Program-made: the position numbers and the translations under genes
Notes under the pieces: model-generated
Told to the model about the DNA's origin: nothing
Database searches by the model: none
Seen by the model: the letters and a program-made list of their open reading frames with translations, nothing else
Assembly: GCA_038065355.1 (NCBI GenBank)
Contig: JBBTRC010000005.1
Location: 30,530-94,529, forward strand
DNA: 64,000 bases
Direction of reading: 5' to 3'
DNA from: Patescibacteria group bacterium
Lineage (GTDB): Bacteria > Patescibacteriota > Minisyncoccia > Phycocordibacterales > UBA918
Shown: in pieces, positions 1 through 64,000 of the stretch
Layout of the letters: each line of letters begins with the position of its first letter
How positions within the stretch are numbered: position 1 is the stretch's first letter

Positions 1-477
1 CAACTCGCTCCATTTTTCAACCTGATACTTTTCACTGATGTCAGCATCAGACAAATTGTTAAGTTGCGTGACAAATGCCCTGTAGATTTCAACTTCACGA
101 GCGAGACGCGCAACCATGACCGACTTTCGCTCGGCATAAAAATTTCCGCAACGGCCAAAGAGCCGTTCAAGCTCTGTCAATTCGGAGCGCTGCAATCCCT
201 GATCTAAGCTCCCTAAAAGTTCATCAAAGCGGGTCCTCTCTTCAAGAGCGCAGTCTCTGATTATTCGTTCCGTCACCGCGTCGGCTCCATTCCGAGCAGT
301 AGTTTCGGCTATCGTAGCTAAAATTCCGGCTTGTTCAGACACTAAAATTTCTGTTTGTAACGTGAGATCGGCTAGACGTTCCTTGATCGCAAATTGAACC
401 ACAAAATAACCGAGCACGAGCACGAGAAGTGTGATTAGCAGAAGACGACTTCTTTCTGAAAGATGTTTTTGTGCCAT
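1..477 (-). CDS. Hypothetical membrane protein, 5' portion only (start codon at 475..477, gene runs off the window start). N-terminal TM helix LLLITLLVLVLGYFVVQF; start lies 1 nt after the stop of the upstream cohesin-like gene.
   Basis: Manual minus-strand translation MAQKHLSERSRLLLITLLVLVLGYFVV...; open to the window edge; tight coupling to 479..2233. Confidence 0.5.
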   Translation of the reverse strand, partial: MAQKHLSERSRLLLITLLVLVLGYFVVQFAIKERLADLTLQTEILVSEQAGILATIAETTARNGADAVTERIIRDCALEERTRFDELLGSLDQGLQRSELTELERLFGRCGNFYAERKSVMVARLAREVEIYRAFVTQLNNLSDADISEKYQVEKWSEL

Positions 478-478
478 G

Positions 479-2233
479 TTATTTGCGACGATCGGTTAAT
501 TTTTTAACGTCCATAATTTCCTTCTCAACGGCCTGTTCGGAAGTCTGGAGAGCCTTGTCAAAATGCTCGAGCATCGCCATTTCAACTTTTGACAATTTCT
601 TAGTCTTTCTGGTCTCAGTCAGCGATGTCTCATATTCACGAAGTTTCTGCTGAAGCGCGTTGAATTCACGATGCAAAATTTCGAGCGCCTCGGTTGATTC
701 GGCTCCGACTTTGGTCCTAAACCGTCGCCAGGACAGGTAGAGTAACCAGAAACCGAGCACCAATAACGCGATGAGACCGAGGAGCGGAATAACTACCGAG
801 AGTACGTTGATGAGAAGTGATCCAATACGTATAAAGCCAGACTGTTGAACGGCAATCCTAATAACTTCAGAACGTTCGCTCTTGGCCCCATAGCTATCGG
901 TTGCGATAGCGGAAAGTTCGTAGACGCCGAGCGAAAAGCGGGCTTCGGGAATGAAAGTAAATGTACCGTGTTCGTCGCTTTGTACTGTATACAGTGAGAC
1001 GGCGTTACCAATTTTTTGCAGTGAGACTTCGACCGTTGCACCGGGTTTTGTTTTACCTTTTATGACCGGAATGACTGTTTCGCTTACTTCAGTCGGGTAT
1101 TCGGTGAATACGGGCCTAGCGAAGGCTTCAATAGTAAGCGCGTACGTAGCGATAAGGCTGTTGGCGGCACGGTCAAATGCTTCGATGATCACCGTGTGAT
1201 AGCCGGGCAAAAGCGATGGCAACGCGATGGTATTTGAGGCGTTTTTGTCTATAAATTCAAATGGTTCCGCTGCGTCAATTTTGACCAGGTAGCGGCCTAT
1301 TCCTGAGGTGACATCGACTACCTTGAGCTTCAAAGTTGGCTGTGGATTACCTAGGTCGGAATTTTCCGTCGATTCGATGGTGAAAGAGATTGGCTTTTCC
1401 GTATCAACAGCCATTTTATAGTGAGTTACTTTTCCCCAGCCATCAGCATTTCTAAATTGGATGTGAAAATAAGAAGCTCCTTCCGGCAAGTCAGGCAGTG
1501 AAATTGAAGAAATTGGCTCATCATATACTTTGGTAGGAATAGTGCTCGGAGATTGATCGAGTAGAGTTCGGACGCTCGTCACTCCGCTTGGGACATTCCA
1601 GGTTAGCTCAGCAGTCTTTTGTGCATACCAGGCGTTTGTATCTGCGTGCGTGGTTGAAACGACTTGCGGTGCGGCCGGGGTATTGGCCGGCGCTACGTAT
1701 TCGATTACTTCAGGCGTCGGCGCTATCGTGGCCGCTTGAATCGTGTAACTGCCGCCATTCATGGCAGTAAGCACATTCGTGCCTTTGCCGTCATTAGCCA
1801 GGACCGAACCACCGGTAAAGGAAACCCGGGGTGCTCCCGCACCGGCCGCTCGGAACGTGATGGTCATAATGGCACCGGCACTGCCGGTGTAGCCAGTCGG
1901 CGATCCGCCGCTAAAACTGATAGTTCCGGCACTGTTTGAAAATGTTGGCTCGGTAACCCAGAGGTTGAATATCGAACTCGACCGACTGACGGCAGTGACC
2001 GAGAGTTCTCGCGGGTTAAAGCTTAACGTACCGTCAGCGGCATTCACCGCTTGCCCGTTCGTGTTTACCATCACTCGTACAGAAAATGTACCGTTTGCTT
2101 GGTACACCCCAGTGGCTGGAGAAAGTGATAAGGTCGCGGCTTCGGCCGACGAAGCCAGCGAAAAAGTAAAAAACAGTAGCGCAAAAGCAAAAAATAATTT
2201 TTTGATGGGTAGTTGTGTAAAATAGCTAGTCAT
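479..2233 (-). CDS. Scaffoldin-like membrane protein. Signal peptide, N-terminal cohesin-like domain, Ig-like region, single TM helix, cytoplasmic coiled-coil tail. Paralog of 30818..32356.
   Basis: 584-aa ORF. Cohesin-like signature SIFNLWVTEPTFSNSAGTISFSGGSPTGYTGSAGAIMTITFRA. TM LLGLIALLVLGFWLLYL followed by a heptad-rich charged tail. Collinear similarity to the 512-aa ORF at 30818..32356. Confidence 0.75.
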   Translation of the reverse strand: MTSYFTQLPIKKLFFAFALLFFTFSLASSAEAATLSLSPATGVYQANGTFSVRVMVNTNGQAVNAADGTLSFNPRELSVTAVSRSSSIFNLWVTEPTFSNSAGTISFSGGSPTGYTGSAGAIMTITFRAAGAGAPRVSFTGGSVLANDGKGTNVLTAMNGGSYTIQAATIAPTPEVIEYVAPANTPAAPQVVSTTHADTNAWYAQKTAELTWNVPSGVTSVRTLLDQSPSTIPTKVYDEPISSISLPDLPEGASYFHIQFRNADGWGKVTHYKMAVDTEKPISFTIESTENSDLGNPQPTLKLKVVDVTSGIGRYLVKIDAAEPFEFIDKNASNTIALPSLLPGYHTVIIEAFDRAANSLIATYALTIEAFARPVFTEYPTEVSETVIPVIKGKTKPGATVEVSLQKIGNAVSLYTVQSDEHGTFTFIPEARFSLGVYELSAIATDSYGAKSERSEVIRIAVQQSGFIRIGSLLINVLSVVIPLLGLIALLVLGFWLLYLSWRRFRTKVGAESTEALEILHREFNALQQKLREYETSLTETRKTKKLSKVEMAMLEHFDKALQTSEQAVEKEIMDVKKLTDRRK

Positions 2234-3284
2234 ATAGAGAAGTGGGTGTTTCTATTTCTTTGTTCATTTCTTCCTCCTCGGGCGTAGCCAACCTCTTCCG
2301 ACGTCGGATGACATGCGTGACAACGATGCCGCCCACGACGAGCAACATGACCACCAAGAGAGCCAACACTCCGTTAAGAATCTGTACTGTAGCAATACCA
2401 CGCATGCTTGAATCCGGCACCAGGGTTGCAATGTATTCGTTCCCGGCCTTATCAAGCGCCCGTACACGGATAATGCTGTTGAGCGATTGGTCTTTGAGCA
2501 CGTAGGGACTGCGGGCAGTTATCCATGGTGCATCGGCGCGGCCCCAGATGAAGGTGCCAAATTCAGCTAGTGGCTGTTCTATTACTTGGTACTGGTCGAC
2601 GCCGGTTTGTTTGTCGGTGGTGTTAAACACAATGTAGTGTTTGCCTCCAAACGCCAACGTGTCCTTTTCGAGAGCGATACTAAACTCTTCCGGCGGCCTA
2701 ACGTCAGCCTGGACTGCTTCACGCCACGGGTCTTCCAACACCGCACCAGCTTTTTTTGTGAGCGCTATGGTCGCGCCGTAGACGGTGGGAGCCACCACAG
2801 TACCTTGCCCGTCGTTTAAATAGGCCGATGTAGCAGGATCAAAGTCAATATGAGCCACTGCGTCGTTCTCTCCACCAATAGCAAAGCCGGGTGATCTAAA
2901 AATTATGTTGATGAGATTATTGGTGAGGCGCGGGTCGCCTGAAATGCGACCGCAGTAACCATTTGGAATTCCGCCGGCAAAAGTGATAGTGCGTTTGTCC
3001 TTGTTAATGATGGGGTTTTCAACCCAGACATTAAAAATCGAATCTCCGATGGAGATATCAATCGGCACGACATTTTCGGTGTAAGTAATGACGGCGTCAA
3101 TCGCGTTCACGCATTCTTGTGCCGCCTCATCAACATCGAGCCGAACCGCGAGTGTGATGGCATCGCCGCGGTTGATCTCGCTGTGACCCGGGTCTATATA
3201 CAGAGACGCGGCAGTGGCCGAAAACGGCACAGCAACGCTACAAAAAAACAGCCCGAGGATAGCAATTCCTAACTTCCCTTTCAT
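2226..3284 (-). CDS. Secreted cohesin-like domain protein with C-terminal TM anchor and basic RRRKR tail.
   Basis: 352-aa ORF. Signal peptide. Motif IFNVWVENPIINKDKRTITFAGGIPNGYCG resembles the cohesin-like domains of 479..2233 and 30818..32356. C-terminal LALLVVMLLVVGGIVV + RRRKR. Overlaps the downstream gene by 8 nt. Confidence 0.7.
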   Translation of the reverse strand: MKGKLGIAILGLFFCSVAVPFSATAASLYIDPGHSEINRGDAITLAVRLDVDEAAQECVNAIDAVITYTENVVPIDISIGDSIFNVWVENPIINKDKRTITFAGGIPNGYCGRISGDPRLTNNLINIIFRSPGFAIGGENDAVAHIDFDPATSAYLNDGQGTVVAPTVYGATIALTKKAGAVLEDPWREAVQADVRPPEEFSIALEKDTLAFGGKHYIVFNTTDKQTGVDQYQVIEQPLAEFGTFIWGRADAPWITARSPYVLKDQSLNSIIRVRALDKAGNEYIATLVPDSSMRGIATVQILNGVLALLVVMLLVVGGIVVTHVIRRRKRLATPEEEEMNKEIETPTSLYD

Positions 3285-3335
3285 ATTCTAGATTATAGCA
3301 GTGAGACAACTCTGAAATGTAACCTGTGCACATAC

Positions 3336-3371
3336 AAAAAACCCTTCTCGTGGTGGGAGATAGGGTTTTTT
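3336..3371 (-). terminator. Stem-loop flanked by A/T runs (aaaaaaccc...gggtttttt); candidate intrinsic terminator after the 3399..4556 gene.
   Basis: Inverted repeat with T-run visible on both strands, 28-60 nt downstream of the stop codon at 3399. Confidence 0.5.
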
Positions 3372-3398
3372 GATTACTCCAAGCTTAGAGCCAATTTT

Positions 3399-4556
3399 TT
3401 AGAAAACTGGTGTTGCTACGTATGTCAACGTAGCTGTGTAGTCGCTAGCTGCTTCCTGCAAGCCGCCAATTTCTACTTTGTAACCGACACGAGTGGTTCC
3501 TTCTCCCTGTCCGGTGCCATCAGCGGGACCGGTGTGCCGAAACACTTCAACTGGTGACGTGAGAGCCGCAACAAAGCGATCCCCGCCGCTACCTACGTTG
3601 AAAGGATTGGTAAGTCCACTCGTGAGAGTGTCGTCATCTGAAGCAACGCCCCAGTGACCGTACGTATCTTCATCTCCGAGAGTCTCAGATGGCGCTTCCC
3701 AAGCAACGGCAACAGTATCTCCGTTACCGTTTCGGAACGAATCGATATCGGCACCATTGGTTGAGCTGAGTTGCTGGTCTGTGACTACCGTGACGACGAA
3801 ACCGTTGCGGGCGTTCGTTGTCACCGCGAGATCTTGAGCGGCAGTACTGGCTGTGTTGGCAGACAGTTCACCAAACGGAATTGTGGTGGCCGTTGTGGCA
3901 CCTCCGGTCGTGTCAGCTGTGTTGACTGCTTGGCCGCTTGTGACTCCACTCACTGTAAAAGTAAAGATGGTGTCGACAGAAGCGGTAACAGTCACTGAGC
4001 TAAGAATCATGACACGAGTTGAACCCGTGTCTGATGCTCCGGCTGTTGCGTTGATCTCATACGAACCAGCGGCAGGGTTGGTGAGCTGTGCGTTACCAGC
4101 ACCTCCTGAAGTGGCGTTGAGGCCAATTTCAATGGTGGTGGTACCGTTCGTTGGAATCGAGCCTCCGTCACCTGCACAAAACGTGATGGTGAGAGTCGTT
4201 CCTGAAAACGCTGCACTCGCTTGTTCCGAACCCGTACAATCAGCCGCTAACGTGAAATCTGAGGTGGTCGCAACGTCAATGTCGGTGTCATTCACTGAAC
4301 CAACGACGAATGGACCATCTGCAAAATCAAGTGTTATGGTTGACCCGTTTGCTACTCCGGTCGGAGTGGTAAACACGATGGTATGGTCTGACGCAACAGT
4401 CGGCGCTGAATCCGAAAGTGTGTCGCTAAAAGAGCTGACATTAGCAGCTTCCGCAAAGCGGAGTGACGGTAAACCTACTGACCAAAGAAAGATGGCGAGG
4501 CCCACAATCGCTGCTGTGGCTTGGAGCACGGAGAACGTTTGTGACGTTCTGTGCAT
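3399..4556 (-). CDS. Secreted Thr/Gly/Ser-rich beta-rich protein, 385 aa, monocistronic. Paralog of 36482..37636. Candidate major surface structural subunit.
   Basis: Signal peptide. Central ~170 aa near-identical to the 36482..37636 product (SDHTIVFTTPTGVANG...AADCTG...AAFSGTTLTITFCAGDGGSIP). Both end ...TLTY(V/I)ATP(V/T)F. Own hairpin downstream. Confidence 0.7.
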   Translation of the reverse strand: MHRTSQTFSVLQATAAIVGLAIFLWSVGLPSLRFAEAANVSSFSDTLSDSAPTVASDHTIVFTTPTGVANGSTITLDFADGPFVVGSVNDTDIDVATTSDFTLAADCTGSEQASAAFSGTTLTITFCAGDGGSIPTNGTTTIEIGLNATSGGAGNAQLTNPAAGSYEINATAGASDTGSTRVMILSSVTVTASVDTIFTFTVSGVTSGQAVNTADTTGGATTATTIPFGELSANTASTAAQDLAVTTNARNGFVVTVVTDQQLSSTNGADIDSFRNGNGDTVAVAWEAPSETLGDEDTYGHWGVASDDDTLTSGLTNPFNVGSGGDRFVAALTSPVEVFRHTGPADGTGQGEGTTRVGYKVEIGGLQEAASDYTATLTYVATPVF

Positions 4557-4706
4557 ATACTCTACGTTGTATTAGCTCACAGACTTATAGCACGTGGTGT
4601 GTGCTACAACCAAGAAAACTTGTGTCGACATACTGGTCTCCACTCCGGTATGCTGAAAAGACGAACTGTGAACATACGTATTTGGTAACACTCGGCTGAA
4701 GCATCC

Positions 4707-4745
4707 CCGGCACCTTCTCTCGTCACTGCCGAGAGAAGGTGCCGG
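4707..4745 (-). terminator. Perfect 16-bp GC-rich hairpin (ccggcaccttctctcg / cgagagaaggtgccgg, 7-nt loop) downstream of the dockerin gene. No U-tract. Terminator-like or regulatory structure.
   Basis: Exact inverted repeat read directly from the sequence, in the 288-nt intergenic region 4557..4844. Confidence 0.4.
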
Positions 4746-4844
4746 GCAGTAGCATTAAATTGACTACCTCCCAAATATGTACTCCTTCATTGTACGATGC
4801 ACCCCAATCTATCCCTTGCAGTTATGCACAAATCTTTATTCATT

Positions 4845-5978
4845 TTATCCGCTCCAATTAAAAAGAAGAATCGAGAAGTCCTCAAGACTCACCCGACCGT
4901 TCCCGTTAATGTCAGCCGGGGGGTCTGAGTCTCCGCCATTGGTTTGCCACCAAAAAATCAAAATTGAAAAGTCGGTAAGATTAATTTTGCCATCGCGATT
5001 CAAGTCAGAGGGTGTAGTCGCACGACCTTCTATGCCCACAAAAAGCTGCAGGGAGCTGCTGAAACTACTTTGTGACGTGAGTGGCGGCGTACCGGCCACC
5101 GTGCGGGCGCGGAGTGTGTGTTCAGCTATGGATAACTGACTGGTGTTTAGACTAATGCTCCAGCTACCGTTAGCCGCCACGCTGGTTCGCTCAATGACGG
5201 TGCTGTTGTCGACATGTAGCTCAAGGGTGGTGTTGGGAACAGACTGACCAGATACAGTGACAGCCGCTCCTGGAATCACATTTGGGTTCGTGACTCGTAT
5301 CGTAGGCGGTAACAGCACGCCGTTAATATTCGTAATGGCGCCTTGCGTCACATCAAAAGTAGTATTGAGGGTGATCGACCGCGTGCCGCTCGTGTCGGTT
5401 GACCACACTCCAAGGGTGGCAGTTCCGGGCGATGCTTCAGCAGCGAACTCAAACGCGCCGCTACTGTTTGACTGTACTGAGCCGACAGATTCAGTGTCAA
5501 TTAAAAAATTTACAGTTCGCGACGGATAGGCTCTTCCGATAACGTTAATTTGGGTGTCTCCAAGATCACGATTACTACCACCGCCGCCGCCAGAGGAGCC
5601 GCCCGAGGAGCCGCCGCCGCCCGAACCGGCCGGCTCGACTTCACAAATTGCCGAGCAGAAGTCACCGTCGGTGTTGTTACCGTCGTCACATTCTTCTTGG
5701 TGAATTGTTTGCAAAATTCCGTCGCCGCAGTAAGGTCCAAATAAACACGAAACGGTGCACTGCCTACCGGCTATGGTTTGGCTATACACTCCGGTTTCGC
5801 CCGGCACGTCACATTGCTCACCGGGATCAACAATGATATTGCCACAAACACTTAAAGTGAGAGTGGTAGTAGCGGTAAACTGTGCCGCTACCGGTGTGGG
5901 CGTAAAGACTCCTAGCGCGTAAACGCACACCAGGGCTACCACCGCAGAGAATGTACAAAAAATGCTAACCTTTCCCAT
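4845..5978 (-). CDS. Secreted dockerin-containing protein with Myxococcus-type cysteine-rich repeats, a Gly/Ser linker and Ig-like repeats. Paralogous C-terminal region to 32919..34814.
   Basis: 377-aa ORF. Signal peptide. Cys-rich repeats (CGNIIVDPGEQCD...CGDGILQ...EECDDGNNTDGDFCSAIC). Linker GGGGSSGGSSGGGGGS. C-terminal duplicated dockerin-type segment DLNRDGKINLTDFSILIFWW...DINGNGRVSLEDFSILLFNW. Confidence 0.75.
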   Translation of the reverse strand: MGKVSIFCTFSAVVALVCVYALGVFTPTPVAAQFTATTTLTLSVCGNIIVDPGEQCDVPGETGVYSQTIAGRQCTVSCLFGPYCGDGILQTIHQEECDDGNNTDGDFCSAICEVEPAGSGGGGSSGGSSGGGGGSNRDLGDTQINVIGRAYPSRTVNFLIDTESVGSVQSNSSGAFEFAAEASPGTATLGVWSTDTSGTRSITLNTTFDVTQGAITNINGVLLPPTIRVTNPNVIPGAAVTVSGQSVPNTTLELHVDNSTVIERTSVAANGSWSISLNTSQLSIAEHTLRARTVAGTPPLTSQSSFSSSLQLFVGIEGRATTPSDLNRDGKINLTDFSILIFWWQTNGGDSDPPADINGNGRVSLEDFSILLFNWSG

Positions 5979-6924
5979 GACGCTTTCGTCGGCGTATGTG
6001 TAGGAAGTAGAGAATCACAATAAGCAGTGAGAAAATCGGCAACAAGACTGAAACTTTGTGCGCGAGTGAAAGCCCAATAAAGCCGAAGCTTGCGACCTGC
6101 AGCGTACCCTCCGGCAAAATACTAAGGCTAAGGTCGCCCTCCTGTTTTATATCTTCCCCATTAAGAATTCGATATCGTGCAATGTAGCTGTCAGCGGGCA
6201 GACGAGTCGGTAATTCGGCCAATACCTCACCGGTCGCGTATGGCGCTATCGGTTTCATTTTGCCAATGTTTTTTGTCTCCTCAAGTAGTACTTTGCCAGT
6301 CCGATCATAAATACGAAAATCCACTTTCGAAGGTGCAATATCGACGTTGCCAGTGTTTTCCACTAACATTTTAAAGCGGATTTTTCCGGGGAAAAATAAC
6401 CACCCGAGCTTGTGCCCTTCGTTTAAATCATCAACGGCCACTTTTCTAATGCGAAAATCTTTTATCTGTTTATCAATGACTGACAACTCAATGTCAACGA
6501 GTGCGCCGAGAGAAATACTCACCGCGCCTATTGCCACTTGTCCGTCCTCCGGCACCGTGCGAATGCGAATCGAACCTTCGTATTCCTTAAACTCAGCATC
6601 AGACGGCACGGTGACCCGTACTGTCATAGGTACCTTTTGTTCACCTCGCGGCAAGGAAATATTTTCACCCTCAACTATTTCTATCCAGGATTCAATTTCT
6701 GGAGCGTCGATGGTGATCTCCGCTTTTTGCGCCACATCAGGGTCACCGCGTACCAGGAGAATTTGCTGTTCATACACTGAGTTGCGAGTCAGGCTGGTGT
6801 TCTTCACATACGGCGGTGTAATACCAAAACCAGCAAAAACATCAGTCACGCCGGCACTGAAAAAAAACACTGGTACCAGCATAGAGACCACACACAGCTG
6901 TCGCGCTAACCCGCCCATGGACAA
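5965..6924 (-). CDS. Tail-anchored cell-surface protein: signal peptide, beta-rich ectodomain, C-terminal TM and RRRKRHGKG tail. Paralogous architecture to 35286..36356.
   Basis: 319-aa ORF. N-terminal signal LVPVFFFSAGVTDVFA. C-terminal LLPIFSLLIVILYFLHI + RRRKR. Overlaps the dockerin gene start by 14 nt. Confidence 0.65.
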   Translation of the reverse strand: MSMGGLARQLCVVSMLVPVFFFSAGVTDVFAGFGITPPYVKNTSLTRNSVYEQQILLVRGDPDVAQKAEITIDAPEIESWIEIVEGENISLPRGEQKVPMTVRVTVPSDAEFKEYEGSIRIRTVPEDGQVAIGAVSISLGALVDIELSVIDKQIKDFRIRKVAVDDLNEGHKLGWLFFPGKIRFKMLVENTGNVDIAPSKVDFRIYDRTGKVLLEETKNIGKMKPIAPYATGEVLAELPTRLPADSYIARYRILNGEDIKQEGDLSLSILPEGTLQVASFGFIGLSLAHKVSVLLPIFSLLIVILYFLHIRRRKRHGKG

Positions 6925-7014
6925 TTCACATAATTATCGAGAAAAAAGCCATAAAAAGCAACAACCACTGCGGGATAACAGTGGTGTTGTGTACAAAGTA
7001 AAGGCGTGGATTTG

Positions 7015-8889
7015 TTACCAGTCGGTCGCTTCGGCCGTGACCGCGTAGAAAGTGTTGAGTCCTTGGTAGCTACCAGCGAGCGTGATGGAGATTGGTACGG
7101 AGATACCCCAGTAGGTCACTCCCGAACTTGGAGTTGAAGTGCTCGTTGTTTTGGCGACATCAAGTTCGACTTCTTGCACCGTTGATGAGGAAAGGATAAT
7201 AGCAAGCGGGCTGTTGTATGCCAGTGAGGTCGAGGCGAATTGTTGTTCGCTTTCAGGAATAGTTGAAGTAGCTGAGGGTGCGCATTCACTGCCAATGGCA
7301 AACGTACCGCACATTGATTCACCTTCAACTTCCTGGTCAAGCCCAGTGTTACCCACTGATAAGACAGAGGTAGTTGCGCTGAGCGTGCCGGTGTCGTCAC
7401 CTGGTTCAAGAGACCCGTACGGAATTTGAGCGGTGAGCAAATCAAGCGCAGTGAAACTAATCAGTTCAACCGGGTTGGTAGTCGTGGCCATTGAACTAGT
7501 CGCAAAGTCATCATCTGCCCCAGCTATTCCGACAGACCAGTTATCAGCCGCAAACGCCGCTGGCGTTTCGGGTGCCGCGTCGGTTGGGTCAGCTACGAAC
7601 CATAATGGGAACGTACAAGTATAGTCGAGTTGGTCGACGAATGGGCTGGTGCACTGCGTGCTCGAGGCAGTACAGCTTAAGTTCCAGGTTGTTGTTGCAA
7701 GGCCATTCGGGTAACAATAATTTGGATTATACGAACCAGCCGCGCCGGTACAGGTAGTGGTGCCGTAACTTGATCTGAACACAGATACTACGTAATCGGT
7801 AATCTCTGAACTTGAAGCGGAGGTCAGACAGCTGTTCGCATCACGAACGGTGAAGTCAAGTGTAAAGCCGGTTGTCTCGGCTCCCTCCTGAGTCAACGTA
7901 ATGTTTGAACCACTATTAAGGCTTATATCGCCGCCGAGGACAACCGGCGCAACGTTATTGACGGTGAAGTTTGATTGGTCGGGGTTAGCTAACGCTTCGT
8001 GTCCATGTTCGTCGATAATATAGCCGTAGGCTGGGTAGGGTGCGTCGCGCAAGATTGAAGCCAGCGTGTATGCCGCGTCTGCGTCAGCCGCCACACCGAC
8101 GGTGGTCGAGGCTAAGAAAGCAGATCCGCAAGAGTTGGTGGTAGGGTTGTAGCTGGTGTTGTCACTACAGACAATTAGATATATGTCATCCTCTCCCCCG
8201 ACGGAATCAGGGTCAGTTGAAGTTGAATTAAAGGTCACGATATCCCCGGGATCCTTCGGGCCGTCGTTCCAGACATTAGTCAAGACCGGGCGACTATTGA
8301 CGTTGAACGGTGACGAATTTGTCGCGCTGAAGCCCTGCACTGGCGTTGCATTACAGCGAGGATTGAATGGATCGTCGTCGCAGACCCAGGCGTACCAAGT
8401 GTTGAGTTCTGCGAAAGGTGCTACTTCTGCGGTAGTGGTAGAGACGCTGGCCAGCGCGCCGCTCGCGGCCGCCGTTGAAACTCCCCATTGTGTACCGCCA
8501 CCACAATCAGGCGGAGCGGTGCCTAGGTTGCCCGGACCAGCGGCCGCGTTGGCGGTCGGAGTGGCATTCGAACTACAAACAAGAAGGAAATACGGGGCGC
8601 CGTTACTGTCTGTGGCCACCGCCGCGAACTGGATGGCGGTACCAGAATTAGTGGGTGATGAAGTTGAGGATTCCACCACCTCATAGGCATCGGTTGTAAA
8701 GAAAGGCGGTGTGTTAAGCACCGTGAGCGTCGTCGTGGCCGACTGCGCTGACACCTTACTCAACTGCTGCGTTCCGGCATCAAATATGAAAGCCACCAAA
8801 AACACCGCCAAACCTACAACGGCGGTGAAGATGGTTATTTTTCCAGCGGTCTTTAGGTAGCGCGACTGCTCTTCTTTGTTATACAACAT
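7015..8889 (-). CDS. N-terminally anchored Thr/Ser/Cys-rich surface protein, 624 aa. Ends with the same YWGIxVP...QGxNxF motif as the 5531-aa giant protein.
   Basis: N-terminal TM ITIFTAVVGLAVFLVAFIF. Cys-rich mid region. C-terminus TSTPSSGVTYWGISVPISITLAGSYQGLNTFYAV aligns with the giant protein C-terminus. Confidence 0.65.
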   Translation of the reverse strand: MLYNKEEQSRYLKTAGKITIFTAVVGLAVFLVAFIFDAGTQQLSKVSAQSATTTLTVLNTPPFFTTDAYEVVESSTSSPTNSGTAIQFAAVATDSNGAPYFLLVCSSNATPTANAAAGPGNLGTAPPDCGGGTQWGVSTAAASGALASVSTTTAEVAPFAELNTWYAWVCDDDPFNPRCNATPVQGFSATNSSPFNVNSRPVLTNVWNDGPKDPGDIVTFNSTSTDPDSVGGEDDIYLIVCSDNTSYNPTTNSCGSAFLASTTVGVAADADAAYTLASILRDAPYPAYGYIIDEHGHEALANPDQSNFTVNNVAPVVLGGDISLNSGSNITLTQEGAETTGFTLDFTVRDANSCLTSASSSEITDYVVSVFRSSYGTTTCTGAAGSYNPNYCYPNGLATTTWNLSCTASSTQCTSPFVDQLDYTCTFPLWFVADPTDAAPETPAAFAADNWSVGIAGADDDFATSSMATTTNPVELISFTALDLLTAQIPYGSLEPGDDTGTLSATTSVLSVGNTGLDQEVEGESMCGTFAIGSECAPSATSTIPESEQQFASTSLAYNSPLAIILSSSTVQEVELDVAKTTSTSTPSSGVTYWGISVPISITLAGSYQGLNTFYAVTAEATDW

Positions 8890-8966
8890 AATAAATTTAT
8901 AATAAAAAACTAGCTTTACACATATTTTACACCGTTACTACACAGCCTATACACAAGTTATACACA

Positions 8967-10190
8967 CTATTCATACCGAATCGCGTCCAGCGGATTGAGA
9001 GATCCGGCACGGCGAGCTGGGAAAATGCCGGTGAGGTAGCCAACGGCGGCGGAGAAAAGTGCGATAAAAAGAAGAAAATCAAGCGGGAACGAAAACAGTG
9101 CCACCGCTTGACCGCCAAATTGACTGGCCAAGACGTTAAGAAAAAGGTTCACCGTCACCCCTAAGGTGACGCCGAGCACAATGCCGCTTAGCCCGCCAAG
9201 AAAACCAACAACGATCGACTCGGAAACGAACAAATTTTTTACATCGTTCGGTGACGCGCCGATGGTGCGCATGATGCCGATTTCTTTGGTACGTTCGAGC
9301 AGTGTCACCGTCATGGTGTTAAACATGCCAATCGCGGACACAACGAGCGCAATGCCACCAAACGTGGCGAGTACCACTTGTATTCCTTGAAAAATCTTGG
9401 AGGCCTGTTCGACGGTCTTTGACAACGCGGTAACGCGGTACCCCTTCTCAATCAGCCAATCTTCAACTGTTGCTAAATTTTCATTCGAATCAACGCGCAC
9501 TTGGATGCGCTCAAATTCTTCTATACCGACGTAATTGCGAAGTTCTGGTAGCATCATCATCACATTGAGTACACCTTCTTCTTTAGTAATGCCGCGTACG
9601 GTGTATTCTTTGTCGATCACAATTTCGTTCACAGCGTCGGTCCCGTCATCGGCCGGCACAAGGAGTCGAAACGACACTTTTTGTCCAATGAACGCATCCA
9701 TTTCTTCGTCAGTAATTCCGAACAATTTTAAAATTGCTGGAGACAGCATAACTGAATTCACATCCCCCGCGTCAGCGTCGGTGAACACCTCTCCGGCGAT
9801 AGCAGTCACGCCGGCGTAGCGAAGATACGGCGGTTCGACTCCCTGCACAAAGACGTTTCCAGTGAGACCCTTGTAGGTGACAAGCGCAGGAAAGCGCGCC
9901 AAGGGTGCCGCATCGAGTACCGCTTCGTTGTTTTCAAATTCGGTAATGGTTTCTGGAGTAAGTCGCAGACCTTGCGCGCCGGTTGAGGAAACGCCGAGTG
10001 AAAGCAGAGTCTCTCCAAAGACAATCTGCTCAAGAATAATTTTTTGCAGGCCGAACCCGAGCCCCACCAAGACAACGACCGCACCGGTGCCGACACCCAT
10101 ACCCAAAATCGTCAACCACGTACGCATCGGGTTGGTTTTGAACATACGCGTCGAAAGCTGTGCCAAGTCTTGCACTCTCACACCAACCAT
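8967..10190 (-). CDS. ABC transporter permease, MacB/FtsX family: N-terminal TM, large extracytoplasmic domain, C-terminal FtsX-type three-TM bundle.
   Basis: 407-aa ORF. Topology and C-terminal region (LATFGGIALVVSAIGMFNTMTVTLLERTKEIGIMRTIGASPNDV) are typical of MacB/LolE-type permeases. Confidence 0.8.
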   Translation of the reverse strand: MVGVRVQDLAQLSTRMFKTNPMRTWLTILGMGVGTGAVVVLVGLGFGLQKIILEQIVFGETLLSLGVSSTGAQGLRLTPETITEFENNEAVLDAAPLARFPALVTYKGLTGNVFVQGVEPPYLRYAGVTAIAGEVFTDADAGDVNSVMLSPAILKLFGITDEEMDAFIGQKVSFRLLVPADDGTDAVNEIVIDKEYTVRGITKEEGVLNVMMMLPELRNYVGIEEFERIQVRVDSNENLATVEDWLIEKGYRVTALSKTVEQASKIFQGIQVVLATFGGIALVVSAIGMFNTMTVTLLERTKEIGIMRTIGASPNDVKNLFVSESIVVGFLGGLSGIVLGVTLGVTVNLFLNVLASQFGGQAVALFSFPLDFLLFIALFSAAVGYLTGIFPARRAGSLNPLDAIRYE

Positions 10191-10210
10191 TATGGCACAT
10201 GCACGATACC

Positions 10211-11533
10211 TTAACTCTTGTAACTCACATCAACTCCCTGTGCGATTACTTTCTCGAAGTAGCGCGTGATATCGTCTGCCTCTTTCTCATCGAGGCCAAG
10301 ACCGCCCGCCCGTACCCCCTTCATCAATCGTTCATTAAATTCTTCATCCTCAATCACACCGGTCACCCGATCAGCAATCAGCTCGGTAAGATTTTCATCC
10401 TGCTCTTTGTTGAGCTTTACTCGGTGTTGTTGGATCAAGTGTTCGCGTAGTCGTTCTGACAATTTGTGCTGACTAAAAAAGATACCGTCGTTGTCTTTGC
10501 GCGCTCTGAATCGCTTGATATCAAGTGCATTCTCCATCATACGACCGGCGATGGTAGCCATTTTGCGCGCTTCTGCCTCCGGCACCTCGACGCCGCCTTT
10601 TTCTAAAGGCAAGACGAGACTTTTTATGTAAGCGTCGCGGTCGATTTTTCCTTTGATAAACATACCCGAAGCGCGCTCCAGCCGGATCAGCTGGTCGAAA
10701 GTGTAGTCTTGCGTCAAATAGTTGACTAAGCTCTTCACTCGGAGCGTGTCCACTGAGTCGTAGGGGTACAGTCGAGCCAGTTGTTCGAGCTCGGTGACGA
10801 TCGTCTCACCTTCCTGCACTGGCTTGATTTGCTTGCGCTGTGGGTTGACGACTTCACGAACGATGAGGCCGTCCTTGAGGTAGTAGACTCGGTGCGCATA
10901 GCTCAAGTGAGCGGCGTTGTGTGACACCATAATGATAGTACGGCGATCGAAGGTGTTGATTTCATCAATTTTATCCATCACTTGCTGTGTCGAAACAGAG
11001 TCAAGGTTGCCAGTTGGTTCGTCTGCGAGAAGAATCTTGGGGTCGTTTACCATCGAACGCGCCACCGACACGCGTTGTTGTTGACCGCCGGAGAGCATAG
11101 CGGGGATTTTATGCGAAACATGCCCCACGCCAAAACGATCGAGAAGCATCTGGGCGCGACGTTCTCTGGTAGTTTTGTCTACGTCGCAAAAAATCATCGG
11201 TAGCGCTACGTTGTCGAGCACCGAGAGCGATTGAATCAGGTTGAATGACTGAAAAATAATTCCCATCACGAAGCGCTGGAAATACACACGCTCGGCCGGC
11301 GGGTACGAATAGATATCGTCACCACGAATGAGGAGCGTGCCCTCGCCAGGCGGAAGTGAGCCTTGAATGGAATACATGAGGGTCGACTTGCCCGAGCCTG
11401 ATGCGCCGAAAAGAATGATGTACTCACCCTCAAAAATATCAGTGTTCACGCCCGTGAGCGCTTTAAATTCGTTCGACTTCCCCTTATTGTAGATAATCGA
11501 AAGATCCCGACAGACGATAAGCGGCTTGGCCAT
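10211..11533 (-). CDS. ABC transporter ATP-binding protein, MacB/LolD-like, with an unusual ~200-aa C-terminal extension of unknown function.
   Basis: Walker A GASGSGKST, ABC signature LSGGQQQRVSVARS and Walker B ILLADEPTGNLD, all within residues ~20-240. Residues ~240-440 carry no recognisable motif. Confidence 0.85.
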   Translation of the reverse strand: MAKPLIVCRDLSIIYNKGKSNEFKALTGVNTDIFEGEYIILFGASGSGKSTLMYSIQGSLPPGEGTLLIRGDDIYSYPPAERVYFQRFVMGIIFQSFNLIQSLSVLDNVALPMIFCDVDKTTRERRAQMLLDRFGVGHVSHKIPAMLSGGQQQRVSVARSMVNDPKILLADEPTGNLDSVSTQQVMDKIDEINTFDRRTIIMVSHNAAHLSYAHRVYYLKDGLIVREVVNPQRKQIKPVQEGETIVTELEQLARLYPYDSVDTLRVKSLVNYLTQDYTFDQLIRLERASGMFIKGKIDRDAYIKSLVLPLEKGGVEVPEAEARKMATIAGRMMENALDIKRFRARKDNDGIFFSQHKLSERLREHLIQQHRVKLNKEQDENLTELIADRVTGVIEDEEFNERLMKGVRAGGLGLDEKEADDITRYFEKVIAQGVDVSYKS

Positions 11534-11554
11534 TAAATGATGAAATGAGTGTAA

Positions 11555-11607
11555 CGATTATTCAGAATTTACTTCCCAATTCGCCGCCCCTAGGGCGAAT
11601 TGCTGGA
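11555..11607. promoter_or_regulatory. Copy 1 of a ~53-nt conserved non-coding element (CGATTATTCWGAATTTACKTCCCAAT - variable hairpin - ATTGCTGGA), in the leader region of the ABC operon.
   Basis: Near-identical flanks to the copy at 12518..12571. Hairpin AATTCGCC-GCCCCTAG-GGCGAATT. Confidence 0.35.
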
Positions 11608-11654
11608 GGCACTGCCACCGGGTCAATACTTCGTTACTTATAAGTACCCCGTGG

Positions 11655-11683
11655 TATTTATATTATGGCATCAATTGTTGCAA
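11655..11683 (-). promoter_or_regulatory. Possible sigma70-type promoter (TTGCAA-N17-TAAATA on the minus strand) for the ABC operon, overlapping an imperfect palindrome CAATTGTTGCAAATTG.
   Basis: Read by eye; sits between the lipoprotein terminator and the ABC ATPase start. Confidence 0.3.
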
Positions 11684-11702
11684 ATTGATCGACACCTCAT
11701 CC

Positions 11703-11743
11703 ACAGAAAAGGCCGCCGCACGACATACGTCGAGGCGGCGGCC
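11703..11743 (-). terminator. Rho-independent terminator downstream of the lipoprotein gene: GC stem ggccgccgc...gcggcggcc followed by a U-tract on the minus strand.
   Basis: Inverted repeat 11711..11719 / 11735..11743 with ttttctgt following on the minus strand, 50-90 nt after the stop at 11793. Confidence 0.6.
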
Positions 11744-11792
11744 AAAATTCAAAAGCAATAAAGATCAGTTTCAGTTCAACTCCTCGCAAGCT

Positions 11793-12323
11793 CTAAGGAC
11801 GAACGGCGAGAAGACGTTCGTTGGGCCCCCAGCCAAGCTCCCACCGGCCGAGGTGGAGCCCCCAGACGCCGTTCCAGCCACCTAATACAAGCACGTGACG
11901 CTCACCGTTGAAAGTAGCGATACTGCCGAAACAAGCCAGCCAGTACGGTGGGGGACCGAGATCAAACTGGTAACGTGCTTTGGCAATAGTCGCGCCGTAG
12001 GCGATGCATTCGGACGTGTTGGCGGGGCGCAGTCCGTAAGCTTTGATTTCCGCGACCGCATTCTCCGAAGAAATACCGCGGTTGAAGGCGACCGTTACCA
12101 GCTGGGCTTCGTAATCGGCCGTAACGGACTCGACTTTGAAGTTGGACTGGATGTCGGAATCGACAAAATCGTAGTGCCCCGCGTCAATGCGAGCCGCAAG
12201 CGATTGGTTTGCTTCGACGACAACTGGTCGGTCGGAACTGATTGTGGTCGGCTTATCCGCCGAATCACAACCCGTGAGCGACAACGCGAACATGGCGAAA
12301 GCCACCAGAAAACGACTTTTCAT
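11793..12323 (-). CDS. Lipoprotein of unknown function; signal peptide with lipobox LTGC. Start assigned to MKSRF (12323), not the upstream MYGL (12350).
   Basis: Lipobox LSLTGCDS. AAGGAGG Shine-Dalgarno 8 nt upstream of the ATG at 12321..12323. Consensus-like promoter upstream. Confidence 0.65.
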   Translation of the reverse strand: MKSRFLVAFAMFALSLTGCDSADKPTTISSDRPVVVEANQSLAARIDAGHYDFVDSDIQSNFKVESVTADYEAQLVTVAFNRGISSENAVAEIKAYGLRPANTSECIAYGATIAKARYQFDLGPPPYWLACFGSIATFNGERHVLVLGGWNGVWGLHLGRWELGWGPNERLLAVRP

Positions 12324-12382
12324 GTGAATGGCCCTCCTTAGGCCGTACAATTCTTGGCAGGATTGCCCTACTTCTATCTTTC

Positions 12383-12410
12383 ATTATACACAATCTGTAT
12401 AAAAAGTCAA
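12383..12410 (-). promoter_or_regulatory. Near-consensus sigma70-type promoter TTGACT-N16-TATAAT driving the lipoprotein gene.
   Basis: Minus-strand reading ttgactttttatacagattgtgtataat, about 55 nt upstream of the RBS/ATG. Confidence 0.55.
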
Positions 12411-12462
12411 GGTTTCGTGCCAGCCCTCTTTCTTCTTGTATTACCGTTGTACTACGAGCGAC

Positions 12463-12495
12463 TTACCCAGCGATGTTTTTTACCCAGCCGAAGGT
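12463..12495 (-). other. Remnant second copy of the 3' end of the FN3-protein gene. Encodes TFGWVKNIAG-stop, differing from the genuine end (12594..12626) only at synonymous positions.
   Basis: Minus-strand translation of 12463..12495 is T F G W V K N I A G *. The real gene ends ...ESTFGWVKNIAG*. Five nucleotide differences are all third-position and synonymous. The frame upstream of the remnant is closed by a stop. Confidence 0.45.
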
Positions 12496-12517
12496 TAAAT
12501 GAAGAAAGGAGCGGCAG

Positions 12518-12571
12518 CGATTATTCTGAATTTACGTCCCAATCTGCTTTTTCCTAAAGCAGATTGCTGGA
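12518..12571. promoter_or_regulatory. Copy 2 of the ~53-nt conserved element, immediately downstream of the FN3-protein stop codon. Hairpin core differs from copy 1 but still pairs (AATCTGCTTT-TTCCT-AAAGCAGATT).
   Basis: Flanks CGATTATTCTGAATTTACGTCCCAAT and ATTGCTGGA match copy 1. Stems covary. Confidence 0.35.
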
Positions 12572-12593
12572 CGAGAAAGCTCCGAGAGCAGAC

Positions 12594-14099
12594 TTATCCG
12601 GCAATGTTCTTAACCCAGCCGAAGGTACTCTCAAAGTTCTCGATAATGAGGTCGATGATGTTTTTTTCTTGAATCGGCGTGAAGAGTACGAAGTTTTCCG
12701 ATTGGACGTCGTTACCGGCTTCGTCGGTACAGGTGAGGTAGAACTGATAGACCGTCGCCGGTGCAAAATCTACCACCACCTCGACGTGCCGCGTGTTGTA
12801 CTCTAATTGCTCTTTCTCAATGGTAAACGGTTCGGTACCGCCGGCGACACCTTCTTGGTAGGTCATGAGACAGTTGGCTGCTTCGTCAGTGTCCCACTCA
12901 ACAATCGTTTGTATGCGCGACTCTCCGCCTGGAAAAAGAGTTGATTCGTTGGTGACGTTGGTGATGATAGGCGCGGCAATGTCGCGAACGGTAATAAATT
13001 GTATCGGTTGGCTACGGATACGGTCGCCGCTTGAATTTTCGGCCGTCACAAAGGCAACGTAGCGGGTGCCGAGCGTAAGATCAGCGAGGCGCATCTGATG
13101 CGTGGTGGCGAGCGTCGGACGTCCGACCGAGCTTTCAGCGCCGGTCGTTTGGTCTTGGTACTCAACGAGCGCCTTCGCCGGCACGGTGGTGTCCCAGGCA
13201 AGCGTGGCGGCGTTTTCTTCTACCTTTACCACTCGCAGGTTGCGGATTTCCGGAGCCGATGCTTTGGTTTTAAATGTGTAGTTGCGGCTCTCGCCGGTAA
13301 TGCCAAAACCGTCGGTCGATTTTACCTTGAAGCTATATTCGGTGAACGCATCGAGTCCGATCAGTTGTATTTCATGATCGGTAGTATCGGCACCAGTTGA
13401 GACTTGTGAAAACGCGTAGCTTGAACCGTCAAAGCCGTTGGTTGGTGAAAAAACTACTTCAGAACTGGCTTCACGGTCGGTTGTCCATTTGATGGTGGCG
13501 GTGGTAGTCTCCGGTAGCACCGTCGGCGGACCAACAATGGTCAAATCCTCAGTAATACCTTGCACAGCTTTGATGGTTTCGTTAATAATTTCCTGCAACT
13601 TTTGAGGGTCGGTAATTTCTTTTATTTGTTCGACGATCTCCTCGGTTTTAATTTCTTCCGTGGTGGCTGTTTGACTGCTCTGTCCTTGTCCTTCCGCTTG
13701 GCCGCTTCCCTCACCTTCTCCGGTTTGCGGGGTGCCTGATGTCTGCACTTTGTAGTCGGCCGAAATGCCTTGATTCCCTTCTTCGTCGGCCGACACGACA
13801 CGGAAGTAGTAGACGCGACCGGGCTCCAAAGCACCGAGCGTAATCGAGTGTGAGGTGCGTTCTGCGACCGGTATGCGCACGATGCCGTAGTCTGGTTGCA
13901 AGCCGTAGTTCACTGATGAGTCGGCATCTTCGTCGGTGTCCCAGGTAATCGTCACGCTGGTTTCGCTGACTTCTTTCACTTCCACGTTGGAAATTTCCGG
14001 AGCTTCTTGATCGCTCGACTGCGCCAAGGTCAAAAGCGGCAACAAAAATAAGAGCGTAACGAGGCGGACTGTGATTGATAAGGACATTTTTTTAATCAT
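12594..14099 (-). CDS. Secreted protein with two fibronectin type III-like domains and a Gly/Glu/Gln-rich linker. Last gene of the giant-protein transcription unit.
   Basis: 501-aa ORF. Signal peptide. FN3-like hallmarks (APEISNVEVKEVSETSVTITWDTDE..., YYFRVVSADEEGN, second module with TEYSFKVKSTDGFG). Start lies 9 nt after the giant ORF stop. Confidence 0.75.
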   Translation of the reverse strand: MIKKMSLSITVRLVTLLFLLPLLTLAQSSDQEAPEISNVEVKEVSETSVTITWDTDEDADSSVNYGLQPDYGIVRIPVAERTSHSITLGALEPGRVYYFRVVSADEEGNQGISADYKVQTSGTPQTGEGEGSGQAEGQGQSSQTATTEEIKTEEIVEQIKEITDPQKLQEIINETIKAVQGITEDLTIVGPPTVLPETTTATIKWTTDREASSEVVFSPTNGFDGSSYAFSQVSTGADTTDHEIQLIGLDAFTEYSFKVKSTDGFGITGESRNYTFKTKASAPEIRNLRVVKVEENAATLAWDTTVPAKALVEYQDQTTGAESSVGRPTLATTHQMRLADLTLGTRYVAFVTAENSSGDRIRSQPIQFITVRDIAAPIITNVTNESTLFPGGESRIQTIVEWDTDEAANCLMTYQEGVAGGTEPFTIEKEQLEYNTRHVEVVVDFAPATVYQFYLTCTDEAGNDVQSENFVLFTPIQEKNIIDLIIENFESTFGWVKNIAG

Positions 14100-14108
14100 A
14101 CCATTGGC

Positions 14109-17100
14109 TTATGGGCCAACCGGCGTAAAGACGTTCTGACCTTGGTGCGGAGCGCTGTTGACGCCAAATGGAACAGCAATGCCCCAGTACACGGTGTCTG
14201 CAACCGGCGGCGTCGTGGTTGTTGGCTTAGACAGATCGACGTTGAGAACTACCGGGGTGGTACTAGAGAGCAAGTTACAGCTGGCACCACAGCCGGAATA
14301 CGTGAAGGTTGAAGTGGCAAACTTCTGCTTTGTCGACGGGATGGTGGAGCTGTAGCCGTCGGTCATGTCGGTACCTTCAACTTCGATATTTATTTCAACG
14401 TTACCTTGGTTTTCAATCGAGGTGGTGGCATTCACCGAGCCGGTGTCTTCCGTTACGGCGACCGAGCCGTAATCTATCGCGCCGTCAATATCAATCGCGC
14501 GCAGTGTATTGAGTTCTTGTCCAATGGATGTTCCAAAATCATAACCACCGCCGGTGTCTTCCACCTCAAGGAACGCAAACCACTCCTCGCCGTCGTAGGC
14601 ACTGCCAGTATCGGTTGGGTCGGCGTGGAAGTAAATATCAGCTTGGCAAGACACGGTGCAACTGTCGCCGGCGCAATCGGTAAATGTACAAGCCGAGCCA
14701 CCGACGCTGTAACAGTTGTTGTTATCGACAGCACAGCTTGCCCCTCCTACGACGCCGCCGCGGTAGAACGTACCGGTAGCGTGAGAGAGGTCAGTGTAGC
14801 CGTTGAGATCCGTTACGGTACCGGTCGCTACGACCGCTGTGGTGGTGCCAGGAAGCAAAGAGATCGCCTCGCCGTTGTTGAGAGTAATGCTGTCAACTAT
14901 CGGGTCAAAGCGAAGGGACATTTTTGCTACTTGCAAGTATGTATCATAGAACGTACCGTTGTCAGTGACGCGGAAACAGAGATTTTCATCAATCACATTG
15001 GATGTTGGCGTGATGACATATTCGAGTTCGGTGTATTCATTTTGGTCAACATCAATGGCACTCGTGGTATTGGAAGGATCTTCGCGCACCTCGCCGGCAG
15101 TGAAGGCGCCTTCGGCATTGACGAGAAGATCGGCAACGCTTGCGCTGTCTGTCACATTATTGGAAGTCTGCATACAGACAGCCGAAGTACCACAGCTGGC
15201 TTGTGGTGGCACCGGAGCGTAGTCTGCTTCATCGACGGCTTCGCAACTCGGCGCGGTATCCTGGGACGCAAATTCAAGCCGAAATTCTTGACCGCCAATT
15301 GCCAGTCCGCTGTTTTCAACGACTACACGTAGGCGCGCCGTGTCGGTCACACTGAAGGTCGCGGCGGTGTTTTGTGCTGCGGCGAAGGATGCTCCTCCAT
15401 CAGCCTGTTCGGCTCCAAAGAGTATGGTTGGTTCGGTCGCGAGGGTCGGTCGTGAGCTAAAGCTGTCAAAGCCTCCTTGATTAAACCAGTAAGTGAAACC
15501 GATACCGCCCGACGTGTACGAGCTGTCAGTCGCCGAGGTGGTCGCGACAAGTGAATGAGAAGCGTCGTAGAGTGATAGGAAGAGTGTATCGTCGGTACCC
15601 CAATCGAGTTCAAACTCATACCAACCGGTAGTGAAAGATACATCGGCGGTCGCGAGTGTGGCGCCAGATGATTCATTTTCAGTTACATCTTCCACGACTG
15701 CGATATGGTCAGTGCCAGGCAACTCAACACAGACCGCGTAGTTGTCGTTTGGCACGTTGGTACCTTGAACGGCAAATTTTGTACATGTCTCGTCGGAAGT
15801 GCCAGCCGTGTCGACGTACTGCCAAAAGCGAATTGTTTCTCCCTGACTGACGGTTTGACCAAATCTGTAAATACCGCCGAGATTCGCTCGACCAGTGGTG
15901 TTGCCGCTGTTGTCGAGACCATAGGTGCCGTCGTAGGCAAACGAGGTGCCTGTGTTGAAAAGACTTGTCTGTCCGCTGTATTCCGAAATATCATCATCTT
16001 CAAAGTCGTCGGCCGCTATAAACACGTCGGTGCTTGAACTGGTAGTGGTAGCGGTTGGGTTGTTGTAATACATGTAGACAGTTGCGGTTTCCTCGGCCGG
16101 TAGTGTCGCAACTTGTACCCACACTTCAGCGATCGTGCTCGCGGTCGTGGAGCCGATCCAGAACGGAAGAGTGGTAGTACCGCTCTCATCGGTAAAGCGA
16201 AGATCGCCAAAATCAGCTTGCATGTCGGAGTCATATTCCACGTACAATTGCACTGCAGCGTTGGTGTAGTTCGTGGCATCAGCGTTTACGACTCGCACTT
16301 GTTTCCGTGCGTTCCAGGCCGCGTCATACCACTCGCTGTCAGGCACTCCCAGTCCGCCGTCGTCATTCCGCCAACGGTAGCCTGTCTGCTGGGTGAGGAG
16401 ACAAGCACTGTCGCTCCAGCGCACCGACCCGCAGTCATCAACTCCGTCGACATCAAAGGCTTCACCGTCGAGGTTACCGGTATGGCTGACAAACGTCCAG
16501 GCGTTGCTGGTTGAACCAGTCATAGTGATGTTCGCTCCACTAATAGCAGTGGTGGTGGCGAAGCGGTTGCCGGTGTGGACCATCGACGCGTTGGCGTTTA
16601 GTGTCGTTGAGGAAAGCGTGAGCAAGGTGCCGCCGTCTACCGCGAGTTCAAAATCTCCGTATGAAAGAGAAGTAATGGCTGGAGTGCCGGATAGTGAAAG
16701 TCCGTTGGCACCAAGATTTCGAAAGATATAACGCTGTGCATTCAGCGTACCACCCGCCACATTGACACTGTAAGTACCACTGCCTTGATTGGTGATGGTG
16801 GTTTCATTTCCACTCTCGCCAACAACTGCCAACGAACCGCTCAAAAGTGTAGTTGTAGCATTCGCTTCGTGTTGCACTGTGACCACTCGCTCGCTACCAA
16901 GAAGACTCACACCATCGAAGTCGGTGGCATAGCTCCAATATTCAGAAGTGGTACCGATAGTGAAGTCGCCATAAATATTCAACGCTCCGTCGACCGCATT
17001 GTGATCTTGAGAGTAGAGCGAGGCGTTCGCCGCGACGGTTGAAGTCGCTCTCGAGTTCCACATGCGAATGTCACTGGCGGCACCGATAGTGAGGCCGTCG

Positions 17101-20100
17101 TACACGTCGCCGCCCGTAGTTTTGGTGTTGAGCGAATAGGCGTTCGCACCATCAAGGGCTAGAGCACTGCCAGTCCAAGTCGTCGCGGCTCCGCCGACAC
17201 TGTTTAAGAACACACCTTCCACTTTTAATGTAGCTCCAGACTGTAAAGTGAAGCTACTCGCGCTCGCCAACGTAAAGTTGTTGGTAGTCGTCGCGGAAGC
17301 CGCCAGCGTGTAGCCCCCGGTCGGTGCACCAATTTGCACGTTGTAGAACGAACTCACGCCTGGATCAATGAATTCCCCACTATCGGAAGAGTTGAACAAC
17401 ACAGTATTTGAAGCGTGAGAGAAGGTGCCGCCACTCGCATCAAAACTGCCGCCGACAGACAGTGTGCCTGATGCCAGCGTGACGTTTCCGTCGGTAATAA
17501 AGACGCTGTCGAGGAAGGTAATATCTTCATCAAGCATGGTGTAAGCGCCTCCGCCAGCGAAGTTGACCGCGTAGAGGTCGGAGCTCGATGCCAAGAGTGT
17601 GGCCGTGGTGGCGTTGATGAGTTTCAAGTCAGCGGTGTTGTGGATGATAGACCCACCAGTATTTGCGAAGTCACCGCCGACAGTGAGACGGCCAGACGGT
17701 AGAGTGATGGTACCGCTTTCGACGGTAAAGACACCGGTCGTGGTGGCGTTGGTGTCGCCCCAGGTGTAGGCGGCGCCGGAAAATGTGACGCCGGCTAGAT
17801 CAGATCCCCCTTCTGTCACAATGCCTGATCCGGTAAAGAGCGCGTGGCCACCATTGGCATCAAAGGTGCCTCCAGTCTGTACCAGCGATCCGGCAAAAGT
17901 AGATGTGCCGATCGGGAACGTGAGTGCACCCGCACTTTTACGCAGATTGCCATCTACGGTGAGCGTGTTGTCCGAAATAACCCAACTTCCCGAACCAGTA
18001 AAATCAAGATGGTGAAAAGAGTGTTCATTCACGTCGATAGTTCGAGCGGCGCCGGTTGTGGTAAACGTCGTCGTGCCATTGCTACTGACAAAATCGGCGT
18101 TGTTACCAAGAATCATACTGCCGCCGACACTGAGAGTTTCTGTACCTTGTCCAGTCCAGAGCGCATCAGCGTGAAGCTCAAGTGTTCCGTCATAGTCGGC
18201 TCCGGCGCCACCGCCAGCCACCGTTACGTTTCCACTCGGCGCAAATTCTTTGGCGTCCCACACAATGAGTTTTCGATTGGCCGGCAAGATGAGTGTGTCG
18301 GTACCGGCATTGACGGCGGTGAATGGAATATCTGCGTCGTCTCCAGAGTCCCATACCGCGAGATCGGCAATGGTAATAGGGTTCACGTTTTCATGGCGCA
18401 CAATCACTCGATTTTCGTAGATATCCAAATCGCCAATGTTTGAGATTGGTTCTTTGGTCACAGTGGCACCCTCTGACGAAGTGCCGCTTATGTACACGAC
18501 AAGTGAGTCGGTGGTACCGTACGAGACATTGGAAATACTGTACGCGCCGGTCGTTGCGTTGCAACTAGCGGTGTACGACGTGATACCGGCCACTGTAAGC
18601 ACGATCACGTTGCTACTGCCGTCGCACACATTTGAAACGGTCGTTCCTTCGTCGCTGTAGACTGCGCCCGCGACCGTGATGAGTGCGGCTGAGTCATCCC
18701 ACGCCACATAACCTGGGTCTCCGCCCGGATCAACGTCATTGGCTTCTCCGTCAATGTCACCGTAGTGATTGGCAAAGCGCCACGCACTGACCGTCGTGCC
18801 GGTGGCGGTGACATTGAATGCACTGCCGACGCCATCGAGTGCAAAGCGGTTTTGTGTGAAGTTCTTGGCTGGGTTATTGGTGATGACCGAGCCGCCGACC
18901 GTTATCGCCGAACCACCGGTTTGCGATACTCCGAAATCCCCGTTTGAAAGTGTAGTCACCTGTGGCAAACCAGTGAAGATGATTCCGTCACTGCCCGTAT
19001 CGCGCACTTCGTAATAGCGAAGCGACGTTGAGGCGGTGCCGCCGATGGTGAGGGCATACGTGCCAGCACCTTGATTTTGTAAGGTCGTTGATGCCGACGA
19101 AACTCCGTAGACTGCGAGCGCGCCGCCGGTGTAGAGCGCGCTAGCTCCAGGGGCAAAGTACACATCAGTTTGGCGCTCGCTACCACTAAGATTAGTACCG
19201 TCAAAATCAGTGCTGTAACTCCAATGATCGGTACCGGTTGATTTTCGGTAAGCTCCCCAAATGTACAGATCACCATTTTGCGCCCCGTGATCTTGCGAGT
19301 AAAGCGACGCAGTGCTTTCTACATCATACGTACCAGCACTCGAGTTCCACATGCGAATTTGTGTGGTGTCGCCAATCGACAAAGTGTCGTAGGAATCGGT
19401 GGTAGTCGCGGTGTTGATACTGTAGTTACCACCGCCATAGAGACGCAAGGTGGCGCCAGTCCAGGTAGTGGCGGCTCCTCCTTCATCATTTACAAAGGTG
19501 CCACCAACCGCCAACACTTGCCCACTACCGGCGGTGAAAGTGTTGGCATTTAGCAGTCTCCAGGCGACGGTCGCAGTGGCGTGCTCGGTTATGGTAATGT
19601 CACCAGTCGTGTTTATGACGACATTGCCAAAACTACTCGTACCGGCGGCAATTATTTGCGTACCCGCGCCGTCAAATGTGAGCGTGCCATTGTTGCTCGT
19701 GAACACACCGTTATTTTCGTAATTGCCAGCCACCGTGAAGCTTGCAGTATCGCTCGCGCCGAGAGTACCATTGCTTTCGATGAAAACATCTCCATTCACA
19801 TCAAGCGCCGGATCACTGGTCGAGAGGTTAAAAGTCGTAGCGGCCGCACCGCCGATAGAAAGGTCATTGTCGACGATGATGCCAAGACCAGTGGCGGTGT
19901 AGGTAGGTGAACCAACAGCAGCGTTTAGTTCTAAATTATAGTACCGAGTTGAAAGCACGTTAGCCCCAGCGCCACTGTAGCGAATAGTGCTGGTGTCTTC
20001 TAAGAGTGTGCCGTTCTCAATAAATACTGTGCCCGTACCGGCTAAATCCCAAGCAGTACCACCGGCGTCGAGGAAGTGAGCGGGAGCGATAGTAAGTCGC

Positions 20101-23100
20101 CCACTTATGGTCGTGGTACTTGTAAATACCGGCGTAGTGGTGCCAATATCTATGCCATCACCGAGTTGTAAGTTGTAGAAAGTCCAAGGGCTCGTGCCGC
20201 CGAGAGTGTTGGTGTTGGCAATCGTCGTCGTACCAGCGCCAAAGGAAAGTATGCCGTTACCGCTTAATGAGCCGTTTTGAAGCGTAATGTCACCAGTACC
20301 GGTCACCGTGCCGGCAGTAAGCGTGAGGTCGCCATTGGTCACAATGTCTGCCCCCACATTCCAACTGCCCCCACTTCCGTTGAATTCAAGCTCGTTGAAT
20401 GCAATCGTACTGCTCGCGGTGATGCTCTTGCCGGAACTGGTAGCGTTCATATGCACCGTCGTACTGGCCGCGTCAAAGGTGGCGCCGTTTTCAAGCACGA
20501 GGCGGCCGCCAATAGTGAGGGTGCTGGTGCTATAGGCGTTCATAGTCGCATTCTCACCTAGGTACAATGTGCCGTCATAACTATTGGCGGCCGCGTTTGC
20601 TGCCAAAGTAACAACCCCATTCGGAGTAAACGTAGATGACGCAAAGACAAAAAGTTCAGTTCCAGCCAGCGTAGTGAGTGTGTTGGGGTTTGAAGTAGTG
20701 GCGGCCAAATAGCGCAGGTCGGTGTCGTTTGAAAAATCATACGTAGCCAAGTTGGCAATGGTAAGTGCTTCGGTATCTTCGTTCCGCACTATCACGCGGT
20801 TGACGTAAATATCCAAGTCGGTAATATCAGCGGTCGGTGTGCGGGTCACTACGCTACCCCGCTCATCACCAGAGGCGTCATCAAGATAGATGGTGAGCGT
20901 CGGGTCACCCACTATCACAATTCCCCCGATGCTATAGGTGCCGTCGACGTTGCTACAACTGCCAGTGTAGGATGCTCCGTTTTCGACTACCACCCGCACA
21001 ACCTGATCGACTCCGTCACAAGTGCCACCGACAAGTGGAGTGGTGCCCGCGTCGCTGTAAACCGTTCCGGCAACCGTAATGGCAAGCGAACTGTCATCAA
21101 AACGGACCGAACCAGGGTCGCCAGTGTCGTTGTCAAAATTTTCTCCATACAAATTGCCGCTTCCCTCTCTAAACCACCAGAATGAGGTTGGGGCGCCGTC
21201 AGTTTGGGCTACGTTAGTAGCAGAAATTGCCGTCGTAGTGGCAAAGTTCACATTGAAAATCTGCTTTGCCGGATTGGCATTAATGGTAGTTGAGGAGAGT
21301 GTGATCGCGGTGCCGCCACCTGCCGCGACCGTGTAGGAACCATCACGTAAATTCGACACATAGGTACCTCCAAGTAGAGATAGGCCAGAGAGACCGAGGT
21401 CAGTAAATTCGTAATATTGTGCCGTGGTGGTTCCGCCTGTCACCGCTACCGTGTAAGTACCAGTACTTTGATTTCTGATTGTGGTTGATGCGGTACTAGT
21501 ACCTGTGATGGAGAGCGTGCTATCGGTGAATGACGCAGTCGCATCAGAGGCAAAGCGTACGTCGATCGCTCGCTCGCTTCCACCTGCGAGCGAGGCGCCA
21601 TCAAAGTCGGTGGCGTAACTCCAGTGCTCAGTGCCGCTTGTCCGCGTGTAATCACCGAAAATGTAGAGGTCGCCGTCTACCGCTCCGTGATCTTGCGAGT
21701 AGAGTGCGCCGCCGCTTTGGGTAGAGTAGGTCGTTGCCGACGAGTACCACATCGCCACCTGTGTACTCGTGCCGACGGAAATGGTGTGATAGGCATCGCC
21801 GTTATCAACTTTAGAGTTGAGACTGTAGGAACCTGATCGGAGCGCGAGCGTCGCACCAGTCCAAGTAGTCGATGCGCCGCCGACGTTGTTGGTAAAAGTT
21901 GCTCCGACAGAAAGAGTTTGGCTCGGTGCGAGGGTAAAATCACTGGCGTTTGTTAAAGCAAAGCTGTTGGTAGTAGTCGCAGGCGCAGCTATCGTCCAGC
22001 CACCCGTCATACTATTGAAAGTAACGTTGTAGAGAGCAGAGTTACCAAAATCAACGATCTCGCCCGCATCGGTTGAATTAAAGAGGATGGTTCCAGAACC
22101 CGGCAACACCGAGGCGGCGTTTTGGTACGAGCCGCCAAGCGCGAGGGTGGCGCTTGGCAAAGAAAGCGTGCCTTGTGCGATGAAAAGGTCACCAGTCATG
22201 GTGGCAGTGGTGTCACTAAACGACCACGAACCAGAGCCATCAAATTGGACAGAATGATACGTCGAGCCGCCGGTTGTGAGAACTTCCGCAACGCTACTAT
22301 AAAACAAGAGAGTGCCGGTGCCGCCAGCAAAACTGCCGCCACCGTCAATGAGGGTACCGCCAATAGCAAACACGCCGGCTGGAAAGTTCAACGTCCCTTG
22401 CAAGACTCGAACGTCGTTCGTGCTGGTAGCGTTGATATCAAGTACAGTCCAACTGCCACCACCGTTGAAGGTGAGGTTGTTGGCCACATTGGTGAAGGTG
22501 CCGCCAGCAAAGGTGAGTGTCTCGGCGGCGTTTGAAGTGAAGTACAGGGTTCCGTTATTGTGTGCAAAGGTGCCGCTTGTTACTAGGAACGATCCGCCGA
22601 CGGTGGTCGTGGCAGTCGGAAGCGTAACCGTACCGGCCGTTACTTGTACATCGTTGCTCGCGTGGAGCGTCGGTTCTGTAAATGACCAACTACCGCCACT
22701 GCCATTGAAGGTAAGATCGTAGAATGCATCGCCGGCAGTGGTAATCGCGTGCGTAGAACTCGTGGCGGCAAACCTCACTTCGCCCGAGCGAGAAACGAAA
22801 TTGTTTTGGTTGTTCCATCGTCCATACACGGTGATATCGAAGTTGCTGGTTGAGGCGTCGAGCGTGTCGTTGGCACCAATTGTGATCGACTCGGCTGTTA
22901 CTGTGCCGGCCAGAGTGACTATTTTTGAAGTACCATCGACCACTACGTGACCGACATTCTGTTTCACTACATTCTGATCATTCCAAGTTGATGCTGTATT
23001 GCCGTCAAAAGTGGTGGTACCGATTCCCGTCCAAAAACCGCTAACGCCTGTGACTACGTTGCCTGCAACTGTTATCGCAGTCGTGCCACGTGCGAGGGTG

Positions 23101-26100
23101 CCTCGATTGACCGATAGGTTGCCATCAACATCAAGCGCGGTAAGCGGTGTCCAGGCACCACTACCGGTCGTCGTACCAAACGTGAGATTCGCGAAGGTGG
23201 TGTTAACGGCTCCAGTGTTGTCAATTGTTTCTGATGTGCTGGTGGCCGAAAACACAACCGTCGATCCGGTTAGTGTCGTCGTGGCGTTGTTGTCCCATGA
23301 ACCATTCACCTCGTGTGTGTACGAACCGGCGACAAAGATACCGTTATTTTCAAAATCATGAGTGACAAAGCGGCCGCCCGGTGTGTAGTACGTATCGGCA
23401 AGGATGTGGAGTTCCACATCTGTACAACCGCCACCGGCACACAATGAAAGGGTTGACCCGGAGAGGTCAAAGAAAACATCTTCGGTGTTTGTGAAATCGT
23501 AGAGACCGATATCGGCATCTGTGAGCGGAGTGGTAGTAGCATCGTTTGAACCGAGCGTGAGATGCCGCTCGTAGAGTACCATGCCATCAATATCACCTTG
23601 ACCATCGTACCTGGTCACGCCAACCGCCTCGTTTGCATCTGGCGCCGAGGTGACAAACACACTAACCACGTCGCCGGGGAAAGCGGTGACATTACTTATG
23701 CTCCAAGTGCCGCCGCCGACAGTGCCGGTCTTACCTGTCTGCAACACACCATTGACTGCAACCGCTACTGTGCCGCTCGTCACCGCTGTCGCTTGGTCAT
23801 ACTCGGCGATGGTGCCTGAAACGGTAATACCGCCCGCCCAGTCAATTTTCCAATCTGAAATGCTGGGGCAATTGCCTGACCCGTCGCAAGCAAGTTCAGC
23901 GTACGGACGAATGACATTGTAAGTATTGGTATTGAGATTACTAAGATCAAACGGCCCGGTTGTGGTACCGGCGACGTTACCCGGGAGATCTGCGTCCGGA
24001 ATAAAAGCCCAACTACCAGTCGCGGTGTAGTACTCTAGATGGTAACTGGCTACACTCGTACCTGGCGTGGCGTCATTCCACGAAAATGAGTCCCAGTAGG
24101 GGCCAGTCCCATCATTGAAATCTAGAGCCGGACTCACTACCGTCGTACCCTCACGACCGGGGTTGCGCGGAGCGAGAGAATAAGGATGGCCGAAAGGCGA
24201 AGTGTCAACTGACGCGTTTGTTTCAAGAGCTGAGAGGCTTGACCAGGTCGTGCCGTTCCAGGTGCTCGCTTGGTACGTATCAGATGGATCGTCAAAGAAG
24301 ACGCCGAGAATGGTGTTGTCGCCCGCTCGCGCCAACTGCAAAGTTGCGTTGTCACCGAGCGTGTCAACATTGCTGATCGACGACCAGGTGCTGGCGTTGT
24401 AAGTGAAGTAGCCAACTGCCGTAGTCGTACTGATGGCAGTCATGATGTAGCCGTTTCTGCCAGTGGTGTCTTCATACACGCAATCAAAACCCGGGTCTGT
24501 TTTGGCATTTCCATTGGCATCAGTCACTAACTCGGTTTGTCCGGCCCACGCCGAACCCGTCCAACGTACCACCCCCGCCGCCGTATCTTCATCCTGGTAA
24601 CAAAGAACCATCGCGTCACTGCCCACATCCCTCGACAACCGGGCCCACTCAAGATCATCACCAATGGCTTCTGTGGCGGCGGTCCCCCAAGTCGTTCCGT
24701 TCCAACTGTTCCAACGAAAACGAGCCGGATTGCCGTCTGAGGTCACAATGAGCGCTTGACCGCCGCTCTCTTCATACATAACCGCCATACCCTCATGAGC
24801 AGTGTCAACGATACTTCCCTGCGTCGTGGCATTACCCCAGCTACTGCCGCTCCAGACTTGAGCCTCATACTGGTTGCCAGCAGCATCCCGGGCCAGGAAG
24901 ACTATTTCGTCCGAAGTTGGGTCGGCCGCCAGCTGTAACCATTCACAATTGCTGGTGCTGTTGAGGTTAATCGTGCCACCGCTCGTCCATCCGGACCCGT
25001 TCCATATATAGTAGCTTGGGTCTGCGTCACCGTCACAGTACGCTACCAGGGCATCACCAGAGTTCGTTTCGTAGGCGATGTCAAAACCTTGCGCATTTAT
25101 GTTGCCGACGTTAGTTGTTAGTTCAAGCAAGTTAGCCCATTCGCCCGTCGCAAAAACTTGCACGTTCACGTCGGCGTCAGACCCGGCAGTGGCGGCCACA
25201 TATTCTTCCCTGGTGGCGCCTGCCTCTACCACTACCCTGCGGAGAGGCGCGCCGATATCAAGAAGGGTGCCTTCACTGCCCCAAAGAGAGCCGTCCCATT
25301 GCCGATAACGAGGCTGTGTCTCCGTACCCTCTCCATATACCAACATCGCCTCAGTGGCTGTGGTTGCCACCGTCACGGTATCGTTCGAAAGCGCAATAGT
25401 TCCTGAGAGAATATTAGAATCAAATTGCTCTTCTGTAGTTTGAAACCAGGTCGAAACGTCCGTGCCCGGTACCATAGTAAAACTTCTCGCTTCAGTCCAA
25501 AATGAGTAGGCATCGTCACCAGTCGTGTCTTTGGCCCGTACCCGCCACCAGTACGTTGTCGAGCCTGATAGTGCGTCTGCCGGCTGAATCGTAAATTGAA
25601 TCGTCTCGCCAGAATTAAATGGATCGGTATCCAGACCGGTGTCGATATTGGTAAATCCAGCAGCCGTGTCGGAGGTCCGGGTGGTCGAGGAAGTAAAATC
25701 GGGCGTAAGCGACCATTGAAGTTGATACGTGAGACTATCGTTTTGCGGATCGGCGGTTGTAAATTCAAATGTTGGTGTGGTGGTACCCACTTGCTCGTTG
25801 GCAAATAATTTTGTAATAGTCGGTGTCTCAACTCGATAGCCCCAATTGATGGTCCAGTCCTGGAGCGAAGGCGAACCACCTGAATTTGTAAACGTGGCGA
25901 CGATCCGCAGTACGTTGTACGTGTCGGTATCGAGCGTCAAGAGAGAGACCGGTGAGGTGTCAAAGCCGCTGCTGTTGCCGGTGAGCGCTGAATCCGGCAC
26001 CAACGACCAGGTATCGTCGGTATCCAAATATTCAATCTGGTATTTAATATCGCCGGCGGTTTCGGTGTCAGAGAAAACAAAGTTGTCCCAGGCGGTGCCC

Positions 26101-29100
26101 AAAGCACCATCGTCAAAATCAATCGCTCCACTTATCATGGTGCCAGTCGTCGAACCACTTATGAGAGATACTTGGTCACTGCCTGTCTGTACGCCGCTTA
26201 AGGCATTGGTATCAAATTGTTCGTCTTCGGTTTGAAACCAAGCGGAAGCGGTCAGTGCAGTATCGACGGTTACACTGTAAGTGGTTGACCAATTGCCCCA
26301 GTCTGCGGACCCATCGGGATCTTCAGCGCGCACTCGCCAGTAATAGGTGGTTCCATTTGTGAGTGACGAAGGAGGAATGACTCTGATTAAGTTACCTTGA
26401 ATAAACGGCGCCTTATCGGAGATGAGCACCTGGTTTTCGAAATAGTCATCTTCACTGGCGTTTTGTGTGTCGAGGTCATGAACTGGTGAAGAAAAATCGT
26501 AGTTGTTATCAATTTCAATTTCGTAATGTATCTTGTCACTCTCTGCATCAGTGGCGTAAAACTCAAACCACGGTGTGGTCGATGCGGTTTTTTCATTGTC
26601 AAACGGTGTTTCGAGCACCAGAGTACCTGGCGCGTCATTCGTGTAAATCTGCGGATAGTTTCCGTACGTTGAAAATGCCGAACCATCTCCTTCAACCAAC
26701 CGGAAACAATAATTGGTGCCAGGAACGGCGTTGTTATGTTGAAGTACGAAGTCCCATTCACCAAAGTCGCCGACTGTTATTTGGTTGGGTGTACTGGATG
26801 CGTAGCCATTTTCCTCGTATGTTTCTGCTACGGTGGACGATGCAAGAAGTTGCGACGTGAGCGTTCCGCTATCAGACACGCTGGTGTTGTTGTACCCACG
26901 CCAGAGTGCCGTCGTAGAAGAAATATCCCCCACATCACGCCAACCGCCAGCGGCGCTACAGGTAGCCGCCGCGGCGTATTGCAGTGTAAACGTCGAACCA
27001 GCACTTGAAGTCGCGTTTGAAACACTGGTGTTTAGACGCAAGCGAATACGCTCACCTTCCTTGACTGGCGTTGAAACAGCCGTTACTGGTTCGTTTTCAG
27101 CTAGATCACTAGCCCCACTTGGCCAAGGATCAGTGGGAACTTGCGCATTGTTGTTTACATACCACCGAAATGCTTGTTCTGTATAGACAGGATCAGTACC
27201 TTGCCGCTTACCAAAGACCACAGTGAGATAAGGCGGCAAGTGGCTGACTGTACTGAAGCTGTTGACATTAACCGAGTGCGTGTGGGCACCGCTCGCACCG
27301 GCGGTACCGCCTGGCTGGTTTCCGGGTGAATTGGCGCTCGGAGCACTCGAAGTGATACCGGTCACATCTGCATTTGTGTGGGTGTTTTGTCCTCCAGTTG
27401 CACTGAAGGTTGTTGATGCTTTGAGGAAACGCTGGTTGAACGGATCGCCGGAAAGCGAAGATATATCCAGCCAGCTGCCATCAACTTCTTCAGTCCACAT
27501 AGCGATGAGTCCGTTTGGCGGTGTGGTCGTCGCGTCGAGTTTACCGAGAATGACCTCGATGTAGCGCGGTTCGGTACTCGTTGAAGCTGTCGAACCGCCA
27601 ACTGTGTGCGTGTGCGTACTAAGCGCACCGGTTGCGGCGCCGCCACCACGGTTGCGGGTGCCAGTGCCGCCAGCTGTGCCGGTTGTACCACTAATTGCGT
27701 GCGTGTGAGTATTCCCGCCGCCGGTTGTACCGGGAGTATTTCCACCGTAGATGTAGTAACCGTCCTGTGCGCTGTATCTTGTCCAGCCGCTCGGAACGGT
27801 TGCGTCAAAGATACCAATGGCGCCGGTCGGAATGTCGGTCGGTTCACCAGCCGCGTCGGTGTACTGAATGACGCGCAACTCGCGATACGCCGGCAAGTTG
27901 GACGCGCTCGCGATAGTCGGCGAGTAGGTATGCGTATGAGCGACCGGAGCAATTGTGCCGGAACCGGATTCGGTGCTCGCAAGCGTGGTGGCCAAAACCG
28001 AGCCCACCGCCGTGTGCGTGTGCGTTGTCGCTCCGCCAGTCGTATTGTAGGTGGAGCTACCGTAGGCGAAGCGCTGGTAAAAAGTCCCAGACCCGCAAGA
28101 AAGACACGTCCAGCCAGTTGGAATCGCCGAACCGTTATCCCAAAATAGGATCATGTTGCCGACGGCATCGGAAGCAATTTGCCACTGCCGGTGCTCTAGG
28201 AACGAAGCGGCGGTCGGCTCCGCTGAAGTCGCTGTTGATGTTCCGCTGACAACAGTCGGTGACTGATTATCGTTTATGAGTTCGGCTGGTCCGAGGTTGT
28301 AAAGATAAGGGGACAAGTCGGGTGCATCAAAATCATACGAGACCGTTTCAGCACCCGCACCGAGAATCGAAATGTCCCAGGTCAGTATTTTTTCGTTGCC
28401 GGTTTGCGTGATGGTCGCATCGGTGTTAAATACGTCAAACTCTGCCGGAATACGTTCGGTCAGTGTACCGGTAAAAGAGCGGTTCGTTTCCACCGTGAGG
28501 TTCATCGGGTAAGGAGCGGGTGGGTAAATGCGAGTTGGACCATCGCGCAAAATTGCCAGTGGTTGATCATCAGCCACTAAAAATGTATCGGAAGTGAAGG
28601 CTAGTACATTGCCGTTTTCGTCGAGACGTTCCAAGTACAATTCGTAGGTGCCGGGAAGCGTGGTCGGTACTGCGGCACTGAAGTCAGGCACGTCTATCAC
28701 GTTGTTACCGTCACAGAAACCAGACTCGGTTACGGCAGGAACGGTAATGATGCCGGCCGGATCAGTCACGAACAAGTTGAAACTAGCTTGGCAGATAGTG
28801 TGTCCGTTTGGTGAGAGTGCTCCGATAGAGATCTCTGCTGTCTCGCCGGTTTGATACTCGCTTTGACTTGGGTTCATGCTTAAAATTCCCCACGCAAAGC
28901 TAAAGGTGTCGGTAAACACTACGCCGCCCTCATTCAGTGAGAGTTCGACTGCGTAGTTGCCTGGGCGAAGTTTTGCCAGATCCTCGTCTTCAAATTCAAC
29001 AGTGATGAGTCCCTCTTTTGTGGTAGTGATGCGAGGAGAAATACCAATCGGACCTTCGCCCTGGTGTCTAACAAGCACCGACTCTACCGTGACCACGTTG

Positions 29101-30704
29101 CCTCCAAGCAAGCTTCGCCAGCCGCGGATCAAAGCGTTACGTTGTTCGTTATACCGTAGGTTAAATACCGGACGTTCAAATCTGCCAAAGTTGAGTTGTT
29201 CACTGACAAGCGTGGTATAGATGGGAGCTTTAAGATGCGTGAGGGCGGCCGGAAGTCCGCGGGCTTTCAGATCTTCCTTGGTAATGACCCGGGTGTGAAG
29301 TTCGAGCCAGACTGCATCAAGAAACATTCCATCTAAAAACTCACTTTCACCATGGTAGCGAAGCACCACAGTGGTACTTGCGAGTGTTTGCACATTCTTT
29401 ACAACCGGTAAGGCGAACAGGAAGTAGCCGCCATTCTGCGCATTTGATACTTCGTCCTCAAGCAAGATGCCGCCGACTGATTGAAGCTGGCTGCCGTCGC
29501 CATAGAGTACTTCAATGTACGGGGCCGTCCCCGACGCAGGAGATTCAAGCTGCGCCGCAAACGATAACCTAAGCTGCATGCTGTCGATAAATTGACCGGG
29601 TTGAAGCGGCGCGGTGTCAAAACTTGAAAGCGTAATTTCATGGACTGATTGGCCGCTCTGTGTGAGTGGAGTTTCCGGTGCTTCGTCGAGAATGGTACTC
29701 GTCGTTGCAATGCTCGATGTCGCCAGGTTCGCCGTGGTTGACGAGTTGGATGACGCACCGTTTGAGTCAGTAAGCAAAGCGGGCAAAGATGAGCTTGCCT
29801 TCTCTGTGGTAGTAGTTGGTGTCGTTTCTGTTTCCGTAATCGCTATTTCCGTTTCTGTCGTGCTGTCAATCTCGGTCAGAGTGGAATCGACAACAGCCGT
29901 GCTCGCTTCCGATTCTTCGGACGTTATTGGACTGGTGCTCGTCAGTGTAAGCTCCGCCAGCGGAAACAAACCAAAAGCTTGTTCAAACACGCCCCATACG
30001 GTGCGCGCCGTTGTTCCGCTCTCCAATCGCGACACTTCTTCAATAGGAACCGACTCGGCGGGGGGAGGAGTCACCACCTCATCAACCGGTTCTGGTGCTA
30101 CCTCTGGAACGTCGACCGGTGTCGCCGCCTCTTCGCTCGCTTCGCTTTCCTCATTCGCAGTGTCGGTTGGGACTGTCTCGCTGTCAGCCTCGCTCGCCGG
30201 CAAGGATTCTTGTGAAGCTTGTTCATTGGAAGAAGCGGCCGTAGTTGATGACACAGTCGGTGATACGGACGAAGAAGATGAGCTTCCGTGTAATGCGTCA
30301 ATCTTAATTAGAGATGTCGAGCTGGCGTGAGATCTGGTAAAAGAATTTGGCAATATCAGTGCGCCTTGTGGCACGTAGGCAGAGTTTATTGCCGAGAATT
30401 CCTGGTACAAGGCATCGTCGGCCAGATCCTGTGAGAAAACATTTTCAACGCCCGCCCAGTCTGCTGTTTCAGCCTCAACGGGATAGATGTTGACCGTTTG
30501 GATTGTGCCAAAATTCAAAACTTGGTTGCGCTTCGACTCAGCGGTTTCTGAAAGCGAGACATTCACCACAATAAGGAGAAGGAGCGCGACCATTGCCTGC
30601 CACAGCAGTCGACCACTAACAAAACCCCGCATCTCACTTTCAGGCGCTTTAAATAACAGTTTTATGAAATTATGTCTTGTGTTGTGACAGCTTTTTTTCT
30701 TCAC
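14109..30704 (-). CDS. Giant multidomain surface protein, 5531 aa. Order: N-terminal TM anchor; acidic Ser/Thr/Glu-rich spacer; triple phage tail-collar-like HTHT repeats; FN3-like modules; predicted beta-propeller with six W-x-G-S-x-W repeats; long beta-helix-like Gly/Thr-rich repeats including three ~770-aa super-repeats; DUF2341-like and LamG/ConA-like lectin domains; Cys-rich region; conserved C-terminal YWGIAVPFG...QGQNVF motif.
   Basis: Uninterrupted 16.6 kb ORF. Domain calls from motifs read in the translation: TGGATTHTHT...LPAYRELRVIQY x3; DLRFTDESGTTTLPFWIG...VWVQV...YMYYNN; three WTGATL(A/R)L... units at residues ~2947, 3748 and 4509. True start may be the downstream Met at ~30632 (MRGFVSGRLLWQAMVALLLLIVV). 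Confidence 0.85.
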   Translation of the reverse strand: MKKKSCHNTRHNFIKLLFKAPESEMRGFVSGRLLWQAMVALLLLIVVNVSLSETAESKRNQVLNFGTIQTVNIYPVEAETADWAGVENVFSQDLADDALYQEFSAINSAYVPQGALILPNSFTRSHASSTSLIKIDALHGSSSSSSVSPTVSSTTAASSNEQASQESLPASEADSETVPTDTANEESEASEEAATPVDVPEVAPEPVDEVVTPPPAESVPIEEVSRLESGTTARTVWGVFEQAFGLFPLAELTLTSTSPITSEESEASTAVVDSTLTEIDSTTETEIAITETETTPTTTTEKASSSLPALLTDSNGASSNSSTTANLATSSIATTSTILDEAPETPLTQSGQSVHEITLSSFDTAPLQPGQFIDSMQLRLSFAAQLESPASGTAPYIEVLYGDGSQLQSVGGILLEDEVSNAQNGGYFLFALPVVKNVQTLASTTVVLRYHGESEFLDGMFLDAVWLELHTRVITKEDLKARGLPAALTHLKAPIYTTLVSEQLNFGRFERPVFNLRYNEQRNALIRGWRSLLGGNVVTVESVLVRHQGEGPIGISPRITTTKEGLITVEFEDEDLAKLRPGNYAVELSLNEGGVVFTDTFSFAWGILSMNPSQSEYQTGETAEISIGALSPNGHTICQASFNLFVTDPAGIITVPAVTESGFCDGNNVIDVPDFSAAVPTTLPGTYELYLERLDENGNVLAFTSDTFLVADDQPLAILRDGPTRIYPPAPYPMNLTVETNRSFTGTLTERIPAEFDVFNTDATITQTGNEKILTWDISILGAGAETVSYDFDAPDLSPYLYNLGPAELINDNQSPTVVSGTSTATSAEPTAASFLEHRQWQIASDAVGNMILFWDNGSAIPTGWTCLSCGSGTFYQRFAYGSSTYNTTGGATTHTHTAVGSVLATTLASTESGSGTIAPVAHTHTYSPTIASASNLPAYRELRVIQYTDAAGEPTDIPTGAIGIFDATVPSGWTRYSAQDGYYIYGGNTPGTTGGGNTHTHAISGTTGTAGGTGTRNRGGGAATGALSTHTHTVGGSTASTSTEPRYIEVILGKLDATTTPPNGLIAMWTEEVDGSWLDISSLSGDPFNQRFLKASTTFSATGGQNTHTNADVTGITSSAPSANSPGNQPGGTAGASGAHTHSVNVNSFSTVSHLPPYLTVVFGKRQGTDPVYTEQAFRWYVNNNAQVPTDPWPSGASDLAENEPVTAVSTPVKEGERIRLRLNTSVSNATSSAGSTFTLQYAAAATCSAAGGWRDVGDISSTTALWRGYNNTSVSDSGTLTSQLLASSTVAETYEENGYASSTPNQITVGDFGEWDFVLQHNNAVPGTNYCFRLVEGDGSAFSTYGNYPQIYTNDAPGTLVLETPFDNEKTASTTPWFEFYATDAESDKIHYEIEIDNNYDFSSPVHDLDTQNASEDDYFENQVLISDKAPFIQGNLIRVIPPSSLTNGTTYYWRVRAEDPDGSADWGNWSTTYSVTVDTALTASAWFQTEDEQFDTNALSGVQTGSDQVSLISGSTTGTMISGAIDFDDGALGTAWDNFVFSDTETAGDIKYQIEYLDTDDTWSLVPDSALTGNSSGFDTSPVSLLTLDTDTYNVLRIVATFTNSGGSPSLQDWTINWGYRVETPTITKLFANEQVGTTTPTFEFTTADPQNDSLTYQLQWSLTPDFTSSTTRTSDTAAGFTNIDTGLDTDPFNSGETIQFTIQPADALSGSTTYWWRVRAKDTTGDDAYSFWTEARSFTMVPGTDVSTWFQTTEEQFDSNILSGTIALSNDTVTVATTATEAMLVYGEGTETQPRYRQWDGSLWGSEGTLLDIGAPLRRVVVEAGATREEYVAATAGSDADVNVQVFATGEWANLLELTTNVGNINAQGFDIAYETNSGDALVAYCDGDADPSYYIWNGSGWTSGGTINLNSTSNCEWLQLAADPTSDEIVFLARDAAGNQYEAQVWSGSSWGNATTQGSIVDTAHEGMAVMYEESGGQALIVTSDGNPARFRWNSWNGTTWGTAATEAIGDDLEWARLSRDVGSDAMVLCYQDEDTAAGVVRWTGSAWAGQTELVTDANGNAKTDPGFDCVYEDTTGRNGYIMTAISTTTAVGYFTYNASTWSSISNVDTLGDNATLQLARAGDNTILGVFFDDPSDTYQASTWNGTTWSSLSALETNASVDTSPFGHPYSLAPRNPGREGTTVVSPALDFNDGTGPYWDSFSWNDATPGTSVASYHLEYYTATGSWAFIPDADLPGNVAGTTTGPFDLSNLNTNTYNVIRPYAELACDGSGNCPSISDWKIDWAGGITVSGTIAEYDQATAVTSGTVAVAVNGVLQTGKTGTVGGGTWSISNVTAFPGDVVSVFVTSAPDANEAVGVTRYDGQGDIDGMVLYERHLTLGSNDATTTPLTDADIGLYDFTNTEDVFFDLSGSTLSLCAGGGCTDVELHILADTYYTPGGRFVTHDFENNGIFVAGSYTHEVNGSWDNNATTTLTGSTVVFSATSTSETIDNTGAVNTTFANLTFGTTTGSGAWTPLTALDVDGNLSVNRGTLARGTTAITVAGNVVTGVSGFWTGIGTTTFDGNTASTWNDQNVVKQNVGHVVVDGTSKIVTLAGTVTAESITIGANDTLDASTSNFDITVYGRWNNQNNFVSRSGEVRFAATSSTHAITTAGDAFYDLTFNGSGGSWSFTEPTLHASNDVQVTAGTVTLPTATTTVGGSFLVTSGTFAHNNGTLYFTSNAAETLTFAGGTFTNVANNLTFNGGGSWTVLDINATSTNDVRVLQGTLNFPAGVFAIGGTLIDGGGSFAGGTGTLLFYSSVAEVLTTGGSTYHSVQFDGSGSWSFSDTTATMTGDLFIAQGTLSLPSATLALGGSYQNAASVLPGSGTILFNSTDAGEIVDFGNSALYNVTFNSMTGGWTIAAPATTTNSFALTNASDFTLAPSQTLSVGATFTNNVGGASTTWTGATLALRSGSYSLNSKVDNGDAYHTISVGTSTQVAMWYSSATTYSTQSGGALYSQDHGAVDGDLYIFGDYTRTSGTEHWSYATDFDGASLAGGSERAIDVRFASDATASFTDSTLSITGTSTASTTIRNQSTGTYTVAVTGGTTTAQYYEFTDLGLSGLSLLGGTYVSNLRDGSYTVAAGGGTAITLSSTTINANPAKQIFNVNFATTTAISATNVAQTDGAPTSFWWFREGSGNLYGENFDNDTGDPGSVRFDDSSLAITVAGTVYSDAGTTPLVGGTCDGVDQVVRVVVENGASYTGSCSNVDGTYSIGGIVIVGDPTLTIYLDDASGDERGSVVTRTPTADITDLDIYVNRVIVRNEDTEALTIANLATYDFSNDTDLRYLAATTSNPNTLTTLAGTELFVFASSTFTPNGVVTLAANAAANSYDGTLYLGENATMNAYSTSTLTIGGRLVLENGATFDAASTTVHMNATSSGKSITASSTIAFNELEFNGSGGSWNVGADIVTNGDLTLTAGTVTGTGDITLQNGSLSGNGILSFGAGTTTIANTNTLGGTSPWTFYNLQLGDGIDIGTTTPVFTSTTTISGRLTIAPAHFLDAGGTAWDLAGTGTVFIENGTLLEDTSTIRYSGAGANVLSTRYYNLELNAAVGSPTYTATGLGIIVDNDLSIGGAAATTFNLSTSDPALDVNGDVFIESNGTLGASDTASFTVAGNYENNGVFTSNNGTLTFDGAGTQIIAAGTSSFGNVVINTTGDITITEHATATVAWRLLNANTFTAGSGQVLAVGGTFVNDEGGAATTWTGATLRLYGGGNYSINTATTTDSYDTLSIGDTTQIRMWNSSAGTYDVESTASLYSQDHGAQNGDLYIWGAYRKSTGTDHWSYSTDFDGTNLSGSERQTDVYFAPGASALYTGGALAVYGVSSASTTLQNQGAGTYALTIGGTASTSLRYYEVRDTGSDGIIFTGLPQVTTLSNGDFGVSQTGGSAITVGGSVITNNPAKNFTQNRFALDGVGSAFNVTATGTTVSAWRFANHYGDIDGEANDVDPGGDPGYVAWDDSAALITVAGAVYSDEGTTVSNVCDGSSNVIVLTVAGITSYTASCNATTGAYSISNVSYGTTDSLVVYISGTSSEGATVTKEPISNIGDLDIYENRVIVRHENVNPITIADLAVWDSGDDADIPFTAVNAGTDTLILPANRKLIVWDAKEFAPSGNVTVAGGGAGADYDGTLELHADALWTGQGTETLSVGGSMILGNNADFVSSNGTTTFTTTGAARTIDVNEHSFHHLDFTGSGSWVISDNTLTVDGNLRKSAGALTFPIGTSTFAGSLVQTGGTFDANGGHALFTGSGIVTEGGSDLAGVTFSGAAYTWGDTNATTTGVFTVESGTITLPSGRLTVGGDFANTGGSIIHNTADLKLINATTATLLASSSDLYAVNFAGGGAYTMLDEDITFLDSVFITDGNVTLASGTLSVGGSFDASGGTFSHASNTVLFNSSDSGEFIDPGVSSFYNVQIGAPTGGYTLAASATTTNNFTLASASSFTLQSGATLKVEGVFLNSVGGAATTWTGSALALDGANAYSLNTKTTGGDVYDGLTIGAASDIRMWNSRATSTVAANASLYSQDHNAVDGALNIYGDFTIGTTSEYWSYATDFDGVSLLGSERVVTVQHEANATTTLLSGSLAVVGESGNETTITNQGSGTYSVNVAGGTLNAQRYIFRNLGANGLSLSGTPAITSLSYGDFELAVDGGTLLTLSSTTLNANASMVHTGNRFATTTAISGANITMTGSTSNAWTFVSHTGNLDGEAFDVDGVDDCGSVRWSDSACLLTQQTGYRWRNDDGGLGVPDSEWYDAAWNARKQVRVVNADATNYTNAAVQLYVEYDSDMQADFGDLRFTDESGTTTLPFWIGSTTASTIAEVWVQVATLPAEETATVYMYYNNPTATTTSSSTDVFIAADDFEDDDISEYSGQTSLFNTGTSFAYDGTYGLDNSGNTTGRANLGGIYRFGQTVSQGETIRFWQYVDTAGTSDETCTKFAVQGTNVPNDNYAVCVELPGTDHIAVVEDVTENESSGATLATADVSFTTGWYEFELDWGTDDTLFLSLYDASHSLVATTSATDSSYTSGGIGFTYWFNQGGFDSFSSRPTLATEPTILFGAEQADGGASFAAAQNTAATFSVTDTARLRVVVENSGLAIGGQEFRLEFASQDTAPSCEAVDEADYAPVPPQASCGTSAVCMQTSNNVTDSASVADLLVNAEGAFTAGEVREDPSNTTSAIDVDQNEYTELEYVITPTSNVIDENLCFRVTDNGTFYDTYLQVAKMSLRFDPIVDSITLNNGEAISLLPGTTTAVVATGTVTDLNGYTDLSHATGTFYRGGVVGGASCAVDNNNCYSVGGSACTFTDCAGDSCTVSCQADIYFHADPTDTGSAYDGEEWFAFLEVEDTGGGYDFGTSIGQELNTLRAIDIDGAIDYGSVAVTEDTGSVNATTSIENQGNVEINIEVEGTDMTDGYSSTIPSTKQKFATSTFTYSGCGASCNLLSSTTPVVLNVDLSKPTTTTPPVADTVYWGIAVPFGVNSAPHQGQNVFTPVGP

Positions 30705-30716
30705 GCGTACAAGCCC

Positions 30717-30790
30717 ACCCGTTTCAAAAGTTAGAAAACGGGCTAATTATAAGTATACCGCGCAAAGCTTTTCTCTGTGCGCGGTATTCT
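30717..30790 (-). terminator. Two hairpins (cccgttt...aaacggg and taccgcgca...tgcgcggta) between the cassette B cohesin-like gene and the giant gene. Probable terminator/attenuator region; a T-run is adjacent on the plus strand only.
   Basis: Inverted repeats read directly from the sequence. Weak U-tract on the minus strand, so the termination role is uncertain. Confidence 0.35.
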
Positions 30791-30817
30791 TACTTTTTGG
30801 GGATAGGGACTGTAGTG

Positions 30818-32356
30818 TTACTTCAAAATTGACTTTACGTCATTAATTTCTTTTTCGATCAAGGTTTCCGAAACTTCAAGCGCTTGAGCTAGACCTTCCA
30901 CTGCCTGCTTTTCATTCTTGGAAAGTCGTTTGCGTTTGGTAATAGTGTTCACTTGGTCGTAAATTTCGTCACGAAGCGCCGAAAATATTTTTTCCATTTG
31001 ATCTTGTATTTCTCTTGTCTCCCGACGAAGTTTTTCTTCTTTTTCCCTCAGCTGTTTATGCTCGTACCAGTAGTACACGATTTGAAGTAGAATTATAACA
31101 ATCAAGAACGCGATGAAGAGGTTCGTTGGAGTAAGAAAGTCGAACAACGACACCTCCTCCACCACTTCAACGGGCTTTACCCAGCCAGCCGTTATGAGTA
31201 CGGCGGTACTGCCTTCCCGCACGTTGCCGGCTTTGTCGGTCGCCACTACCTTTACGGTGTAGGTGCCATCTTCAAGTTCCTTCAGCAAATACCCAAGTCG
31301 TGCCTCATCAGGAGTGATGTGAATTGGCTCTTTATTGGCCACCGTCATATCGTAGTACTCGATACCGGAGGTAAGATCCTTCGCCTCAAAGACTATAAGT
31401 GGGAACGAGTTTGGTGTGGTACCCGCGCGTACGCTGATAGCAAACGGTTGCGGCGGCTGTGTGTCGATTTGCAACTTGCGGTTCGTGACCGCGCCCCAGC
31501 CAACTTGGTTTTGGAAGTTTACGCTCACGTACTGAACGCCCTCTTTTAGCAACTCACTGGACACCGCAAATTCTTCAACCGGCGGATCGAGGACTGCATC
31601 TTCATTCTCTTCAGGTTTGTTGTCACTGTCGCTCGCAATCTCGACCGCAACCGCCGTTATATCGAATGGGAGTGTCCAGGTGAAGACTCCCTCGGTTTTG
31701 TTGTACCACACGTCTGGATCAAGGAAAGTCTGTGAGCCAACTTCCGGAGGCCGCGGAGGATCGCCAAAGATAATGGCTTCGTCCTCGTCAGTGTTTGGCG
31801 TTGGTGTGACCGAAGAAGGAGGCGGGGTTGGTGTCGGAGTTGGTGTCGCCGCACCAGTGATTGTATAGTTTCCGCCGGTTGAGTTCTTATACACATCGGT
31901 GCCGCGTCCATCAGCGGCCAAGACAGAGGCGTTACTGAAAGTGACACTGCCGGCTCCCTGTGCCACCGTACGGAAGGTGATCGTCAGAATATTTGATGTA
32001 TTGCTAAATGGAGTCGGACTACCGCCGCCGAAGCTCACCGTACCATTGGCGTTTGAAAAAGTTGGTTCGGTCGTCCAGAGCGAAAACACCGACCCGTCCT
32101 TACTCACACTCACTACCGAAAGCGCTTTAGGATCAAATTTTAGCGTCGACTCAACCGCGTTTACGTTGTCCCCATTGGGGGCAACCTTGACTACGGTGGT
32201 GAAAGTCTGGCCTGCGGCGTACGTCCCGGTACTCGGCGTGAGGGACAAGTCGGCAGCAAACACACTCGTATGAAAGGCAAAGAAAAACAAACCGACCACT
32301 AACGGGAGTAAGTGCAGTTTGAATTTCTGTAATAATGTTGGAAGGGACTGTGACAT
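30818..32356 (-). CDS. Scaffoldin-like membrane protein, paralog of 479..2233. Signal peptide, cohesin-like domain, Pro/Thr linker, Ig-like region, TM, cytoplasmic coiled-coil tail.
   Basis: 512-aa ORF. VFSLWTTEPTFSNANGTVSFGGGSPTPFSNTSNILTITFRT aligns with the 479..2233 cohesin-like motif. TM FIAFLIVIILLQIVYYW followed by EKEEKLRRETREIQDQ... heptads. Confidence 0.75.
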   Translation of the reverse strand: MSQSLPTLLQKFKLHLLPLVVGLFFFAFHTSVFAADLSLTPSTGTYAAGQTFTTVVKVAPNGDNVNAVESTLKFDPKALSVVSVSKDGSVFSLWTTEPTFSNANGTVSFGGGSPTPFSNTSNILTITFRTVAQGAGSVTFSNASVLAADGRGTDVYKNSTGGNYTITGAATPTPTPTPPPSSVTPTPNTDEDEAIIFGDPPRPPEVGSQTFLDPDVWYNKTEGVFTWTLPFDITAVAVEIASDSDNKPEENEDAVLDPPVEEFAVSSELLKEGVQYVSVNFQNQVGWGAVTNRKLQIDTQPPQPFAISVRAGTTPNSFPLIVFEAKDLTSGIEYYDMTVANKEPIHITPDEARLGYLLKELEDGTYTVKVVATDKAGNVREGSTAVLITAGWVKPVEVVEEVSLFDFLTPTNLFIAFLIVIILLQIVYYWYEHKQLREKEEKLRRETREIQDQMEKIFSALRDEIYDQVNTITKRKRLSKNEKQAVEGLAQALEVSETLIEKEINDVKSILK

Positions 32357-32381
32357 AAGAACTGAAAGAGCTGGTCGTTGA

Positions 32382-32855
32382 TTATTCTTTTTGAGACACC
32401 GTTCCCTTGGTGCCTCGAGTGACTTTTAATTTTACTTTCTCCTTCTCACCCGGCTTCAGCAATGGAAGAATGAGGATGAGAACACCATTTTTAATTTTTG
32501 CTTCGGCTTTCTCAATGTTGACACTTTCCGGCAGAATAATGCGCCGGTAAAAATCTCCCCACACGCACTCTTCTGCAACGAACGCTCCTTTGACTTTGGT
32601 TTTGGGGAACACGATGTACTCCGGCCGCACACGCTTTCCTTCGATGAGGACAATGTCAGCGTCACCCTCAATCGAGACGTGCACATCGTTCATATCAGCA
32701 CCAGCAGATTGTGCGTACACGACAATCATGTGTTCATTTTGGAACACATCGACGTGTAGTTGCGCCACTTTATCAACCGCGGTTTCTTCCGCATCTGATT
32801 GTAGCGATTCGCCGGATCGAACTCCCCTCCCCTTAAGCCGCTGCAGAAAAGACAT
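32382..32855 (-). CDS. Small heat-shock protein, Hsp20/alpha-crystallin family.
   Basis: 157-aa ORF with alpha-crystallin domain hallmarks (HVDVFQNEHMIVVYA...GDFYRRIILPESVNIEKAEAKIKNGVLILILP). Confidence 0.8.
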   Translation of the reverse strand: MSFLQRLKGRGVRSGESLQSDAEETAVDKVAQLHVDVFQNEHMIVVYAQSAGADMNDVHVSIEGDADIVLIEGKRVRPEYIVFPKTKVKGAFVAEECVWGDFYRRIILPESVNIEKAEAKIKNGVLILILPLLKPGEKEKVKLKVTRGTKGTVSQKE

Positions 32856-32918
32856 ACTTCTACATTATATAGTGTAGTTTTTCTTTTTAACTCACTTTTA
32901 CCCACACACGGAAAGTGC

Positions 32919-34814
32919 TTAACCCGTCCAATTGAAGAGCATGATTGAAAAGTCGGTGAGGTTTACACGACCGTCGCGGTTGATATCGGCCGGTGGATCT
33001 GAATCTCCGCCGCTCCCATTCCACCAAAACAGCAAAATTGAAAAGTCGGTGAGGTTTACACGACCGTCGCGGTTGAGGTCTGCGTTCAGTGGTACCGACG
33101 CTGACTGTCCGACGCCATAGAACGTGTAGTTCGAAAAGTTCGTACTCACGCCGCTGGTTTGTACAGATTTTGCTCGTACCTGGTAGGTACCGACGGAAAA
33201 GCCGTCTGTGTTTGTGGTGGCTGTCCACTTGCCGCTAGCATCCGCTGTCGCAGTGATAGCTGTACCACCAGTATTCACTTTGCCATTCTCGAGGGTGATG
33301 TTGGAATTTGGAAGACCGTACCCAGAAAACGTGACTGTTTGCCCAGGTGAGACTGGATTCGGACTTACTTTTATTGAGGGTGCTACGTTCACATTTGAAA
33401 GCGTGGAGGTTCGGGCACCAGTGACTGTAAATGATGTACTAAATGTCGAAGAACGGACAGCGTCAGGACCCTCGGCGTAGACGCCGAAGGTGTAGGCACC
33501 ACGGGCTATTTCGTCGAGTGTGAGAGAATACACGCCGGTGCTATTACTTCTTACCGTTTGTGCAACCTTGCCATCAACTAAAGTGGTAACGGTGCTGTTT
33601 GGGTAGGCATGTCCGGAAATGATGACTCGGCCGTCACCGCTTTGGTATGGTGCATCAGTTGATTCAAAACCGCCTCCAGCCGTATCGCCATCGTCTCCAC
33701 CCGAACCTCCTCCGCCACCACCACCCGAACCACCCGAACCCTCATCTTCACCCTCTTCCGGTTCTTCGCCGTCCGAACCGCCCGTGCTGCCGCCGGCACC
33801 GCTACCGGTTCCCGAGCCTTCATTTCCCGAACCGGTACCACTACCCTCAACGTCTCCTTCGGTATTTGGATCGCCGGTTGGAGTATCGTTGACTGTAAAC
33901 GTAATTATGAAGTCGTCGGTGTTAAAGTTGCCTTCGTCGTCGATACAGCGCACATAGAAAGTCTCTGTGGTGTTCGGTGTCACCGATACCACCTGTGAAT
34001 GGAAAACGAAGCCGGTGTTCGCGAAAACTAGCGACATTGAATTGAAATCGGTACCAGCCACAGTATCGTACCGACAGACAGCCAATTCGTCAGTCTCAAG
34101 CGAGAGTTCGACGCTCAGCGTGGTACCACCAACCGTACTGGTCGGTGCTCCGTTAAAGCGGTATGGCGGCACGACCTCGGTAGTGTCTACGTTCGGCACC
34201 GACACCTTTTCGACAATCGCAATTAAGAAGCCGGCGCGGGCGACGAGACCACCGTCATAGATTTCCATACGCACCTCATGGGTGCCCACTGTAGCCGAGT
34301 TCACGATTGGCTCCACGTCGCCAGCGGTCGTAGTCGTGCCAGTCGAGGTGCTGTAAGTAACAGAAGCCGGTACTGCATTTGATGTGTGATTGCCAACTCG
34401 AAACTGAATACGCTCCCCATTGCTTAACCCCGAGTCCGGCGCTAGTGTGTACCGTAGTAAGCCAGGGGTTCCTGGAGTAATCTCCACTTGGTCTACGCCG
34501 GCGGCGGCTGTGGCCGCCGCCGGCCTCGGCGTGCCGTCCACATACATTTCAACATTTCTTATAGCAAAGGTGGAAGTGGCCAATATTTCAAACCCAGCTG
34601 GCGGAGTAATCTCGATGACGCCCCCCGGCGACACGTCCGTGTTGAGCCGAAAATCAAACGTGTGGTTGGATTGGAAATTAGGGCCGGAGTCACTAAGCGT
34701 GTCTTTGTACTCAAGAATATTAAGCGCCTCTACTCGTCCTGCAGTCAGTAAAGATAGTACTCCGAGTACGAGTACAAGTGCCAAAAACGTCCACGCTTTC
34801 TGTACGGCGCTCAT
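32919..34814 (-). CDS. Secreted dockerin-containing protein with Ig-like modules and a long Gly/Ser/Glu linker. Dockerin paralog of 4845..5978.
   Basis: 631-aa ORF. Signal peptide. Linker GSGTGSGNEGSGTGSGAGGSTGGSDGEEPEEGEDEGSGGSGGGGGGGSGG. C-terminal DLNRDGRVNLTDFSILLFWW...DINRDGRVNLTDFSIMLFNW. Confidence 0.75.
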   Translation of the reverse strand: MSAVQKAWTFLALVLVLGVLSLLTAGRVEALNILEYKDTLSDSGPNFQSNHTFDFRLNTDVSPGGVIEITPPAGFEILATSTFAIRNVEMYVDGTPRPAAATAAAGVDQVEITPGTPGLLRYTLAPDSGLSNGERIQFRVGNHTSNAVPASVTYSTSTGTTTTAGDVEPIVNSATVGTHEVRMEIYDGGLVARAGFLIAIVEKVSVPNVDTTEVVPPYRFNGAPTSTVGGTTLSVELSLETDELAVCRYDTVAGTDFNSMSLVFANTGFVFHSQVVSVTPNTTETFYVRCIDDEGNFNTDDFIITFTVNDTPTGDPNTEGDVEGSGTGSGNEGSGTGSGAGGSTGGSDGEEPEEGEDEGSGGSGGGGGGGSGGDDGDTAGGGFESTDAPYQSGDGRVIISGHAYPNSTVTTLVDGKVAQTVRSNSTGVYSLTLDEIARGAYTFGVYAEGPDAVRSSTFSTSFTVTGARTSTLSNVNVAPSIKVSPNPVSPGQTVTFSGYGLPNSNITLENGKVNTGGTAITATADASGKWTATTNTDGFSVGTYQVRAKSVQTSGVSTNFSNYTFYGVGQSASVPLNADLNRDGRVNLTDFSILLFWWNGSGGDSDPPADINRDGRVNLTDFSIMLFNWTG

Positions 34815-34858
34815 TGCCTATATATTGTACCGTTCCCGAATGGCCAAAAACGAATGTA

Positions 34859-35260
34859 TTACACAGTTACGGCGTTTCTTTCTTCGCGCGAGCGCAAGTA
34901 GTCTAGCGTATAGTTCAACAAAATGAGCACCAGCAAAATAAACAAGATACTGGCAAGGACGTAGGTTGAGTAATTTTCACTTCCCCCAGAGCCAAGCCCG
35001 ATGTTGAGCTCGCGTTCTTTGAGCGCCGCCTCGCGAGCGTCAAGTTCCCGCTTTTGCGCGGTAAGCTCGGCCGTGAGCTGATTTAATTCGGTCGGCGCAA
35101 CACTGGCACCTACCCCAATGACACTTGCCACATAAGACTGCGTACCATGAGAAAGTACGGCAGTGCGGCTAAACAGAAGTCCGCTATCAAACACGAGTAC
35201 CAGCGCCAGCACGAGCGCGCCTACACGAAGCAATTTATGATAGTGCGTGTGTTCCATCAC
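34859..35260 (-). CDS. Small two-TM membrane protein with an intervening coiled-coil segment; unknown function.
   Basis: 133-aa ORF. Hydrophobic segments LRVGALVLALVLVF and LASILFILLVLILL. Heptad-like LTAELTAQKRELDAREAALKERE. Confidence 0.5.
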   Translation of the reverse strand: MMEHTHYHKLLRVGALVLALVLVFDSGLLFSRTAVLSHGTQSYVASVIGVGASVAPTELNQLTAELTAQKRELDAREAALKERELNIGLGSGGSENYSTYVLASILFILLVLILLNYTLDYLRSREERNAVTV

Positions 35261-35285
35261 ACATATATTGTACCAAAACTTGTAG

Positions 35286-36356
35286 TTAAGCGAACAAGGT
35301 AAGGAGAATAATGAGGAAAAACGCCGTCATAAAAAGCAGTGCGACCGTAAGAAAAAGCGTAGTCGGCGGTCCTGAACGGCGGCGGCGGTGAACTATTCTC
35401 GTGCTACCCTGCGTTAAATGAGCGAGTGTTCGGCTGATGTACATGCGTACAAAGATGAACGTCACGAGAAGCAGTACCGCGAGCACACCGAGAGCCGGAC
35501 CAATAATATGGAGGGGTAAAATCCAGAACGACACCGTGCTCGACATGGTCTTTTTGGCACCGACATCGCCATACGATGCGCTAAGGACAGCCTCATACCG
35601 GCCAAAACCGATGCTGTCGCCGGTCCATTGCGATGCGAATTCTTGTGACCGATGTGGAAACACCCCTCCTTGTGATTTGTTGAAATTTACAGTGTCAACT
35701 TTCTGCCCCAGCATGTTTTCAATTTCAATCAAGCCAATTGGTCGGACGAGTACGTTACCGACGTTTTCAATTTTTGCAGAAAAATCAACATTTTGCGAAC
35801 CGTAAAAGAATTTGTTGGTGGAAAACTGTCTAATACTTGCTTCTTCTACCACCTCGCCAGTGACGCGAATGCTGATGATATTGCCGACTTGGTAGCCGAC
35901 CGCCGCGCCGCTCTTTTCGATTTCTGGCGCATCCACAGAAATAAACACACTTCCAAAGTGACTGCCGGGGGACGCGTCTTCTGGTAGGTTGAGCTGAAAG
36001 GTAATTCTTTCACTGCCGCCGGCCGGAAGTGTAATAGACGAGACCGGCAACACGATCCAGTCGCTCAACTCCATTCCGGTCTCCTCTCCTTCGTCAGCAA
36101 ACACTGGCACACTACCGTCGCGAACGTCGGAAATGTTTCGGGTGAAGAGAAAGAAGGTTTGTTCGGAGTTGTTAAGGTTTTTTATGGTGACAGTGTGTTC
36201 TTCGTGTACTCCTGGATCCAGTGTCTCTTCAATCAGTGCCGGTTCGATGCTTACGCCAACCTGTTGAGCTGCAACCGACTGTGGCTGAAGAGTCCATACA
36301 AAAATAAAACAAAAAAAGACAAGCGTCGCTCGCCAACTAGAAAAATTTCCACTCAC
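35286..36356 (-). CDS. Tail-anchored cell-surface protein: signal peptide, beta-rich ectodomain, C-terminal TM segments with RRRRS basic stretch. Paralogous architecture to 5965..6924.
   Basis: 356-aa ORF. Signal FFCFIFVWTLQPQSVAA. C-terminal hydrophobic helices plus HRRRRSGPP. Confidence 0.65.
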   Translation of the reverse strand: MSGNFSSWRATLVFFCFIFVWTLQPQSVAAQQVGVSIEPALIEETLDPGVHEEHTVTIKNLNNSEQTFFLFTRNISDVRDGSVPVFADEGEETGMELSDWIVLPVSSITLPAGGSERITFQLNLPEDASPGSHFGSVFISVDAPEIEKSGAAVGYQVGNIISIRVTGEVVEEASIRQFSTNKFFYGSQNVDFSAKIENVGNVLVRPIGLIEIENMLGQKVDTVNFNKSQGGVFPHRSQEFASQWTGDSIGFGRYEAVLSASYGDVGAKKTMSSTVSFWILPLHIIGPALGVLAVLLLVTFIFVRMYISRTLAHLTQGSTRIVHRRRRSGPPTTLFLTVALLFMTAFFLIILLTLFA

Positions 36357-36433
36357 AGTGCCATAACATTAGGTATAACCCACCCATCATACCACCGCGC
36401 CTAAAAGCACTGTCGAGTTGTTCACGGTCCAGG

Positions 36434-36465
36434 TACACAAAAACCTCCCGAGGGAGGTGTTTGTG
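36434..36465 (-). terminator. Rho-independent terminator after the 36482..37636 gene: GC stem cctcc-cgag-ggagg extended with an A/U-rich stem, followed by a U-run on the minus strand.
   Basis: Inverted repeat 20-50 nt downstream of the stop codon at 36482. Confidence 0.5.
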
Positions 36466-36481
36466 CGTAGGAACTACTACG

Positions 36482-37636
36482 TTAGAAAGTTGGAGTGGCT
36501 ATGTAGGTGAGCGTGGTGTTGTAGTCGTCAGCTGCTTCTTGGAGGGCAGTGATTTCTATTTGATACAGCACGTCAGCTTGGCCTACGTTTTGCGTCGAGC
36601 CGTCGGCAGGTCCATTGTGGTGGAACACTTCTCGCGGTGTGGTTGAGGCGGCAATGAATTCATTGGCCCCAAATTCACCGGAGTAGAATCCGCCAACAGA
36701 GTTCAAGTCTCCATCGTTTGATGTGAGGCCCCAGTGACCCCAAGTGGTCTCGTCGTTGATGTTATTTGATGGGGAGTTCCAAGCAGTGCCCGTGTCTGAC
36801 ACATCGGAAGCTTCGTCAAAGTTGTCAATGATGGCGCCGTTTGAAGATTCAAGGTCGCCGTCAGATTCTATTGTCACTACGAAGCCGTTACGGGCATTGG
36901 TTGCGACATTGAGTCTTTGAGCGAGAGACTTGATCTGGTTGGCCGTAAGTACACCGAAGTCAATGAGGGTGGGTGAAGTTGAGCCGGTGGTTGAAGTACC
37001 GTTAACTGCGGTTGTAGTAGCAAGACCAGTAATAGTGAAGTCGAAGGTGGTATTGACGACCGCCGTGACCAGCACGTTATCGATTATTGCAATTCGAGTG
37101 CGACCCGTGTCTGAAGTCCCCGCGGTGATTACAAGTTCGTATGATCCAGCCACTGGATTTGTAAGCTCGGCGTTGCCGGCTACTTGCGAAGTTGCATTAA
37201 GACCGATTTCAATGGTAGTGGTGCCGTTGGCCGGGATTGAACCACCATCTCCAGCACAAAACGTAATAGTGAGAGTGGTACCGGAGAAGGCTGCGCTGGC
37301 ATCTTCAGCACCGGTGCAGTCAGCTGCCAGAGTGAAGTCTGAAGTGGTGGCAACGTCGATATCAGTGTGATCGACAGTACCGACCACAAACGGACCGTCT
37401 GAAAAGTCGACAGTAATCGTTTCACCGTTTGCGACACCAGTTGGGGTTGTAAACACAATGGTGTGATCTGAAGCAACGCTCACATCTGAGTCAGTGAGGG
37501 TGTCACTGACTTGTACTAAGTTAGCTGCTTGAGCAGTGTTGAGGTACACTCCGGCAGAGAAGAGTACCACTGCGCAGGCAACAAGTGTCGCGACCACCCG
37601 TTGCGAAATGCCAACGTGAGTTGGATTTGCGGACAT
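36482..37636 (-). CDS. Secreted Thr/Gly/Ser-rich beta-rich protein, 384 aa. Close paralog of 3399..4556.
   Basis: Signal peptide ending AQA. Long near-identical block with 3399..4556. Same C-terminal ...NTTLTYIATPTF. Own terminator and a ~300-nt AT-rich upstream region. Confidence 0.7.
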   Translation of the reverse strand: MSANPTHVGISQRVVATLVACAVVLFSAGVYLNTAQAANLVQVSDTLTDSDVSVASDHTIVFTTPTGVANGETITVDFSDGPFVVGTVDHTDIDVATTSDFTLAADCTGAEDASAAFSGTTLTITFCAGDGGSIPANGTTTIEIGLNATSQVAGNAELTNPVAGSYELVITAGTSDTGRTRIAIIDNVLVTAVVNTTFDFTITGLATTTAVNGTSTTGSTSPTLIDFGVLTANQIKSLAQRLNVATNARNGFVVTIESDGDLESSNGAIIDNFDEASDVSDTGTAWNSPSNNINDETTWGHWGLTSNDGDLNSVGGFYSGEFGANEFIAASTTPREVFHHNGPADGSTQNVGQADVLYQIEITALQEAADDYNTTLTYIATPTF

Positions 37637-37933
37637 GTTTTATTGATTATTGAATAAATAACTAATTGCTTCTGCGCGACAACTTGCGAAGCAGCTCGAT
37701 TGACGGTGGAGATATGAGAGCTTTTTTATGAAAAGATTCAGCCTGAAAAAAGTTCTTATATGTCGTCAATCGATCTTCCTTTATTTTACTTTGTCTTTAA
37801 AGTGCTGTCCTTAGTAGTGCTGTTGATAACCTTTTATCCGTGACTTTTGTTCCTTTTAAAAATCGTTTATTTATGGCCCAGCTACACTTTTTCGAAGACA
37901 CACTTGATATAAGACTTATGGTACACGTGTCTA

Positions 37934-39178
37934 TTAGTTAGCAGACACACGCGGGAGTTGTGACCAATTAGTAGTGTATGCCGGCGAACGAGTATCGGAG
38001 CGACTGTGCCACTCGCTCATTTTTAAATGATTGCCCATGGTGATAAGCGGCTTGCCAGCTTCTTTATTGAGTTTATCAATTACCACATCAAGCTCGGTCG
38101 TAGTAGCCGCTAGGTCAGTAAATAAGGGTTGTTGGTCAAAAGATTGAGGGACGAAGTGCGAAAAGAATACACCAGCTTTTTTGTAGGGAACGTTCGGTTG
38201 GAAATTTTTTTTGAGTAATTCATGTGTCACTTGTAGCAGTTCTTTCGTTTCGTTAGTGGGCACCTCGAGGTATTTCTCACCTGAAATACCCTGCAAAACA
38301 TAGTCGCTATAGCGGCTAGGCTGTACCGATACGCGCAGATGGCCCGCTCGCATGCACATAGCTCGTAGCTCTTCGGCGGCCTGACGAACATGATACGCCA
38401 CCGCATCAGCCACCACCTCATAGTTGGTCGTTGTCGCCTGGAATGAACGTGAGCTCATAAGGCTTTTTTGCGGTGTATGGATAACTGTCTCGTGGAGATT
38501 CACGGTTCCCAAAAGTTCAGCTCGTAGCCGCACGCCAAACACGCCGAATACCTGTTCGAGTTGGGCGGGATCAATGGCTAGAAAGTCTGCCGCTGTGTGC
38601 AGTCCAAGTTTTTGAAAAACCACCGTTGTCTGTCGGCCCACGCCCCAAAGATCCCGAAGCAACGTGCGAGCGCGTTCCTCTTCCCATCCTGCGTCGGTAA
38701 ACCACGTAACGCCGGTCGTTCGTTTTGCCACGCCATTTGCTAGTTTAGCCAGTGTCTTTGATCGTCCAACTCCAATTGACACCGGGATTCCAACCACCTG
38801 CTCTACTTTGTCCTTTATAGAGGAGGCGAACTGCATTACCTCGTCACTGTCGTTTATTAGAAAGAAGGCTTCGTCAACAGAATATTGTTCTACGGTATCT
38901 AACTTATCTTTCATTACCGTGAATACACGTTGTGAAATATCGCGATACAAAGCGAAATGTGAGGAAAATACTACTACGCTGTTGTCCTTTATTGTGTCTT
39001 TTACCTTGAAATAAGGGACACCCATCGGTATTCCCATGTCCTTTACTTCTTGAGAACGTGCCACCACACACCCGTCGTTAGACGATAGTACAATAACCGG
39101 CTTATCGTGAAGGTCAGGACGAAACAACCGCTCGCACGAGACAAAAAAATTATTGCAGTCCAGTACGCCAACGTATGT
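37934..39178 (-). CDS. umuC: Y-family translesion DNA polymerase, UmuC-like.
   Basis: N-terminus MTYVGVLDCNNFFVSCERLFRPDLHDKPVIVLSSNDGCVVARSQEVKDMGIPMGVPYFK closely matches the UmuC/DinB/ImpB family N-terminal signature. ORF in the track begins 6 codons earlier at 39196. Confidence 0.8.
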   Translation of the reverse strand, partial: TYVGVLDCNNFFVSCERLFRPDLHDKPVIVLSSNDGCVVARSQEVKDMGIPMGVPYFKVKDTIKDNSVVVFSSHFALYRDISQRVFTVMKDKLDTVEQYSVDEAFFLINDSDEVMQFASSIKDKVEQVVGIPVSIGVGRSKTLAKLANGVAKRTTGVTWFTDAGWEEERARTLLRDLWGVGRQTTVVFQKLGLHTAADFLAIDPAQLEQVFGVFGVRLRAELLGTVNLHETVIHTPQKSLMSSRSFQATTTNYEVVADAVAYHVRQAAEELRAMCMRAGHLRVSVQPSRYSDYVLQGISGEKYLEVPTNETKELLQVTHELLKKNFQPNVPYKKAGVFFSHFVPQSFDQQPLFTDLAATTTELDVVIDKLNKEAGKPLITMGNHLKMSEWHSRSDTRSPAYTTNWSQLPRVSAN

Positions 39179-39294
39179 CATGATCAAGTATATCATTTTA
39201 CTACTTTATTGCTTTTTATAGTTTTTGTGATATAGTACTAACGTCTGAGCGCTCTCCATTGTGGAGGCAGGATAGACATACGAAGGAGATGACA

Positions 39295-39864
39295 ATGGGT
39301 AGAATGACCGGCCGCGACATGGTTCGCGCGATGGGTGCGGGTATGGCGCTTCTTGATCTTCTTGAAAAGGAAATTACCAGCCAGAGCGGCGACTCAATAA
39401 TCCTTGCCTGGCTTACAAAATCACGTTTCAGAAAAAATCTGAAGAAGATAGTTTCAACCATGATTGAGTGTGATTGGAGGATTCGAGCTTCAGAGATGCG
39501 CCGACTGGCCGAAAAAAGCGCCCGGCTGAACTTCGCCAACTCGTCGCAAGCCGATCTTGAGTACTTTCGCCATTTCTATTGGGTTCCGGTTTTGATCGAC
39601 CTCGGCATTCCGTTTAAACGCTTTGACGGGCCGGCCGGCGATGAAGGTGACCCGAGACTGCCAAAAATGCTTGAAGCGCAGCTACGAGAAACGACGGCGA
39701 CACACCCCATCAGACTGACCTACCGTGGGAAAACCTATGTTGTGGTCAATTTTGATTACAATTACAGGAGTACTGGTTACCTGCAAGCTGGTGAACTAAT
39801 CGATGTTTCAGAAATAGTGCACATCTCCCTCGCTGAAGCCAGTTACTTTGACTTCGACAACTGA
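39295..39864 (+). CDS. Hypothetical protein, 190 aa, divergently oriented from umuC.
   Basis: Start MGRMTG chosen 7 nt after an AAGGAG Shine-Dalgarno. No recognisable motifs. Followed by a strong terminator. Confidence 0.5.
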   Translation: MGRMTGRDMVRAMGAGMALLDLLEKEITSQSGDSIILAWLTKSRFRKNLKKIVSTMIECDWRIRASEMRRLAEKSARLNFANSSQADLEYFRHFYWVPVLIDLGIPFKRFDGPAGDEGDPRLPKMLEAQLRETTATHPIRLTYRGKTYVVVNFDYNYRSTGYLQAGELIDVSEIVHISLAEASYFDFDN

Positions 39865-39893
39865 TCTTTCGGGCTTTTGCTCACAAAATAATT

Positions 39894-39925
39894 GCCGCCG
39901 ACGGTTCCCGTCGGCGGCATTTTTT
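39894..39925. terminator. Bidirectional rho-independent terminator (gccgccgacgg-ttcc-cgtcggcggc, flanked by A-run and T-run) between convergent genes.
   Basis: Perfect GC-rich inverted repeat followed by attttttaaa. Confidence 0.6.
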
Positions 39926-39951
39926 AAAGGGTTAATGCATTTTTGATTTCG

Positions 39952-41169
39952 TCAAAACAAATCCCAAAGTTCTTCGTCTTCCTCGCCGTCAATTTTAAAG
40001 ATAGCAGTGCCGCGCAGGTTATACTTGTCAACCAATTCTACTTTATCTGCAATCGCCGCCGCGTCACTCCACGTCACAAAGCGCACTGGTAGTTCAATCT
40101 CGGCGACAGTCGCCACAAGAAGCGCTTTGGCGGCAGCCTCATAGCCAAGCGGGGTACCGGTTGGCGTTGGCAACTGGTTAAAGATTTTCCATACTGAATC
40201 TTCCGGAAAATAACTTACCACTGCTTCGCCGCCCGCCGTCCGCCCAATTGGCACGCCATACTTCTGCACGATATTTAACACATCTTCATGGTTGAGAGTC
40301 GCGACCGGCGTGTAGTCACGATACCATTCTTTGGCCACAGTGATGTCCCAGGCGCGGCCATACGTCGGCACACCCAACATGACTTTATCATTATCAAAAT
40401 CTTCTAGTGCGAGATCTAAAACCTTCTCCACCCACTCGACATCCGCCACCGGCATGTACGGCACGCCCTTCCGCTCGTCATTGAGCTTCAGGTCGGCACG
40501 TTGCTGGTCGTACGCCATAATCTCAATCCAGTCACAATGACGATTGATGGCTCGGTAGTCATTTGAGTACTCGATTCTTTTTGGCACGTCGCGCCAGAGA
40601 GATTCGGGTGGGGTTCTGGCTTCGACGGTACAAGTAAGCACCGTCTTGCGCGGCAACGCATCGGCAAGCTCTTCCAAAAAGAGCGAGTAGTCGTCAATGG
40701 TTTCGGCCAAACGTGATTCGTAGTCAATGTTGATACCGTCAAAGTCGTTATTTTTGACTAAACGGACAATATCACGAATGTGGTCGTCTCTTTTCTCGTC
40801 ATCATGGAGCACTTCATGTATCGCATCGCCATCAAACCAAGAAATGGTGGGAATTACCTTTACATCCTCATCTCTGGCCTCATTCAATAAACGGCGCCAG
40901 TGCCGGTCACGCAAGTCGACTTTATTTACAATGTCCGCATCCGTCGATACTTCGTAGACAAACGGATACAAAATATCTAGTTCATCTATGTGTTTAAGGG
41001 CGCTTTTGGCACCGGATTCTTCGGCAAACCAAGGCACCCACGCCGCCACCTCGGCGGCGTGGGTTGTTCCGGGCACATTTGCCGACAAGAAGAGTATCAC
41101 CGCGATAGTTGATCGCACTAACAAAGCGTTATTGAACCTCATATTTGTAGTGACGCTGTACTCCCCCAT
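39952..41169 (-). CDS. Secreted glycoside hydrolase family 18-like protein (chitinase / peptidoglycan-hydrolase-like TIM barrel).
   Basis: Signal peptide. Catalytic-site-like motif NNDFDGINIDYE (the GH18 DxxDxDxE pattern). Confidence 0.6.
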   Translation of the reverse strand: MGEYSVTTNMRFNNALLVRSTIAVILFLSANVPGTTHAAEVAAWVPWFAEESGAKSALKHIDELDILYPFVYEVSTDADIVNKVDLRDRHWRRLLNEARDEDVKVIPTISWFDGDAIHEVLHDDEKRDDHIRDIVRLVKNNDFDGINIDYESRLAETIDDYSLFLEELADALPRKTVLTCTVEARTPPESLWRDVPKRIEYSNDYRAINRHCDWIEIMAYDQQRADLKLNDERKGVPYMPVADVEWVEKVLDLALEDFDNDKVMLGVPTYGRAWDITVAKEWYRDYTPVATLNHEDVLNIVQKYGVPIGRTAGGEAVVSYFPEDSVWKIFNQLPTPTGTPLGYEAAAKALLVATVAEIELPVRFVTWSDAAAIADKVELVDKYNLRGTAIFKIDGEEDEELWDLF

Positions 41170-41172
41170 ATC

Positions 41173-41637
41173 TTACGAAAATATCCGAACACTACCGGTC
41201 ACCACGCCCCAAATAAACACATCGTCAGCGTCGGCCACCATGATTGGCTTGTACCCAGCTTTGGCTGACACCAATGCCATGCTTCCTTCGTGTTTGAGGA
41301 GACGCTTTACCACTAATTCACCGTACACAGCCGCCACCACGATCTTGCCAATCGCAGGGTTAATCGATCGGTCAACAATCAAAATATCTCCGTCAAAAAT
41401 ACCGGCTTCTTCCATCGAATCGCCCGCGACACGAACAAAAAACGTAGCGGCCGGATTATCTATCAGCAGATCATTCAAATCAAGCGGTCGCTCGACAAGG
41501 TCATCGCCCGGAGTGGGAAAGCCGGCCGAGGGCCTGGTGGCGTACAGTGGAATGTTAGAAAAAGGCCCGTCTTTAGTTAATTTTTTTTCTGCGAGTGGCA
41601 GGGAAGTCGCACGTTTTTTCACTTCTGTAGTGTACAA
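41173..41637 (-). CDS. umuD: UmuD-like S24 peptidase: LexA/UmuD C-terminal self-cleaving domain with no N-terminal HTH.
   Basis: 154-aa ORF with Ser-Lys dyad context: VAGDSMEEAGIFDGDILIVDRS and GELVVKRL. Confidence 0.75.
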   Translation of the reverse strand: MYTTEVKKRATSLPLAEKKLTKDGPFSNIPLYATRPSAGFPTPGDDLVERPLDLNDLLIDNPAATFFVRVAGDSMEEAGIFDGDILIVDRSINPAIGKIVVAAVYGELVVKRLLKHEGSMALVSAKAGYKPIMVADADDVFIWGVVTGSVRIFS

Positions 41638-41654
41638 AGAAACGGTGATTCAAG

Positions 41655-42731
41655 CTAGATGACAACCGCGCCGCCGGTGAGGAGTGAGTGGATAAACCAA
41701 AGCCCACCCATACCAAAAATAAGCAAGACGCCGTAGGCCGCCTGCGTAAAATGTAAACGTCGTGTTTCAACCGCCACCGAAATAACGAGTAGCAAGAACA
41801 CCAGGAGCGCTAGTCCCACATATATGCGCTGGAGTAATTTGTTTGGCTGTGTGGCAATGCCAGCTTTTGGCTTTGAGATTTCAGTGGGAGCCTCTTCTAC
41901 TACCGTCGCGACCGCCAGTCCAGAAGACGTAGCCATGAGTGCGGTTTCAACTACGATCACATCCAGAGTATCGGCTACTTCTTCACTGGCTTCGGCGGCT
42001 AAGACCGGCTCCGTGCTTGTGCTCTTAGGCTCAGTCACCGCAACGCTTTCTCCAAACGGCTCACTGTCGATGCCAGCTACGACCTCTGGCGCGGCTTCCG
42101 TTTCCGTATATACGACAGTGAGCGGTAACACTTCTGTCGGAGTAACACGAGGAGCGGTGGAAACAGCGACTGCTTCCGATACTGCTGGCAAAACGGCCGG
42201 CGTGCCAAATAGCTGTACGACGTACACCGTATCGTACCCGTCGAAGACGCCTTTGGCGGTGCCAACTCCGATTTCGGTGAATTGGCTGTTGACAATGTTT
42301 TCGCGGTGCTTTGGTGAATCCATCCACGCTTCAACGACTTCCGACGAGTCGGTAAAATGAATAGCGAGATTTTCGCCGGCATGCGCGTAGACATATCCTG
42401 CCTCATCAAACCAATGCCAAGGCGATACACCAGCTGGGCTGTAGTGCGCAAAGTATTGATGCTCTGCCATATCTTGCGCTTTTAAACGAGCGGCCTCATC
42501 TAAGACTGAATTGCGGTGCAATGGCCCCGCATGCTCGGCACTACGTTCTTCATTCGTGAGCTCAACAATGACCGCCGGTAGTACGGTCGAAACCAACCAG
42601 CGCGAAGACTGCCAGAGCTTGGCGTGAAGGTTCGCCGCCACAAACGTGAGTAGAATTAACGACACCATCAAAACCAGCGATACGCGCTGTAATGGATCGA
42701 GCGTGGTGTTTCGAAATCGAAACCATCTCAT
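41655..42731 (-). CDS. Membrane-anchored CAP/SCP (YkwD-like) domain protein with a low-complexity Ala/Thr/Glu/Val region and a C-terminal TM.
   Basis: CAP domain motifs LTNEERSAEHAGPLHRNSVLDEAARLKAQDMAEHQYFAHYSP...GENLA...WMDSPKHRENIVNSQFTEIGVG. Confidence 0.7.
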   Translation of the reverse strand: MRWFRFRNTTLDPLQRVSLVLMVSLILLTFVAANLHAKLWQSSRWLVSTVLPAVIVELTNEERSAEHAGPLHRNSVLDEAARLKAQDMAEHQYFAHYSPAGVSPWHWFDEAGYVYAHAGENLAIHFTDSSEVVEAWMDSPKHRENIVNSQFTEIGVGTAKGVFDGYDTVYVVQLFGTPAVLPAVSEAVAVSTAPRVTPTEVLPLTVVYTETEAAPEVVAGIDSEPFGESVAVTEPKSTSTEPVLAAEASEEVADTLDVIVVETALMATSSGLAVATVVEEAPTEISKPKAGIATQPNKLLQRIYVGLALLVFLLLVISVAVETRRLHFTQAAYGVLLIFGMGGLWFIHSLLTGGAVVI

Positions 42732-42803
42732 ATGATATATTTTATAATGTAATTGATATTTGTCAACATTAGCGAGGGGAATGTGTTCGGCGAGACCTCC
42801 CCC

Positions 42804-43442
42804 TTACTCCCCTGCCACAAGACGAGCGTAGACGACTCGATTGTGGCTGTAGCGGTCAGCGCTCCGGCTATATTGGCCGGAGCAAGTAATCAGGCGCAGG
42901 CCCGCATACTCAATATCACCATACACTTCAGCAGTCGGAAATGCCGACTGTGGATATACTTCTGACTTTTCTACCACAAACCGCGCTTCCCGACCGCCGC
43001 TTAATGTAATGAAAACTTCGTCACCCTCGGTCAGCTGACCAAGCGAGTAGAATACGGCCGGACCTCGATACGAATCCACGTGTCCCAGCACCACCGCCGG
43101 GCCGATGCTTCCCGGCACCGGACCATGCTGATACCAACCAACTGTGTCGAACATTTTTGGTACTTCAATTTCACCGTTGCTTCTAAGTCCGAGTGGTTCT
43201 TCAAACGCCGCCTCGACGCTAATTTTTGGAATACGAAGGCTGACTGGGAAAAGGTTCGGGTCAGTTTGGAGAGATGTGACCGTGCTACTAGCCGCAACCG
43301 GCAGTGGCGCCGGCACCGAGTTGGTTCCCCGCGGCCAAAAGTTGGCAATGAGAACCAGAGTCCCCATGACGGCAAAAACCACTCCGAGTTTGAAGTGGTC
43401 TTTGCGTAGATTTTTTGTAATGGTTTCTGCGAGATTAGGCAT
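42804..43442 (-). CDS. Sortase-family transpeptidase.
   Basis: 212-aa ORF. N-terminal TM. His-containing VVLGHVD and active-site LRLITCSG (TLxTC motif) with downstream Arg. Overlaps the upstream adhesin gene by 8 nt. Confidence 0.8.
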   Translation of the reverse strand: MPNLAETITKNLRKDHFKLGVVFAVMGTLVLIANFWPRGTNSVPAPLPVAASSTVTSLQTDPNLFPVSLRIPKISVEAAFEEPLGLRSNGEIEVPKMFDTVGWYQHGPVPGSIGPAVVLGHVDSYRGPAVFYSLGQLTEGDEVFITLSGGREARFVVEKSEVYPQSAFPTAEVYGDIEYAGLRLITCSGQYSRSADRYSHNRVVYARLVAGE

Positions 43443-46400
43443 TCTCTGTACGAGTTCGTACGGTGAGCGCGGCCAGCAAGATTACGAGAAGGGTAAACAC
43501 GGCGGCAGTGTCATCGCTGCCAGTACCGGTATTGGCTCCGCCAAAGGGCACGAGGCTAACTTGCTCGCCCAAGACCAGCGGAGTTGGTGCTGGCGTATCA
43601 TTTCCGTCATTATCACCACCCGAAGAGCCGTGTGAACGACGGCCACCTCCGCCACCGGATTGAGTGCCAGGAGTTTCTGGTTCTTCATCGATGATACTTT
43701 CATCAAAGAAGTTGTAGAAGTCGCATTGGTAGTCATCTGATTCTGATTCGCTTGAAATTTCGAAGAGACAGTATAGTTCGTCGCTATCAAGTTCGACTGA
43801 ACTTCCGTTTTGCTGTACGTCGTCTTGGAACCAGTGCTCAGGTAGTGCTTCGTACACTTTCCAGTCGCCAGCCGTGACTTCAAATGAGTAGTGGCCGGTT
43901 TGGTCGGTGGTAGTTGAGAGAACTTCTTCGCCATCGGTCGCATAGATTGTCCAACCGGCTACTGGAGTTGGGTCAGCGTCGGTTACCACTTCGTACTTAT
44001 AGCCATCAAGTAGGTAGGTTTCGTTCTCGGGTTCTGGTGCTGTGGTCACTTCGCAACCGACTTCGCCGGTCACATCAAGACGGAAAAGAAGTCCGGCTGG
44101 ATTTTGAACCTGGTTGGCACCATCGACACCTAAGTTGGTAACTTCAATGCGTAAGGTATTCTCGGCGTTCTCAAATAAAAACGGTAGAATGTCGACATCA
44201 TCCTTTTGCGTGTGGGCTTGGAAGTTGTTTTCGACATCAGAACGGTCAAGCGCCAAGCTGTCGTTTACATACACTCGGTAACTATTGTCGGCAGCCACAT
44301 CGAGCAAAGCAACCAGCGGATCGTTCACGGTGAATGTTTCAATGAAGTTGAAAGTCGTGTCAACTTCAGGATCTTCAATATATTCTGTCGGCCAGATCCA
44401 AGTGGCATCGGTAATATCGGCCGTCCAAGCTTCGTGTTCATTGGCGTGCACAGGGAAACCATTGGTTTCAAATACCAAGGTGGTTTCGTCGCTTACAATT
44501 TCGAGCGTACAGCGATCTACTTCCGGTTCTATTGGTACGTTCCAGGCGACGCAGTGATACGTTTGGTCGTCAGAAATACCGTCGACACGGTCAAAGTTGT
44601 CGTAGTTTTTGCCGTCGGTGTGACAATACAGTTCTGCCGTCACATCGTCGTCGTTGGTAAGATTGCCAGGACCGTAGGTGAACGGAATGTAGCCATCTTT
44701 CAATACTTCGCGCACCCATAGGTGACCAGCTTCGCCAAGCTGGGCAAGACTGATTTCTGTGGTTGTTCGGCCATCGGCGTTCGTCTCACCAAAGAGGTGC
44801 CAGTTGCCTGAGGCTGTGCCATAAAATGGCGAGTCGGGCAGATTGCTGTCGGGATTGGTGTTATCAGGCAACGCCCACTCAAATTCCCAGCCTGCTGCCA
44901 AACGGCAAGACTCGTGTTCAGCGACCCAGTCGGCGGCGGTTTCGTTCGTGATGTCGGGCGCGCCGTCGGCATTATTGTTCCAGTCTGGCAAATCTTCTTC
45001 ATCTGAACAGACGATCTTGTCAGCTACTAAATTAAAAGTTGGTGCTTCGGTAATATTGCGATTGACTACTTTGAATCGCTTGTGCGGTTCGTTAACGTTC
45101 ACTTGTTTCAAACCAGATACGTTCTCCCAGCCGTCTTGCAGAATTTCATTCACGCGATACTCACCGTACGGTACGTTGTTGAAGGTGACACAGCCGTTTT
45201 CACCAGTCACGCCAGTGTAGCCCTCGAAGAGGTCAACACCAATGACGCCGGTGTTGTCGTTGTACCAGTCGGGTTGCGGAGTCGTACCACTGCCGTCAAA
45301 AATACGGAAGTTGGCTGAGCCAGTCGTACTAGGAACAAAGCCCTGCATGTAGCGATGGAGGCTGTTGTACGGACCCCAGTTTGAGTTTGGATCGAAAGCT
45401 TGATTGATCTGAAGTTCAAGGATGTCGGTTTGGAAGCCGATGAAGCCGTCCATGTGAGTCGACCAACCGTCTTCAGTTGAGTATTCGGCATCCACCGTGT
45501 TGAGCGGAGTGCGGTTGTTATTCCACGTTCCTTGAGCTTTCGCGACATACGACTGCCCAGCTTGAAGAATGGTGGTCGTATCCAAGCCAGCCACAAGATT
45601 GGCTGGCACATTTATGTCTTCGAGTTTCTGGCCAAGCAGAGAGAGTTGCCAGCCTGAGAGTGGGTGTTGGTCAGGATCAAATTTACAAATGGTCACTTCG
45701 GCTTTGGGATGCGGTTCTTCACACACCCCTTCGGTAATCACAACCGCATCAAGGTCAAAACCGTCAGCAAGGGCGACGTGAAGCGCCGGGTTCGTGGTGT
45801 CGGTGAGGCGCACGTACTTGATCCAGGTAAGGCCGGTGCCTGCAAAGTCGATAAAACTAATGCGGTTAGGGGCTGGGTTGTTCGCAACACCGGCTACAAA
45901 CCAGGTCGTGCCGTCTTGACTCACTTCGACGGTGGCTTGTTCAACTGGGTACGTAGTGCCATTGGTCGCTTCGTAAATAGTAATGTCGGTGCCGGGTACT
46001 TCAAGCGCAAACTGCGTGAAGGCGAGCGTAATCGAGCCGCCGAAGCCAATCGAAAAGAAACCGGTGCCGCCGCCCGATACCCAGTCGGGCTGGCCAAGCG
46101 CCGCCGCTGGATCGATGCGTTCAGCTTGCGTAATTGGGTTGCCGTTTTTAAGGGTGCCTTGATTGGCTTCCAACACCGTCGCGGCGCCAATGTGTTCGCC
46201 TGCTTCACACTGTTCGACTTCGACTTCACGGTTTATGAATACACAGCGATATTCTGGTTCTTCAATCACTACGTCTGAAATCGAAAGAATTTGATTTTCT
46301 GGTATTTCGGTTATTTCTTCGTTAAAGAAAGTACAGATTTCAGCCTGTTCATACTCTTCGACATCGCCAAAGGTAGCCGAAACATCGACTTGGTACCAAT

Positions 46401-47478
46401 TGTCACGCACCTCTTCGATAACCTTCCAAGGGCCATTTTCCGGGTCAACCGCCACATCAGCACAGCCGAGCGGCCCGGTTTCTTTGATATAACTTTCGTC
46501 TCCGTTCGTGAAGGTAATGTGCCAGCCAGCGATTGGGTTTTCTTGTCCGTCATATTTACAGGCCGTGATTACTTCTTTGTCAGTGCCAATCGGTTCGCAA
46601 GCTGGATACTCTCCAACCGTGCCTTCCGGACATACTTCTACCGGCGGTACACAGTCTGGGAAAGTACCGGTGTACCCAAGTGGACATTCTTCAACTACTG
46701 GTTCACCGTCACAACCTCCTTGATTGTAGATTTGTTCCCCAGTTAGGCCGTTGCTGTAAAGGGTAGTCCAGTTTTTTCCGTCGTAATGCTCAATCGCACC
46801 ACCGTCGAAATTGTAGTCAAAGGGTGGAATGATATCTCCAAGGTCGTCCAAACCACCATCAATGTGGTCATCATGTCCGTTTGGCAGATTTACGATACTT
46901 TTTGCGTCAACAGTATTAACGATATAGGGGTTAGCATCCGCTTCCGTTGCATGACAGAGAGTGATGTTTGGATTTAGTTCTTCTGCCGGTGGTTCAGCCA
47001 CGTCGCCTGTGACTTGGTAGTTAGTGATGGAAACCTCGTCGTCTTCCGCATTGGCTGTCATTTCAAAATAAATTTGCAAATCAGCCGCTTGTGCTTCTAG
47101 AGGCAAATTGATCAAGATCGAGCCGGTTTCATCTGTGGCTGGATTTTGGCCTGTCTCGTTCTTACCATTCACGAAACCAAGTTCATTATCAACACTGACA
47201 GATCGCCAGCCATACGTGAATTTGTCTCCCGAATCAATCAACTCGGCATTGTAATCAAAAGACAGCACTAAGTTCGTATGGCTCGCCGCGTCCACTGAAC
47301 TCGAGTCATGTCGCGGTGAGGCTTGCGTTAAAGCCGCATTAGCTGGACCTAAAATACTGGTCGCCGCAAACGCGACAAAAAAAGACGCCGGGAAGGCGCT
47401 TAATACTAAAGACAGAACGGTCACAGCTGCAAAAAAGCGCGCAGTGAAGCGTTGCTTTGTGAAAGTAATGATATTCAT
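43435..47478 (-). CDS. Large secreted adhesin/pilin-like protein (~1347 aa from Met MNIITF; 1381 aa from the first ATG) with multiple CnaB/SpaA-type domains, a Gly-rich linker, and a C-terminal sorting-signal-like tail (motif region + hydrophobic helix + RTRTENA). Probable sortase substrate.
   Basis: Signal peptide FAAVTVLSLVLSAFPASFFVAFAA. Repeated G(E/D/P)(Y/W)(K/R)V.E....(G/N/H)W..D motifs. C-terminus ...SLVPFGGANTGTGSDDTAAVFTLLVILLAALTVRTRTENA lacks a canonical LPXTG. Confidence 0.7.
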   Translation of the reverse strand: MNIITFTKQRFTARFFAAVTVLSLVLSAFPASFFVAFAATSILGPANAALTQASPRHDSSSVDAASHTNLVLSFDYNAELIDSGDKFTYGWRSVSVDNELGFVNGKNETGQNPATDETGSILINLPLEAQAADLQIYFEMTANAEDDEVSITNYQVTGDVAEPPAEELNPNITLCHATEADANPYIVNTVDAKSIVNLPNGHDDHIDGGLDDLGDIIPPFDYNFDGGAIEHYDGKNWTTLYSNGLTGEQIYNQGGCDGEPVVEECPLGYTGTFPDCVPPVEVCPEGTVGEYPACEPIGTDKEVITACKYDGQENPIAGWHITFTNGDESYIKETGPLGCADVAVDPENGPWKVIEEVRDNWYQVDVSATFGDVEEYEQAEICTFFNEEITEIPENQILSISDVVIEEPEYRCVFINREVEVEQCEAGEHIGAATVLEANQGTLKNGNPITQAERIDPAAALGQPDWVSGGGTGFFSIGFGGSITLAFTQFALEVPGTDITIYEATNGTTYPVEQATVEVSQDGTTWFVAGVANNPAPNRISFIDFAGTGLTWIKYVRLTDTTNPALHVALADGFDLDAVVITEGVCEEPHPKAEVTICKFDPDQHPLSGWQLSLLGQKLEDINVPANLVAGLDTTTILQAGQSYVAKAQGTWNNNRTPLNTVDAEYSTEDGWSTHMDGFIGFQTDILELQINQAFDPNSNWGPYNSLHRYMQGFVPSTTGSANFRIFDGSGTTPQPDWYNDNTGVIGVDLFEGYTGVTGENGCVTFNNVPYGEYRVNEILQDGWENVSGLKQVNVNEPHKRFKVVNRNITEAPTFNLVADKIVCSDEEDLPDWNNNADGAPDITNETAADWVAEHESCRLAAGWEFEWALPDNTNPDSNLPDSPFYGTASGNWHLFGETNADGRTTTEISLAQLGEAGHLWVREVLKDGYIPFTYGPGNLTNDDDVTAELYCHTDGKNYDNFDRVDGISDDQTYHCVAWNVPIEPEVDRCTLEIVSDETTLVFETNGFPVHANEHEAWTADITDATWIWPTEYIEDPEVDTTFNFIETFTVNDPLVALLDVAADNSYRVYVNDSLALDRSDVENNFQAHTQKDDVDILPFLFENAENTLRIEVTNLGVDGANQVQNPAGLLFRLDVTGEVGCEVTTAPEPENETYLLDGYKYEVVTDADPTPVAGWTIYATDGEEVLSTTTDQTGHYSFEVTAGDWKVYEALPEHWFQDDVQQNGSSVELDSDELYCLFEISSESESDDYQCDFYNFFDESIIDEEPETPGTQSGGGGGRRSHGSSGGDNDGNDTPAPTPLVLGEQVSLVPFGGANTGTGSDDTAAVFTLLVILLAALTVRTRTENA

Positions 47479-47607
47479 AAATTTTACCCTGACTAACGAA
47501 GTAATCACACGGCAGAAAGAGATTTGTCGTGTTACGGTTACTTTACTCCTTTCTTTCAAAAAAGCAAGTCTAGAACACAAGAGTCCAAATTTGGCAATAG
47601 ACAGGGG

Positions 47608-48576
47608 CTAGAAGCTATGGCACGCGACTTGCTCACACCTGATTCCCAATTTGCGCATAATGGCCAGATTAGCACATATGCCAACCGGTACAGCGGTGGT
47701 AGTCGCAACACCAGCGAACGCTTCCTTCTCGAGCATGAGGAGACGCTCGTCAGCTCGGTGCATATGTTCATAAGCTCGCTCCAGAAACGCCCGCCGCTCT
47801 GCGCTTAGTTCTCGGGAAGAAAAATTGTCGTCAAGTAACCACGGAAACGCTCCGCAGGTATGAAAATTTTTATTGCCTTCGTCTGTGATGGTGCCGATGA
47901 GCCGGACGGTTTTTTGGCTACGCAAAAGTTCCAGGTCGCGAGGCAATAGTTCGGTCACGTTCGTCACCCAGCGGTTGCCAGAAATATCCTCAAACACGAT
48001 TGTCGTGGCCGGCGCGTCTGTCTCCTCGAGTACCCGACGACCAATAAGTCGCCCTTCCGCTGGCACCTGCCAGAGTTTTTGCTCCAGCTTTTCCTGTGAC
48101 ATGTAAATGGCCAGTTGTTGCCCGAGCGTGTGGTCGATGAGATAACCAAAACCAAACGCCTGCAAGAGCGCGCCGCCAGCAAAACTAAACATGACACTGC
48201 TCGAGACCAAAAGCCAGAGCGGGTGTCGGTAGCCTCGTTTGGTCTGCCGCAAGTTGTAGACTCCCATGAGCACCATGCCCGCCAACACCGCAAACCAGAG
48301 GTATGGCAAAAATTCTACAAAAAAAGTAGTGAAGTTTTCGTGGGTTGCCTCGTAGAGCGCATACTGGCGGTGGGTCACGACAAATAGCGTGACCGCGATC
48401 GCTACCGCCCCTATGAACACGGCGACCGCCCACAAGAACCAAATAAAACTATCCTGGCACCAGAAAAACCAGCGAGACTTGGGGCAGACCCGCTCCTCTT
48501 CGATGCGTTCCAAAACCGCCTGTTTGAGTTCTTGTGGTGGTTGCTCGGCCATATCACTATATACGTATTGCTTCAT
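47608..48576 (-). CDS. Putative anti-sigma factor: cytoplasmic N-terminus, single TM, large extracytoplasmic domain. Co-transcribed with the ECF sigma factor.
   Basis: Overlaps the sigma gene by 20 nt. N-terminal ~35 cytoplasmic residues then TM FIWFLWAVAVFIGAVAIAVTLFVV. Confidence 0.55.
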   Translation of the reverse strand: MKQYVYSDMAEQPPQELKQAVLERIEEERVCPKSRWFFWCQDSFIWFLWAVAVFIGAVAIAVTLFVVTHRQYALYEATHENFTTFFVEFLPYLWFAVLAGMVLMGVYNLRQTKRGYRHPLWLLVSSSVMFSFAGGALLQAFGFGYLIDHTLGQQLAIYMSQEKLEQKLWQVPAEGRLIGRRVLEETDAPATTIVFEDISGNRWVTNVTELLPRDLELLRSQKTVRLIGTITDEGNKNFHTCGAFPWLLDDNFSSRELSAERRAFLERAYEHMHRADERLLMLEKEAFAGVATTTAVPVGICANLAIMRKLGIRCEQVACHSF

Positions 48577-49141
48577 GATTTAATGCAGCTTTTAGCTGTT
48601 TTTTGCCCCTATGAATAAGTGTTCCTACCGAACCTATTGGTATCTGCAAAATATCTGATATTTCATCATACTCTTTGTGTTCAAAAAAGCGTAAGACGAG
48701 TACTTGCCGGTATTTGTCGTGGAGTGAAAAGAGCGCTTTGTTCAATTCTGCCACATTGATAGTTTTATCAAACTGCACATCAGCTCGAATATCCTTGCTC
48801 GCCAAAAGCGAAAAAATTTCATCGCTGTCTGACACCAGATGCCCCTCGGGTCGGACCGATGATTTCCGGTACCAGCTAACCGCCTCATTGTGGGCGATGC
48901 GGTAAATCCACGACGAAAATGAGAGCGTGGTATCAAAGCCGTTTAGGTTTTTATACACCTTGATAAATATTTCTTGCAAGACATCCCGCTGATCTTCCGC
49001 ATTGCGGATACCGAGCCGGGCGATGTAGCGTGTGAGTTTCGCTTCGTACCGATCAATCAACTCGCCGAACTGCTCCTTGTCTACCAAGGTTTTTTTAACC
49101 AATTCCTCATCACTCGGTGGCAAAGCGTAAGGTTGTTCCAT
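48557..49141 (-). CDS. ECF-type RNA polymerase sigma-70 factor.
   Basis: Region 2 (VLQEIFIKVYKNLNGFD...FSSWIYRIAHNEAVSWYRK) and region 4 (YRQVLVLRFFEHKEYDEISDILQIPIGSVGTLIHRGKKQL). Confidence 0.85.
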   Translation of the reverse strand: MEQPYALPPSDEELVKKTLVDKEQFGELIDRYEAKLTRYIARLGIRNAEDQRDVLQEIFIKVYKNLNGFDTTLSFSSWIYRIAHNEAVSWYRKSSVRPEGHLVSDSDEIFSLLASKDIRADVQFDKTINVAELNKALFSLHDKYRQVLVLRFFEHKEYDEISDILQIPIGSVGTLIHRGKKQLKAALNHEAIRI

Positions 49142-49409
49142 AAAGCGCGTGCTGTCAATAGTGACACGAAAACGAATAATTTGAAACTCGCTACTGTCAG
49201 AATTGGTAGGAATAGGTGGGATATCGAAACCCGCCCCTCATTGCCTATTTTGAACGTCCGCGGGGGTACAGTGCTTGTAGTGGTGTCCAAACATCGGAGC
49301 GTGTGAAAAATAGGCAACGAGGGGACAACTCCCGGAATATCCACACATTCTTATGTCACCGAACTGTTATAAAAGTTGCATTTCGCTCGCACTGTGACAT
49401 AGTGTCGAA

Positions 49410-50117
49410 ATGAAATTTCCCATTCGAATTAATAAATACCTGGCCGAAATGGGCGTCGCCTCTCGGCGCGAGGCCGATGTGCGTATCGCCGCCGGTCACG
49501 TGTTGGTGAATGGAAAACCGGCTGTGATTGGGCAGATGGTAAGTGAGACTGACCAGATAAAAGTAACAGGAACGACCAAAGACAAAAGTTACTACGCTTA
49601 CTACAAAGGCCGGGGCGTCGTGACTCACGGCGGTGACGATGAAGAGCGTGACGTCCTCACGCGTATTCAAAAAGAGCACGGCCTCGCTCACGTCGCGCCA
49701 ATTGGCCGGTTGCCGAAGGGTGCCGAAGGGTTGCTCATTTTAAGCGACGACGGCCGCGTCACTGCCCCACTGCTCGACCCTGAAGCCGGACACGAGAAAG
49801 AATACGACGTCACGGTCGACAAAAACATTTCGCCGATGTTTCAAAGAGTGATGGCGAGCGGCGTCGACATCGAAGGCTATCGTACAAAACCAGCCCGTCT
49901 CATCCCTCACGAAGCAAACGAGAAACGTTTTCGTATCATTCTCACCGAAGGCAAAAAACACCAACTCGACCGCATGTGCGCGGCCCTCGGATACCAAGTA
50001 GAGACGTTGAAGCGCGTCCGTGTGCTCAACATCGAGCTTGGGAAATTAAAGCCAAATCAGTACCGAAAAATAACCGGCGAGGAACTCAAAGTATTTTTAA
50101 AGACTCTCGGCATCTAG
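49410..50117 (+). CDS. RsuA/RluB-family rRNA pseudouridine synthase with N-terminal S4 RNA-binding domain.
   Basis: S4 motif IRINKYLAEMGVASRREADVRIAAGHVLVNG. Catalytic-region motif GRLPKGAEGLLILSDDG. Confidence 0.8.
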   Translation: MKFPIRINKYLAEMGVASRREADVRIAAGHVLVNGKPAVIGQMVSETDQIKVTGTTKDKSYYAYYKGRGVVTHGGDDEERDVLTRIQKEHGLAHVAPIGRLPKGAEGLLILSDDGRVTAPLLDPEAGHEKEYDVTVDKNISPMFQRVMASGVDIEGYRTKPARLIPHEANEKRFRIILTEGKKHQLDRMCAALGYQVETLKRVRVLNIELGKLKPNQYRKITGEELKVFLKTLGI

Positions 50118-50128
50118 CGGAACGATTA

Positions 50129-51139
50129 CTATGGAAGGTTGAGGATGATTACACTGCGCTTCATCATCGTCTCGCGAGTTTTTTCGTCGTAGACACCTTT
50201 CTCGAACGCTATCACCTGATCTTCCTGATATTCGGTGAGTGCCGCAACCGTCACATTTCCAAAATAGCCAGTCGGACCAACCGACGCCAACGCGTCCCGC
50301 GCTGGACCGTCGGAAGCGTAGATCAAATAGAGTTGGAGTAGCGCCACCGTACTTCCCTGGTCTCCTCGTGTCAGTCCAGAAGCCACCGCTTTTGGTATGC
50401 TGGCAACGAGAGCAGAGAGTTCTTGGAGCGCGGTTCTTTGACTTACAATTCCCTTTTCCGCCAAGGTTTCTTCGACTACCGGTGGTACATTAAGGCCGGC
50501 TTGGACGGCCGTTTCTAAATCGGTGGCAAAATTCGCAACCAAAAATTCTGCATACTCTTCGTCATTTCTAATATTGCTAAAAATACCCCGGAGGAACGAC
50601 ATTTTTTCTTTGAGCGTGAAGCTGTCGGTCAGGCGCGGATAAGGATCAGTTGCTTGGTCGTCTTCGTCTCGAATTTCAAAATGTAGGTGATACACGCCAG
50701 GAGGAGCATTTCCGGTGTCTCCGACCGTGCCGATAAAATCTCCCGGTTCAAGCTCGTCTCCCGAGTTAAGGTTGGCGATCGTGTCGAGGTGCAAGTAGCG
50801 GAATGTCTCGCCGCCCGGGTTGGCTGTGTAGACGTACTTGCCAGCACTTTTTTCCTCGCCGGTTTTAAGTACGATCGCGGCCGTCGGCGAAACCACTGGA
50901 GCGCCTTGGGGCGCCAGTAAATCTTCTCCTTCATGTGAGCGCTCACCATCATCGCGCGCTTCACCAAAGTCAGGATCAATGTCCGCAAAAGAAACACCGA
51001 ATAAGATCGGTATCGGAATTGACGCTACTGTATCCGAATCAAGCCTGCTTCGGTCAACCGGATATGAACCGTATTCCGCTAGTGTAAGGTGTGGCGAAAT
51101 AAGCAATATTGCCACGAGTGAAATGTATAGAATTTTCAT
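50129..51139 (-). CDS. Secreted M23-family metallopeptidase with a C-terminal peptidoglycan-binding-like domain.
   Basis: HEGEDL...DTGNAPPGVYHLHFE (HxxxD / HxH motifs). C-terminal PG_binding_1-like segment GDQGSTVALLQLYLIYAS... Confidence 0.8.
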   Translation of the reverse strand: MKILYISLVAILLISPHLTLAEYGSYPVDRSRLDSDTVASIPIPILFGVSFADIDPDFGEARDDGERSHEGEDLLAPQGAPVVSPTAAIVLKTGEEKSAGKYVYTANPGGETFRYLHLDTIANLNSGDELEPGDFIGTVGDTGNAPPGVYHLHFEIRDEDDQATDPYPRLTDSFTLKEKMSFLRGIFSNIRNDEEYAEFLVANFATDLETAVQAGLNVPPVVEETLAEKGIVSQRTALQELSALVASIPKAVASGLTRGDQGSTVALLQLYLIYASDGPARDALASVGPTGYFGNVTVAALTEYQEDQVIAFEKGVYDEKTRETMMKRSVIILNLP

Positions 51140-51159
51140 ATATTTACATTATGCCATAG

Positions 51160-51189
51160 AAAAACGAGGTCTCGCAGACCTCGTTTTTC
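51160..51189 (-). terminator. Rho-independent terminator (aaaaacgaggtct-cgcag-agacctcgttttt) after the 51199..51747 gene; usable on either strand.
   Basis: Perfect inverted repeat flanked by A-run and T-run. Confidence 0.55.
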
Positions 51190-51198
51190 CCCTAAGCA

Positions 51199-51747
51199 TC
51201 ATTGAATGTAGTGTTTGACCAAATTGCCAAACTTGCTCGTTATAAGATTGTGGTATTCCCAGTCACCCCAGACTGCCCAGTCAGGGTTGCCGGTGTAGCG
51301 CGGGTCGTCCTTATGGACAATCAGGTAGTTGTACTGATTGTTATCGTCGTAGCCGGAGCAGTTGATAAGATTGAGAATGGAACCGGTGTTCATGAACTCA
51401 TCGTTACCAAAATCCGCCCGATAGTTGATCACATAGTCACAGACAGTAAGAAATTCGGGATCGAGGTATTCAATACCCGGCACCGTACCCTGCACGCGAC
51501 CGTCACCCAGATCCCAATACCAGTTGGCGTCGTCGTAGGCATACACAGAAGTGTAGTGACCGTTGACGAACTGTCCGGCATCTGGATGGCCATTGTGATC
51601 TGCATCGAAGCGCTCGTGTCCCGGCACGACTGTAGTACTGGCTTCGGTGACGCTGGTGGCCACCAGAAGTAAGAGCGTCGCTATGGCCGCATATAGGTAT
51701 AGTTTGATAATTGTTGAAGCTATTTGATGAGTTGTCATAGACATCAA
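51199..51747 (-). CDS. Hypothetical secreted/anchored protein, Trp/Tyr/Asp-rich.
   Basis: 182-aa ORF with N-terminal hydrophobic segment LYLYAAIATLLLLVATSV. No recognisable motifs. Confidence 0.45.
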   Translation of the reverse strand: MMSMTTHQIASTIIKLYLYAAIATLLLLVATSVTEASTTVVPGHERFDADHNGHPDAGQFVNGHYTSVYAYDDANWYWDLGDGRVQGTVPGIEYLDPEFLTVCDYVINYRADFGNDEFMNTGSILNLINCSGYDDNNQYNYLIVHKDDPRYTGNPDWAVWGDWEYHNLITSKFGNLVKHYIQ

Positions 51748-51784
51748 ATTAGTCGAATAATCTCTACCTTACTATTGTAGCAAA

Positions 51785-51814
51785 AGAAAAGGCCGTCCGC
51801 GCGGACGGCCTTTT
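51785..51814 (-). terminator. Rho-independent terminator (aaaaggccgtccgc / gcggacggcctttt).
   Basis: Perfect GC-rich inverted repeat with flanking A/T runs, just downstream of the 51823..52173 ORF. Confidence 0.55.
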
Positions 51815-51822
51815 AAAGTTTT

Positions 51823-52173
51823 CTAGTTAAGGTAACGAGGTGTGGGCTGATACTCAAGCGCGGCGTGTAAAAAGTGCGAGTTCACCACCCAAAATTCGCG
51901 CCGCACCGCATCAACTGAATTGTAGTCGGTAGTTCTTAGTACCGCACGCAAAAGTAGCATTTGCTTGATTACCGCTTCGAGATTTTCGCCAAGTTTTGTC
52001 ATTCCGGGCGGTAGCGGCACTTTGCCCTCAAGAAGAGCTTCCGCGTAATTGTAAAATGCAACAATCTCCGGCCCAGACATGGGTTCAAGTTCCATCGTAT
52101 GTTCCTTTCCAAACGAAGGATACGATGGTAAACGACGGTATGTCAATACTACTTCCCTAGCCAGTACTTCCAT
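51823..52173 (-). CDS. Hypothetical protein, 116 aa; start codon uncertain.
   Basis: ORF only. Overlaps 52149..52778 by 25 nt. No motifs recognised. Confidence 0.35.
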   Translation of the reverse strand: MEVLAREVVLTYRRLPSYPSFGKEHTMELEPMSGPEIVAFYNYAEALLEGKVPLPPGMTKLGENLEAVIKQMLLLRAVLRTTDYNSVDAVRREFWVVNSHFLHAALEYQPTPRYLN

Positions 52174-52778
52174 TCAGACAGCTTCACTTCAATGAGGAAC
52201 GCCATGTCTTTAAGTTCGTCGGTCAAGCGTTGCACCCAGTCAGCTTTCGGCACTTCATACACGGCCGGTTCCTGTTCTTCTTCACTGTCTTCTAGCGCCT
52301 TCAAGAGTTTCTTCGCAATATCAGAACCGGCCTGATGAACGTTCACGACCGTTGGTAGGTCAAAAACGCTGACGGGGATGTTGATCACATATATGTTTTC
52401 CGTACCAATTTGCGGCGGTTCCCCGGCGCAAAGATAATTCCAAGTGTCATTTCGTTCAAAGTAAACCCATTGACCATCTGGAGCGGTACCTTTGTGTGCT
52501 GTGTTGATGTCCAAAAACTGTGCTGTGTACCCGCTGTCGTACAGACCTTCCATGTCGGCTTTCTTTTTGACATGTTCACGATTTTCTTTCGGCGTGGCAG
52601 TGACAATGAGGTAGTTTGGTTCCTTTACGCTGTACCCCACCATTCCCTCCGGATCGATACAGCTAAGTGCCTGTCCGACACTTGGAAAACTTATAAAAAA
52701 GACTCCTGCCACTAAAAGGTATATGTATTTCATATATAGATTATGACTTCTCAGTTGGATTTTTCTTACAACAGCCAA
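52149..52778 (-). CDS. Hypothetical secreted protein, 209 aa.
   Basis: N-terminal signal-like YIYLLVAGVFFISFPSVGQA. No motifs recognised. Confidence 0.45.
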   Translation of the reverse strand: MAVVRKIQLRSHNLYMKYIYLLVAGVFFISFPSVGQALSCIDPEGMVGYSVKEPNYLIVTATPKENREHVKKKADMEGLYDSGYTAQFLDINTAHKGTAPDGQWVYFERNDTWNYLCAGEPPQIGTENIYVINIPVSVFDLPTVVNVHQAGSDIAKKLLKALEDSEEEQEPAVYEVPKADWVQRLTDELKDMAFLIEVKLSEWKYWLGK

Positions 52779-52787
52779 ATATTTTCC

Positions 52788-53324
52788 TCAATCTACGAGA
52801 ATTTGCGTAGAATTAGGTAGGTTTTTTCTAATTATTTCAAGATCGAAGGTTGAATAGTCAGTACCTCGTAAGTCGAGCACTCTGAGCTTTTGCAAATTTC
52901 CCAATTCTTGCGGAAGGCCGGTGAGAGGATTGTGAGACAAGTTAAGAATTTCGAGCTGTGATAGTTGTCCGACCTCAGCTGGTAGTCCGGTGAAGTTGTT
53001 GCGACTAAGGTTAAGCTCCTGGAGTGAAGACAGGTGACGAATCTCCGCTTTCAGTGAACCAGAGAGACCGCGGCCTGATAGATCGAGGGTGGTCGTGTCG
53101 GTGGGCACATTGAAACCGTCATACACCACAACCATAGTGTTCGAACGAGCTGCCGAACCACCAAGCAAATCAGCGGCTTCCTTGGCGGCGTCAATTGACT
53201 CTTGGTAGGTTGATTCTGTCGCCTCGCTATCGCGAGGCGACACCGAAAGCGGCCCGCTACTCGTCAGCCACCACGCCGCTAAAGCCATCGTGACGAGCAG
53301 TCCGATGAGTCCAAAAAACTGCAT
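52788..53324 (-). CDS. Membrane-anchored leucine-rich-repeat protein. Start assigned to the internal Met MQFFGLIGLL.
   Basis: LRR units LQELNLSRNNFTGLPAEVGQLSQLEILNLSHNPLTGLPQELGNLQKLRVLDL. The chosen start removes the 67-nt overlap with the upstream gene. Confidence 0.6.
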   Translation of the reverse strand: MQFFGLIGLLVTMALAAWWLTSSGPLSVSPRDSEATESTYQESIDAAKEAADLLGGSAARSNTMVVVYDGFNVPTDTTTLDLSGRGLSGSLKAEIRHLSSLQELNLSRNNFTGLPAEVGQLSQLEILNLSHNPLTGLPQELGNLQKLRVLDLRGTDYSTFDLEIIRKNLPNSTQILVD

Positions 53325-53326
53325 GT

Positions 53327-53713
53327 TTACAAAACCGCGTGCGTCAAGATCATGATGAGTGCCATCACGAGGATGTAGCTTGCGTCTACCCAAATTGCGT
53401 ACTTACTCTTCTGTGAGAAAAGTCCGGCCGCTTTCACAAGTACTGCGAAAGTAATCGCGATTAAAATGGCGAGCGCAATGTTGCTGGTTGTTTCGGTGAC
53501 ACCGATGACCCAAGCGAATAAAAACGTGCCGACTGCTTGTGCGAGCATTGGCGCCATAGGCATCTGCTTGGTGCCGCTCATCGTAATTTTTGAGCCGCTG
53601 GCCCATTTGGTGCCAAATACTTTCGGTGAGTACCATACCCACCCGGCAATAAACGCTAACACTGCACCGACAACAACCGCGGTCCAGTTCACATCCAACA
53701 TGATTGATTCCAT
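53327..53713 (-). CDS. Small polytopic membrane protein (DUF1761-like).
   Basis: 128-aa ORF with 3-4 hydrophobic helices. Resembles the DUF1761 family by length and hydrophobicity pattern only. Confidence 0.5.
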   Translation of the reverse strand: MESIMLDVNWTAVVVGAVLAFIAGWVWYSPKVFGTKWASGSKITMSGTKQMPMAPMLAQAVGTFLFAWVIGVTETTSNIALAILIAITFAVLVKAAGLFSQKSKYAIWVDASYILVMALIMILTHAVL

Positions 53714-53760
53714 ATATATAAGGTTACTTTGTAACTTTTTTATTATACTCCGGTTTTAGA

Positions 53761-53796
53761 AAAAGTGGCGGGTGCATACGCACCCGCTACTTTTTC
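53761..53796. terminator. Bidirectional terminator hairpin (12-bp stem agtggcgggtgc / gcacccgctact) flanked by aaa and tttt, downstream of bipA.
   Basis: Inverted repeat read directly from the sequence. A second smaller hairpin lies at ~53806..53830. Confidence 0.5.
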
Positions 53797-53835
53797 TACC
53801 CTTAGCCTGCGCCTTAAGACGCAGGAATATATAAA

Positions 53836-55623
53836 TCATCTAGGTGTCCTTTTCCGGTCTCCTTCTTTGAGTTTTTGCTTGCGGAGGCGGATGGATTTTG
53901 GACAGACTTCGAGGTACTCGTCCTCTTGCATGATTTCAAGACCAATCTCAATCGTGAGCGGACGGTGCGGCGTCAGCGTGATGGCGTCGTCGCTGCCGGA
54001 CGCGCGAACGTTGGTGAGCTGTTTGCCTTTGGTTGGATTGACCACCATCTCTTCGCCTTTTGACGTATTGCCAACCACCATACCCTCATACACTTCGGTA
54101 CCAGGACCGATGTACAATTCGCCGCGGTCTTGGAGATTCCAGAGCGCAAAGCCGAGCGCTTTGCCGCTCTCCATTGAGATCATACTGCCAACCTGGCGTT
54201 TCTTGATCTCCCCGATGTATGGACGGAACTCAATAAAGCGCGAAGCTAGAATTCCCTCTCCTTTAGTATCAATCACAAACTGATTCTTGTAACCGAGAAG
54301 CCCCCGCGTTGGGCCTTCAAAGAGGAGGCGAACTTGGTTTTCATGGATAAACATGTTTTGCATGATGAAGCCGCGGTTCGAGAGCCGCTCGATGACCGCT
54401 CCTTGGTATTCATTTGGCACATCAACAGTGACTTCTTCAAACGGTTCAAGTTTTTCGCCGTTTTCTTCTTTGATGATGACCTTTGGCTGTGAGACTGAGA
54501 GCTCGTAACCTTCTCGGCGCATGTTCTCAAGGAGAATCGCAATGTGCATTTCACCGCGACCAAAGACACTATAGGCATCGCCGCCAGCCGCTTCGACGTG
54601 GAGGCCGACGTTGATTTCTTTTTCCTTCATCAGCCGCTCGCCGATTTGGCGAGAGGTGACATATTTACCTTCGCGGCCGGCGAGCGGCGATGAGTTAACC
54701 AAAAACTGCAGACCGACGGTCGGCTCGTCGATGGAAATGGCAGGTAAAATATCCGCTCCCTCCTGGTCGGTGATGGTTTCGCCGATGTTAATGTCTTCAA
54801 GACCGGCAATGAGCACAATGTCGCCCGCTCCGGCCTCTTGAATTTCTACCTGCCGGACACCTTGGTAGCCAGAGAGTTTCACAATCTTTCCCTTTTTTAT
54901 CGGCTGCCCGTCGGCCTTGATAAAGACCGGCATGCCCTTTGCTATCTTCCCATCATACACGCGTGCAACGGCCAGGCGGCCAAGGAAATTGTCGTAGCCA
55001 AGGTTGAACACCTGAGCGCGAAGCGCTTCGCCTTCTACGTAACTTTTTGCCGCCGGCACTTTTTCGAGCACCACGTCGAGCACGGGCGAAAGATCTTTGA
55101 GTTCGTCGTCCATTTTTCGTTTGGCGACTTTATTGCGGCCAATCGCGTACACCACTGGGAAATTTGACTGTTCGTCAGATGCACCGAGTTCGAGAAAGAG
55201 TTCAAGCACCTGCTCCTCAGTGCGGTGCGGGTCAGCCGCTGGCTTGTCGATTTTGTTGATAACTACAATTGGTTTGAGACCGAGTTCGAGGGATTTTTTG
55301 AGCACAAAGCGAGTCTGTGGCATCGGCCCTTCCTGGGCATCGACAACCAAAAGCACAGAGTCGATAGACCGGAGCACGCGTTCCACTTCCGAACCAAAGT
55401 CAGCGTGGCCGGGGGTATCGACAATGTTGATTTTGGTGCCCTTGTAGGTCACTGAGGTGTTTTTCGCGTAAATCGTAATGCCACGCTCCTGCTCGAGCGC
55501 GTTGCTGTCCATCGACTGCCCCTCCTCGCGCGCGCCGGTAAATTCCATGAGACCATCGGTGAGCGTGGTCTTGCCATGGTCGACGTGAGCGATGATGGCG
55601 ATATTGCGAATTTCTTGTGACAT
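53836..55623 (-). CDS. typA: Translational GTPase BipA/TypA.
   Basis: G1 [21 protein letters not shown] and NKIDK motifs. ~595 aa, typical length. Start at [13 protein letters not shown]. Confidence 0.9.
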
Positions 55624-55784
55624 AAAGGATAAAAATAAATGAGAAAGGGGCGCCCGCTTGCGGGCGCCCCTCAAGCGGAGCTAGTATGCCCCGAAACTAC
55701 TATTTCGTCAATTACAACTGGCCGAGAAAGGCTAGATTCGCAAAATACATCAAAACCAGACCGGCGATGAAGATGACCAAAAAT

Positions 55785-56432
55785 TTAAGCCACATGAGCA
55801 ATCTGTTTACGTCGTCGCCAAGTAATGTACAACCCGGCCAACACAATGATGATGCCGACTGGGTAATACACATACGATGAAGCAAAAATGTGTAGCCACG
55901 AAAGTTTGAAATTTTGCTGTGTTTCAAAGATATTGCCGAGCATAGCGAAGTATCCGGCTTTCGTCGGCATCTCGCCAAACACCAACATATACTCGCCACC
56001 GTTGTCGGGCGTGCTGATTTCGACTCGGTACGTACCGGCCTCGACTGGTACTTGTAGCGGCTCGCTCACCAAAAACTTCATTCCCATGACGCTATCACTC
56101 ACCTGGCGCCATTCTTCGATTGGCTGTTTCAAGCGAGCAATTTCCGTGACACCAGTGCCGTCTTCGTTGACTCGTACCGCGATCAGCGCAAATTCATACG
56201 GCTCTCCTTGGTCACGCTGTCGAATTTCAACCGTGAGTGTAAACGGCTCGGCTGAAGAAAGTTCCATCATTTCTGGGAAATCATCGAGCTGACCGAGGTA
56301 TTCTCGCGCGACGGAAGGTTCACCATTAAAAACTTCTACTGGTTCATACGGTTCGGACGGATCAATAGTGGTCGGATTGTAAGCGAGCGTGGGCGCTGCG
56401 AAAAAGATAAGCAGGAGGAGCGTTTTTTTCAT
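55785..56432 (-). CDS. Secreted protein with C-terminal TM anchor and RRRK tail; unknown function.
   Basis: Signal MKKTLLLLIFFAAPTLA. C-terminal VGIIIVLAGLYITW + RRRKQ. Confidence 0.5.
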   Translation of the reverse strand: MKKTLLLLIFFAAPTLAYNPTTIDPSEPYEPVEVFNGEPSVAREYLGQLDDFPEMMELSSAEPFTLTVEIRQRDQGEPYEFALIAVRVNEDGTGVTEIARLKQPIEEWRQVSDSVMGMKFLVSEPLQVPVEAGTYRVEISTPDNGGEYMLVFGEMPTKAGYFAMLGNIFETQQNFKLSWLHIFASSYVYYPVGIIIVLAGLYITWRRRKQIAHVA

Positions 56433-56490
56433 CGCTCAATCATAACAAAAGAAGTGCCTGGTCGCACTTCTTTTGCAAGAAATAGAAATG

Positions 56491-57099
56491 TTAACGGTGC
56501 CAGTGCGGACCCCGATCGACTCCAGCCTCTTCCAAGATCGCTTGGACGGCTTCTCGGTCGTTGGCTTGTTTCGCAACAGAAAGCGCATCTCTCTGCTCAC
56601 TGGTCAACTCGCTTCCCTGGTGCCAAAAGAAGTGTCCGTGCGGATGCAGCGACGGCTGAATGCCTAAGTCATCAAGCACACTTTGCGCTTCGTCTAATTT
56701 GCCGGCGTTTTTGAGTTCGTGCGCCTCAACAAAGGCTTGGAAGTCTGCTTCAGTGGTGATTAAGTCTTCAAGTGGCGTGTCGACAATGGCACGTTTGAAC
56801 GCCGCAAAATCTCCTGCCAGAACTGCCATATGCATTTCTTGACGAGCGTCTCGGGCCGCCTTCCTAATTGCCTCTAGAGTTTCCTCGGTCACTCCTGCTT
56901 CTTCAAGCACGCCGCGCGCCGCCGTATAGTCTCCGTCTTCTCGTAGTTGGCGCGCTTCTTCAAATGCCACCTGCTCTGCCTCACTCAAACCCGCTCTTCG
57001 GAGTAGGTCTTTGCCACCATAGGCCTGCACGCCGGTTGCGGTTAGTGCGAGCGCCGCAATGGCGATCAACAATGATTTAGATTGCATAGGTACGTTCAA
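56491..57099 (-). CDS. Secreted helical-repeat protein with a His-rich C-terminus; unknown function.
   Basis: Signal peptide. Repeated EEAG(V/V)...E...A(I/L) units. HPHGHFFWH and GPHWH. Confidence 0.45.
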   Translation of the reverse strand: MNVPMQSKSLLIAIAALALTATGVQAYGGKDLLRRAGLSEAEQVAFEEARQLREDGDYTAARGVLEEAGVTEETLEAIRKAARDARQEMHMAVLAGDFAAFKRAIVDTPLEDLITTEADFQAFVEAHELKNAGKLDEAQSVLDDLGIQPSLHPHGHFFWHQGSELTSEQRDALSVAKQANDREAVQAILEEAGVDRGPHWHR

Positions 57100-57173
57100 A
57101 TTCCGTTAAGAACAAAGTGCAGGATAGCTACCCCTGCACTTTTTCATACGTGAGACTTTTTTAGAACTTTCAC

Positions 57174-57683
57174 CTAAATGCGGTTTTCAAAATAATTCCA
57201 AATTTTGGCAAGGCTGGTCCAGAGCGGACTGTCAGCCAAGGTGGCGGTACCGCATGAATTTAAGATAAATTCGTCTCCATTTTGCGTGATAGTGTAGCGC
57301 ACATCAATACCGTCAGTATATGAATTACACACCGCCGGCTGAATTTTTTTAGACTGTGCAATAAGTTCAAGGCGGGTGATGTTTTTTTTCAGCTCAGATT
57401 GGAGAGTAAGCGGCAAAATACCCTCGCGAACGACTTGATCCAACCCTACGCCTGGGGTGTAGAGGTAGCGGTATTCGCCGTTGTGTTCGAGCTTAAACGA
57501 CGGGCAGAGGTTGCGACAGCCGCCGTAGGCCTCTCCGACGATGGTAAAGGTATCGACTTCCTCGGCGGTAGCCACCACATCAGGATTATAGAGAGTGGCA
57601 AACTGCGTCACATAGAGGTACGCGCCACCCAAAAATCCGACCACGAAAGTAACGAGGAGGCTTAAGAGGTCAGATTTTTTCAT
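57174..57683 (-). CDS. Hypothetical N-terminally anchored protein. Start assigned to MKKSDLLSLLVTFVVGFLGG.
   Basis: ORF with N-terminal TM. No motifs recognised. Confidence 0.45.
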   Translation of the reverse strand: MKKSDLLSLLVTFVVGFLGGAYLYVTQFATLYNPDVVATAEEVDTFTIVGEAYGGCRNLCPSFKLEHNGEYRYLYTPGVGLDQVVREGILPLTLQSELKKNITRLELIAQSKKIQPAVCNSYTDGIDVRYTITQNGDEFILNSCGTATLADSPLWTSLAKIWNYFENRI

Positions 57684-57762
57684 GGCACCATTATACCTAG
57701 AAAAACAAGAAACCGCCGCCAAGCAAAAGCAAGGCGGCGGTGTGTACTTCAGCTTGCGCATT

Positions 57763-57939
57763 TCAGCGCAAACCATTGGTGCGGTTGCGGCGGGTGAAGA
57801 TCATTATGATCGAAATCACCAGCAGAGGCATGATCAGGTTGCCGCTGAGATACCATGGAAATTTATCAAGGCAGTGGGCAGCTCGATATTGAATAAAACC
57901 ATAGGCAACGCACAAAAGCACGGCAATGAGGCTGTACAT
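57763..57939 (-). CDS. Small membrane protein (58 aa) not in the supplied ORF track.
   Basis: Manual translation MYSLIAVLLCVAYGFIQYRAAHCLDKFPWYLSGNLIMPLLVISIIMIFTRRNRTNGLR, preceded by GGAGG 7 nt upstream of the ATG. Confidence 0.4.
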   Translation of the reverse strand: MYSLIAVLLCVAYGFIQYRAAHCLDKFPWYLSGNLIMPLLVISIIMIFTRRNRTNGLR

Positions 57940-58012
57940 AGCACGTCCTCCTGTTGCAAAAAAGAACCGAGTCGTCGTCTTTATACGTCAATGCCCGCAA
58001 TCTGTCAAAAAT

Positions 58013-59098
58013 TTAACGAGGGTGATTGAACTGCTTTTCCACGTCCTCAATCAAGTAGAGCACGTGGAGGAGAGGCACAGCGATTGTTCTGGTATAGTCG
58101 GACACCTCGCTGTCGGTCAGCCTCCCCACACTGCGGCCAAGCCTAATTTTATTATCCGGATACAGCAGGTACACCTGATTACCGATGAACGAGATGCGAA
58201 TGTTCGCTTTCCTCCCTTGCCACCAGTTGTGCAAGTCGCTCATGAAATCGGTAGAAAGCACATACCGCGCCTCAATAGGATCGGTTGTAGCCACGTGTAG
58301 TAATTTTTCAAAATCATTCCACTCAAGCTCGGTCGTGAGAGCGCCAGCCCCGGCCAACGATTTCCAAAATGACCGGTGGCCAAAGCCGTGCTTATCACCT
58401 TCGGTTGAGACAAAGGTTTTGCCTACCAGCGTTCGATCAAGCTCGAATGAAGCAAAATAGCCTTTGAAAATATGTTTGACATGACGATTTTTGCCGCTAC
58501 CAGTCTGGTGCGAGAGATCAAGTTCTGTTACCTGAAAGTGCTTGCCGCCAATTCTTGTTTCATACGCGTCATCAACTGTGTTGGTGTTATGCGGCTCAGT
58601 CACGAGCTCCGAAGCGGCAAGCACGTTCAATACTATCTCCTTTTTCGCTTGGTCGTCGGTGAGAGAAATATCAGCCAGGGTCGATGCGGCTGTAATTTCA
58701 ACCGCACTACCGACTGTCTCGCTCTTTAGGTCAAACAGTGAGAAAACCAACGGGAACAGCAGTGCGTTTAATTTTTTGTTGAACTTAGCGATGAAGGTAC
58801 CAGCTTTGAAAATCCACCAGCCGCCCGTGCCCGCGAGCAAGCATGAGAGGAATAAGAGTGAAAAAAACAGCGGTGGCGACGAATCGTACACACCAAATGA
58901 TCCATCGGTAAAAAATGTAAATAAAATAAAACCAGCGACGGCGAAAACTATTCCCAAAACAAACTTCCCTTTCTGCCGTATATATTCGGCCTCGTCGCTC
59001 TCAAGCGCCTGTCTAAGACTTTGTAACAGTTCCGGTACCCGCCGGTCGATCTCACCGACCAGCGTCTCTTCATTTGGGTAGCGCGCTTTTATTTGCAT
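58013..59098 (-). CDS. Membrane protein with two N-terminal TM helices and a ~250-aa cytoplasmic domain (DUF3137-like).
   Basis: TM pair FVLGIVFAVAGFILFTFF / LFFSLLFLSCLLAGTGGWWIF. Family assignment tentative. Confidence 0.45.
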   Translation of the reverse strand: MQIKARYPNEETLVGEIDRRVPELLQSLRQALESDEAEYIRQKGKFVLGIVFAVAGFILFTFFTDGSFGVYDSSPPLFFSLLFLSCLLAGTGGWWIFKAGTFIAKFNKKLNALLFPLVFSLFDLKSETVGSAVEITAASTLADISLTDDQAKKEIVLNVLAASELVTEPHNTNTVDDAYETRIGGKHFQVTELDLSHQTGSGKNRHVKHIFKGYFASFELDRTLVGKTFVSTEGDKHGFGHRSFWKSLAGAGALTTELEWNDFEKLLHVATTDPIEARYVLSTDFMSDLHNWWQGRKANIRISFIGNQVYLLYPDNKIRLGRSVGRLTDSEVSDYTRTIAVPLLHVLYLIEDVEKQFNHPR

Positions 59099-59127
59099 AG
59101 GTAATATTATAAAAATAGTGACTGCTC

Positions 59128-59454
59128 TTACCTACTCGCATTAATGGCCGTCGCAACCCACTCCTTCAACTCGTCACGGTTTTCATAGACCGCCTCTCCG
59201 ACCAACCAATAATTCATCGTGTACGTTTTCCCGTCTCGTTTGCTGTAGGCAAATGGGTGGCTGGCACGTTCCAAGAAAAATTTCTTTGTGCTTTCGTTTG
59301 CTTTGAAATACAGTTCACCATCCACAATGATGGCAAATATCTTCCCTTGCTGATATACACCATGTCCGCCAAACATCGCTCGGCTTGTGATGTCTGAGAT
59401 GTCGCGAAGCACATCATACACAATATAGTCGTGAAATGAGGTGTCTTTCGCCAT
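59128..59454 (-). CDS. TfoX/Sxy N-terminal-domain protein.
   Basis: 108-aa ORF. RAMFGGHGVYQQGKIFAIIVDGELYFKA matches the TfoX_N pattern. Confidence 0.6.
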   Translation of the reverse strand: MAKDTSFHDYIVYDVLRDISDITSRAMFGGHGVYQQGKIFAIIVDGELYFKANESTKKFFLERASHPFAYSKRDGKTYTMNYWLVGEAVYENRDELKEWVATAINASR

Positions 59455-59483
59455 CGCTTTTATTCTAGCAAAAACGCTGTTCG

Positions 59484-59933
59484 CTAGTTACTGCCTTGAG
59501 CTAGAGCACTCGACTTCTCAATCTCCTTCACTGCTTCTTCCTTTCCTAAAAAATTTCCCACCCTCGTATTTCGGTTCGGTTGATCTTGGTAGTATCGAGC
59601 GTTAAAATCCAGCAGTTTTGTTTTAACCTCAGCATCAACCTTAAAATCCTCTCCCTTTAAGGAGATCAGTATTTTATGGTCCGGTTGATCATCTTCGAAA
59701 TACTCAACCATTCCTATTGGTTCACCTTCAATTATTGAGCACGCCTCCAGCTTTTTGTTTGTGATAACGTAACAATCTAATTCGCCGCCGTCTGAAGCGA
59801 GGGTACCTAAGATGTACCCGTATGCATAGGGGTACGTGACATGAAAATCCACAGTCCGTTCATACACTCCTGTTTCTTTATTAAAAATGTTCCGCTTGCG
59901 TTTTTCTCCTGATTGCTCAATAAAAATTCTCAT
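59484..59933 (-). CDS. ppa: Family I inorganic pyrophosphatase, short form.
   Basis: YPYAYGYILGTLASDGGELDCYVIT...IGMVEYFEDDQPDHKIL matches the PPase YPxNYGFIP...DGDPLDVLV...D.GE.D.K signature. Confidence 0.6.
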   Translation of the reverse strand: MRIFIEQSGEKRKRNIFNKETGVYERTVDFHVTYPYAYGYILGTLASDGGELDCYVITNKKLEACSIIEGEPIGMVEYFEDDQPDHKILISLKGEDFKVDAEVKTKLLDFNARYYQDQPNRNTRVGNFLGKEEAVKEIEKSSALAQGSN

Positions 59934-60152
59934 ATAGACAGTGTAGCAGTACTATGTGGGTCTGTCCTATTAAGTTCTTGGTGCGGGAACGATTGTCGGA
60001 ACTTTGAACCAAAGATACGGTACGGTTCACATTCGAGAATCTTGATAAAAGTGTACAAAAACTAAAAGGTGTTCACAAAATTCACCTTCAACGGTTCAAG
60101 GTTGCCCAAGCCAAAGTCAAATAAAAGGTAAGGGTGCGGTGGATTACTCAAA

Positions 60153-61124
60153 TTAGTACGCCGTAGTCCTTGTCCGATGGAAGGGCGTGTCTGCATTTCC
60201 TCCGACAGACCATAAATAATCGTTAATGTTCAAAGCAGAAACTTCTATATTTTGAACTTCAAGTGTTTTTCGTATCAATTCAATCGCCCAAATTGTACAA
60301 GACCTTATCTCAACTTCTTCAGGACTGCCTTTCGGTAGCAATTCTTCATTATCAATTTTTTTGCTCAACTCTGCCGAATACTCAAGTACTCCAAGTTTTC
60401 GCAATAGATTAGGAATTATATAATCGGCTAAGGCAGTAAGAGCTCCTATATTTTTTAACTCGCCATATCCTTTGCCTTGAAAGATTGAATAAATACCTTC
60501 AACAAGTGCTTGCGCTCTTTTCTGAAAAAATACTTTTTCTGATTTGTACAATGCAAAATCCTGAAAAGAAGGAAACGTTTCAAGGATAAGGTCTACCAAA
60601 ACAATTGCGTCATTCTTTGATTCGCGTATTAAGGATGAAAATTGTCCATCAAATTTTTGTACTAAGATTGTACCTACTTCATTAAGGATTTTTACCCTTT
60701 CTTCCAATAGTGGGATTTCCACATTGCCCCTTAAAATTTTGGACAATTCTTCTTTAGAGACAGTTGCAAGAAACACAGGATTCAAAATATCCGCACCTTC
60801 TTCTATTGCTCTGAAAATACTTGCGACCAAACTCCACGAACCTCTCGTATAAAGTTTTCCTTTGTATTCAACATTCCAGTATGGATTTCCCCAATATGAA
60901 AAACTAATTACATTAAATACCACAATAAACATCAACTTTTGATTTGTGCTTAATTGTTCAATATCAAACGGCGAATCCCTCAGCCAATAATGATTCGCAT
61001 GCTTTTCAAAACCGCCTGAAAATTCTGTTATTTTGGTGTGGTTGATTTTTACAAAATTTGCATTTTGCACAACATGCCAAGTTGACTCTAAGATTTGGTT
61101 ATTTTTTGCTTTCATAGATAGCAA
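60153..61124 (-). CDS. Hypothetical protein, 323 aa (possibly queuosine-salvage DUF2419-like), in an AT-rich segment.
   Basis: ORF only. Family suggestion from length and general composition; not verifiable here. Confidence 0.35.
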   Translation of the reverse strand: MLSMKAKNNQILESTWHVVQNANFVKINHTKITEFSGGFEKHANHYWLRDSPFDIEQLSTNQKLMFIVVFNVISFSYWGNPYWNVEYKGKLYTRGSWSLVASIFRAIEEGADILNPVFLATVSKEELSKILRGNVEIPLLEERVKILNEVGTILVQKFDGQFSSLIRESKNDAIVLVDLILETFPSFQDFALYKSEKVFFQKRAQALVEGIYSIFQGKGYGELKNIGALTALADYIIPNLLRKLGVLEYSAELSKKIDNEELLPKGSPEEVEIRSCTIWAIELIRKTLEVQNIEVSALNINDYLWSVGGNADTPFHRTRTTAY

Positions 61125-61839
61125 TATTGTGTGTTATTTTCTCGGAACTTATTTTTGCGGCTATTTCATCTCCCCAAATAATCTTAAAAACACCCTTTGC
61201 AGTTTCTAAATTTCTAAATTCAAAAAATGTTTCAAAAGATTGTGCTTTTCTAAATCCCGATTTTTCTAACCATTCCTGCTTAATGCGTGTCTTTCCATTT
61301 CCAGCTTCGCCTTCAATAATGTTTTTAAATTCTCCACTGACATCGTTCTCTACGAGATAAATTGAGCCATCTAGTTTGAGGATTCTTCTAAGCTCTGTGA
61401 TTGTTCTGGCTCTCAAGTCTAGGTTGTGAATTGACCCAATCACCCAACTTGCGAAAATTACATCGACCGAATCTGATTCCAGCGATATAGTATTCTCGTC
61501 GTTTTTTAAAAATTTTACATTATGAAATGCTCCGGCTTTCTTTCGAGCAATCGCCAATTGATTTTCTGAAATATCAACTGCCCAATATGTTTTTGCCAAG
61601 GGGGCAAATTCGGAGATAAATTTACCCGTACCACATCCAAAATCTAAAACTACTTTTCCTTCCATTTTTGATGCCAAAAAACCAACTACTTTTTTAGGAG
61701 CGTCTTCTGCTTGGCTAAACTCTTCATACACACTGGCTTTGCCATTGTAAAATTCAGAACCAGCGCCCAGTTTGTCATTTTCCCAAAGTGGATGGTCTTT
61801 CATAAATTTATTTAAAAGCTCGTCGTTTGAAACCTTCAA
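61099..61839 (-). CDS. Class I SAM-dependent methyltransferase.
   Basis: Motif I VVLDFGCGTGKF and downstream acidic/aromatic motifs. Confidence 0.75.
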   Translation of the reverse strand: MKVSNDELLNKFMKDHPLWENDKLGAGSEFYNGKASVYEEFSQAEDAPKKVVGFLASKMEGKVVLDFGCGTGKFISEFAPLAKTYWAVDISENQLAIARKKAGAFHNVKFLKNDENTISLESDSVDVIFASWVIGSIHNLDLRARTITELRRILKLDGSIYLVENDVSGEFKNIIEGEAGNGKTRIKQEWLEKSGFRKAQSFETFFEFRNLETAKGVFKIIWGDEIAAKISSEKITHNIAIYESKK

Positions 61840-61887
61840 CGCTCTAGGAATTTCCTGATAGTGGCTAGGGTTGGGTTTTCATTTTTT

Positions 61888-61975
61888 TGGCGGAAGAGAC
61901 AGGATTTGAACCTGCGAAGGGTTGCCCCTTACACGCTTTCCAAGCGTGCGCCTTAAACCGCTCGGCCACTCTTCC
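61888..61975 (-). tRNA. tRNA-Ser (anticodon GGA), 88 nt, long variable arm, CCA encoded.
   Basis: Reverse complement folds as a cloverleaf: acceptor GGAAGAG/CTCTTCC, D-arm GCC...GGC, anticodon stem CACGC/GCGTG with loop TTGGAAA, 18-nt variable arm, T-arm GCAGG-TTCAAAT-CCTGT, then GCCA. Confidence 0.85.
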
Positions 61976-62001
61976 GTGACAAATGTTATATCACATTTGT
62001 C

Positions 62002-62904
62002 TTAACCCATGTCGCGCAGGCGCTTGATGCGTTCGGCGGCGGGTGGATGGGTTTGGAAGAGGCTAGAAATCTTTTGCGTCATGCTGCGTTTGTCGCCGCC
62101 AAACGGATCGGCGATGAAGAGGTGCGCGGTGGCGTTGTTGGCCCGGCGCATGGGGCGGCCGTAGGCATGGATCTTTTCAAGTGCAGAGGCGAGCCCTTCT
62201 GGATAGCGGGTCAAGAGCGCGCCCGAAGCATCAGCCAAGTATTCGCGCCGGCGCGAGATGGCGAGCTGTATGAGCTGGGCGGCAAGCGGCGCGAGGATGA
62301 TGCCGATAATTCCCAGCACAAAGAATACCGCGCCGGCGCGATTGTCGTCACGATTGCCTCCGCCGCCAAACATCATGGCGCGCATAAAGAAGTCGGACAA
62401 AATGGCGATGAAGCCCGCGAGCACAACGGCCACCGTCGACACCAGCATGTCGCGATTGCCGATATGCGAAAGCTCGTGTGCCATCACGCCTTCAAGCTCG
62501 GTTTGATTAAGAATTTGCAGTATGCCGGTTGTAGCCGCGACCGCCGCATGCTCTGGGTCACGACCGGTCGCAAAGGCGTTCGGTGCCGGATCTTCTACTA
62601 CATACACTTTCGGCATGGGTAAACCGGCGGTGATGGAAAGGTTTTCGACGGTATTCCAAAGCACCGGGTAGGCTTCACGAGTGGCTGGCTTGGCACCAGT
62701 CATGGCTATTACCAATTTATCTGAATACCAGTAGCTACCGACATTCATCACGAGAGCAAACACAATGGCGCCATACAGTATGGTGGAGTCACCGAGAAGG
62801 TAGGCCGCTATGTACCCAATTAAAATGACCAACACAAAAAACCCAACCATCAAAAACCAGGTCTTCCGAATATTCGCACCTTGCTGTGTGTAGAGGGTGG
62901 CCAT
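62002..62904 (-). CDS. htpX: Membrane zinc metalloprotease HtpX (M48 family).
   Basis: Four TM segments. HELSHIGNRD (HExxH) motif. Typical HtpX N-terminus. Confidence 0.85.
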   Translation of the reverse strand: MATLYTQQGANIRKTWFLMVGFFVLVILIGYIAAYLLGDSTILYGAIVFALVMNVGSYWYSDKLVIAMTGAKPATREAYPVLWNTVENLSITAGLPMPKVYVVEDPAPNAFATGRDPEHAAVAATTGILQILNQTELEGVMAHELSHIGNRDMLVSTVAVVLAGFIAILSDFFMRAMMFGGGGNRDDNRAGAVFFVLGIIGIILAPLAAQLIQLAISRRREYLADASGALLTRYPEGLASALEKIHAYGRPMRRANNATAHLFIADPFGGDKRSMTQKISSLFQTHPPAAERIKRLRDMG

Positions 62905-63099
62905 GAATGAGAAAACGAGCGCGTAGCGCGACTATTTCGAATAACCTAGAAATTAAAGAGAGTTTACTCGACTATAATTTCGGAAATACTCTTGTGGTGT
63001 TATACAGGCGCCTCGGCAGATTCGACCTACCGAGGGAGAATCTGCCGGCGGCGAGCTGTAGAGTTATTCTAACTTACTGCGTAGTAAAGTAAACTTTTA

Positions 63100-63483
63100 T
63101 TACAAAGGGATTCCTTGCGGCGTTTCGTCGGATTTATAGTCGACATCGGCTGACCACTGAAGAAAGTAGCCGTGCTTATACGCGCCCTTTTTTAGTAGGT
63201 TGGCTTTACGTGCTTCCATAATCTCGTCCTTGGGAATTTCCAGCTGACTGATGAGTGTTTCAAGCACCACCATAAGGTCGCTGTACTCTTCCAGAAAAAC
63301 GTCTTTGGTTCGTGCCATTGAAAGCGACTGGGCCTCTTCGCGGATTTTTTTGAAGAGCTCTTGCTGGAGCTCCTGCACATCGCACACCTTGCGAACCTCA
63401 CAGGCTTCATGTTTCGCTTCTATTTTCGCCGGTACGTTATCCCGGATCAGCTTGTTGTAGTAAACGCGAGTAACTTCAGACAT
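63100..63483 (-). CDS. MazG-like / HisE-like all-alpha nucleotide pyrophosphohydrolase.
   Basis: 127-aa ORF. N-terminal YNKLIRDNVP and metal-binding EEYSDLMVVLETL (EExxD/E pattern). Confidence 0.55.
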   Translation of the reverse strand: MSEVTRVYYNKLIRDNVPAKIEAKHEACEVRKVCDVQELQQELFKKIREEAQSLSMARTKDVFLEEYSDLMVVLETLISQLEIPKDEIMEARKANLLKKGAYKHGYFLQWSADVDYKSDETPQGIPL

Positions 63484-63486
63484 ATC

Positions 63487-64000
63487 TTAGAAACTCACCT
63501 TTACCGGTTCGCGCTCTACGCCGTTTTCTGGCAGTTCGAAAAATTGCGTTGATTTGAAATTGAAAGCGTTGCCAATGAGATTTGATGGGAATGACTGTAG
63601 GGCGATATTGAGGTCACGGACGTTGCCGTTGTAGAAGCGGCGGGCGGCTTGAATTTTATTCTCGGTGTCAGAGAGCTCACGCTGGAGTTCCAAGAAGTTG
63701 GTGTTGGCTTTAAGGTCTGGGTAATTTTCAGCAATCGCCAAAAGACGTCCCAGTGCGCCGGTAAGCGCTGCTTCGGCACCAGCCATGGCCGCCACTTGCT
63801 CCGCCGTCACTTTACCCGCATCAACATGAATTTGTGTGGCTTTGGCACGCGCTTGCGTTACGTTATCAAGCGTCTCGCGCTCATGCGCCGCATACCCTTT
63901 TACCGTCTCAATCAAGTTAGGGATGAGGTCGTAGCGACGCTTCAACTGTACATCGATATCTGCCCAGGCTTCTTTGGCGCGTTGAATGAGTTTGATGAAC
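63487..64000 (-). CDS. lemA: LemA-family protein; N-terminus lies beyond the window end.
   Basis: KRRYDLIPNLIETVKGYAAHE...YPDLKANTNFLELQRELSDTENKIQAARRFYN is the LemA signature. The reading frame stays open through 64000. Confidence 0.75.
   Translation of the reverse strand, partial: FIKLIQRAKEAWADIDVQLKRRYDLIPNLIETVKGYAAHERETLDNVTQARAKATQIHVDAGKVTAEQVAAMAGAEAALTGALGRLLAIAENYPDLKANTNFLELQRELSDTENKIQAARRFYNGNVRDLNIALQSFPSNLIGNAFNFKSTQFFELPENGVEREPVKVSF

What the first reader, a model, noticed from the sequence alone, without database searches (positions are those of the whole stretch)
479..37636. Two paralogous cell-surface gene cassettes bracket the giant-protein / ABC-exporter block
Cassette A (479..6924) and cassette B (30818..37636) encode the same four protein types. 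These are a TM-anchored cohesin-like scaffoldin with a cytoplasmic coiled-coil tail (479..2233 vs 30818..32356), a dockerin-bearing secreted protein (4845..5978 vs 32919..34814), a tail-anchored beta-rich surface protein (5965..6924 vs 35286..36356) and a monocistronic 385-aa secreted protein (3399..4556 vs 36482..37636). Gene order within the two cassettes is shuffled. Cassette A has an extra cohesin-like gene and cassette B has an extra Hsp20 gene and a small membrane protein. Between them lie a 5531-aa surface protein, an FN3 protein, a lipoprotein and a MacB-type ABC exporter, all on the same strand. Cohesin-like anchors, dockerin-bearing partners, an exporter and a giant adhesin in one locus look like a dedicated surface-assembly system, not scattered adhesin genes. 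The duplication points to diversifying selection or phase-variable use of alternative modules.
Basis: partly seen in the sequence, partly recalled or inferred. Interest (0 to 1): 0.8.

Follow-up and report, generated by a model that had tools for sequence, protein, structure and literature searches.

The report
Two ancient pilus-like surface gene cassettes
An uncultivated groundwater Patescibacteria genome carries two old, conserved copies of a surface gene set that looks like a distant version of the newly described CPR "Pam" pilus, here combined with cohesin-dockerin "plug and socket" parts that may fasten it to the cell membrane.

Summary
All ORFs are at the stated coordinates and all four paralog pairs are homologous: 61%, 38% and 41% identity for three pairs, and profile level only for the fourth (E 1.7e-11). 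Cohesin (B1) and both dockerins (A4, B3) pass Pfam thresholds.

The reading of a recent, diversifying or phase-variable duplication does not hold. Gene order A5-A4-A3-A2-A1 recurs in 47 of 80 related Paceibacteria/Parcubacteria loci. The B module, including its Hsp20 gene, recurs even in distant Parcubacteria. Synonymous sites between the copies are saturated, and no long DNA repeats link them.

The 385-aa proteins are the main new point.
- They model as a nine-strand N-domain, a conserved unpaired linker and a C-domain.
- They and their relatives specifically hit NCBIfam CPR_Pam_pilin_C, below its cutoff (best E 1.5e-10).
- The tail-anchored neighbours (A5, B5) are tandem Ig-like proteins with a C-terminal membrane helix, like the Pam chaperones PamC/PamD and WxLIP.
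- B3 fuses a pilin-like N-domain and linker to a dockerin.

Best reading (about 0.5): Pam-like donor-strand pili fastened to membrane cohesin anchors through dockerin-bearing subunits. Filament formation and cohesin-dockerin binding are inferred, not shown. The roles of the MacB-type ABC system and the giant protein are unknown.

The parts
1..477 (-). 5' part of a conserved 226-aa membrane/helical protein, cut by the window start. The locus continues beyond it with a 225-aa cohesin+dockerin adaptor, a 588-aa protein and a second giant protein.
   Evidence: The translation matches L001:6641-7321. The adaptor L001:7400-8077 has Cohesin E 7e-4 and Dockerin_1 22.8 bits against a 22.9 cutoff. 47 of 51 adaptor orthologs keep both dockerin loops.
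479..2233 (-). A1: signal peptide, cohesin domain, middle Ig/FN3-like region, Big_13 Ig domain, TM helix (477-495) and a ~90-aa charged cytoplasmic tail. Proposed membrane anchor (socket).
   Evidence: 38% identical to B1. 27 of 36 family members hit Pfam Cohesin. Big_13 35.6 bits. TM scan. Invariant charged residues in the tail.
2226..3284 (-). A2: second, shorter cohesin-like membrane anchor (TM 305-323).
   Evidence: hhalign to the A1 family E 2.9e-27 over 254 columns. 2 of 32 members hit Pfam Cohesin. Present in 58 of 80 loci as A3-A2-A1.
3285..3398 (-). Terminator-like hairpin (AAAAAACCC...GGGUUUUUU) after A3, followed by a TGcTATAAT-like element ahead of A2.
   Evidence: Fold of -28.6 kcal/mol, z -2.3.
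3399..4556 (-). A3: Pam-like pilin candidate. Signal peptide or N-terminal helix, nine-strand N-domain (41-184), conserved unpaired linker (185-197) and C-domain (198-383).
   Evidence: AF2 model pLDDT 85.7. NCBIfam CPR_Pam_pilin_C 19.2 bits, E 0.001; 20 of 40 family members hit it. Conservation peaks at the linker and C-domain. More than 1500 homologs, all named 'hypothetical'.
4845..5978 (-). A4: secreted protein with a conserved mature N-terminal strand (TATTTLTLS), cysteine-rich DUF4215/myxo_disulf repeat, Gly-rich linker, two Ig-like domains and a type I dockerin (plug).
   Evidence: Dockerin_1 31.4 bits, DUF4215 37 bits. TIGR02232 49 bits. N-terminal motif conservation. Both Ca-loop motifs present. 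41-44 of 54 orthologs keep both loops.
5965..6924 (-). A5: signal peptide, two Ig-like beta-sandwich domains and a C-terminal TM helix (287-316). Candidate membrane-anchored chaperone (PamC/D-like, WxLIP-like).
7015..8889 (-). M1: 624-aa secreted or N-anchored protein. Conserved mature N-terminus TATTTLTVLNTPP. Its C-terminal ~230 aa are shared with the end of the giant protein.
   Evidence: 33% identity to G residues 5321-5526. N-terminal motif. Conserved in 45 of 80 loci within M3-M2-M1-A5-A4-A3.
8967..10190 (-). M2: MacB-type permease (MacB_PCD + FtsX, 4 TM).
   Evidence: Pfam 65.8 and 62.2 bits. 80-88% identical orthologs.
10211..11533 (-). M3: ABC ATPase with a ~210-aa helical C-terminal extension.
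   Evidence: ABC_tran 107 bits. 74-87% identical orthologs.
11793..12350 (-). M4: lipoprotein (lipobox LTGC). Lineage-specific insert, probably not part of the system.
   Evidence: No homolog in any of the 80 related loci. Near-consensus promoter at 12410-12383.
12594..14099 (-). M5: secreted protein with FN3 domains.
   Evidence: fn3 70 bits, Pur_ac_phosph_N 75 bits. Conserved next to G.
14109..30704 (-). G: 5531-aa Thr/Gly/Ala/Ser-rich surface protein with an N-terminal TM or signal segment. Its C-terminal domain is shared with M1.
   Evidence: Only Ig_Rha78A_N and DUF2341 hit in Pfam. Composition and TM scan. C-terminus 45-69% conserved, N-terminus 26-36%.
30818..32356 (-). B1: cohesin membrane anchor, paralog of A1 (TM 413-431, charged cytoplasmic tail).
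   Evidence: Pfam Cohesin 31.1 bits against 24.1..
32382..32855 (-). B2: Hsp20/alpha-crystallin protein with no signal peptide, conserved inside the B module.
   Evidence: HSP20 39.1 bits. In the same position in L067, L069, L073, L078, L081, L082 and in the distant loci L084 and L086.
32919..34814 (-). B3: pilin-like N-domain plus linker start (26-212), Ig-like domain, Gly-rich spacer, two Ig-like domains and a type I dockerin. Proposed filament-to-anchor adaptor.
   Evidence: hhalign to the A3 family E 1.5e-13, including the VAIVxxV..VDT linker. Dockerin_1 36.5 bits. B3-like proteins in L084 and L086 hit the A3 HMM at 1e-24 to 4e-29.
34859..35260 (-). B4: 133-aa protein with two hydrophobic segments and a helical middle. 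Conserved; function unknown.
   Evidence: TM scan. Orthologs in 11 of 80 loci as B6-B5-B4 and in L084 and L086.
35286..36356 (-). B5: tandem Ig-like, C-terminally membrane-anchored protein. Paralog of A5 and WxLIP/DUF916-like.
   Evidence: WxLIP_PGBD 23.8 bits against 27.3. 10 of 42 family members hit it, best E 1.8e-9. Two to three B5-like genes follow the pilin genes in L084 and L086.
36443..36458 (-). Terminator-like hairpin after B6 (ACCUCCCUCGGGAGGU plus a U run).
36482..37636 (-). B6: second Pam-like pilin candidate, paralog of A3.
   Evidence: 61% identical to A3. N-domain 80% identical, C-domain 50%. Same motifs as A3.

Best explanation
The region is one large, class-wide conserved cell-surface appendage locus of Paceibacteria/Parcubacteria. 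It contains two ancient paralogous modules.

Each module encodes:
1. A major two-domain Ig-like subunit (A3, B6) that is a distant relative of the Pam pilins of CPR bacteria.
2. A tandem Ig-like protein held in the membrane by a C-terminal helix (A5, B5), playing the part of the PamC/PamD chaperones and related to WxLIP/DUF916.
3. A secreted dockerin protein (A4, B3).
4. One or two membrane-anchored cohesin proteins (A1, A2, B1).

Proposed mechanism:
- The subunits are exported by Sec. The membrane-anchored chaperone-like proteins hold them.
- They polymerise by donating the conserved inter-domain linker strand to the C-domain of the neighbouring subunit.
- A subunit that has the donor part but no acceptor domain ends the fibre. 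B3 carries a pilin N-domain and linker. A4 may do the same through its conserved N-terminal strand.
- That terminal subunit plugs its Ca-dependent dockerin into the cohesin of A1, A2 or B1. This fastens the fibre to the membrane.

The giant protein, M1, the FN3 protein and the MacB-type ABC system are co-inherited parts whose roles are not resolved. They may be an adhesin with its own export or mechanical device.

Shown: homology, domain content, architecture, conservation and synteny.

Inferred: polymerisation, the chaperone role and cohesin-dockerin tethering.
For: Conservation and age:
- A5-A4-A3-A2-A1 occurs in 47 of 80 loci and M3-M2-M1-A5-A4-A3 in 45 of 80. The B order occurs in 6-11 loci.
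- The order B module, giant protein, ABC block, A module sits on single contigs in two other genomes.
- The B module also occurs in distant Parcubacteria as pilin(s), 2-3 B5-like genes, B4-like, B3-like, Hsp20 and cohesin anchor.

Pilin link:
- The AF2 model of A3 (pLDDT 85.7) has a nine-strand N-domain, an unpaired segment at 185-197 and a second beta domain. PamA and PamB have a nine-strand NTD, a linker strand and a CTD.
- NCBIfam CPR_Pam_pilin_C is the only recurrent hit. It matches 20 of 40 family members (best E 6.3e-7).
- It also matches 8 of 9 more distant relatives over the whole model (2-148 of 148), ending at their C-terminus. Scores are 20-41 bits, best E 1.5e-10.
- Across 77 sequences, the most conserved stretches are the C-terminal strand, C-domain segments, the linker VTASVDTIFTFT and an N-terminal strand. 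The Pam paper reports the same pattern: linker plus CTD site.
- Both genes have their own terminator-like hairpins, as expected for a subunit made in excess. PamA and PamB are among the ten most abundant proteins.
- In some relatives the pilin module sits at the C-terminus of larger proteins.

Chaperone-like proteins:
- A5 and B5 have a signal peptide, two Ig-like domains and a C-terminal TM helix. This is the architecture described for PamC/PamD and WxLIP.

Anchoring:
- Cohesin and dockerins pass Pfam thresholds.
- Both dockerin Ca-loops are kept in most orthologs, and dockerins in these loci are almost confined to the A4, B3 and adaptor families.
- B3 joins a pilin N-domain and linker to a dockerin.
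Against: - All Pam-model scores lie below the curated cutoff of 55 bits. A3 itself matches only the first 44 model positions at 19.2 bits.
- I could not compare directly with PamA, PamB, PamC or PamD sequences or structures. They are absent from the PDB copies searched.
- Fold searches return generic tandem Ig adhesins, pilins and BslA/YweA. They return nothing specific.
- The A5 model is only moderately confident (pLDDT 69.7), and its matches are generic Ig and PapD-like folds.
- No PapD Pfam hit was found in the A5/B5 family.
- No tip subunit or PamR-like terminator was identified.
- The C-terminal domain shared by M1 and the giant protein is not detectably related to the pilin C-domain (hhalign probability 2%).
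- No multimer modelling could be run. Donor-strand exchange and cohesin-dockerin pairing are therefore untested.
- The Pam paper reports Pam pilins mainly in Saccharimonadia and Microgenomatia, with no cohesin, dockerin or ABC components.
Confidence: 0.5

Rival explanations
1. A non-filamentous cohesin-dockerin surface scaffold or surface layer, essentially the first reader's model. The membrane cohesin proteins display dockerin-bearing proteins. The abundant 385-aa Ig-like proteins form a coat or S-layer-like array, or act as monomeric adhesins. No donor-strand polymerisation occurs.
For: - Cohesin and dockerin modules are real and co-conserved.
- The fold of A3 matches many non-polymerising tandem-Ig adhesins (FnBPA, ClfB, SdrG) and the coat protein BslA/YweA.
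- Pam-model scores are below the family cutoff.
Against: - It does not explain why the inter-domain linker is among the most conserved segments, nor why it is unpaired in the monomer model.
- It does not explain the specific, repeated CPR_Pam_pilin_C hits.
- It does not explain why a pilin-type N-domain and linker are fused to a dockerin in B3.
- It does not explain why tandem-Ig, membrane-anchored proteins always accompany the 385-aa genes.
Confidence: 0.27
2. A WxL/Csc-type cell-wall complex like those of lactobacilli and enterococci. In this model A5/B5 act as WxLIP proteins that hold secreted partner proteins (A3/B6) on peptidoglycan, with no fibre.
For: - B5 and 10 of 42 family members hit WxLIP_PGBD/DUF916 (best E 1.8e-9).
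- WxLIP has the same architecture: signal peptide, two Ig-like domains and a TM helix. AF2 also predicts that it inserts a strand into its WxL partner.
- The C-terminus of A3 (TLTYVATP) loosely resembles the distal WxL motif. This rests on my own reading.
Against: - No WxL-domain (Pfam) hit in A3, B6 or 40 family members, even at E up to 10.
- DUF3324 was not detected.
- B5 itself is below the Pfam gathering score (23.8 against 27.3).
- The defining '1 WxLIP + 2 WxL' cluster rule is not met.
Confidence: 0.12
3. A recent duplication maintained for antigenic diversification or phase-variable use of alternative modules.
For: - The N-domains of A3 and B6 are unusually alike in this genome (80% aa, against 50% for the C-domain). 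In one other genome they are 91% alike.
- An N-domain-only tree never separates the A and B copies (0 of 200 bootstraps). Some exchange or co-evolution between the two genes has therefore occurred.
Against: - Third-codon identity is about 0.3 in every region, including the N-domain. Only 33% of identical residues use the same codon.
- Orthologs of each cassette keep their own synteny in many species.
- The full-length tree separates the B-context copies in 170 of 200 bootstraps.
- There are no long direct or inverted repeats, and no invertase or recombinase among the annotated genes of 1-41 kb.
Confidence: 0.03
4. An assembly artefact, that is a duplicated or chimeric contig.
For: None found.
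Against: - The cassettes are only 43-76% identical at DNA level where they can be aligned.
- The identical locus is present in independent assemblies from Logan, ENA and NCBI, on contigs up to 523 kb.
- The same two-module layout exists in other species.
Confidence: 0.01

Closest known systems
Pam pilus system of CPR bacteria (PamA/PamB pilins, PamC/PamD membrane-anchored chaperones, PamR anchor; Troman et al., bioRxiv 10.64898/2026.03.03.709456)
   Same: - A secreted subunit of about 39 kDa with a nine-strand N-domain, a linker and a C-domain.
- Conservation concentrated in the linker and C-domain.
- Specific but sub-threshold hits to the NCBIfam Pam pilin C-domain model.
- Adjacent tandem-Ig proteins with a C-terminal TM helix.
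- Two pilin paralogs per genome, and a monoderm CPR host.
   Different: - Found in Paceibacteria/Parcubacteria, not Saccharimonadia or Microgenomatia.
- Scores lie below the family cutoff.
- No PamR-like (RbmA-like) anchor and no PamT-like tip subunit was found.
- Cohesin membrane anchors, dockerin-bearing subunits, an Hsp20, a MacB-type ABC system and giant proteins are present. None of these is mentioned for pam operons.
- The two pilin genes lie in two separate paralogous modules about 33 kb apart, not in one operon.
Cohesin-dockerin systems (cellulosomal anchoring scaffoldins; non-cellulosomal cohesin/dockerin modules)
   Same: - A Pfam Cohesin domain on cell-anchored proteins.
- Type I dockerins with two Ca-binding F-hand loops on secreted partners.
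- A small adaptor just outside the window that carries both a cohesin and a dockerin, like adaptor scaffoldins.
   Different: - One cohesin per protein rather than arrays.
- Anchoring by a TM helix plus a cytoplasmic tail, not by SLH domains or sortase.
- Dockerins sit on Ig-rich, pilin-like or Cys-rich proteins with no glycoside hydrolase or other enzyme domain.
- The host has no sign of fibre degradation in this locus.
WxL / WxLIP (DUF916-DUF3324) surface clusters of Lactobacillales (Csc clusters)
   Same: - A tail-anchored tandem Ig-like protein encoded next to secreted beta-rich partners.
- DUF916 signal in B5 and its orthologs.
- A proposed strand insertion from WxLIP into its partner.
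   Different: - No WxL domain and no DUF3324 detected.
- No LPXTG partner within the module.
- The cluster rule of one WxLIP plus two WxL proteins is not met.
Chaperone-usher (Pap/Fim) pili
   Same: - Ig-like subunits with an incomplete fold completed by a neighbour's strand (inferred here).
- The major subunit gene is followed by its own terminator.
   Different: - There is no outer membrane and no usher.
- The chaperone-like proteins are membrane-anchored.
- The donor element would be an internal linker, not an N-terminal extension.
- No sequence similarity was found.
MacB-type (type VII) ABC systems
   Same: M2 has the MacB periplasmic core domain plus the FtsX four-helix permease. M3 is the ATPase.
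   Different: - No membrane-fusion protein or outer-membrane partner.
- The ATPase has a ~210-aa C-terminal extension.
- The system is fixed in synteny between a giant surface protein and a pilus-like module. The substrate is unknown.

Membership tests
Pam pilin (NCBIfam NF058581 CPR_Pam_pilin_C) | Score at or above the curated cutoff (55 bits) of the family model | tested here: not met
   A3 scores 19.2 bits, E 0.001, over model positions 2-44 only. 20 of 40 family members hit, best E 6.3e-7. More distant relatives score 20-41 bits over the full model. This is a distant relative at most, not a member by the curated rule.
Pam pilin | Two-domain architecture: nine-strand beta-sandwich NTD, single linker strand, Ig-like CTD, N-terminal signal peptide | tested here: met
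   AF2 model with pLDDT 85.7: helix 7-26, nine strands between 41 and 184, unpaired 185-197, beta domain 198-383. Description of PamA/PamB.
Pam pilin | Polymerisation by donation of the linker strand to the CTD of the adjacent subunit | not testable with these tools
   Only indirect evidence: the linker and C-domain are the most conserved parts, as in Pam. No multimer prediction or coordinates were available.
Pam pilus system | Membrane-anchored PapD/FimC-like chaperones (two Ig-like domains plus a C-terminal TM helix) encoded with the pilins | tested here: inconclusive
Pam pilus system | PamR-like terminator/anchor (RbmA-like, two FnIII domains plus a C-terminal TM helix and an N-terminal donor strand) and a PamT-like single-domain tip | tested here: not met
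   No such protein was recognised in the window. The TM-anchored proteins carry an N-terminal cohesin instead. The M1/G C-terminal domain is unrelated to the pilin CTD.
Cohesin-dockerin system | Cohesin domain (Pfam PF00963) at or above the gathering score | tested here: met
   B1 scores 31.1 bits against 24.1. 27 of 36 A1/B1-family members hit, best E 6e-11. A1 and A2 themselves qualify only through family and profile homology.
Cohesin-dockerin system | Dockerin (PF00404) at or above the gathering score, with a duplicated Ca-binding loop-helix | tested here: met
   A4 scores 31.4 bits and B3 36.5 bits, against 22.9. Both loops are present: DLNRDGK.. and DINGNGR.. in A4, DLNRDGR.. and DINRDGR.. 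in B3. They are conserved in orthologs.
Cohesin-dockerin system | Physical, Ca-dependent cohesin-dockerin binding between the encoded partners | not testable with these tools
   Inferred only from co-conservation within one locus.
Cellulosome | Multi-cohesin scaffoldin plus dockerin-borne carbohydrate-active enzymes | tested here: not met
   There is one cohesin per protein. The dockerin proteins contain only Ig-like, Cys-repeat and pilin-like domains.
WxL / WxLIP cluster | WxLIP = DUF916 + DUF3324 + TM helix | tested here: inconclusive
WxL / WxLIP cluster | At least two WxL-domain proteins in the cluster | tested here: not met
   No WxL Pfam hit in any window protein scanned, nor in 40 A3-family members at E up to 10.
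MacB-type ABC system | MacB periplasmic core domain + FtsX permease + separate ABC ATPase | tested here: met
   M2: MacB_PCD 65.8 bits and FtsX 62.2 bits. M3: ABC_tran 107.3 bits.

The most novel reading that the evidence does not exclude
Paceibacteria build donor-strand-exchange (Pam-type) fibres that are fastened to the cell by a cohesin-dockerin joint. A terminating subunit with a pilin N-domain and linker (B3), or an N-terminal strand (A4), carries a dockerin. That dockerin plugs into a membrane-spanning cohesin protein whose conserved cytoplasmic tail could couple the fibre to the cell interior. If so, this would be the first pilus anchored through cohesin-dockerin modules. It would also be a conserved non-cellulolytic use of these modules across a major uncultivated lineage. 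The locus would combine two ancient paralogous fibre modules, a giant putative adhesin, an Hsp20 and a MacB-type ABC device.
Probability: 0.35. Interest if true: 0.85.

Novelty: new variant of a known kind. Interest (0 to 1): 0.7.

Why it matters
Paceibacteria/Parcubacteria are among the most abundant and least understood bacteria in groundwater. They are thought to live attached to hosts, yet their attachment apparatus is unknown. All proteins in this locus are annotated 'hypothetical'.

- **Size of the families.** The 385-aa family alone has more than 2000 cluster representatives.
- **Reach of the Pam pilus.** If the reading is right, the Pam pilus described in 2026 from one cultured Saccharimonadia species extends, in a modified form, to a second large class.
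- **A concrete anchoring mechanism.** The cohesin-dockerin joint would supply the anchor that the Pam study lacked in this lineage.
- **Testable protein pairs.** These are pilin-pilin, pilin-chaperone and dockerin-cohesin.
- **A link to Gram-positive systems.** The DUF916 signal in B5 hints that the WxL/WxLIP surface clusters of Gram-positive bacteria and the Pam system may share ancestry.

Tried and rejected
- **Direct WxL membership of A3/B6.** No Pfam WxL hit, even at E up to 10 across 40 members.
- **Profile searches of PDB sequences** with the A1/B1, A2, A5/B5 and A3 families. No cohesin, chaperone or pilin hit.
- **Foldseek against AFDB.** The library was unavailable.
- **Finding PamA/PamB structures in the PDB copies.** None present.
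- **Bridging to Ca. Mycosynbacter with a homology search** seeded by the best Pam-scoring relative (P0386). It returned only Parcubacteria.
- **The shared C-terminal domain of M1 and the giant protein as a pilin-type acceptor domain** (giant tip adhesin). hhalign probability 2%.
- **Recent gene conversion as the cause of the 80% identical N-domains.** Rejected because synonymous sites are saturated.
- **Repeats or inverted repeats as a switch.** None found.
- **First NJ bootstrap with identity distances.** It gave only 9 of 30. A corrected-distance NJ gave 170 of 200 for the full length, 57 of 200 for linker plus C-domain, and 0 of 200 for the N-domain. The A/B split is therefore carried largely by the signal-peptide region and by synteny.
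- **Literature searches** for cohesin or dockerin in Patescibacteria/CPR. Nothing found describing this locus.

Full report
**1. What is in the sequence**

I label them in window order.
- Cassette A: A1 479-2233, A2 2226-3284, A3 3399-4556, A4 4845-5978, A5 5965-6924.
- Middle block: M1 7015-8889, M2 8967-10190, M3 10211-11533, M4 11793-12350, M5 12594-14099, G 14109-30704.
- Cassette B: B1 30818-32356, B2 32382-32855, B3 32919-34814, B4 34859-35260, B5 35286-36356, B6 36482-37636.

Transcription runs from high to low coordinates. The real gene order is therefore B6-B5-B4-B3-B2-B1-G-M5-M4-M3-M2-M1-A5-A4-A3-A2-A1.

**2. Are the four pairs homologous?**

Pairwise BLASTP gives:
- A3/B6: 61% identity over the full length, E 2e-140.
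- A1/B1: 38% over 371 aa, E 1e-66, with a second segment aligning the tails.
- A4/B3: 41% over the C-terminal ~240 aa only, E 5e-51.
- A5/B5: 24% over 123 aa, E 6.5e-5, which is weak.

I built family profiles from orthologs in 80 related loci and compared them with hhalign.
- A5/B5 align over 274 columns, probability 97.3%, E 1.7e-11.
- The extra gene A2 matches the A1 family at E 2.9e-27.
- The N-terminal ~190 residues of B3 match the N-domain of A3 at E 1.5e-13.

All four pairs are therefore real paralogs. The dockerin pair shares only its C-terminal half.

**3. Domain assignments**

- Pfam Cohesin passes its gathering score in B1 (31.1 against 24.1 bits). Dockerin_1 passes in A4 (31.4) and B3 (36.5), against 22.9.
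- A1 itself gives no Cohesin hit, but 27 of 36 A1/B1-family members do (best E 6e-11). Only 2 of 32 A2-family members do.
- Both dockerins show the duplicated Ca-binding loop.
- B2 is an Hsp20. M2 and M3 form a MacB-type ABC pair. M5 carries FN3 domains.
- The giant protein has almost no Pfam content: only Ig_Rha78A_N and DUF2341.
- A1, A2 and B1 have an N-terminal signal segment, one TM helix near the C-terminus and a charged tail. A5 and B5 end in TM helices.
- I did not run a coiled-coil predictor. 'Coiled-coil tail' therefore remains a reading of the sequence.

**4. Source and distribution**

- The exact A3 protein occurs on Hainich groundwater contigs and in an NCBI 'Patescibacteria group bacterium' MAG, on contigs up to 523 kb.
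- A3 has more than 1500 close homologs, all named hypothetical, in Kaiserbacteria, Nomurabacteria and Parcubacteria.
- An exhaustive profile search finds 2122 cluster representatives at E <= 1e-3.
- A scan of species-representative genomes returned 80 loci. I annotated them with the window proteins.
- A5-A4-A3-A2-A1 occurs in 47 of 80 loci and M3-M2-M1-A5-A4-A3 in 45. G-M5-M3-M2-M1 occurs in 28, B6-B5-B4 in 11 and B3-B2-B1 in 6.
- Two other genomes carry both contexts on one contig, 38-45 kb apart, with a giant gene between them.
- M4, the lipoprotein, has no counterpart in any locus.
- In much more distant Parcubacteria the B module recurs next to a giant FN3 protein. Its order there is one or two pilin-like genes, two or three B5-like genes, a B4-like gene, a B3-like dockerin protein, Hsp20 and cohesin anchors.

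The cassettes are therefore ancient, vertically kept paralogs. The B type looks like the older and more widespread form.

**5. Against recent duplication, phase variation or artefact**

- Paralogs are far more diverged than orthologs. A5/B5 share about 22% identity, against 60-73% between A5 orthologs.
- The best DNA repeat between the cassettes is 162 nt at 70%. No inverted repeats flank either cassette.
- One unusual feature stands out. In this genome the N-domains of A3 and B6 are 80% identical. The signal-peptide region is 32% identical, the linker 53% and the C-domain 50%.
- One other genome shows 91% N-domain identity. Four others show 42-47%.
- Third-codon identity is about 0.3 throughout, and only a third of identical residues share a codon. 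This is not recent conversion.
- It reflects either an old exchange or selection keeping the two N-domains alike.
- In NJ trees, the B-context copies form one split in 170 of 200 bootstraps for the full length. They do so in 141 of 200 for the signal-peptide region, 57 of 200 for linker plus C-domain, and 0 of 200 for the N-domain.

**6. What the 385-aa proteins are**

- AlphaFold2 on a 40-sequence alignment gives a confident model (pLDDT 85.7). It has an N-terminal helix, nine strands between residues 41 and 184, an unpaired stretch at 185-197 and a second beta domain at 198-383.
- NCBIfam gave the key lead. A3 weakly hits NF058581, 'CPR_Pam_pilin_C, Pam pilus system pilin subunit' (E 0.001, 19.2 bits, cutoff 55).
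- The hit is specific. It is the only recurrent family among 40 members, matching 20 of them (best E 6.3e-7).
- Eight of nine more distant relatives match the whole model (positions 2-148 of 148), ending at their C-terminus. Scores are 20-41 bits, best E 1.5e-10.
- The model comes from a 2026 preprint (10.64898/2026.03.03.709456). Cryo-EM of Ca. Mycosynbacter amalyticus filaments there identified PamA and PamB.
- Those pilins have a nine-strand NTD, a linker strand donated to the neighbour's truncated Ig-like CTD, and signal peptides. They are very abundant.
- They are encoded with PapD/FimC-like chaperones (PamC, PamD) that carry a C-terminal TM helix.
- In that paper the linker and CTD site are the most conserved parts.
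- In my 77-sequence alignment the conservation maxima are the C-terminal strand (372-383), C-domain segments (247-274, 297-308), the linker (190-201, VTASVDTIFTFT) and an N-terminal strand (43-54).
- Both A3 and B6 are followed by terminator-like hairpins. This fits a subunit made in excess.

**7. The neighbours, read in that light**

- The AF2 model of A5 (pLDDT 69.7) has a signal helix, two beta-sandwich domains and a long C-terminal helix.
- B5 and 10 of 42 family members hit Pfam WxLIP_PGBD/DUF916 (best E 1.8e-9).
- WxLIP is a signal peptide, two Ig-like domains and a TM helix. It is predicted to insert a strand into its WxL partner.
- A5 and B5 thus have the architecture of the PamC/PamD chaperones. 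The evidence is architectural and contextual, not a family assignment.
- B3 keeps the pilin N-terminal strand, N-domain and the start of the linker (VAIVExV..VDT). It then continues into other Ig-like domains, a Gly-rich spacer and the dockerin.
- B3-like proteins in distant loci hit the A3 HMM at 1e-24 to 4e-29.
- The A4 and M1 families share a strongly conserved mature N-terminus, TATTTLT(L/V). I read this as a possible donor-type strand, but that is speculation.
- Just outside the window lies a 225-aa protein with both a cohesin-like domain and a dockerin. It is conserved downstream of A1 in 47 of 51 cases.

**8. Proposed mechanism, and what is inferred**

Shown:
- Homology, domain content, membrane topology signals, conservation pattern and synteny.

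Inferred:
- A3 and B6 polymerise through linker-strand donation.
- A5 and B5 act as membrane-anchored chaperones.
- B3, and perhaps A4, terminate the fibre and dock it to the cohesin anchors A1, A2 and B1.
- The small cohesin+dockerin protein acts as an adaptor.

Unresolved:
- The roles of the giant protein, M1, M5, Hsp20, B4 and the MacB-type ABC system. They are tightly co-inherited.
- I could not link the shared C-terminal domain of M1 and G to the pilin C-domain (probability 2%).

**9. Comparison with known systems**

- **Pam pilus.** This is the closest match, but the locus fails the curated sequence cutoff. It lacks recognisable PamR and PamT. It lies in a class the paper does not name, and it has cohesin, dockerin, ABC and Hsp20 components that the paper does not mention.
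- **Cohesin-dockerin systems.** It shares the modules but not the multi-cohesin scaffoldin or the enzymes.
- **WxL clusters.** It shares the WxLIP-like protein but not the WxL domains.
- **Literature.** Searches found no description of this locus.

**10. Verdict**

- The 'dedicated surface-assembly system' reading is supported and sharpened.
- The 'diversifying or phase-variable duplication' reading is rejected.
- I rate the finding a new variant of a known kind: a Pam-like fibre system with a cohesin-dockerin anchor. Confidence in the full mechanism is about 0.5, and interest is 0.7.

Noticed in passing
window 3399-4556 vs 36482-37636: The N-domains of the two pilin-like paralogs are 80% identical in amino acids, against 50% for the C-domains. 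Synonymous sites are saturated (third-position identity about 0.3). The same pattern (91%) occurs in one other genome and is absent in four others. This suggests an old domain exchange, or selection keeping the two exposed N-domains alike.
   Followed up: partly
window 32382-32855; L084:19729-20181; L086:10660-11127: A cytoplasmic-type Hsp20 gene with no signal peptide sits at the same position, between the dockerin protein and the cohesin anchor, even in distant Parcubacteria. Its role in an extracellular system is unexplained.
   Followed up: partly
window 3399-4556, residues 1-38: The signal-peptide region of A3 orthologs is unusually conserved: mean 64% identity, with several invariant residues. 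This is odd for a Sec signal. It could mean a retained membrane anchor or a dedicated recognition step.
   Followed up: no
window 11793-12350 and 12383-12410: The lipoprotein gene (lipobox LTGC) is absent from all 80 related loci. A near-consensus promoter (TTGACT-16-TATAAT) precedes it. It is a lineage-specific insertion into the conserved block.
   Followed up: partly
window 42804-47580 and 47608-49141: A sortase gene overlaps the end of a 1381-aa SpaA/SdrD_B-type surface protein gene. Beside them lie an ECF-type sigma factor and an unknown 322-aa protein. This may be a second, sortase-dependent surface system next to the locus.
   Followed up: no
window 37934-42731 and 50129-53393: Flanking genes are a Y-family DNA polymerase (conserved next to B6 in other genomes), a GH18 protein, a CAP-domain protein, an M23 peptidase with a PG-binding domain and an LRR protein. 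The wider region is rich in envelope and secreted proteins.
   Followed up: no
window 60001-62000: GC content drops to 0.37 from about 0.50. The region encodes a queuosine-salvage protein and a methyltransferase and may have been acquired horizontally.
   Followed up: no
L078:12806-14572 (also L019, L067, L082): Other genomes carry an MsbA-like ABC half-transporter (TMD+NBD, 588 aa) between the B4-like and B3-like genes. The window genome lacks it.
   Followed up: partly
representatives P0294, P0324, P0328, P0343, P0352, P0359: In some relatives the pilin-like module forms the C-terminal end of much larger proteins (570-1022 aa). One 3077-aa protein contains nine N-domain-like repeats. These could be tip-adhesin fusions.
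   Followed up: no
window 4845-5978 and 7015-8889, mature N-termini: The A4 and M1 families share a strongly conserved TATTTLT(L/V) segment directly after the predicted signal-peptide cleavage site. It may be a strand used for docking into another subunit.
   Followed up: partly
L041: One related locus is rearranged. An A3-type gene follows a truncated B1, next to fragmentary B6 and B3. This shows that the two modules can recombine or be misassembled in some MAGs.
   Followed up: no

What the first reader, a model, noticed from the sequence alone, without database searches (positions are those of the whole stretch)
3399..4556. Paralogous, individually terminated 385-aa secreted proteins ending in ...TLTY(V/I)ATP(V/T)F: candidate major structural subunit
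3399..4556 and 36482..37636 are ~70% identical over the central half. Each has its own upstream AT-rich region and its own downstream terminator hairpin, so each is monocistronic and probably strongly expressed. Both are Thr/Gly/Ser/Ala-rich with almost no charged or hydrophobic stretches and end in an aromatic residue. That composition and transcript organisation are typical of abundant structural surface subunits such as S-layer, pilus-shaft or sheath proteins. Two divergent copies in the two cassettes would allow antigenic alternation.
Basis: partly seen in the sequence, partly recalled or inferred. Interest (0 to 1): 0.55.

Follow-up and report, generated by a model that had tools for sequence, protein, structure and literature searches.

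The report
Pam-like pilus subunits in Parcubacteria
The two look-alike secreted proteins are most likely the building blocks of a thin surface filament (a "Pam"-type pilus, first described in 2026 in other ultra-small bacteria), each encoded near a membrane-anchored helper protein of the kind that assembles such filaments.

Summary
Both ORFs are real but lie on the minus strand: 385 and 384 aa, 61% identical (E 7e-142). Each has a Sec signal peptide and its own downstream hairpin plus U-run. They belong to a large family, unnamed in every source name seen, from Parcubacteria/Paceibacteria: 2073 cluster representatives and 254 loci in GTDB species genomes. AlphaFold2 (pLDDT 93) gives a nine-strand beta-sandwich N-domain, an unpaired 13-residue linker and a beta C-domain. 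The C-domain matches NCBIfam NF058581, "Pam pilus system pilin subunit". Matches are below the curated cut-off but end to end, and occur in 74 of 120 family members. Each copy lies near a gene for a secreted, C-terminally membrane-anchored two-Ig-domain protein of the DUF916/WxLIP family. Its best fold matches are E. faecium WxLIP and chaperone-usher chaperones (CfaA, FimC, PapD, Caf1M). 58 of 80 related loci carry such a gene within 3 kb. Best reading: two major subunits of a donor-strand-exchange pilus, a divergent Parcubacterial branch of the Pam system. The "two cassettes for antigenic alternation" idea is not supported. Both paralogs sit in one conserved supercluster of about 37 kb. Copy 2 is a mosaic with a type-1 N-domain in a type-2 gene. 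Expression level and filament formation remain untested.

The parts
3399..4556 (-). Pilin-like subunit, copy 1 (385 aa). Signal peptide 1-38, nine-strand beta-sandwich N-domain about 39-184, linker (putative donor strand) about 185-197, C-domain about 198-385 ending TLTYVATPVF.
   Evidence: ORF. AF2 model pLDDT 93.3. NF058581 CPR_Pam_pilin_C 19.2 bits. Exact match to a MAG 'hypothetical protein' AAB388_00720.
36482..37636 (-). Pilin-like subunit, copy 2 (384 aa). Mosaic: type-2 signal peptide and C-domain with a type-1 N-domain.
   Evidence: ORF. 61% identical to copy 1. NF058581 22.4 bits, profile positions 4-148 of 148 on residues 223-384. Region-wise identities to positional orthologs.
3335..3372 (-). 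Terminator-like hairpin plus U-run downstream of copy 1.
   Evidence: Fold of 3325..3398(-): -22.9 kcal/mol, z -3.25.
36435..36466 (-). Intrinsic-terminator-like hairpin plus U-run downstream of copy 2.
   Evidence: Terminator scan. Fold z -3.59.
4706..4746 (-). Strong 20-bp hairpin between the upstream dockerin gene and copy 1. It has no U-run. It probably insulates copy 1 from upstream transcription.
   Evidence: Fold -39.6 kcal/mol, z -6.0. Inverted repeat I1.
35286..36356 (-). WxLIP/DUF916-type putative pilus chaperone (356 aa): signal peptide, two beta-sandwich domains, C-terminal transmembrane helix, RRRR. Immediately downstream of copy 2.
   Evidence: PF06030 matched by 32 of 33 family members, best E 3.4e-11. 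AF2 model. Foldseek top hits 9i25_C/9i1y WxLIP (E 6e-12), then CfaA, EcpB, FimC, Caf1M, PapD. Profile against PDB sequences: EfmWxLIP1, E 3.9e-4.
5965..6924 (-). Second, divergent WxLIP-like putative chaperone (319 aa; signal peptide, beta ectodomain, C-terminal TM helix, RRRKR). Two genes upstream of copy 1.
   Evidence: BLASTP E 2e-6 to 35286..36356. hhalign against the DUF916 family alignment: probability 96.7%, E 3.6e-10, 179 columns. Architecture.
32919..34814 (-). 631-aa secreted protein. It shares the pilin signal peptide, N-domain and linker (…IAIVEKVSVPNVDT), then diverges into Ig-like domains and a C-terminal dockerin. Candidate pilus terminator/anchor adaptor (inferred).
   Evidence: A2 HMM positions 17-192, E 7.8e-20. 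Dockerin_1 E 5.8e-9.
34859..35260 (-). Small (133 aa) two-TM/coiled-coil membrane protein. It is conserved between the chaperone gene and the 631-aa gene in other genomes. Role unknown.
   Evidence: ORF. Syntenic 133-141 aa genes in L011 and L012.
30818..32356 (-). Cohesin-domain protein with a C-terminal TM helix (512 aa). Possible membrane receptor for the dockerin proteins (inferred).
   Evidence: Pfam Cohesin 31.1 bits, above the cut-off. TM segment 402-433.
2226..3284 (-). Cohesin-like, C-terminally TM-anchored protein (352 aa) directly downstream of copy 1.
   Evidence: BLASTP E 5e-10 to the cohesin region of 30818..32356. TM 294-328.
479..2233 (-). Cohesin/Big_13 TM-anchored protein (584 aa).
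   Evidence: Big_13. The ortholog in L009 hits PF00963 Cohesin. TM 465-503.
4845..5978 (-). Secreted DUF4215/Ig/dockerin protein (377 aa) between the chaperone-like gene and copy 1.
   Evidence: Pfam DUF4215, Big_6, Dockerin_1.
7015..8889 (-). 624-aa secreted or anchored protein. Its C-terminal ~150 aa shows the same motif order as the pilin C-domain (IPYGSLEPG … VGNTGLDQ … YWGISVP…YQGLNTFYAVTAE). Candidate tip subunit; unproven.
   Evidence: Sequence. hhalign finds only the IPFG motif in register, P 0.049, not significant. Syntenic in L007 and L009.

Best explanation
The two genes encode paralogous major subunits of a chaperone-assisted, donor-strand-exchange surface filament. This filament is a divergent Parcubacteria/Paceibacteria branch of the CPR 'Pam' pilus.

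Proposed mechanism:
1. Each preprotein is exported by Sec and cleaved after AxA. The signal-peptide features are seen in the sequence; export and cleavage are inferred.
2. The mature protein has a nine-strand beta-sandwich N-domain, a strongly conserved linker with alternating hydrophobic residues (V-x-V-T-A-x-V-x-T-x-F-T-F-T-V), and a C-terminal Ig-like domain homologous to the Pam pilin C-domain. Domains are predicted; homology is shown at family level.
3. The C-domain is held in an assembly-competent state by a membrane-anchored two-Ig-domain WxLIP/PapD-like chaperone (35286..36356 for copy 2, 5965..6924 for copy 1), which lends it a strand. The chaperone fold and the gene linkage are shown; the interaction is inferred from the WxLIP-WxL and PamC/D-pilin models.
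4. The linker of the next subunit then replaces the chaperone strand, giving a linear filament of head-to-tail subunits. This is inferred by analogy with the PamA/PamB cryo-EM structures.
5. The two paralogs would form distinct stretches or distinct filaments, as PamA and PamB do.
6. The 631-aa protein carries the N-domain and linker but no acceptor C-domain, and ends in a dockerin. It is a plausible terminator that ties the filament base to the TM-anchored cohesin proteins. This step is speculative.
For: Family-level homology of the C-domain to NF058581 'Pam pilus system pilin subunit':
- 74 of 120 family members match at E<=0.01, best 1.5e-10.
- All 10 divergent members scanned individually matched; 7 of them aligned across profile positions 2-4 to 148 of 148, and all matches ran to their own C-terminus.
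- Window copy 2 aligns to positions 4-148.

Architecture equals that published for PamA/B, namely signal peptide, 9-strand N-sandwich, single linker strand, C-domain:
- The AF2 model has pLDDT 93.3.
- It has exactly nine N-domain strands.
- It has a 13-residue linker that is not paired in the monomer, followed by a beta C-domain.

Conservation follows the pattern the Pam paper reports, with linker and C-domain most conserved. Mean top-residue frequency is 0.61 for the linker, 0.55 for the C-domain, 0.72 for the last 25 residues and 0.40 for the N-domain. There is a conserved Cys107-Cys127 pair.

Partner gene:
- DUF916/WxLIP family.
- Two Ig domains plus a C-terminal TM helix, as described for PamC/PamD.
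- Best fold matches are WxLIP, then chaperone-usher chaperones.
- A second divergent paralog lies near copy 1.

Linkage:
- 58 of 80 GTDB loci carry a WxLIP-like ORF within 3 kb on the same strand.
- Distant lineages have compact chaperone-pilin-pilin-chaperone operons.
- The supercluster is syntenic across genomes.

There is no sortase signal, no type IV prepilin signal and no enzyme domain.
Against: - Both window proteins score far below the curated NF058581 cut-off (19.2 and 22.4 against 55 bits). The 10 family members scored individually also stayed below it (16-31 bits).
- No direct comparison with the PamA/B structures was possible. PDB 25PZ/25QA are not in the library copies, and neither profile search against PDB sequences found a Pam chain: A1 gave only two insignificant unrelated matches and A2 gave none.
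- Foldseek of the pilin model returned only generic two-Ig adhesins, plus a single-domain BslA match, among its top 50 PDB hits.
- The acceptor groove could not be inspected, and no multimer prediction could be run.
- In Firmicutes the homologous WxLIP is thought to form a stable surface complex, not to polymerise its partner.
- The gene context differs from the compact pam operon.
- Nothing here shows a filament or high expression.
Confidence: 0.66

Rival explanations
1. Non-polymerising WxL-type surface complex. The C-domain works like the WxL domain of Firmicutes: it docks permanently onto the membrane-anchored WxLIP-like protein by strand complementation, possibly also onto the cell wall. 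It displays the N-domain as a monomeric surface or adhesion module, and no filament forms.
For: The partner is a genuine WxLIP homolog by sequence and fold. A WxLIP-long WxL complex exists as a solved structure (9i25). The WxLIP paper models a WxLIP strand completing the WxL sandwich (PMC10599100). The C-domain shows the WxL motif order: xFG; N/D-x-R-G-x-G-[WF]-x-[LV]-x-V; Y-x-x-x-L-x-[WY]-x-x-x-P.
Against: No Pfam WxL hit in any of the 120 members. Profile-profile comparison was not significant. The significant sequence link is to the filament-forming Pam pilins. The linker is the most conserved segment outside the C-terminus, which is expected for a donated strand and not for a passive tether. 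A second protein carries N-domain plus linker without the C-domain, which makes sense only if the linker is itself a binding element.
Confidence: 0.2
2. Subunit of an S-layer or sheath (2-D lattice) covering the cell, as the first reader also proposed.
For: Acidic, Thr/Ser/Gly/Ala-rich secreted protein of about 35 kDa with its own terminator. Very widespread in the lineage.
Against: No S-layer-type domain or anchor in Pfam or NCBIfam. The homology and the partner gene both point to strand-exchange fibres. Two Ig-like domains joined by a conserved strand is the Pam filament plan.
Confidence: 0.07
3. Two alternative antigenic variants expressed one at a time (phase or antigenic alternation between two cassettes).
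For: There are two paralogs with separate transcription signals. The C-domains have diverged to about 50% identity.
Against: Each paralog has positional orthologs in other genomes, so the duplication is old and both copies are retained. The neighbours are not duplicated cassettes. The upstream regions share no element. No promoter-flanking inverted repeats of invertible-element size were found. The N-domain is homogenised here (81% identity), not diversified. PamA and PamB are co-expressed and co-assembled in the studied system.
Confidence: 0.04

Closest known systems
Pam pilins PamA/PamB of Candidatus Mycosynbacter amalyticus (CPR, Saccharimonadia); NCBIfam NF058581; bioRxiv 10.64898/2026.03.03.709456
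   Same: - Sec signal peptide, nine-strand beta-sandwich N-domain, single linker strand and Ig-like C-domain.
- C-domain detectably homologous at family level.
- Size close to PamB (38.7 kDa).
- Two paralogous major subunits.
- Paired cysteines.
- Two membrane-anchored PapD-like chaperone genes nearby.
- No usher and no sortase signal.
   Different: - Scores are below the curated family cut-off.
- The lineage is Parcubacteria/Paceibacteria, whereas the paper stresses Saccharimonadia and Microgenomatia.
- The pilin genes are individually terminated and lie 33 kb apart in a supercluster. That supercluster also holds a 5531-aa giant protein, a MacB-type ABC transporter and cohesin/dockerin proteins, instead of a compact pam operon next to ATP synthase genes.
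- No PamR-like (RbmA-like, TM-anchored) or CTD-only PamT-like gene was recognised.
- N-domain homology was not tested.
WxL / WxLIP (DUF916-DUF3324) surface-protein clusters of Firmicutes (Enterococcus, Listeria, Lactiplantibacillus); PMC10599100; PDB 9i25, 9i1y
   Same: - The partner protein is a true WxLIP relative: PF06030, the fold, and the plan of signal peptide, two Ig domains and C-terminal TM helix.
- Cluster logic is one membrane-anchored WxLIP plus two partner proteins.
- A WxLIP strand is predicted to complete the partner's sandwich.
- The C-domain motif order resembles the WxL domain.
   Different: - No Pfam WxL or DUF3324 hit.
- The Trp residues of both WxL motifs are replaced (GFVVTV; TLTYVATP).
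- Profile-profile comparison was not significant.
- There is an extra N-domain and linker.
- There is no small LPXTG partner.
- WxL proteins are viewed as peptidoglycan-bound, not as filament subunits.
Chaperone-usher pili of Gram-negative bacteria (Pap/Fim, CFA/I class 5, Caf1, Csu)
   Same: The partner has a two-Ig-domain chaperone fold: CfaA E 2e-11, with FimC, PapD, Caf1M and CsuC also matched. The inferred assembly uses donor-strand complementation and exchange. The subunit ends directly after its last beta-strand in a conserved aromatic residue.
   Different: - No usher and no outer membrane.
- The chaperone is membrane-anchored.
- The donor strand is an internal linker, not an N-terminal extension.
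- The subunit has two domains.
- There is no sequence similarity to chaperone-usher pilins.
BslA/YweA Ig-type biofilm coat proteins of Bacillus
   Same: One domain of the model superposes on BslA/YweA (TM-score normalised to the target 0.61-0.68, E 3e-4). One family member weakly hits Pfam BslA.
   Different: This is single-domain fold similarity only. No hydrophobic-cap evidence was found and the context is unrelated. Treated as a generic Ig-fold resemblance.

Membership tests
Pam pilus pilins (NF058581 / PamA-PamB) | Match to the NCBIfam CPR_Pam_pilin_C model at or above its curated cut-off (55 bits) | tested here: not met
   Copy 1 scores 19.2 bits and copy 2 scores 22.4 bits. The 10 family members scored individually reach 16-31 bits. 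Sub-threshold but consistent: 74 of 120 members match at E<=0.01, best 1.5e-10, and most alignments cover the whole profile and end at the C-terminus.
Pam pilus pilins (NF058581 / PamA-PamB) | Sec signal peptide; nine-strand beta-sandwich N-domain; single linker strand; Ig-like C-domain | tested here: met
   Hydrophobic helix 2-26 and an AxA site. AF2 (pLDDT 93.3): nine strands between residues 41 and 184, an unpaired segment 185-197, and a beta C-domain 198-383. This rests on a prediction, not an experiment.
Pam pilus pilins (NF058581 / PamA-PamB) | C-domain is an incomplete (open) Ig fold that accepts the neighbour's linker; filament formed by donor-strand exchange | not testable with these tools
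   Model coordinates cannot be inspected. Multimer prediction is not possible. PDB 25PZ/25QA are absent from the libraries. Indirect support only: the linker and C-terminus are the most conserved segments.
Pam pilus pilins (NF058581 / PamA-PamB) | Encoded with PapD/FimC-like chaperones that carry a C-terminal TM helix (PamC/PamD) | tested here: met
   35286..36356: two beta domains plus a TM helix, with Foldseek hits to WxLIP and chaperone-usher chaperones. 5965..6924 is a paralog. 58 of 80 related loci carry one within 3 kb.
Pam pilus pilins (NF058581 / PamA-PamB) | Accessory subunits PamT (C-domain only), PamE, PamR (RbmA-like with TM anchor) in the same operon | tested here: inconclusive
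   The pilin HMM finds only one further protein in the window: N-domain plus linker, no C-domain, with a dockerin. The C-terminus of the 624-aa protein shows the motif order but without significance. No RbmA-like gene was identified.
WxL domain proteins (Pfam PF13731) | Match to the WxL domain model; two Trp-x-Leu motifs | tested here: not met
   None of 120 members hits PF13731. The motif positions carry F-V-V and Y-V/I-A instead of W-x-L. hhalign gives P 0.018 and probability 2.5%. Real C-domains score slightly above shuffled ones against a WxL HMM: 14% against 1% exceed 5 bits.
WxL domain proteins (Pfam PF13731) | Clustered with a WxLIP (DUF916-DUF3324-TM) gene | tested here: met
   PF06030 in 32 of 33 family members of the neighbour. 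Fold and sequence match to EfmWxLIP1. DUF3324 was not detected by Pfam.
Chaperone-usher pilins | Outer-membrane usher gene; N-terminal extension as donor strand; sequence or fold match to chaperone-usher pilins | tested here: not met
   No usher domain appeared among the ORFs of the window that were scanned. No significant match to chaperone-usher pilins by sequence: CFA/I subunit E gave E 1.3. Among the top 50 Foldseek hits the only chaperone-usher entry is a chain of the PapC-PapD-PapG complex (6cd2_B, rank 27, E 2.6e-4, TM 0.19-0.23); its chain identity was not determined, and no clear chaperone-usher pilin match was seen.
Sortase-assembled (LPXTG) pilins | C-terminal LPXTG sorting signal with hydrophobic tail | tested here: not met
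   Both proteins end ...ATP(V/T)F with no sorting signal or C-terminal TM segment.
Type IV pilins | Class III (prepilin peptidase) signal and N-terminal hydrophobic alpha-helix retained in the mature protein | tested here: not met
   The signal ends in AEA|AN or AQA|AN (signal peptidase I type). The mature protein is all-beta in the model.
S-layer proteins | Recognised S-layer or cell-wall-anchoring domain (for example SLH) | tested here: not met
   No such Pfam or NCBIfam hit for the two proteins or for 120 relatives.

The most novel reading that the evidence does not exclude
The CPR Pam pilus and the WxL/WxLIP surface-protein clusters of Firmicutes are two branches of one ancient, usher-less chaperone/donor-strand system of single-membrane bacteria. 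In this view the WxL domain corresponds to the Pam C-domain and WxLIP corresponds to PamC/D. The Parcubacterial branch seen here has a further twist: the filament is terminated and tied to the cell by a protein with the pilin N-domain, the donor linker and a dockerin, which plugs into membrane-anchored cohesins.
Probability: 0.3. Interest if true: 0.78.

Novelty: new variant of a known kind. Interest (0 to 1): 0.55.

Why it matters
Parcubacteria/Paceibacteria are among the most abundant and least understood bacteria, and almost none are cultured. How they touch their hosts is an open question.

This result gives a concrete, testable identity to a very widespread protein family for which every source name seen here is 'hypothetical protein'. 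The family has more than 2000 cluster representatives and 254 loci in GTDB species genomes, and it is proposed to be the shaft of a surface filament.

It extends the just-described Pam pilus beyond the lineages in which it was reported, into territory that the curated model does not yet annotate.

It identifies the Pam-type chaperone as a DUF916/WxLIP protein. That offers a bridge to the long-enigmatic WxL clusters of enterococci, listeriae and lactobacilli, and suggests those clusters too may use strand-exchange assembly.

The conserved supercluster also nominates candidate tip, anchor and export components for experiments.

Tried and rejected
- Pfam on both proteins and on 120 relatives: no family, including no WxL.
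- Profile searches against PDB sequences with A1 and A2: nothing meaningful, and the PamA/B entries are absent.
- Foldseek of the pilin model against PDB: only generic two-Ig adhesins, integrins and a BslA domain match.
- WxL homology, tested four ways:
  - A2 profile against one WxL protein.
  - C-domain profile against 15 WxL domains collected from plasmids L001-L006.
  - Greedy hhalign and real-versus-shuffled HMM scores.
  - WxL proteins against NF058581.
  The alignment is collinear by motif but never significant, so WxL membership is not claimed.
- The last large protein search, on a WxL domain, returned only 5 close hits and gave no useful alignment.
- 'Two paralogous cassettes': the flanking genes of the two copies are not pairwise related.
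- C-terminal domain of the 624-aa protein as a tip acceptor domain: not significant.
- Shared upstream regulatory element or known RNA element: none.
- Invertible-promoter repeats: none of plausible size.
- Sigma-70 promoter scans: no more matches than in shuffles.
- The search for related loci with A2 failed because the alignment is too diverse. A1 was used instead.
Full report
**Observation**

Both ORFs exist as described, but on the minus strand: 3399..4556 (385 aa) and 36482..37636 (384 aa). They are clear paralogs, with 61% identity over 377 aa and E 7e-142. Both start with a hydrophobic helix followed by AEA|AN or AQA|AN, which is a Sec/signal peptidase I signal. Both end in TLTY(V/I)ATP(V/T)F.

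Each gene is followed by a hairpin with a U-run: 3335..3372 (z -3.25) and 36435..36466 (z -3.6). Each is preceded by about 290 nt of non-coding DNA. GC there is 0.455 for copy 1 and 0.35 for copy 2, against 0.505 for the window. A very strong hairpin at 4706..4746 separates copy 1 from the gene upstream.

Two details of the finding are wrong.
- The highly similar part is the N-terminal domain (residues 39-184, 79-81% identity), not the 'central half'. The signal peptides are 30% identical and the C-terminal halves about 50%.
- The proteins are not uncharged. They are strongly acidic, with D+E at 11-13% and K+R at about 2%.

Expression strength cannot be judged from sequence. Promoter-like matches were no more frequent than in shuffles.

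**What the proteins are**

The exact sequence of copy 1 is a 'hypothetical protein' of a Patescibacteria MAG. Close relatives carry Kaiserbacteria or Nomurabacteria labels.

The family is large.
- 2073 representatives at E<=1e-3 among 1.84 billion 50%-identity clusters.
- 254 loci among the GTDB species genomes. Their titles read Parcubacteria, Paceibacterota, Kaiserbacteria, Nomurabacteria, plus generic labels.

Pfam has no model for it. The only informative sequence match is NCBIfam NF058581, 'CPR_Pam_pilin_C, Pam pilus system pilin subunit'.
- The window proteins score 19.2 and 22.4 bits, against a curated cut-off of 55.
- 74 of 120 diverse family members match at E<=0.01, best 1.5e-10.
- All ten divergent members scanned one by one matched. 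Seven of them aligned across profile positions 2-4 to 148 of 148, and all matches ended exactly at the protein's C-terminus.

This is consistent, collinear, family-wide remote homology of the C-terminal domain. It lies outside the curated family boundary.

**The Pam system**

The Pam system was described in a 2026 preprint (bioRxiv 10.64898/2026.03.03.709456). Cryo-EM of filaments from the Saccharimonadia bacterium Ca. Mycosynbacter amalyticus identified two pilins, PamA and PamB.
- Each has a signal peptide, a nine-strand beta-sandwich N-domain, one linker strand and a truncated Ig-like C-domain.
- The linker of one subunit fills the C-domain of its neighbour (donor-strand exchange).
- The operon encodes two PapD/FimC-like chaperones that, unusually, carry a C-terminal transmembrane helix.
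- There is no usher.
- The linker and its binding site are the most conserved parts.
- The pilins contain paired cysteines.
- The pilins rank 2nd and 9th in abundance in whole-cell mass spectrometry.

**Structure prediction**

With a 120-sequence alignment, AlphaFold2 gives a confident model (pLDDT 93.3, pTM 0.74).
- Helix 2-26, the signal peptide.
- Exactly nine strands between residues 41 and 184.
- A 13-residue segment (185-197) that is confident but not paired with any sheet in the monomer.
- A beta C-domain, 198-383.

Conservation follows the Pam pattern. Mean top-residue frequency is 0.40 in the N-domain, 0.61 in the linker, 0.55 in the C-domain and 0.72 in the last 25 residues. The linker consensus V-x-V-T-A-x-V-x-T-x-F-T-F-T-V has the alternating hydrophobic pattern of a donated strand. 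Cys107 and Cys127 are conserved.

**The partner genes**

Directly downstream of copy 2 lies 35286..36356 (356 aa): signal peptide, beta-rich ectodomain, C-terminal TM helix, RRRR.
- Its family is DUF916/WxLIP_PGBD: 32 of 33 members hit PF06030, best E 3.4e-11.
- The AF2 model shows two beta-sandwich domains followed by a long TM helix (pLDDT 78.8).
- Its best PDB fold matches are the E. faecium WxLIP structures 9i25_C and 9i1y (E 6e-12).
- Next comes a long series of chaperone-usher chaperones: CfaA, EcpB, FimC, Caf1M, DraB, CsuC and PapD. RbmA also appears.
- The family profile also finds EfmWxLIP1 by sequence (E 3.9e-4).

Two genes upstream of copy 1, 5965..6924 (319 aa) has the same plan. 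It is a divergent paralog, with BLASTP E 2e-6 and hhalign probability 96.7% (E 3.6e-10 over 179 columns). So this locus has two pilin paralogs and two membrane-anchored PapD-like chaperone paralogs. That is the PamA/B plus PamC/D arrangement.

**Linkage across genomes**

Of 80 related loci fetched with 3-kb flanks, 58 carry a WxLIP-like ORF on the same strand. Most of the rest are cut short by contig ends. More distant lineages have compact chaperone-pilin-pilin-chaperone operons.

Around the window's genes the order is conserved in other Patescibacteria contigs:
1. umuC
2. pilin-2
3. WxLIP
4. 133-aa membrane protein
5. 630-aa dockerin protein
6. HSP20
7. cohesin-TM protein
8. giant protein (5.5-8 thousand aa)
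9. fn3 protein
10. MacB-type ABC transporter
11. 620-aa protein
12. WxLIP-like protein
13. dockerin protein
14. pilin-1
15. two cohesin-TM proteins

Loci L009 and L011 come from one contig. The 'two cassettes' are therefore the two ends of one supercluster of about 37 kb. Their flanking genes are not pairwise paralogous.

**The two copies**

Each copy has positional orthologs elsewhere. Type-1 proteins are 63-73% identical to each other, type-2 proteins 56-60%, and cross-type pairs in other genomes only 43-48%.

Region by region, window copy 2 breaks down as follows.

| Region of copy 2 | Identity to type-2 orthologs | Identity to copy 1 |
|---|---|---|
| Signal peptide | 68-73% | 32% |
| N-domain | 37-40% | 81% |
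| Linker + C-domain | 65-70% | 49% |

Copy 2 is thus a mosaic. An old recombination or conversion event placed a type-1 N-domain in the type-2 gene. DNA identity in that stretch is now only 64-74%, so the event is not recent.

No shared upstream element, known RNA element or invertible-type repeat was found.

**Further parts (inferred)**

The family HMM finds one more protein in the window, 32919..34814 (631 aa). It shares the signal peptide, the N-domain and the linker (E 7.8e-20), then diverges into Ig-like domains and ends in a dockerin. A protein that can donate the strand but has no acceptor domain would stop elongation. Its dockerin could bind the cohesin domains of the TM-anchored proteins 30818..32356, 2226..3284 and 479..2233. 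That gives a plausible anchor, functionally like PamR. This is a hypothesis only.

The C-terminus of the 624-aa protein (7015..8889) repeats the C-domain motif order and could be a tip subunit. The comparison is not significant.

**Relation to WxL clusters**

WxLIP proteins of Firmicutes are encoded with two WxL-domain proteins. A published AlphaFold analysis predicts that a WxLIP strand fills a gap in the WxL sandwich (PMC10599100). A WxLIP-long WxL complex is now in the PDB (9i25).

I collected 15 WxL domains from annotated plasmids. By eye and in a greedy hhalign alignment the motifs are collinear:
- xFG
- [ND]-x-R-G-x-G-[WF]-x-[LV]-x-V
- Y-x-x-x-L-x-[WY]-x-x-x-P

No test reached significance.
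- hhalign gave P 0.018 and probability 2.5%.
- Against a WxL HMM, 14% of real C-domains exceeded 5 bits, compared with 1% of shuffled and 0% of reversed sequences.
- No member hit Pfam WxL.
- No WxL protein hit NF058581.

The chaperone side of the link is solid. The subunit side remains a lead.

**Verdict**

The most likely reading (about 0.66) is that these are the two major subunits of a Pam-type, chaperone-assisted donor-strand-exchange pilus in a Parcubacteria/Paceibacteria genome.

What is shown:
- the paralogy
- the signal-peptide features
- the predicted two-domain architecture
- the family-level homology to the Pam C-domain
- the WxLIP/PapD-like, membrane-anchored partners
- their conserved linkage
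- the mosaic origin of copy 2

What is inferred: the strand exchange itself, filament formation, the division of labour between the paralogs, and the cohesin-dockerin anchoring.

The main rival (about 0.2) is a non-polymerising WxL-like surface complex.

In the searchable literature only the Pam preprint covers this ground, and no paper links DUF916 to Parcubacteria. I therefore class this as a new variant of a recently described kind.

Noticed in passing
window 36482..37636 (-), compared with L011:8803-9870 and L012:8757-9857: Copy 2 is a domain mosaic. Its signal peptide and C-domain are of the 'position-2' type, but its N-domain is of the 'position-1' type: 81% identical to copy 1 and only 37-40% to position-2 orthologs. 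This indicates an old intragenomic domain conversion or recombination.
   Followed up: yes
window 14109..30704 (-): A giant 5531-aa ORF sits in the middle of the supercluster. Syntenic orthologs are 6116-8128 aa, and one hits DUF2341. Its function and its relation to the pilus genes are unknown.
   Followed up: no
window 8967..10190 (-) and 10211..11533 (-): A MacB/LolCE-type ABC permease and its ATPase (440 aa, with a C-terminal extension of about 200 aa) are conserved inside the surface-protein supercluster in several genomes. They may power export or assembly of a cluster component.
   Followed up: partly
window 479..2233, 2226..3284, 30818..32356 (cohesin + TM) and 4845..5978, 32919..34814 (dockerin): The locus encodes a cohesin-dockerin set: three membrane-anchored cohesin-like proteins and two secreted dockerin proteins. 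One dockerin protein carries the pilin N-domain and linker. This suggests a non-cellulosomal cohesin-dockerin anchoring system on the CPR cell surface.
   Followed up: partly
window 42804..43442 (-), 43435..47580 (-), 47608..48576 (-), 48557..49141 (-): A separate surface system lies just beyond the cluster: a sortase, an overlapping 1381-aa SpaA/SdrD_B-domain protein, a 322-aa protein with no Pfam match, and an ECF-type sigma factor. A sortase and sigma factor are also near pilin-2 in L012.
   Followed up: no
window 37934..39196 (-), 41173..41637 (-), 39952..41169 (-): A umuC-like Y-family polymerase and a Peptidase_S24 (UmuD/LexA-like) gene, separated by a GH18 glycosidase, form the conserved right-hand border of the pilin-2 locus in several genomes.
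   Followed up: no
window 37693..37705 and 37764..37776: A 13-nt inverted repeat (92% complementary, 58 nt apart) lies in the AT-rich region upstream of copy 2. It could be an operator-like site and is too small for an invertible promoter.
   Followed up: no
window 3853..4575 (+) and 36930..37370 (+): Long antisense ORFs (240 and 146 aa) overlap both pilin genes. They are probably artefacts of the biased Thr/Ala/Gly/Val codon content.
   Followed up: no
L067, L068, L085, L088, L091, L092: In more distant lineages, pilin homologs and two or three WxLIP-like genes form compact same-strand operons (chaperone-pilin-pilin-chaperone). This is closer to the published pam operon layout than the dispersed arrangement in the window.
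   Followed up: partly
pilin model m6c6cc25ee9d4: One domain of the model superposes on the Bacillus biofilm coat proteins BslA/YweA (TM-score normalised to the target 0.61-0.68). One family member weakly hits Pfam BslA. Which domain matches was not determined.
   Followed up: no

Follow-up and report, generated by a model that had tools for sequence, protein, structure and literature searches.

A candidate cohesin–dockerin tether in a conserved surface-appendage locus of Patescibacteria

A large part of bacterial diversity falls within the Patescibacteria, most of which live attached to hosts. To our knowledge, how surface appendages are built and held in these bacteria without an outer membrane is largely unknown. 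Dockerins or cohesins that lack known partners reportedly occur in many genomes.

The two modules form the cellulosomal type-I pairs (Pseudobacteroides cellulosolvens Cel48, PDB 2y3n; Clostridium thermocellum CelS dockerin, 1daq/2mte), in which the dockerin lies at the C-terminus of the cargo and attachment of the cohesin proteins depends on SLH domains or sortase. Use outside cellulose degradation is represented by the Archaeoglobus fulgidus cohesin (2xdh), the Clostridium perfringens toxin-complex cohesins (2vo8/2w1n) and the Ruminococcus bromii amylosome (PMC4611034). Regarding filaments, in an AlphaFold-based, untested assembly model of the Pam pilus the tip is formed by a subunit that is acceptor-only and the base by a membrane anchor that donates a strand; cohesin or dockerin is nowhere mentioned in that paper (Troman et al., bioRxiv 10.64898/2026.03.03.709456). 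Firmicutes WxL gene clusters likewise lack cohesin–dockerin parts (Hassan et al. 2023, PMC10599100). Nothing relevant was found in the literature on cohesin or dockerin in Patescibacteria, and an Omnitrophota giant-gene preprint deals with a different system.

The window analyzed here, the whole stretch of 64,000 nucleotides, belongs to an ultra-small groundwater bacterium. It contains a locus of ~37 kb with two paralogous cassettes, A and B, each of which comprises, besides its dockerin protein and cohesin anchor, a pilin-like protein, a membrane-anchored PapD/WxLIP-like two-domain protein, and a surface protein of large or giant size. We propose that a non-cellulosomal cohesin–dockerin tether is built into this conserved surface-appendage locus of Paceibacteria/Kaiserbacteria-type Patescibacteria, a reading to which a probability of roughly 0.55 is assigned.

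Dockerin and cohesin modules of the two cassettes

The proteins that carry the modules are the following, all encoded on the minus strand.

4845..5978, minus strand: doc377, the secreted dockerin protein of cassette A (377 aa; Pfam and NCBIfam matches)
4848..5015, minus strand: dockerin module of doc377 (residues 322-377), two 12-residue calcium-type loops, each followed by an FSIL(I/L)F helix
5631..5849, minus strand: Cys-rich acidic repeats of doc377 (residues 44-116; DUF4215 / myxo_disulf_rpt)
32919..34814, minus strand: B_doc631, the dockerin protein of cassette B (631 aa); pilin-like N-domain and linker strand at nt 34179-34751, dockerin at nt 32922-33089
479..2233, minus strand: coh584, with signal peptide, cohesin (nt 1718-2140), Fn3/Ig-like domains (Big_13), predicted membrane helix (nt 749-805) and 89-residue cytoplasmic tail (nt 482-748; hydropathy, positive-inside pattern)
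2226..3284, minus strand: coh352, with signal peptide, divergent cohesin-like module (nt 2745-3212), predicted membrane helix (nt 2316-2372) and 29-residue tail (hydropathy)
30818..32356, minus strand: B_coh512, with signal peptide, cohesin (nt 31841-32257), Ig-like domains, predicted membrane helix (nt 31064-31120) and 81-residue, highly conserved cytoplasmic tail (nt 30821-31063)

The C-terminal modules of doc377 and B_doc631 are confirmed, at the level of sequence, as real dockerins. Pfam Dockerin_1 (PF00404, gathering score 22.9 bits) is matched at 31.4 bits by doc377 (residues 324-371) and at 36.5 bits by B_doc631 (residues 578-625), which bears out the identity proposed in the preliminary description. 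The duplicated segment of ~22 residues by which a type-I dockerin is recognized, a 12-residue calcium loop and then a helix, is found in both; the tandem units are spaced 31 residues apart. The twin motif originally written for both proteins fits both loops of B_doc631 (DLNRDGRVNLTDFSIL and DINRDGRVNLTDFSIM) and loop 1 of doc377 (DLNRDGKINLTDFSIL), while loop 2 of doc377 (DINGNGRVSLEDFSIL) departs from it at 4 positions and retains D1, N3, N5, and D12. Among all six-frame ORFs of the window the twin-loop pattern is matched only by these two proteins, always as a C-terminal pair. Both loops are kept in 117/120 orthologues, a count in which the search pattern itself fixed loop positions 1, 3, 5, and 12. 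D or N occupies these four positions, whereas position 9 is D/N in loop 1 only and S or G in loop 2, so that the calcium-type ligand positions 1, 3, 5, 9, and 12 read D,N,D,N,D and D,N,N,S/G,D, respectively.

In doc377 the dockerin is preceded by a signal peptide, a conserved N-terminal strand-like segment (TATTTLTLSV), the Cys-rich repeats, a Gly/Ser linker, and two Ig-like domains. The repeats had been described as Myxococcus-type, and they score 49.1 bits against TIGR02232 (cut-off 20.8) and 37 bits against DUF4215 (cut-off 27); repeats of this type are also present in pappalysin structures, according to a PDB sequence search. The linker, also noted previously, is GSGGGGSSGGSSGGGGGS. The search retrieved 1617 homologues of doc377 at E <= 0.001, and conservation within the protein is highest in the dockerin (mean column conservation 0.92). 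A single-sequence search of the PDB with doc377 gave weak dockerin matches only.

Three ORFs had been called cohesin-like. Against Pfam Cohesin (PF00963, gathering score 24.1 bits), B_coh512 scores 31.1-34.8 bits and the isolated N-domain of coh584 scores 27.4 bits, margins of only 3-10 bits over the cut-off. Whole-protein Pfam scans found no cohesin in coh584 or coh352, and the scan of isolated N-domains recovered coh584 only. By hhalign, coh352 matches the cohesin-like family profile (98.4%, E 6.6e-15). Furthermore, a cohesin-family HMM run over the window found exactly coh584, coh352 (73.9 bits), and B_coh512, and PF00963 is matched by 23/28 homologues of coh584. In the PDB, the family profile reached Ruminococcus flavefaciens cohesins marginally (E 0.058), and coh584 as a single sequence found no match. 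By these profiles coh584 and B_coh512 carry real cohesin modules and coh352 is a divergent homologue. The family HMM places one cohesin in each protein, and no multi-cohesin scaffoldin is present. Just outside the window, an adaptor protein combines cohesin and dockerin in one chain, its Dockerin_1 score of 22.6 bits lying just under the gathering score.

Each cohesin protein has a predicted signal peptide and a single C-terminal hydrophobic helix followed by K/R residues, as judged by hydropathy, in agreement with the membrane tethering and cytoplasmic tails suggested at the outset. The tails are charged and probably helical; as to the coiled coil suggested at the outset, the heptad count (0.5) was uninformative. 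B_coh512 and coh584 share 38% identity, tail included, and the conservation of the B_coh512 tail (~0.9 across 41 orthologues) supports the importance already attributed to this part. Between the cassettes the dockerins are 76% and the cohesins 54% identical, and by this measure the two modules diverge in parallel.

The side-by-side arrangement of cohesin and dockerin genes, also pointed out earlier, is strictly maintained. Both cohesin genes come after doc377 in 25/25 species-level genome loci of sufficient length, the adaptor gene follows in 23/24 genome loci, and the B_coh512 gene comes after B_doc631 in 36/37 metagenome loci.

Pilin-like proteins and other genes of the locus

The remaining genes of the locus considered here are also on the minus strand.

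3399..4556, minus strand: pil385, two-domain pilin-like protein with N-terminal beta-sandwich, linker VTVTASVDT and C-terminal domain
5965..6924, minus strand: tm319, with signal peptide, two beta-sandwich domains and C-terminal membrane helix; candidate membrane-anchored chaperone/holder
7015..8889, minus strand: big624, secreted protein, large and Cys-rich, sharing its final ~240 residues with the giant ORF
8967-10190, minus strand: MacB/FtsX-type permease at the head of cassette A (Pfam MacB_PCD, FtsX)
10211-11533, minus strand: ABC ATPase with C-terminal extension at the head of cassette A (Pfam ABC_tran)
14109..30704, minus strand: giant surface protein of 5531 aa between the cassettes (ORF listing)
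32382..32855, minus strand: Hsp20/alpha-crystallin gene (Pfam HSP20, 39.1 bits)
34859-35260, minus strand: B_133, small two-helix membrane protein
35286-36356, minus strand: B_tm356, tm319 paralogue with a C-terminal pair of membrane helices (hydropathy, synteny)
36482..37636, minus strand: B_pil384, pilin-like protein of cassette B

The two pilin-like proteins, pil385 and B_pil384, are 61% identical and belong to a family of 1073 representative clusters. Against the NCBIfam profile CPR_Pam_pilin_C (NF058581, cut-off 55 bits), B_pil384 scores 22.4 bits over the full profile and the other window pilin 19.2 bits, both below the cut-off. The profile is matched by 20/29 pil385 orthologues (best E 1.6e-9, below cut-off) and by 17/53 members of a second set of relatives, with E-values down to 1.5e-10 that are still under the cut-off as far as seen. 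We read the window pilins as a distant sister family of the Pam pilins on the strength of these profile matches, and not as members under the curated rule. An AlphaFold2 model of B_pil384 (pLDDT 90.3) displays two beta domains joined through an unpaired 13-residue linker, IDNVLVTAVVNTT, which is conserved and has an alternating hydrophobic pattern. Against PDB sequences, the single-sequence search with the pilin gave no match and the profile search was of no help.

B_doc631 is related to this family in its N-terminal part (hhalign 97.4%, E 1.6e-11), covering pilin residues 29-197, and the pilin C-terminal (acceptor) domain is missing. A Fn3-like domain, a Gly/Ser/Glu linker, and two Ig-like domains follow, and the C-terminal 244 residues are 41% identical to doc377. 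From its sequence B_doc631 is thus a truncated pilin to which Ig domains and a dockerin are fused, and hydropathy predicts no membrane anchor of its own. doc377 was also considered as a pilin relative and rejected, having no similarity to the pilin family.

For the predicted model of tm319, WxLIP and PapD-like chaperones are the nearest structures, while its profile search of PDB sequences was of no help. B_tm356 matches tm319 (BLASTP, E 2e-6) and Pfam WxLIP_PGBD at 23.8 bits, under the gathering score of 27.3. A point against the proposed reading is that the PapD-like fold is a frequent variant of the Ig fold. The WxL domain itself (PF13731), which characterizes the WxL clusters (PMC10599100), was undetected by Pfam in pil385, pil384, and big624 at E <= 0.1 or 1.

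As for the large proteins, big624 is kept in all loci, and Pfam and NCBIfam scans assigned it no family. It matches the giant ORF with 33% identity over 239 residues (BLASTP, E 4e-22). The giant protein contains DUF2341 (68.6 bits) ~630-700 residues from its C-terminus, and in metagenome loci its gene comes after that of the cassette-B cohesin. The C-terminal domain common to big624 and the giant protein was examined as a pilin acceptor, that is, a tip subunit, an idea that was not supported and stays speculative (hhalign probability 1.9%; no NCBIfam match in 39 orthologues). The MacB-type transporter genes are syntenic in genome loci that reach far enough upstream of the dockerin gene. The Hsp20 gene always lies between the cassette-B dockerin and cohesin genes, and its product is 69-89% identical in those metagenome loci which also hold the cohesin gene.

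A proposed anchor and its alternatives

The system had been described as a non-cellulolytic, cellulosome-like display. Pfam detected no glycoside hydrolase, CBM, or other CAZyme domain in the cluster proteins scanned, the giant ORF being covered on both sides of its middle ~3,500 residues, and the cargo parts of the dockerin proteins are DUF4215, Ig-like, and pilin-like only. The term "non-cellulolytic" therefore holds, and a cellulosome was considered and rejected because the proteins scanned include no CAZymes, CBMs, or multi-cohesin scaffoldin. The cohesin and dockerin modules of the display were confirmed; the description itself was too narrow for single cohesins in a pilin-containing two-cassette locus. 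The Pam-like pilins, PapD/WxLIP-like proteins, giant proteins, MacB-type transporter, and truncated-pilin dockerin point to the anchoring of filaments or adhesins rather than to the display of enzymes. The cohesin–dockerin pair probably fastens such filaments or adhesins to the cell.

In the proposed process, doc377 and B_doc631 would be exported by Sec, after which their calcium-loaded C-terminal dockerins would bind the single cohesin of the type-I membrane proteins coh584 and B_coh512. Further receptors may be coh352 and the adaptor. The cargo would thus stay on a cell without an outer membrane, with no use of sortase for these proteins. For cassette B, the predicted cargo is the base of a pilus. 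Because B_doc631 has the pilin N-domain and putative donor strand and lacks the acceptor C-domain, it could cap the cell-proximal end of a Pam-like pilin filament (pil384/pil385), plugging the filament into a membrane cohesin; the pilus-base role is limited to cassette B, since doc377 has no pilin similarity. tm319/tm356 may act as the PapD/WxLIP-like holder while the pilus assembles, and the adhesive cargo is likely to consist of the 624-aa and 5531-aa proteins. Binding, the choice of partners, filament formation, and polarity are what we infer from this arrangement, and the cytoplasmic tails, Hsp20, and the ABC transporter may be given roles in the same spirit. The most extended version is tentative, with the odds leaning against it: a donor-strand pilus would be attached to the cytoplasmic membrane through a cohesin–dockerin joint in place of a covalent or transmembrane anchor, tail and Hsp20 would link it to the cell interior, and the adaptor and second cohesin anchor would mount cargoes modularly, including the 5531-aa adhesin.

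Different arrangements of the same parts must be weighed against the tether. The membrane cohesins could form a stand-alone scaffold on which dockerin-tagged adhesins or binding proteins are shown without involvement of a pilus; the genes for pilin-like proteins would then be unrelated neighbours. Module identities and synteny also fit this, doc377 has no pilin-like part, and at its head stands a Cys-rich repeat of a type common in binding proteins. However, a full pilin N-domain with linker lies inside B_doc631, and pilin, PapD/WxLIP-like, dockerin, and cohesin proteins stay together across dozens of genomes and in both cassettes, which is hard to explain for unrelated neighbours; we regard a pilus-independent scaffold as rather unlikely.

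It could also be argued that the modules do not bind each other at all, the twin loops being calcium-stabilizing EF-hand pairs and the cohesin-like domains generic Ig-like spacers or glycan binders. The cohesin scores near threshold and the marginal PDB profile match would suit this, as would the orphan dockerins and cohesins mentioned above. The dockerin profile does match calmodulin-like EF-hand proteins, although through one loop only, whereas its alignment to the solved dockerin 2y3n_B is full-length over both loops (E 3.8e-8). The strict synteny, the adaptor with both modules, and the dockerin as the most conserved segment of doc377 also speak against such a view, which is distinctly improbable. 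Finally, the dockerin could bind cohesins of another cell, kin or host, producing aggregation or attachment instead of self-anchoring. An episymbiotic life is common among Patescibacteria (Troman et al., bioRxiv 10.64898/2026.03.03.709456), and the cohesins are exposed on long Ig-like stalks. Yet every genome encodes the two partners within one operon-like cluster, and B_doc631, which has no membrane anchor, therefore needs a tether on the producing cell; a joint between cells is accordingly given very little credence. The tether on the producing cell is the reading retained.

If the proposed tether is correct, cohesin–dockerin would serve as a plug-and-socket device of general use for anchoring pili and giant adhesins, and the newly described Pam-type pilus would extend to Paceibacteria with a different anchorage. 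The dockerin protein and its neighbour have >1,500 homologues each, and with families so large and strongly conserved the prediction covers the whole lineage.

Comparison with known systems

The locus has the same two modules as the cellulosomal type-I pairs, with the duplicated 12-residue calcium loop and helix and the cohesin domain both over Pfam thresholds, the dockerin at the C-terminus of the cargo, and a cohesin plus dockerin adaptor encoded next door. It differs in that the cohesin proteins are anchored by a membrane helix of their own with a cytoplasmic tail, and in its cargo, which in this Patescibacterium consists of a Cys-rich protein and a truncated pilin. With the non-cellulosomal examples it shares use outside cellulose degradation and the often low number of modules, one or few per genome. 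Unlike in those examples, the modules here belong firmly to a conserved 37-kb appendage locus and are linked with pilin-like genes; a pilin fragment is fused to one of the dockerins.

Likeness to the Pam system (bioRxiv 10.64898/2026.03.03.709456) is seen in the two-domain pilin of ~38 kDa with a conserved inter-domain linker, in the candidate membrane-anchored two-domain PapD-like proteins, in the Sec-dependent components, and in the restriction to CPR bacteria. It would extend to a predicted base subunit that is strand-donating and tied to the membrane. The Pam lineages are Saccharimonadia or Microgenomatia, whereas this locus belongs to Paceibacteria and also encodes giant proteins and a transporter of ABC/FtsX type. 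A PamR-like anchor with a membrane helix of its own was not identified in it, and its place seems to be filled by the pilin–dockerin fusion in combination with a separate cohesin in the membrane.

Cohesin and dockerin modules

The genes considered here form two cassettes, A and B, which are paralogous gene by gene.

Genes of cassettes A and B (all on the minus strand), similarity of the paired products, and the adaptor outside the window
479-2233 (A, coh584) and 30818-32356 (B, coh512), minus: cohesin anchor; 38% identity, cytoplasmic tail included
2226-3284 (A, coh352), minus: cohesin protein
3399-4556 (A, pil385) and 36482-37636 (B, pil384), minus: pilin-like protein; 61% identity
4845-5978 (A, doc377, 377 aa) and 32919-34814 (B, doc631), minus: dockerin protein; 41% over the last 244 residues (two Ig-like domains and dockerin)
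5965-6924 (A, tm319) and 35286-36356 (B, tm356), minus: two-domain membrane protein; 24% identity, E 2e-6
7015-8889 (A, big624) and 14109-30704 (B, giant 5531-aa ORF), minus: large surface protein; 33% over the last ~240 residues
L001:7325-8077, outside the window: cohesin+dockerin adaptor, 250 aa, second gene after coh584; family HMM and Pfam

The preliminary description placed dockerin proteins beside membrane-anchored cohesin proteins, which is confirmed by Pfam and profile matches and by the gene neighbourhood. Residues 324-371 of 377 in doc377 and 578-625 of 631 in doc631 match Pfam Dockerin_1 with 31.4 and 36.5 bits, respectively (gathering score 22.9), and the dockerin and cohesin modules are family members by Pfam criteria. 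The twin loops are DLNRDGKINLTD then DINGNGRVSLED in doc377 and DLNRDGRVNLTD then DINRDGRVNLTD in doc631, with FSI(L/M)(I/L)F directly after each. The loop consensus proposed earlier is exact in three of the four, but loop 2 of doc377 deviates at four positions, with ligand positions kept. Among all six-frame ORFs of the window, these two proteins are the sole matches to the loop pattern, always as a C-terminal pair. Both loops are kept in 117 of 120 orthologues, the search pattern itself having fixed positions 1, 3, 5 and 12; residues at positions 1, 3, 5, 9 and 12 are D,N,D,N,D in loop 1 and D,N,N,S/G,D in loop 2. When the three dockerin types of the locus were combined in a profile, its alignments to the solved cellulosomal dockerin 2y3n_B (E 3.8e-8) and to CelS 2mte took in both loops; calmodulin-type matches covered one loop only. 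The Cys-rich repeats (TIGR02232, 49.1 bits; DUF4215, 37 bits) and Gly/Ser linker ascribed to doc377 are likewise present. Contigs of Hainich groundwater encode a protein identical to doc377, and MAGs bearing its close relatives are labelled Kaiserbacteria, Nomurabacteria, Paceibacteria or Parcubacteria.

Pfam Cohesin (PF00963, gathering score 24.1) matches coh512 with 31.1-34.8 bits and the coh584 N-domain, scanned alone, with 27.4 bits; it also matches 23 of 28 database homologues of the latter domain, some of which NCBI names cohesin domain-containing protein. The third proposed cohesin neighbour, coh352, gave no direct match in the Pfam scan but was recovered by the cohesin family profile (98.4% probability, E 6.6e-15). 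Exactly these three ORFs were found in the window by the family HMM, and a fourth match, the adaptor, lies outside it, on the adjoining stretch of the contig shortly past window position 1. Its N-domain is cohesin-like (family HMM 75 bits; Pfam Cohesin 19.8 bits, below the gathering score), and its C-terminal dockerin scores 22.6 bits in Pfam against 22.9. As anticipated, membrane anchoring is predicted: all three membrane cohesin proteins carry a signal peptide and a single hydrophobic C-terminal helix with K/R residues after it, and the predicted tails measure 89 (coh584), 29 (coh352) and 81 residues (coh512). The coiled coil proposed earlier was not confirmed in these tails. The coh512 cytoplasmic tail (30821-31063) displays ~90% conservation among 41 orthologues and has the motif K/R-LSK-E...AL..SE..(I/V)EKEI.DVK in common with that of coh584 (482-748), which suggests an intracellular partner.

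Gene order and neighbouring genes

Cassette A, headed by a MacB/FtsX-type ABC transporter, has the following order in 44 species-level genomes: giant, ABC, FtsX, big624, tm319, doc377, pil385, coh352, coh584, a 226-aa membrane protein, the adaptor and a ~590-aa protein. This order is kept in all loci long enough, except L032 (rearranged) and L037 (without the adaptor). Both coh352 and coh584 lie downstream of doc377 in 25/25 loci long enough, and the adaptor does so in 23 of 24 related loci. The cassette-B order on metagenome contigs is Y-family polymerase gene, pil384, tm356, a 133-aa protein, doc631, Hsp20, coh512 and giant, with coh512 downstream of doc631 in 36/37.

Several features of the surroundings were also observed. 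The Hsp20/alpha-crystallin gene (32382-32855; 69-89% identity among metagenome loci), encoding a cytoplasmic chaperone inside a surface-protein operon, always stands between doc631 and coh512. In some metagenome loci (L098, L100, L102, L103, L133, L141, L144) an extra ABC-ATPase-like gene lies directly upstream of the cassette-B dockerin gene. The giant ORF, which separates the two cassettes and has a counterpart at the equivalent position in related loci, carries a DUF2341 domain ~630-700 residues before its C-terminus, its last ~240 residues being homologous to big624. The stretch 37934-42731, between cassette B and a sortase gene, holds genes for a Y-family DNA polymerase (IMS), an S24 LexA/UmuD-like peptidase, and GH18-family and CAP-domain proteins. 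The sortase gene (PF04203, 72 bits) and its neighbour, which encodes a SpaA/SdrD_B-like surface protein of 1381 aa whose C-terminal tail is hydrophobic, occupy 42804-47580 and form a separate sortase-type surface protein pair. GC content is 0.37 at 60001-62000, around a queuosine-salvage gene (60153-61124), against about 0.50 elsewhere.

Pilin-like proteins and a proposed filament base

The pilin-like proteins match NCBIfam NF058581 ("Pam pilus system pilin subunit") consistently but weakly. The score of pil384 is 22.4 bits over the full 148-position profile, and 20/29 orthologues and 17/53 distant relatives match (best E 1.5e-10), all below the 55-bit cut-off. Pam pili were described in 2026 by cryo-EM of a Saccharibacterium (Troman et al., bioRxiv 10.64898/2026.03.03.709456). 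According to that paper, the linker strand between the two domains of the pilin fills a groove in the C-domain of the next subunit, membrane-anchored PapD-like chaperones are involved, and an AlphaFold-predicted model has a tip subunit that only accepts a strand and, at the base, a strand donor anchored in the membrane; the family is reported mainly in Saccharimonadia and Microgenomatia, with no mention of cohesin, dockerin or Paceibacteria. For pil384, AlphaFold2 gave a confident model (pLDDT 90.3) with two beta domains; the 13 residues that connect them, IDNVLVTAVVNTT, are unpaired, show an alternating hydrophobic pattern and include several invariant or near-invariant family positions. Fold searches with this model, against a library without a Pam structure, returned only generic Ig-like adhesins and pilins. 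The linker VTVTASVDT (pil385 3900-4000; pil384 37040-37085) resembles the CfaB N-terminal donor strand NITVTASVDP fused in the dscCfaE structure 2hb0, at a non-significant E of 0.25. One distant family member matches NF052521 (TafC family fimbrial protein, E 4e-11), and in several members the pilin unit is C-terminal in much longer proteins (570-1022 aa).

In an hhalign comparison, residues 22-212 of doc631 pair with pilin-family residues 29-197 (97.4% probability, E 1.6e-11), a match that takes in the complete N-domain as well as the linker (AIVEKVSVPNVDTT versus VAIVDxVTVTASVDT). Past the linker there is no pilin C-domain; the protein runs on through an Fn3-like domain and a Gly/Ser/Glu linker to two Ig-like domains and, last, the dockerin. 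A subunit of this kind would be able to give a strand but not to receive one, and the Pam assembly model, itself AlphaFold-predicted, would place it at the cell-proximal filament end. No membrane anchor of its own was found in doc631, and the adjacent gene encodes a membrane-anchored cohesin; the simplest reading of these sequences is that its dockerin and the membrane cohesin would together anchor the filament base. No similarity to the pilin family was detected for doc377, which may be displayed on its own as a Cys-rich binding protein or may use its conserved N-terminal TATTTLTLSV segment. The dockerins of doc377 and doc631 are 76% identical and the cohesins of the two long proteins, coh584 and coh512, 54% identical; the dockerin of the adaptor and coh352 have diverged further, which points to two or more specificities. 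The best explanation, to which a probability of roughly 0.55 is assigned, is a putative cohesin-dockerin tether for pilus bases and adhesins.

Comparison with known systems

A cellulosome was considered and rejected because no CAZyme or CBM was found in the cluster proteins scanned with Pfam (the giant ORF by its ends), and there is no multi-cohesin scaffoldin. The earlier interpretation, a cellulosome-like, non-cellulolytic display, is partly supported: the non-cellulolytic part stands, and the likeness to a cellulosome is too narrow a description. Peer et al. are said to have found, in 2009, non-cellulosomal cohesins and dockerins in all domains of life, and the solved non-cellulosomal structures 2xdh, 2vo8 and 2w1n are among the fold hits. 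The searchable literature yielded no match for the combination seen here: cohesin proteins that are held by a membrane helix of their own and have a conserved cytoplasmic tail, a pilin-dockerin fusion, and constant inclusion in a Pam-like/WxL-like appendage locus throughout a CPR lineage. With the cellulosomal adaptor scaffoldin, the locus shares the joining of a cohesin-like module and a dockerin on one protein, as in the adaptor.
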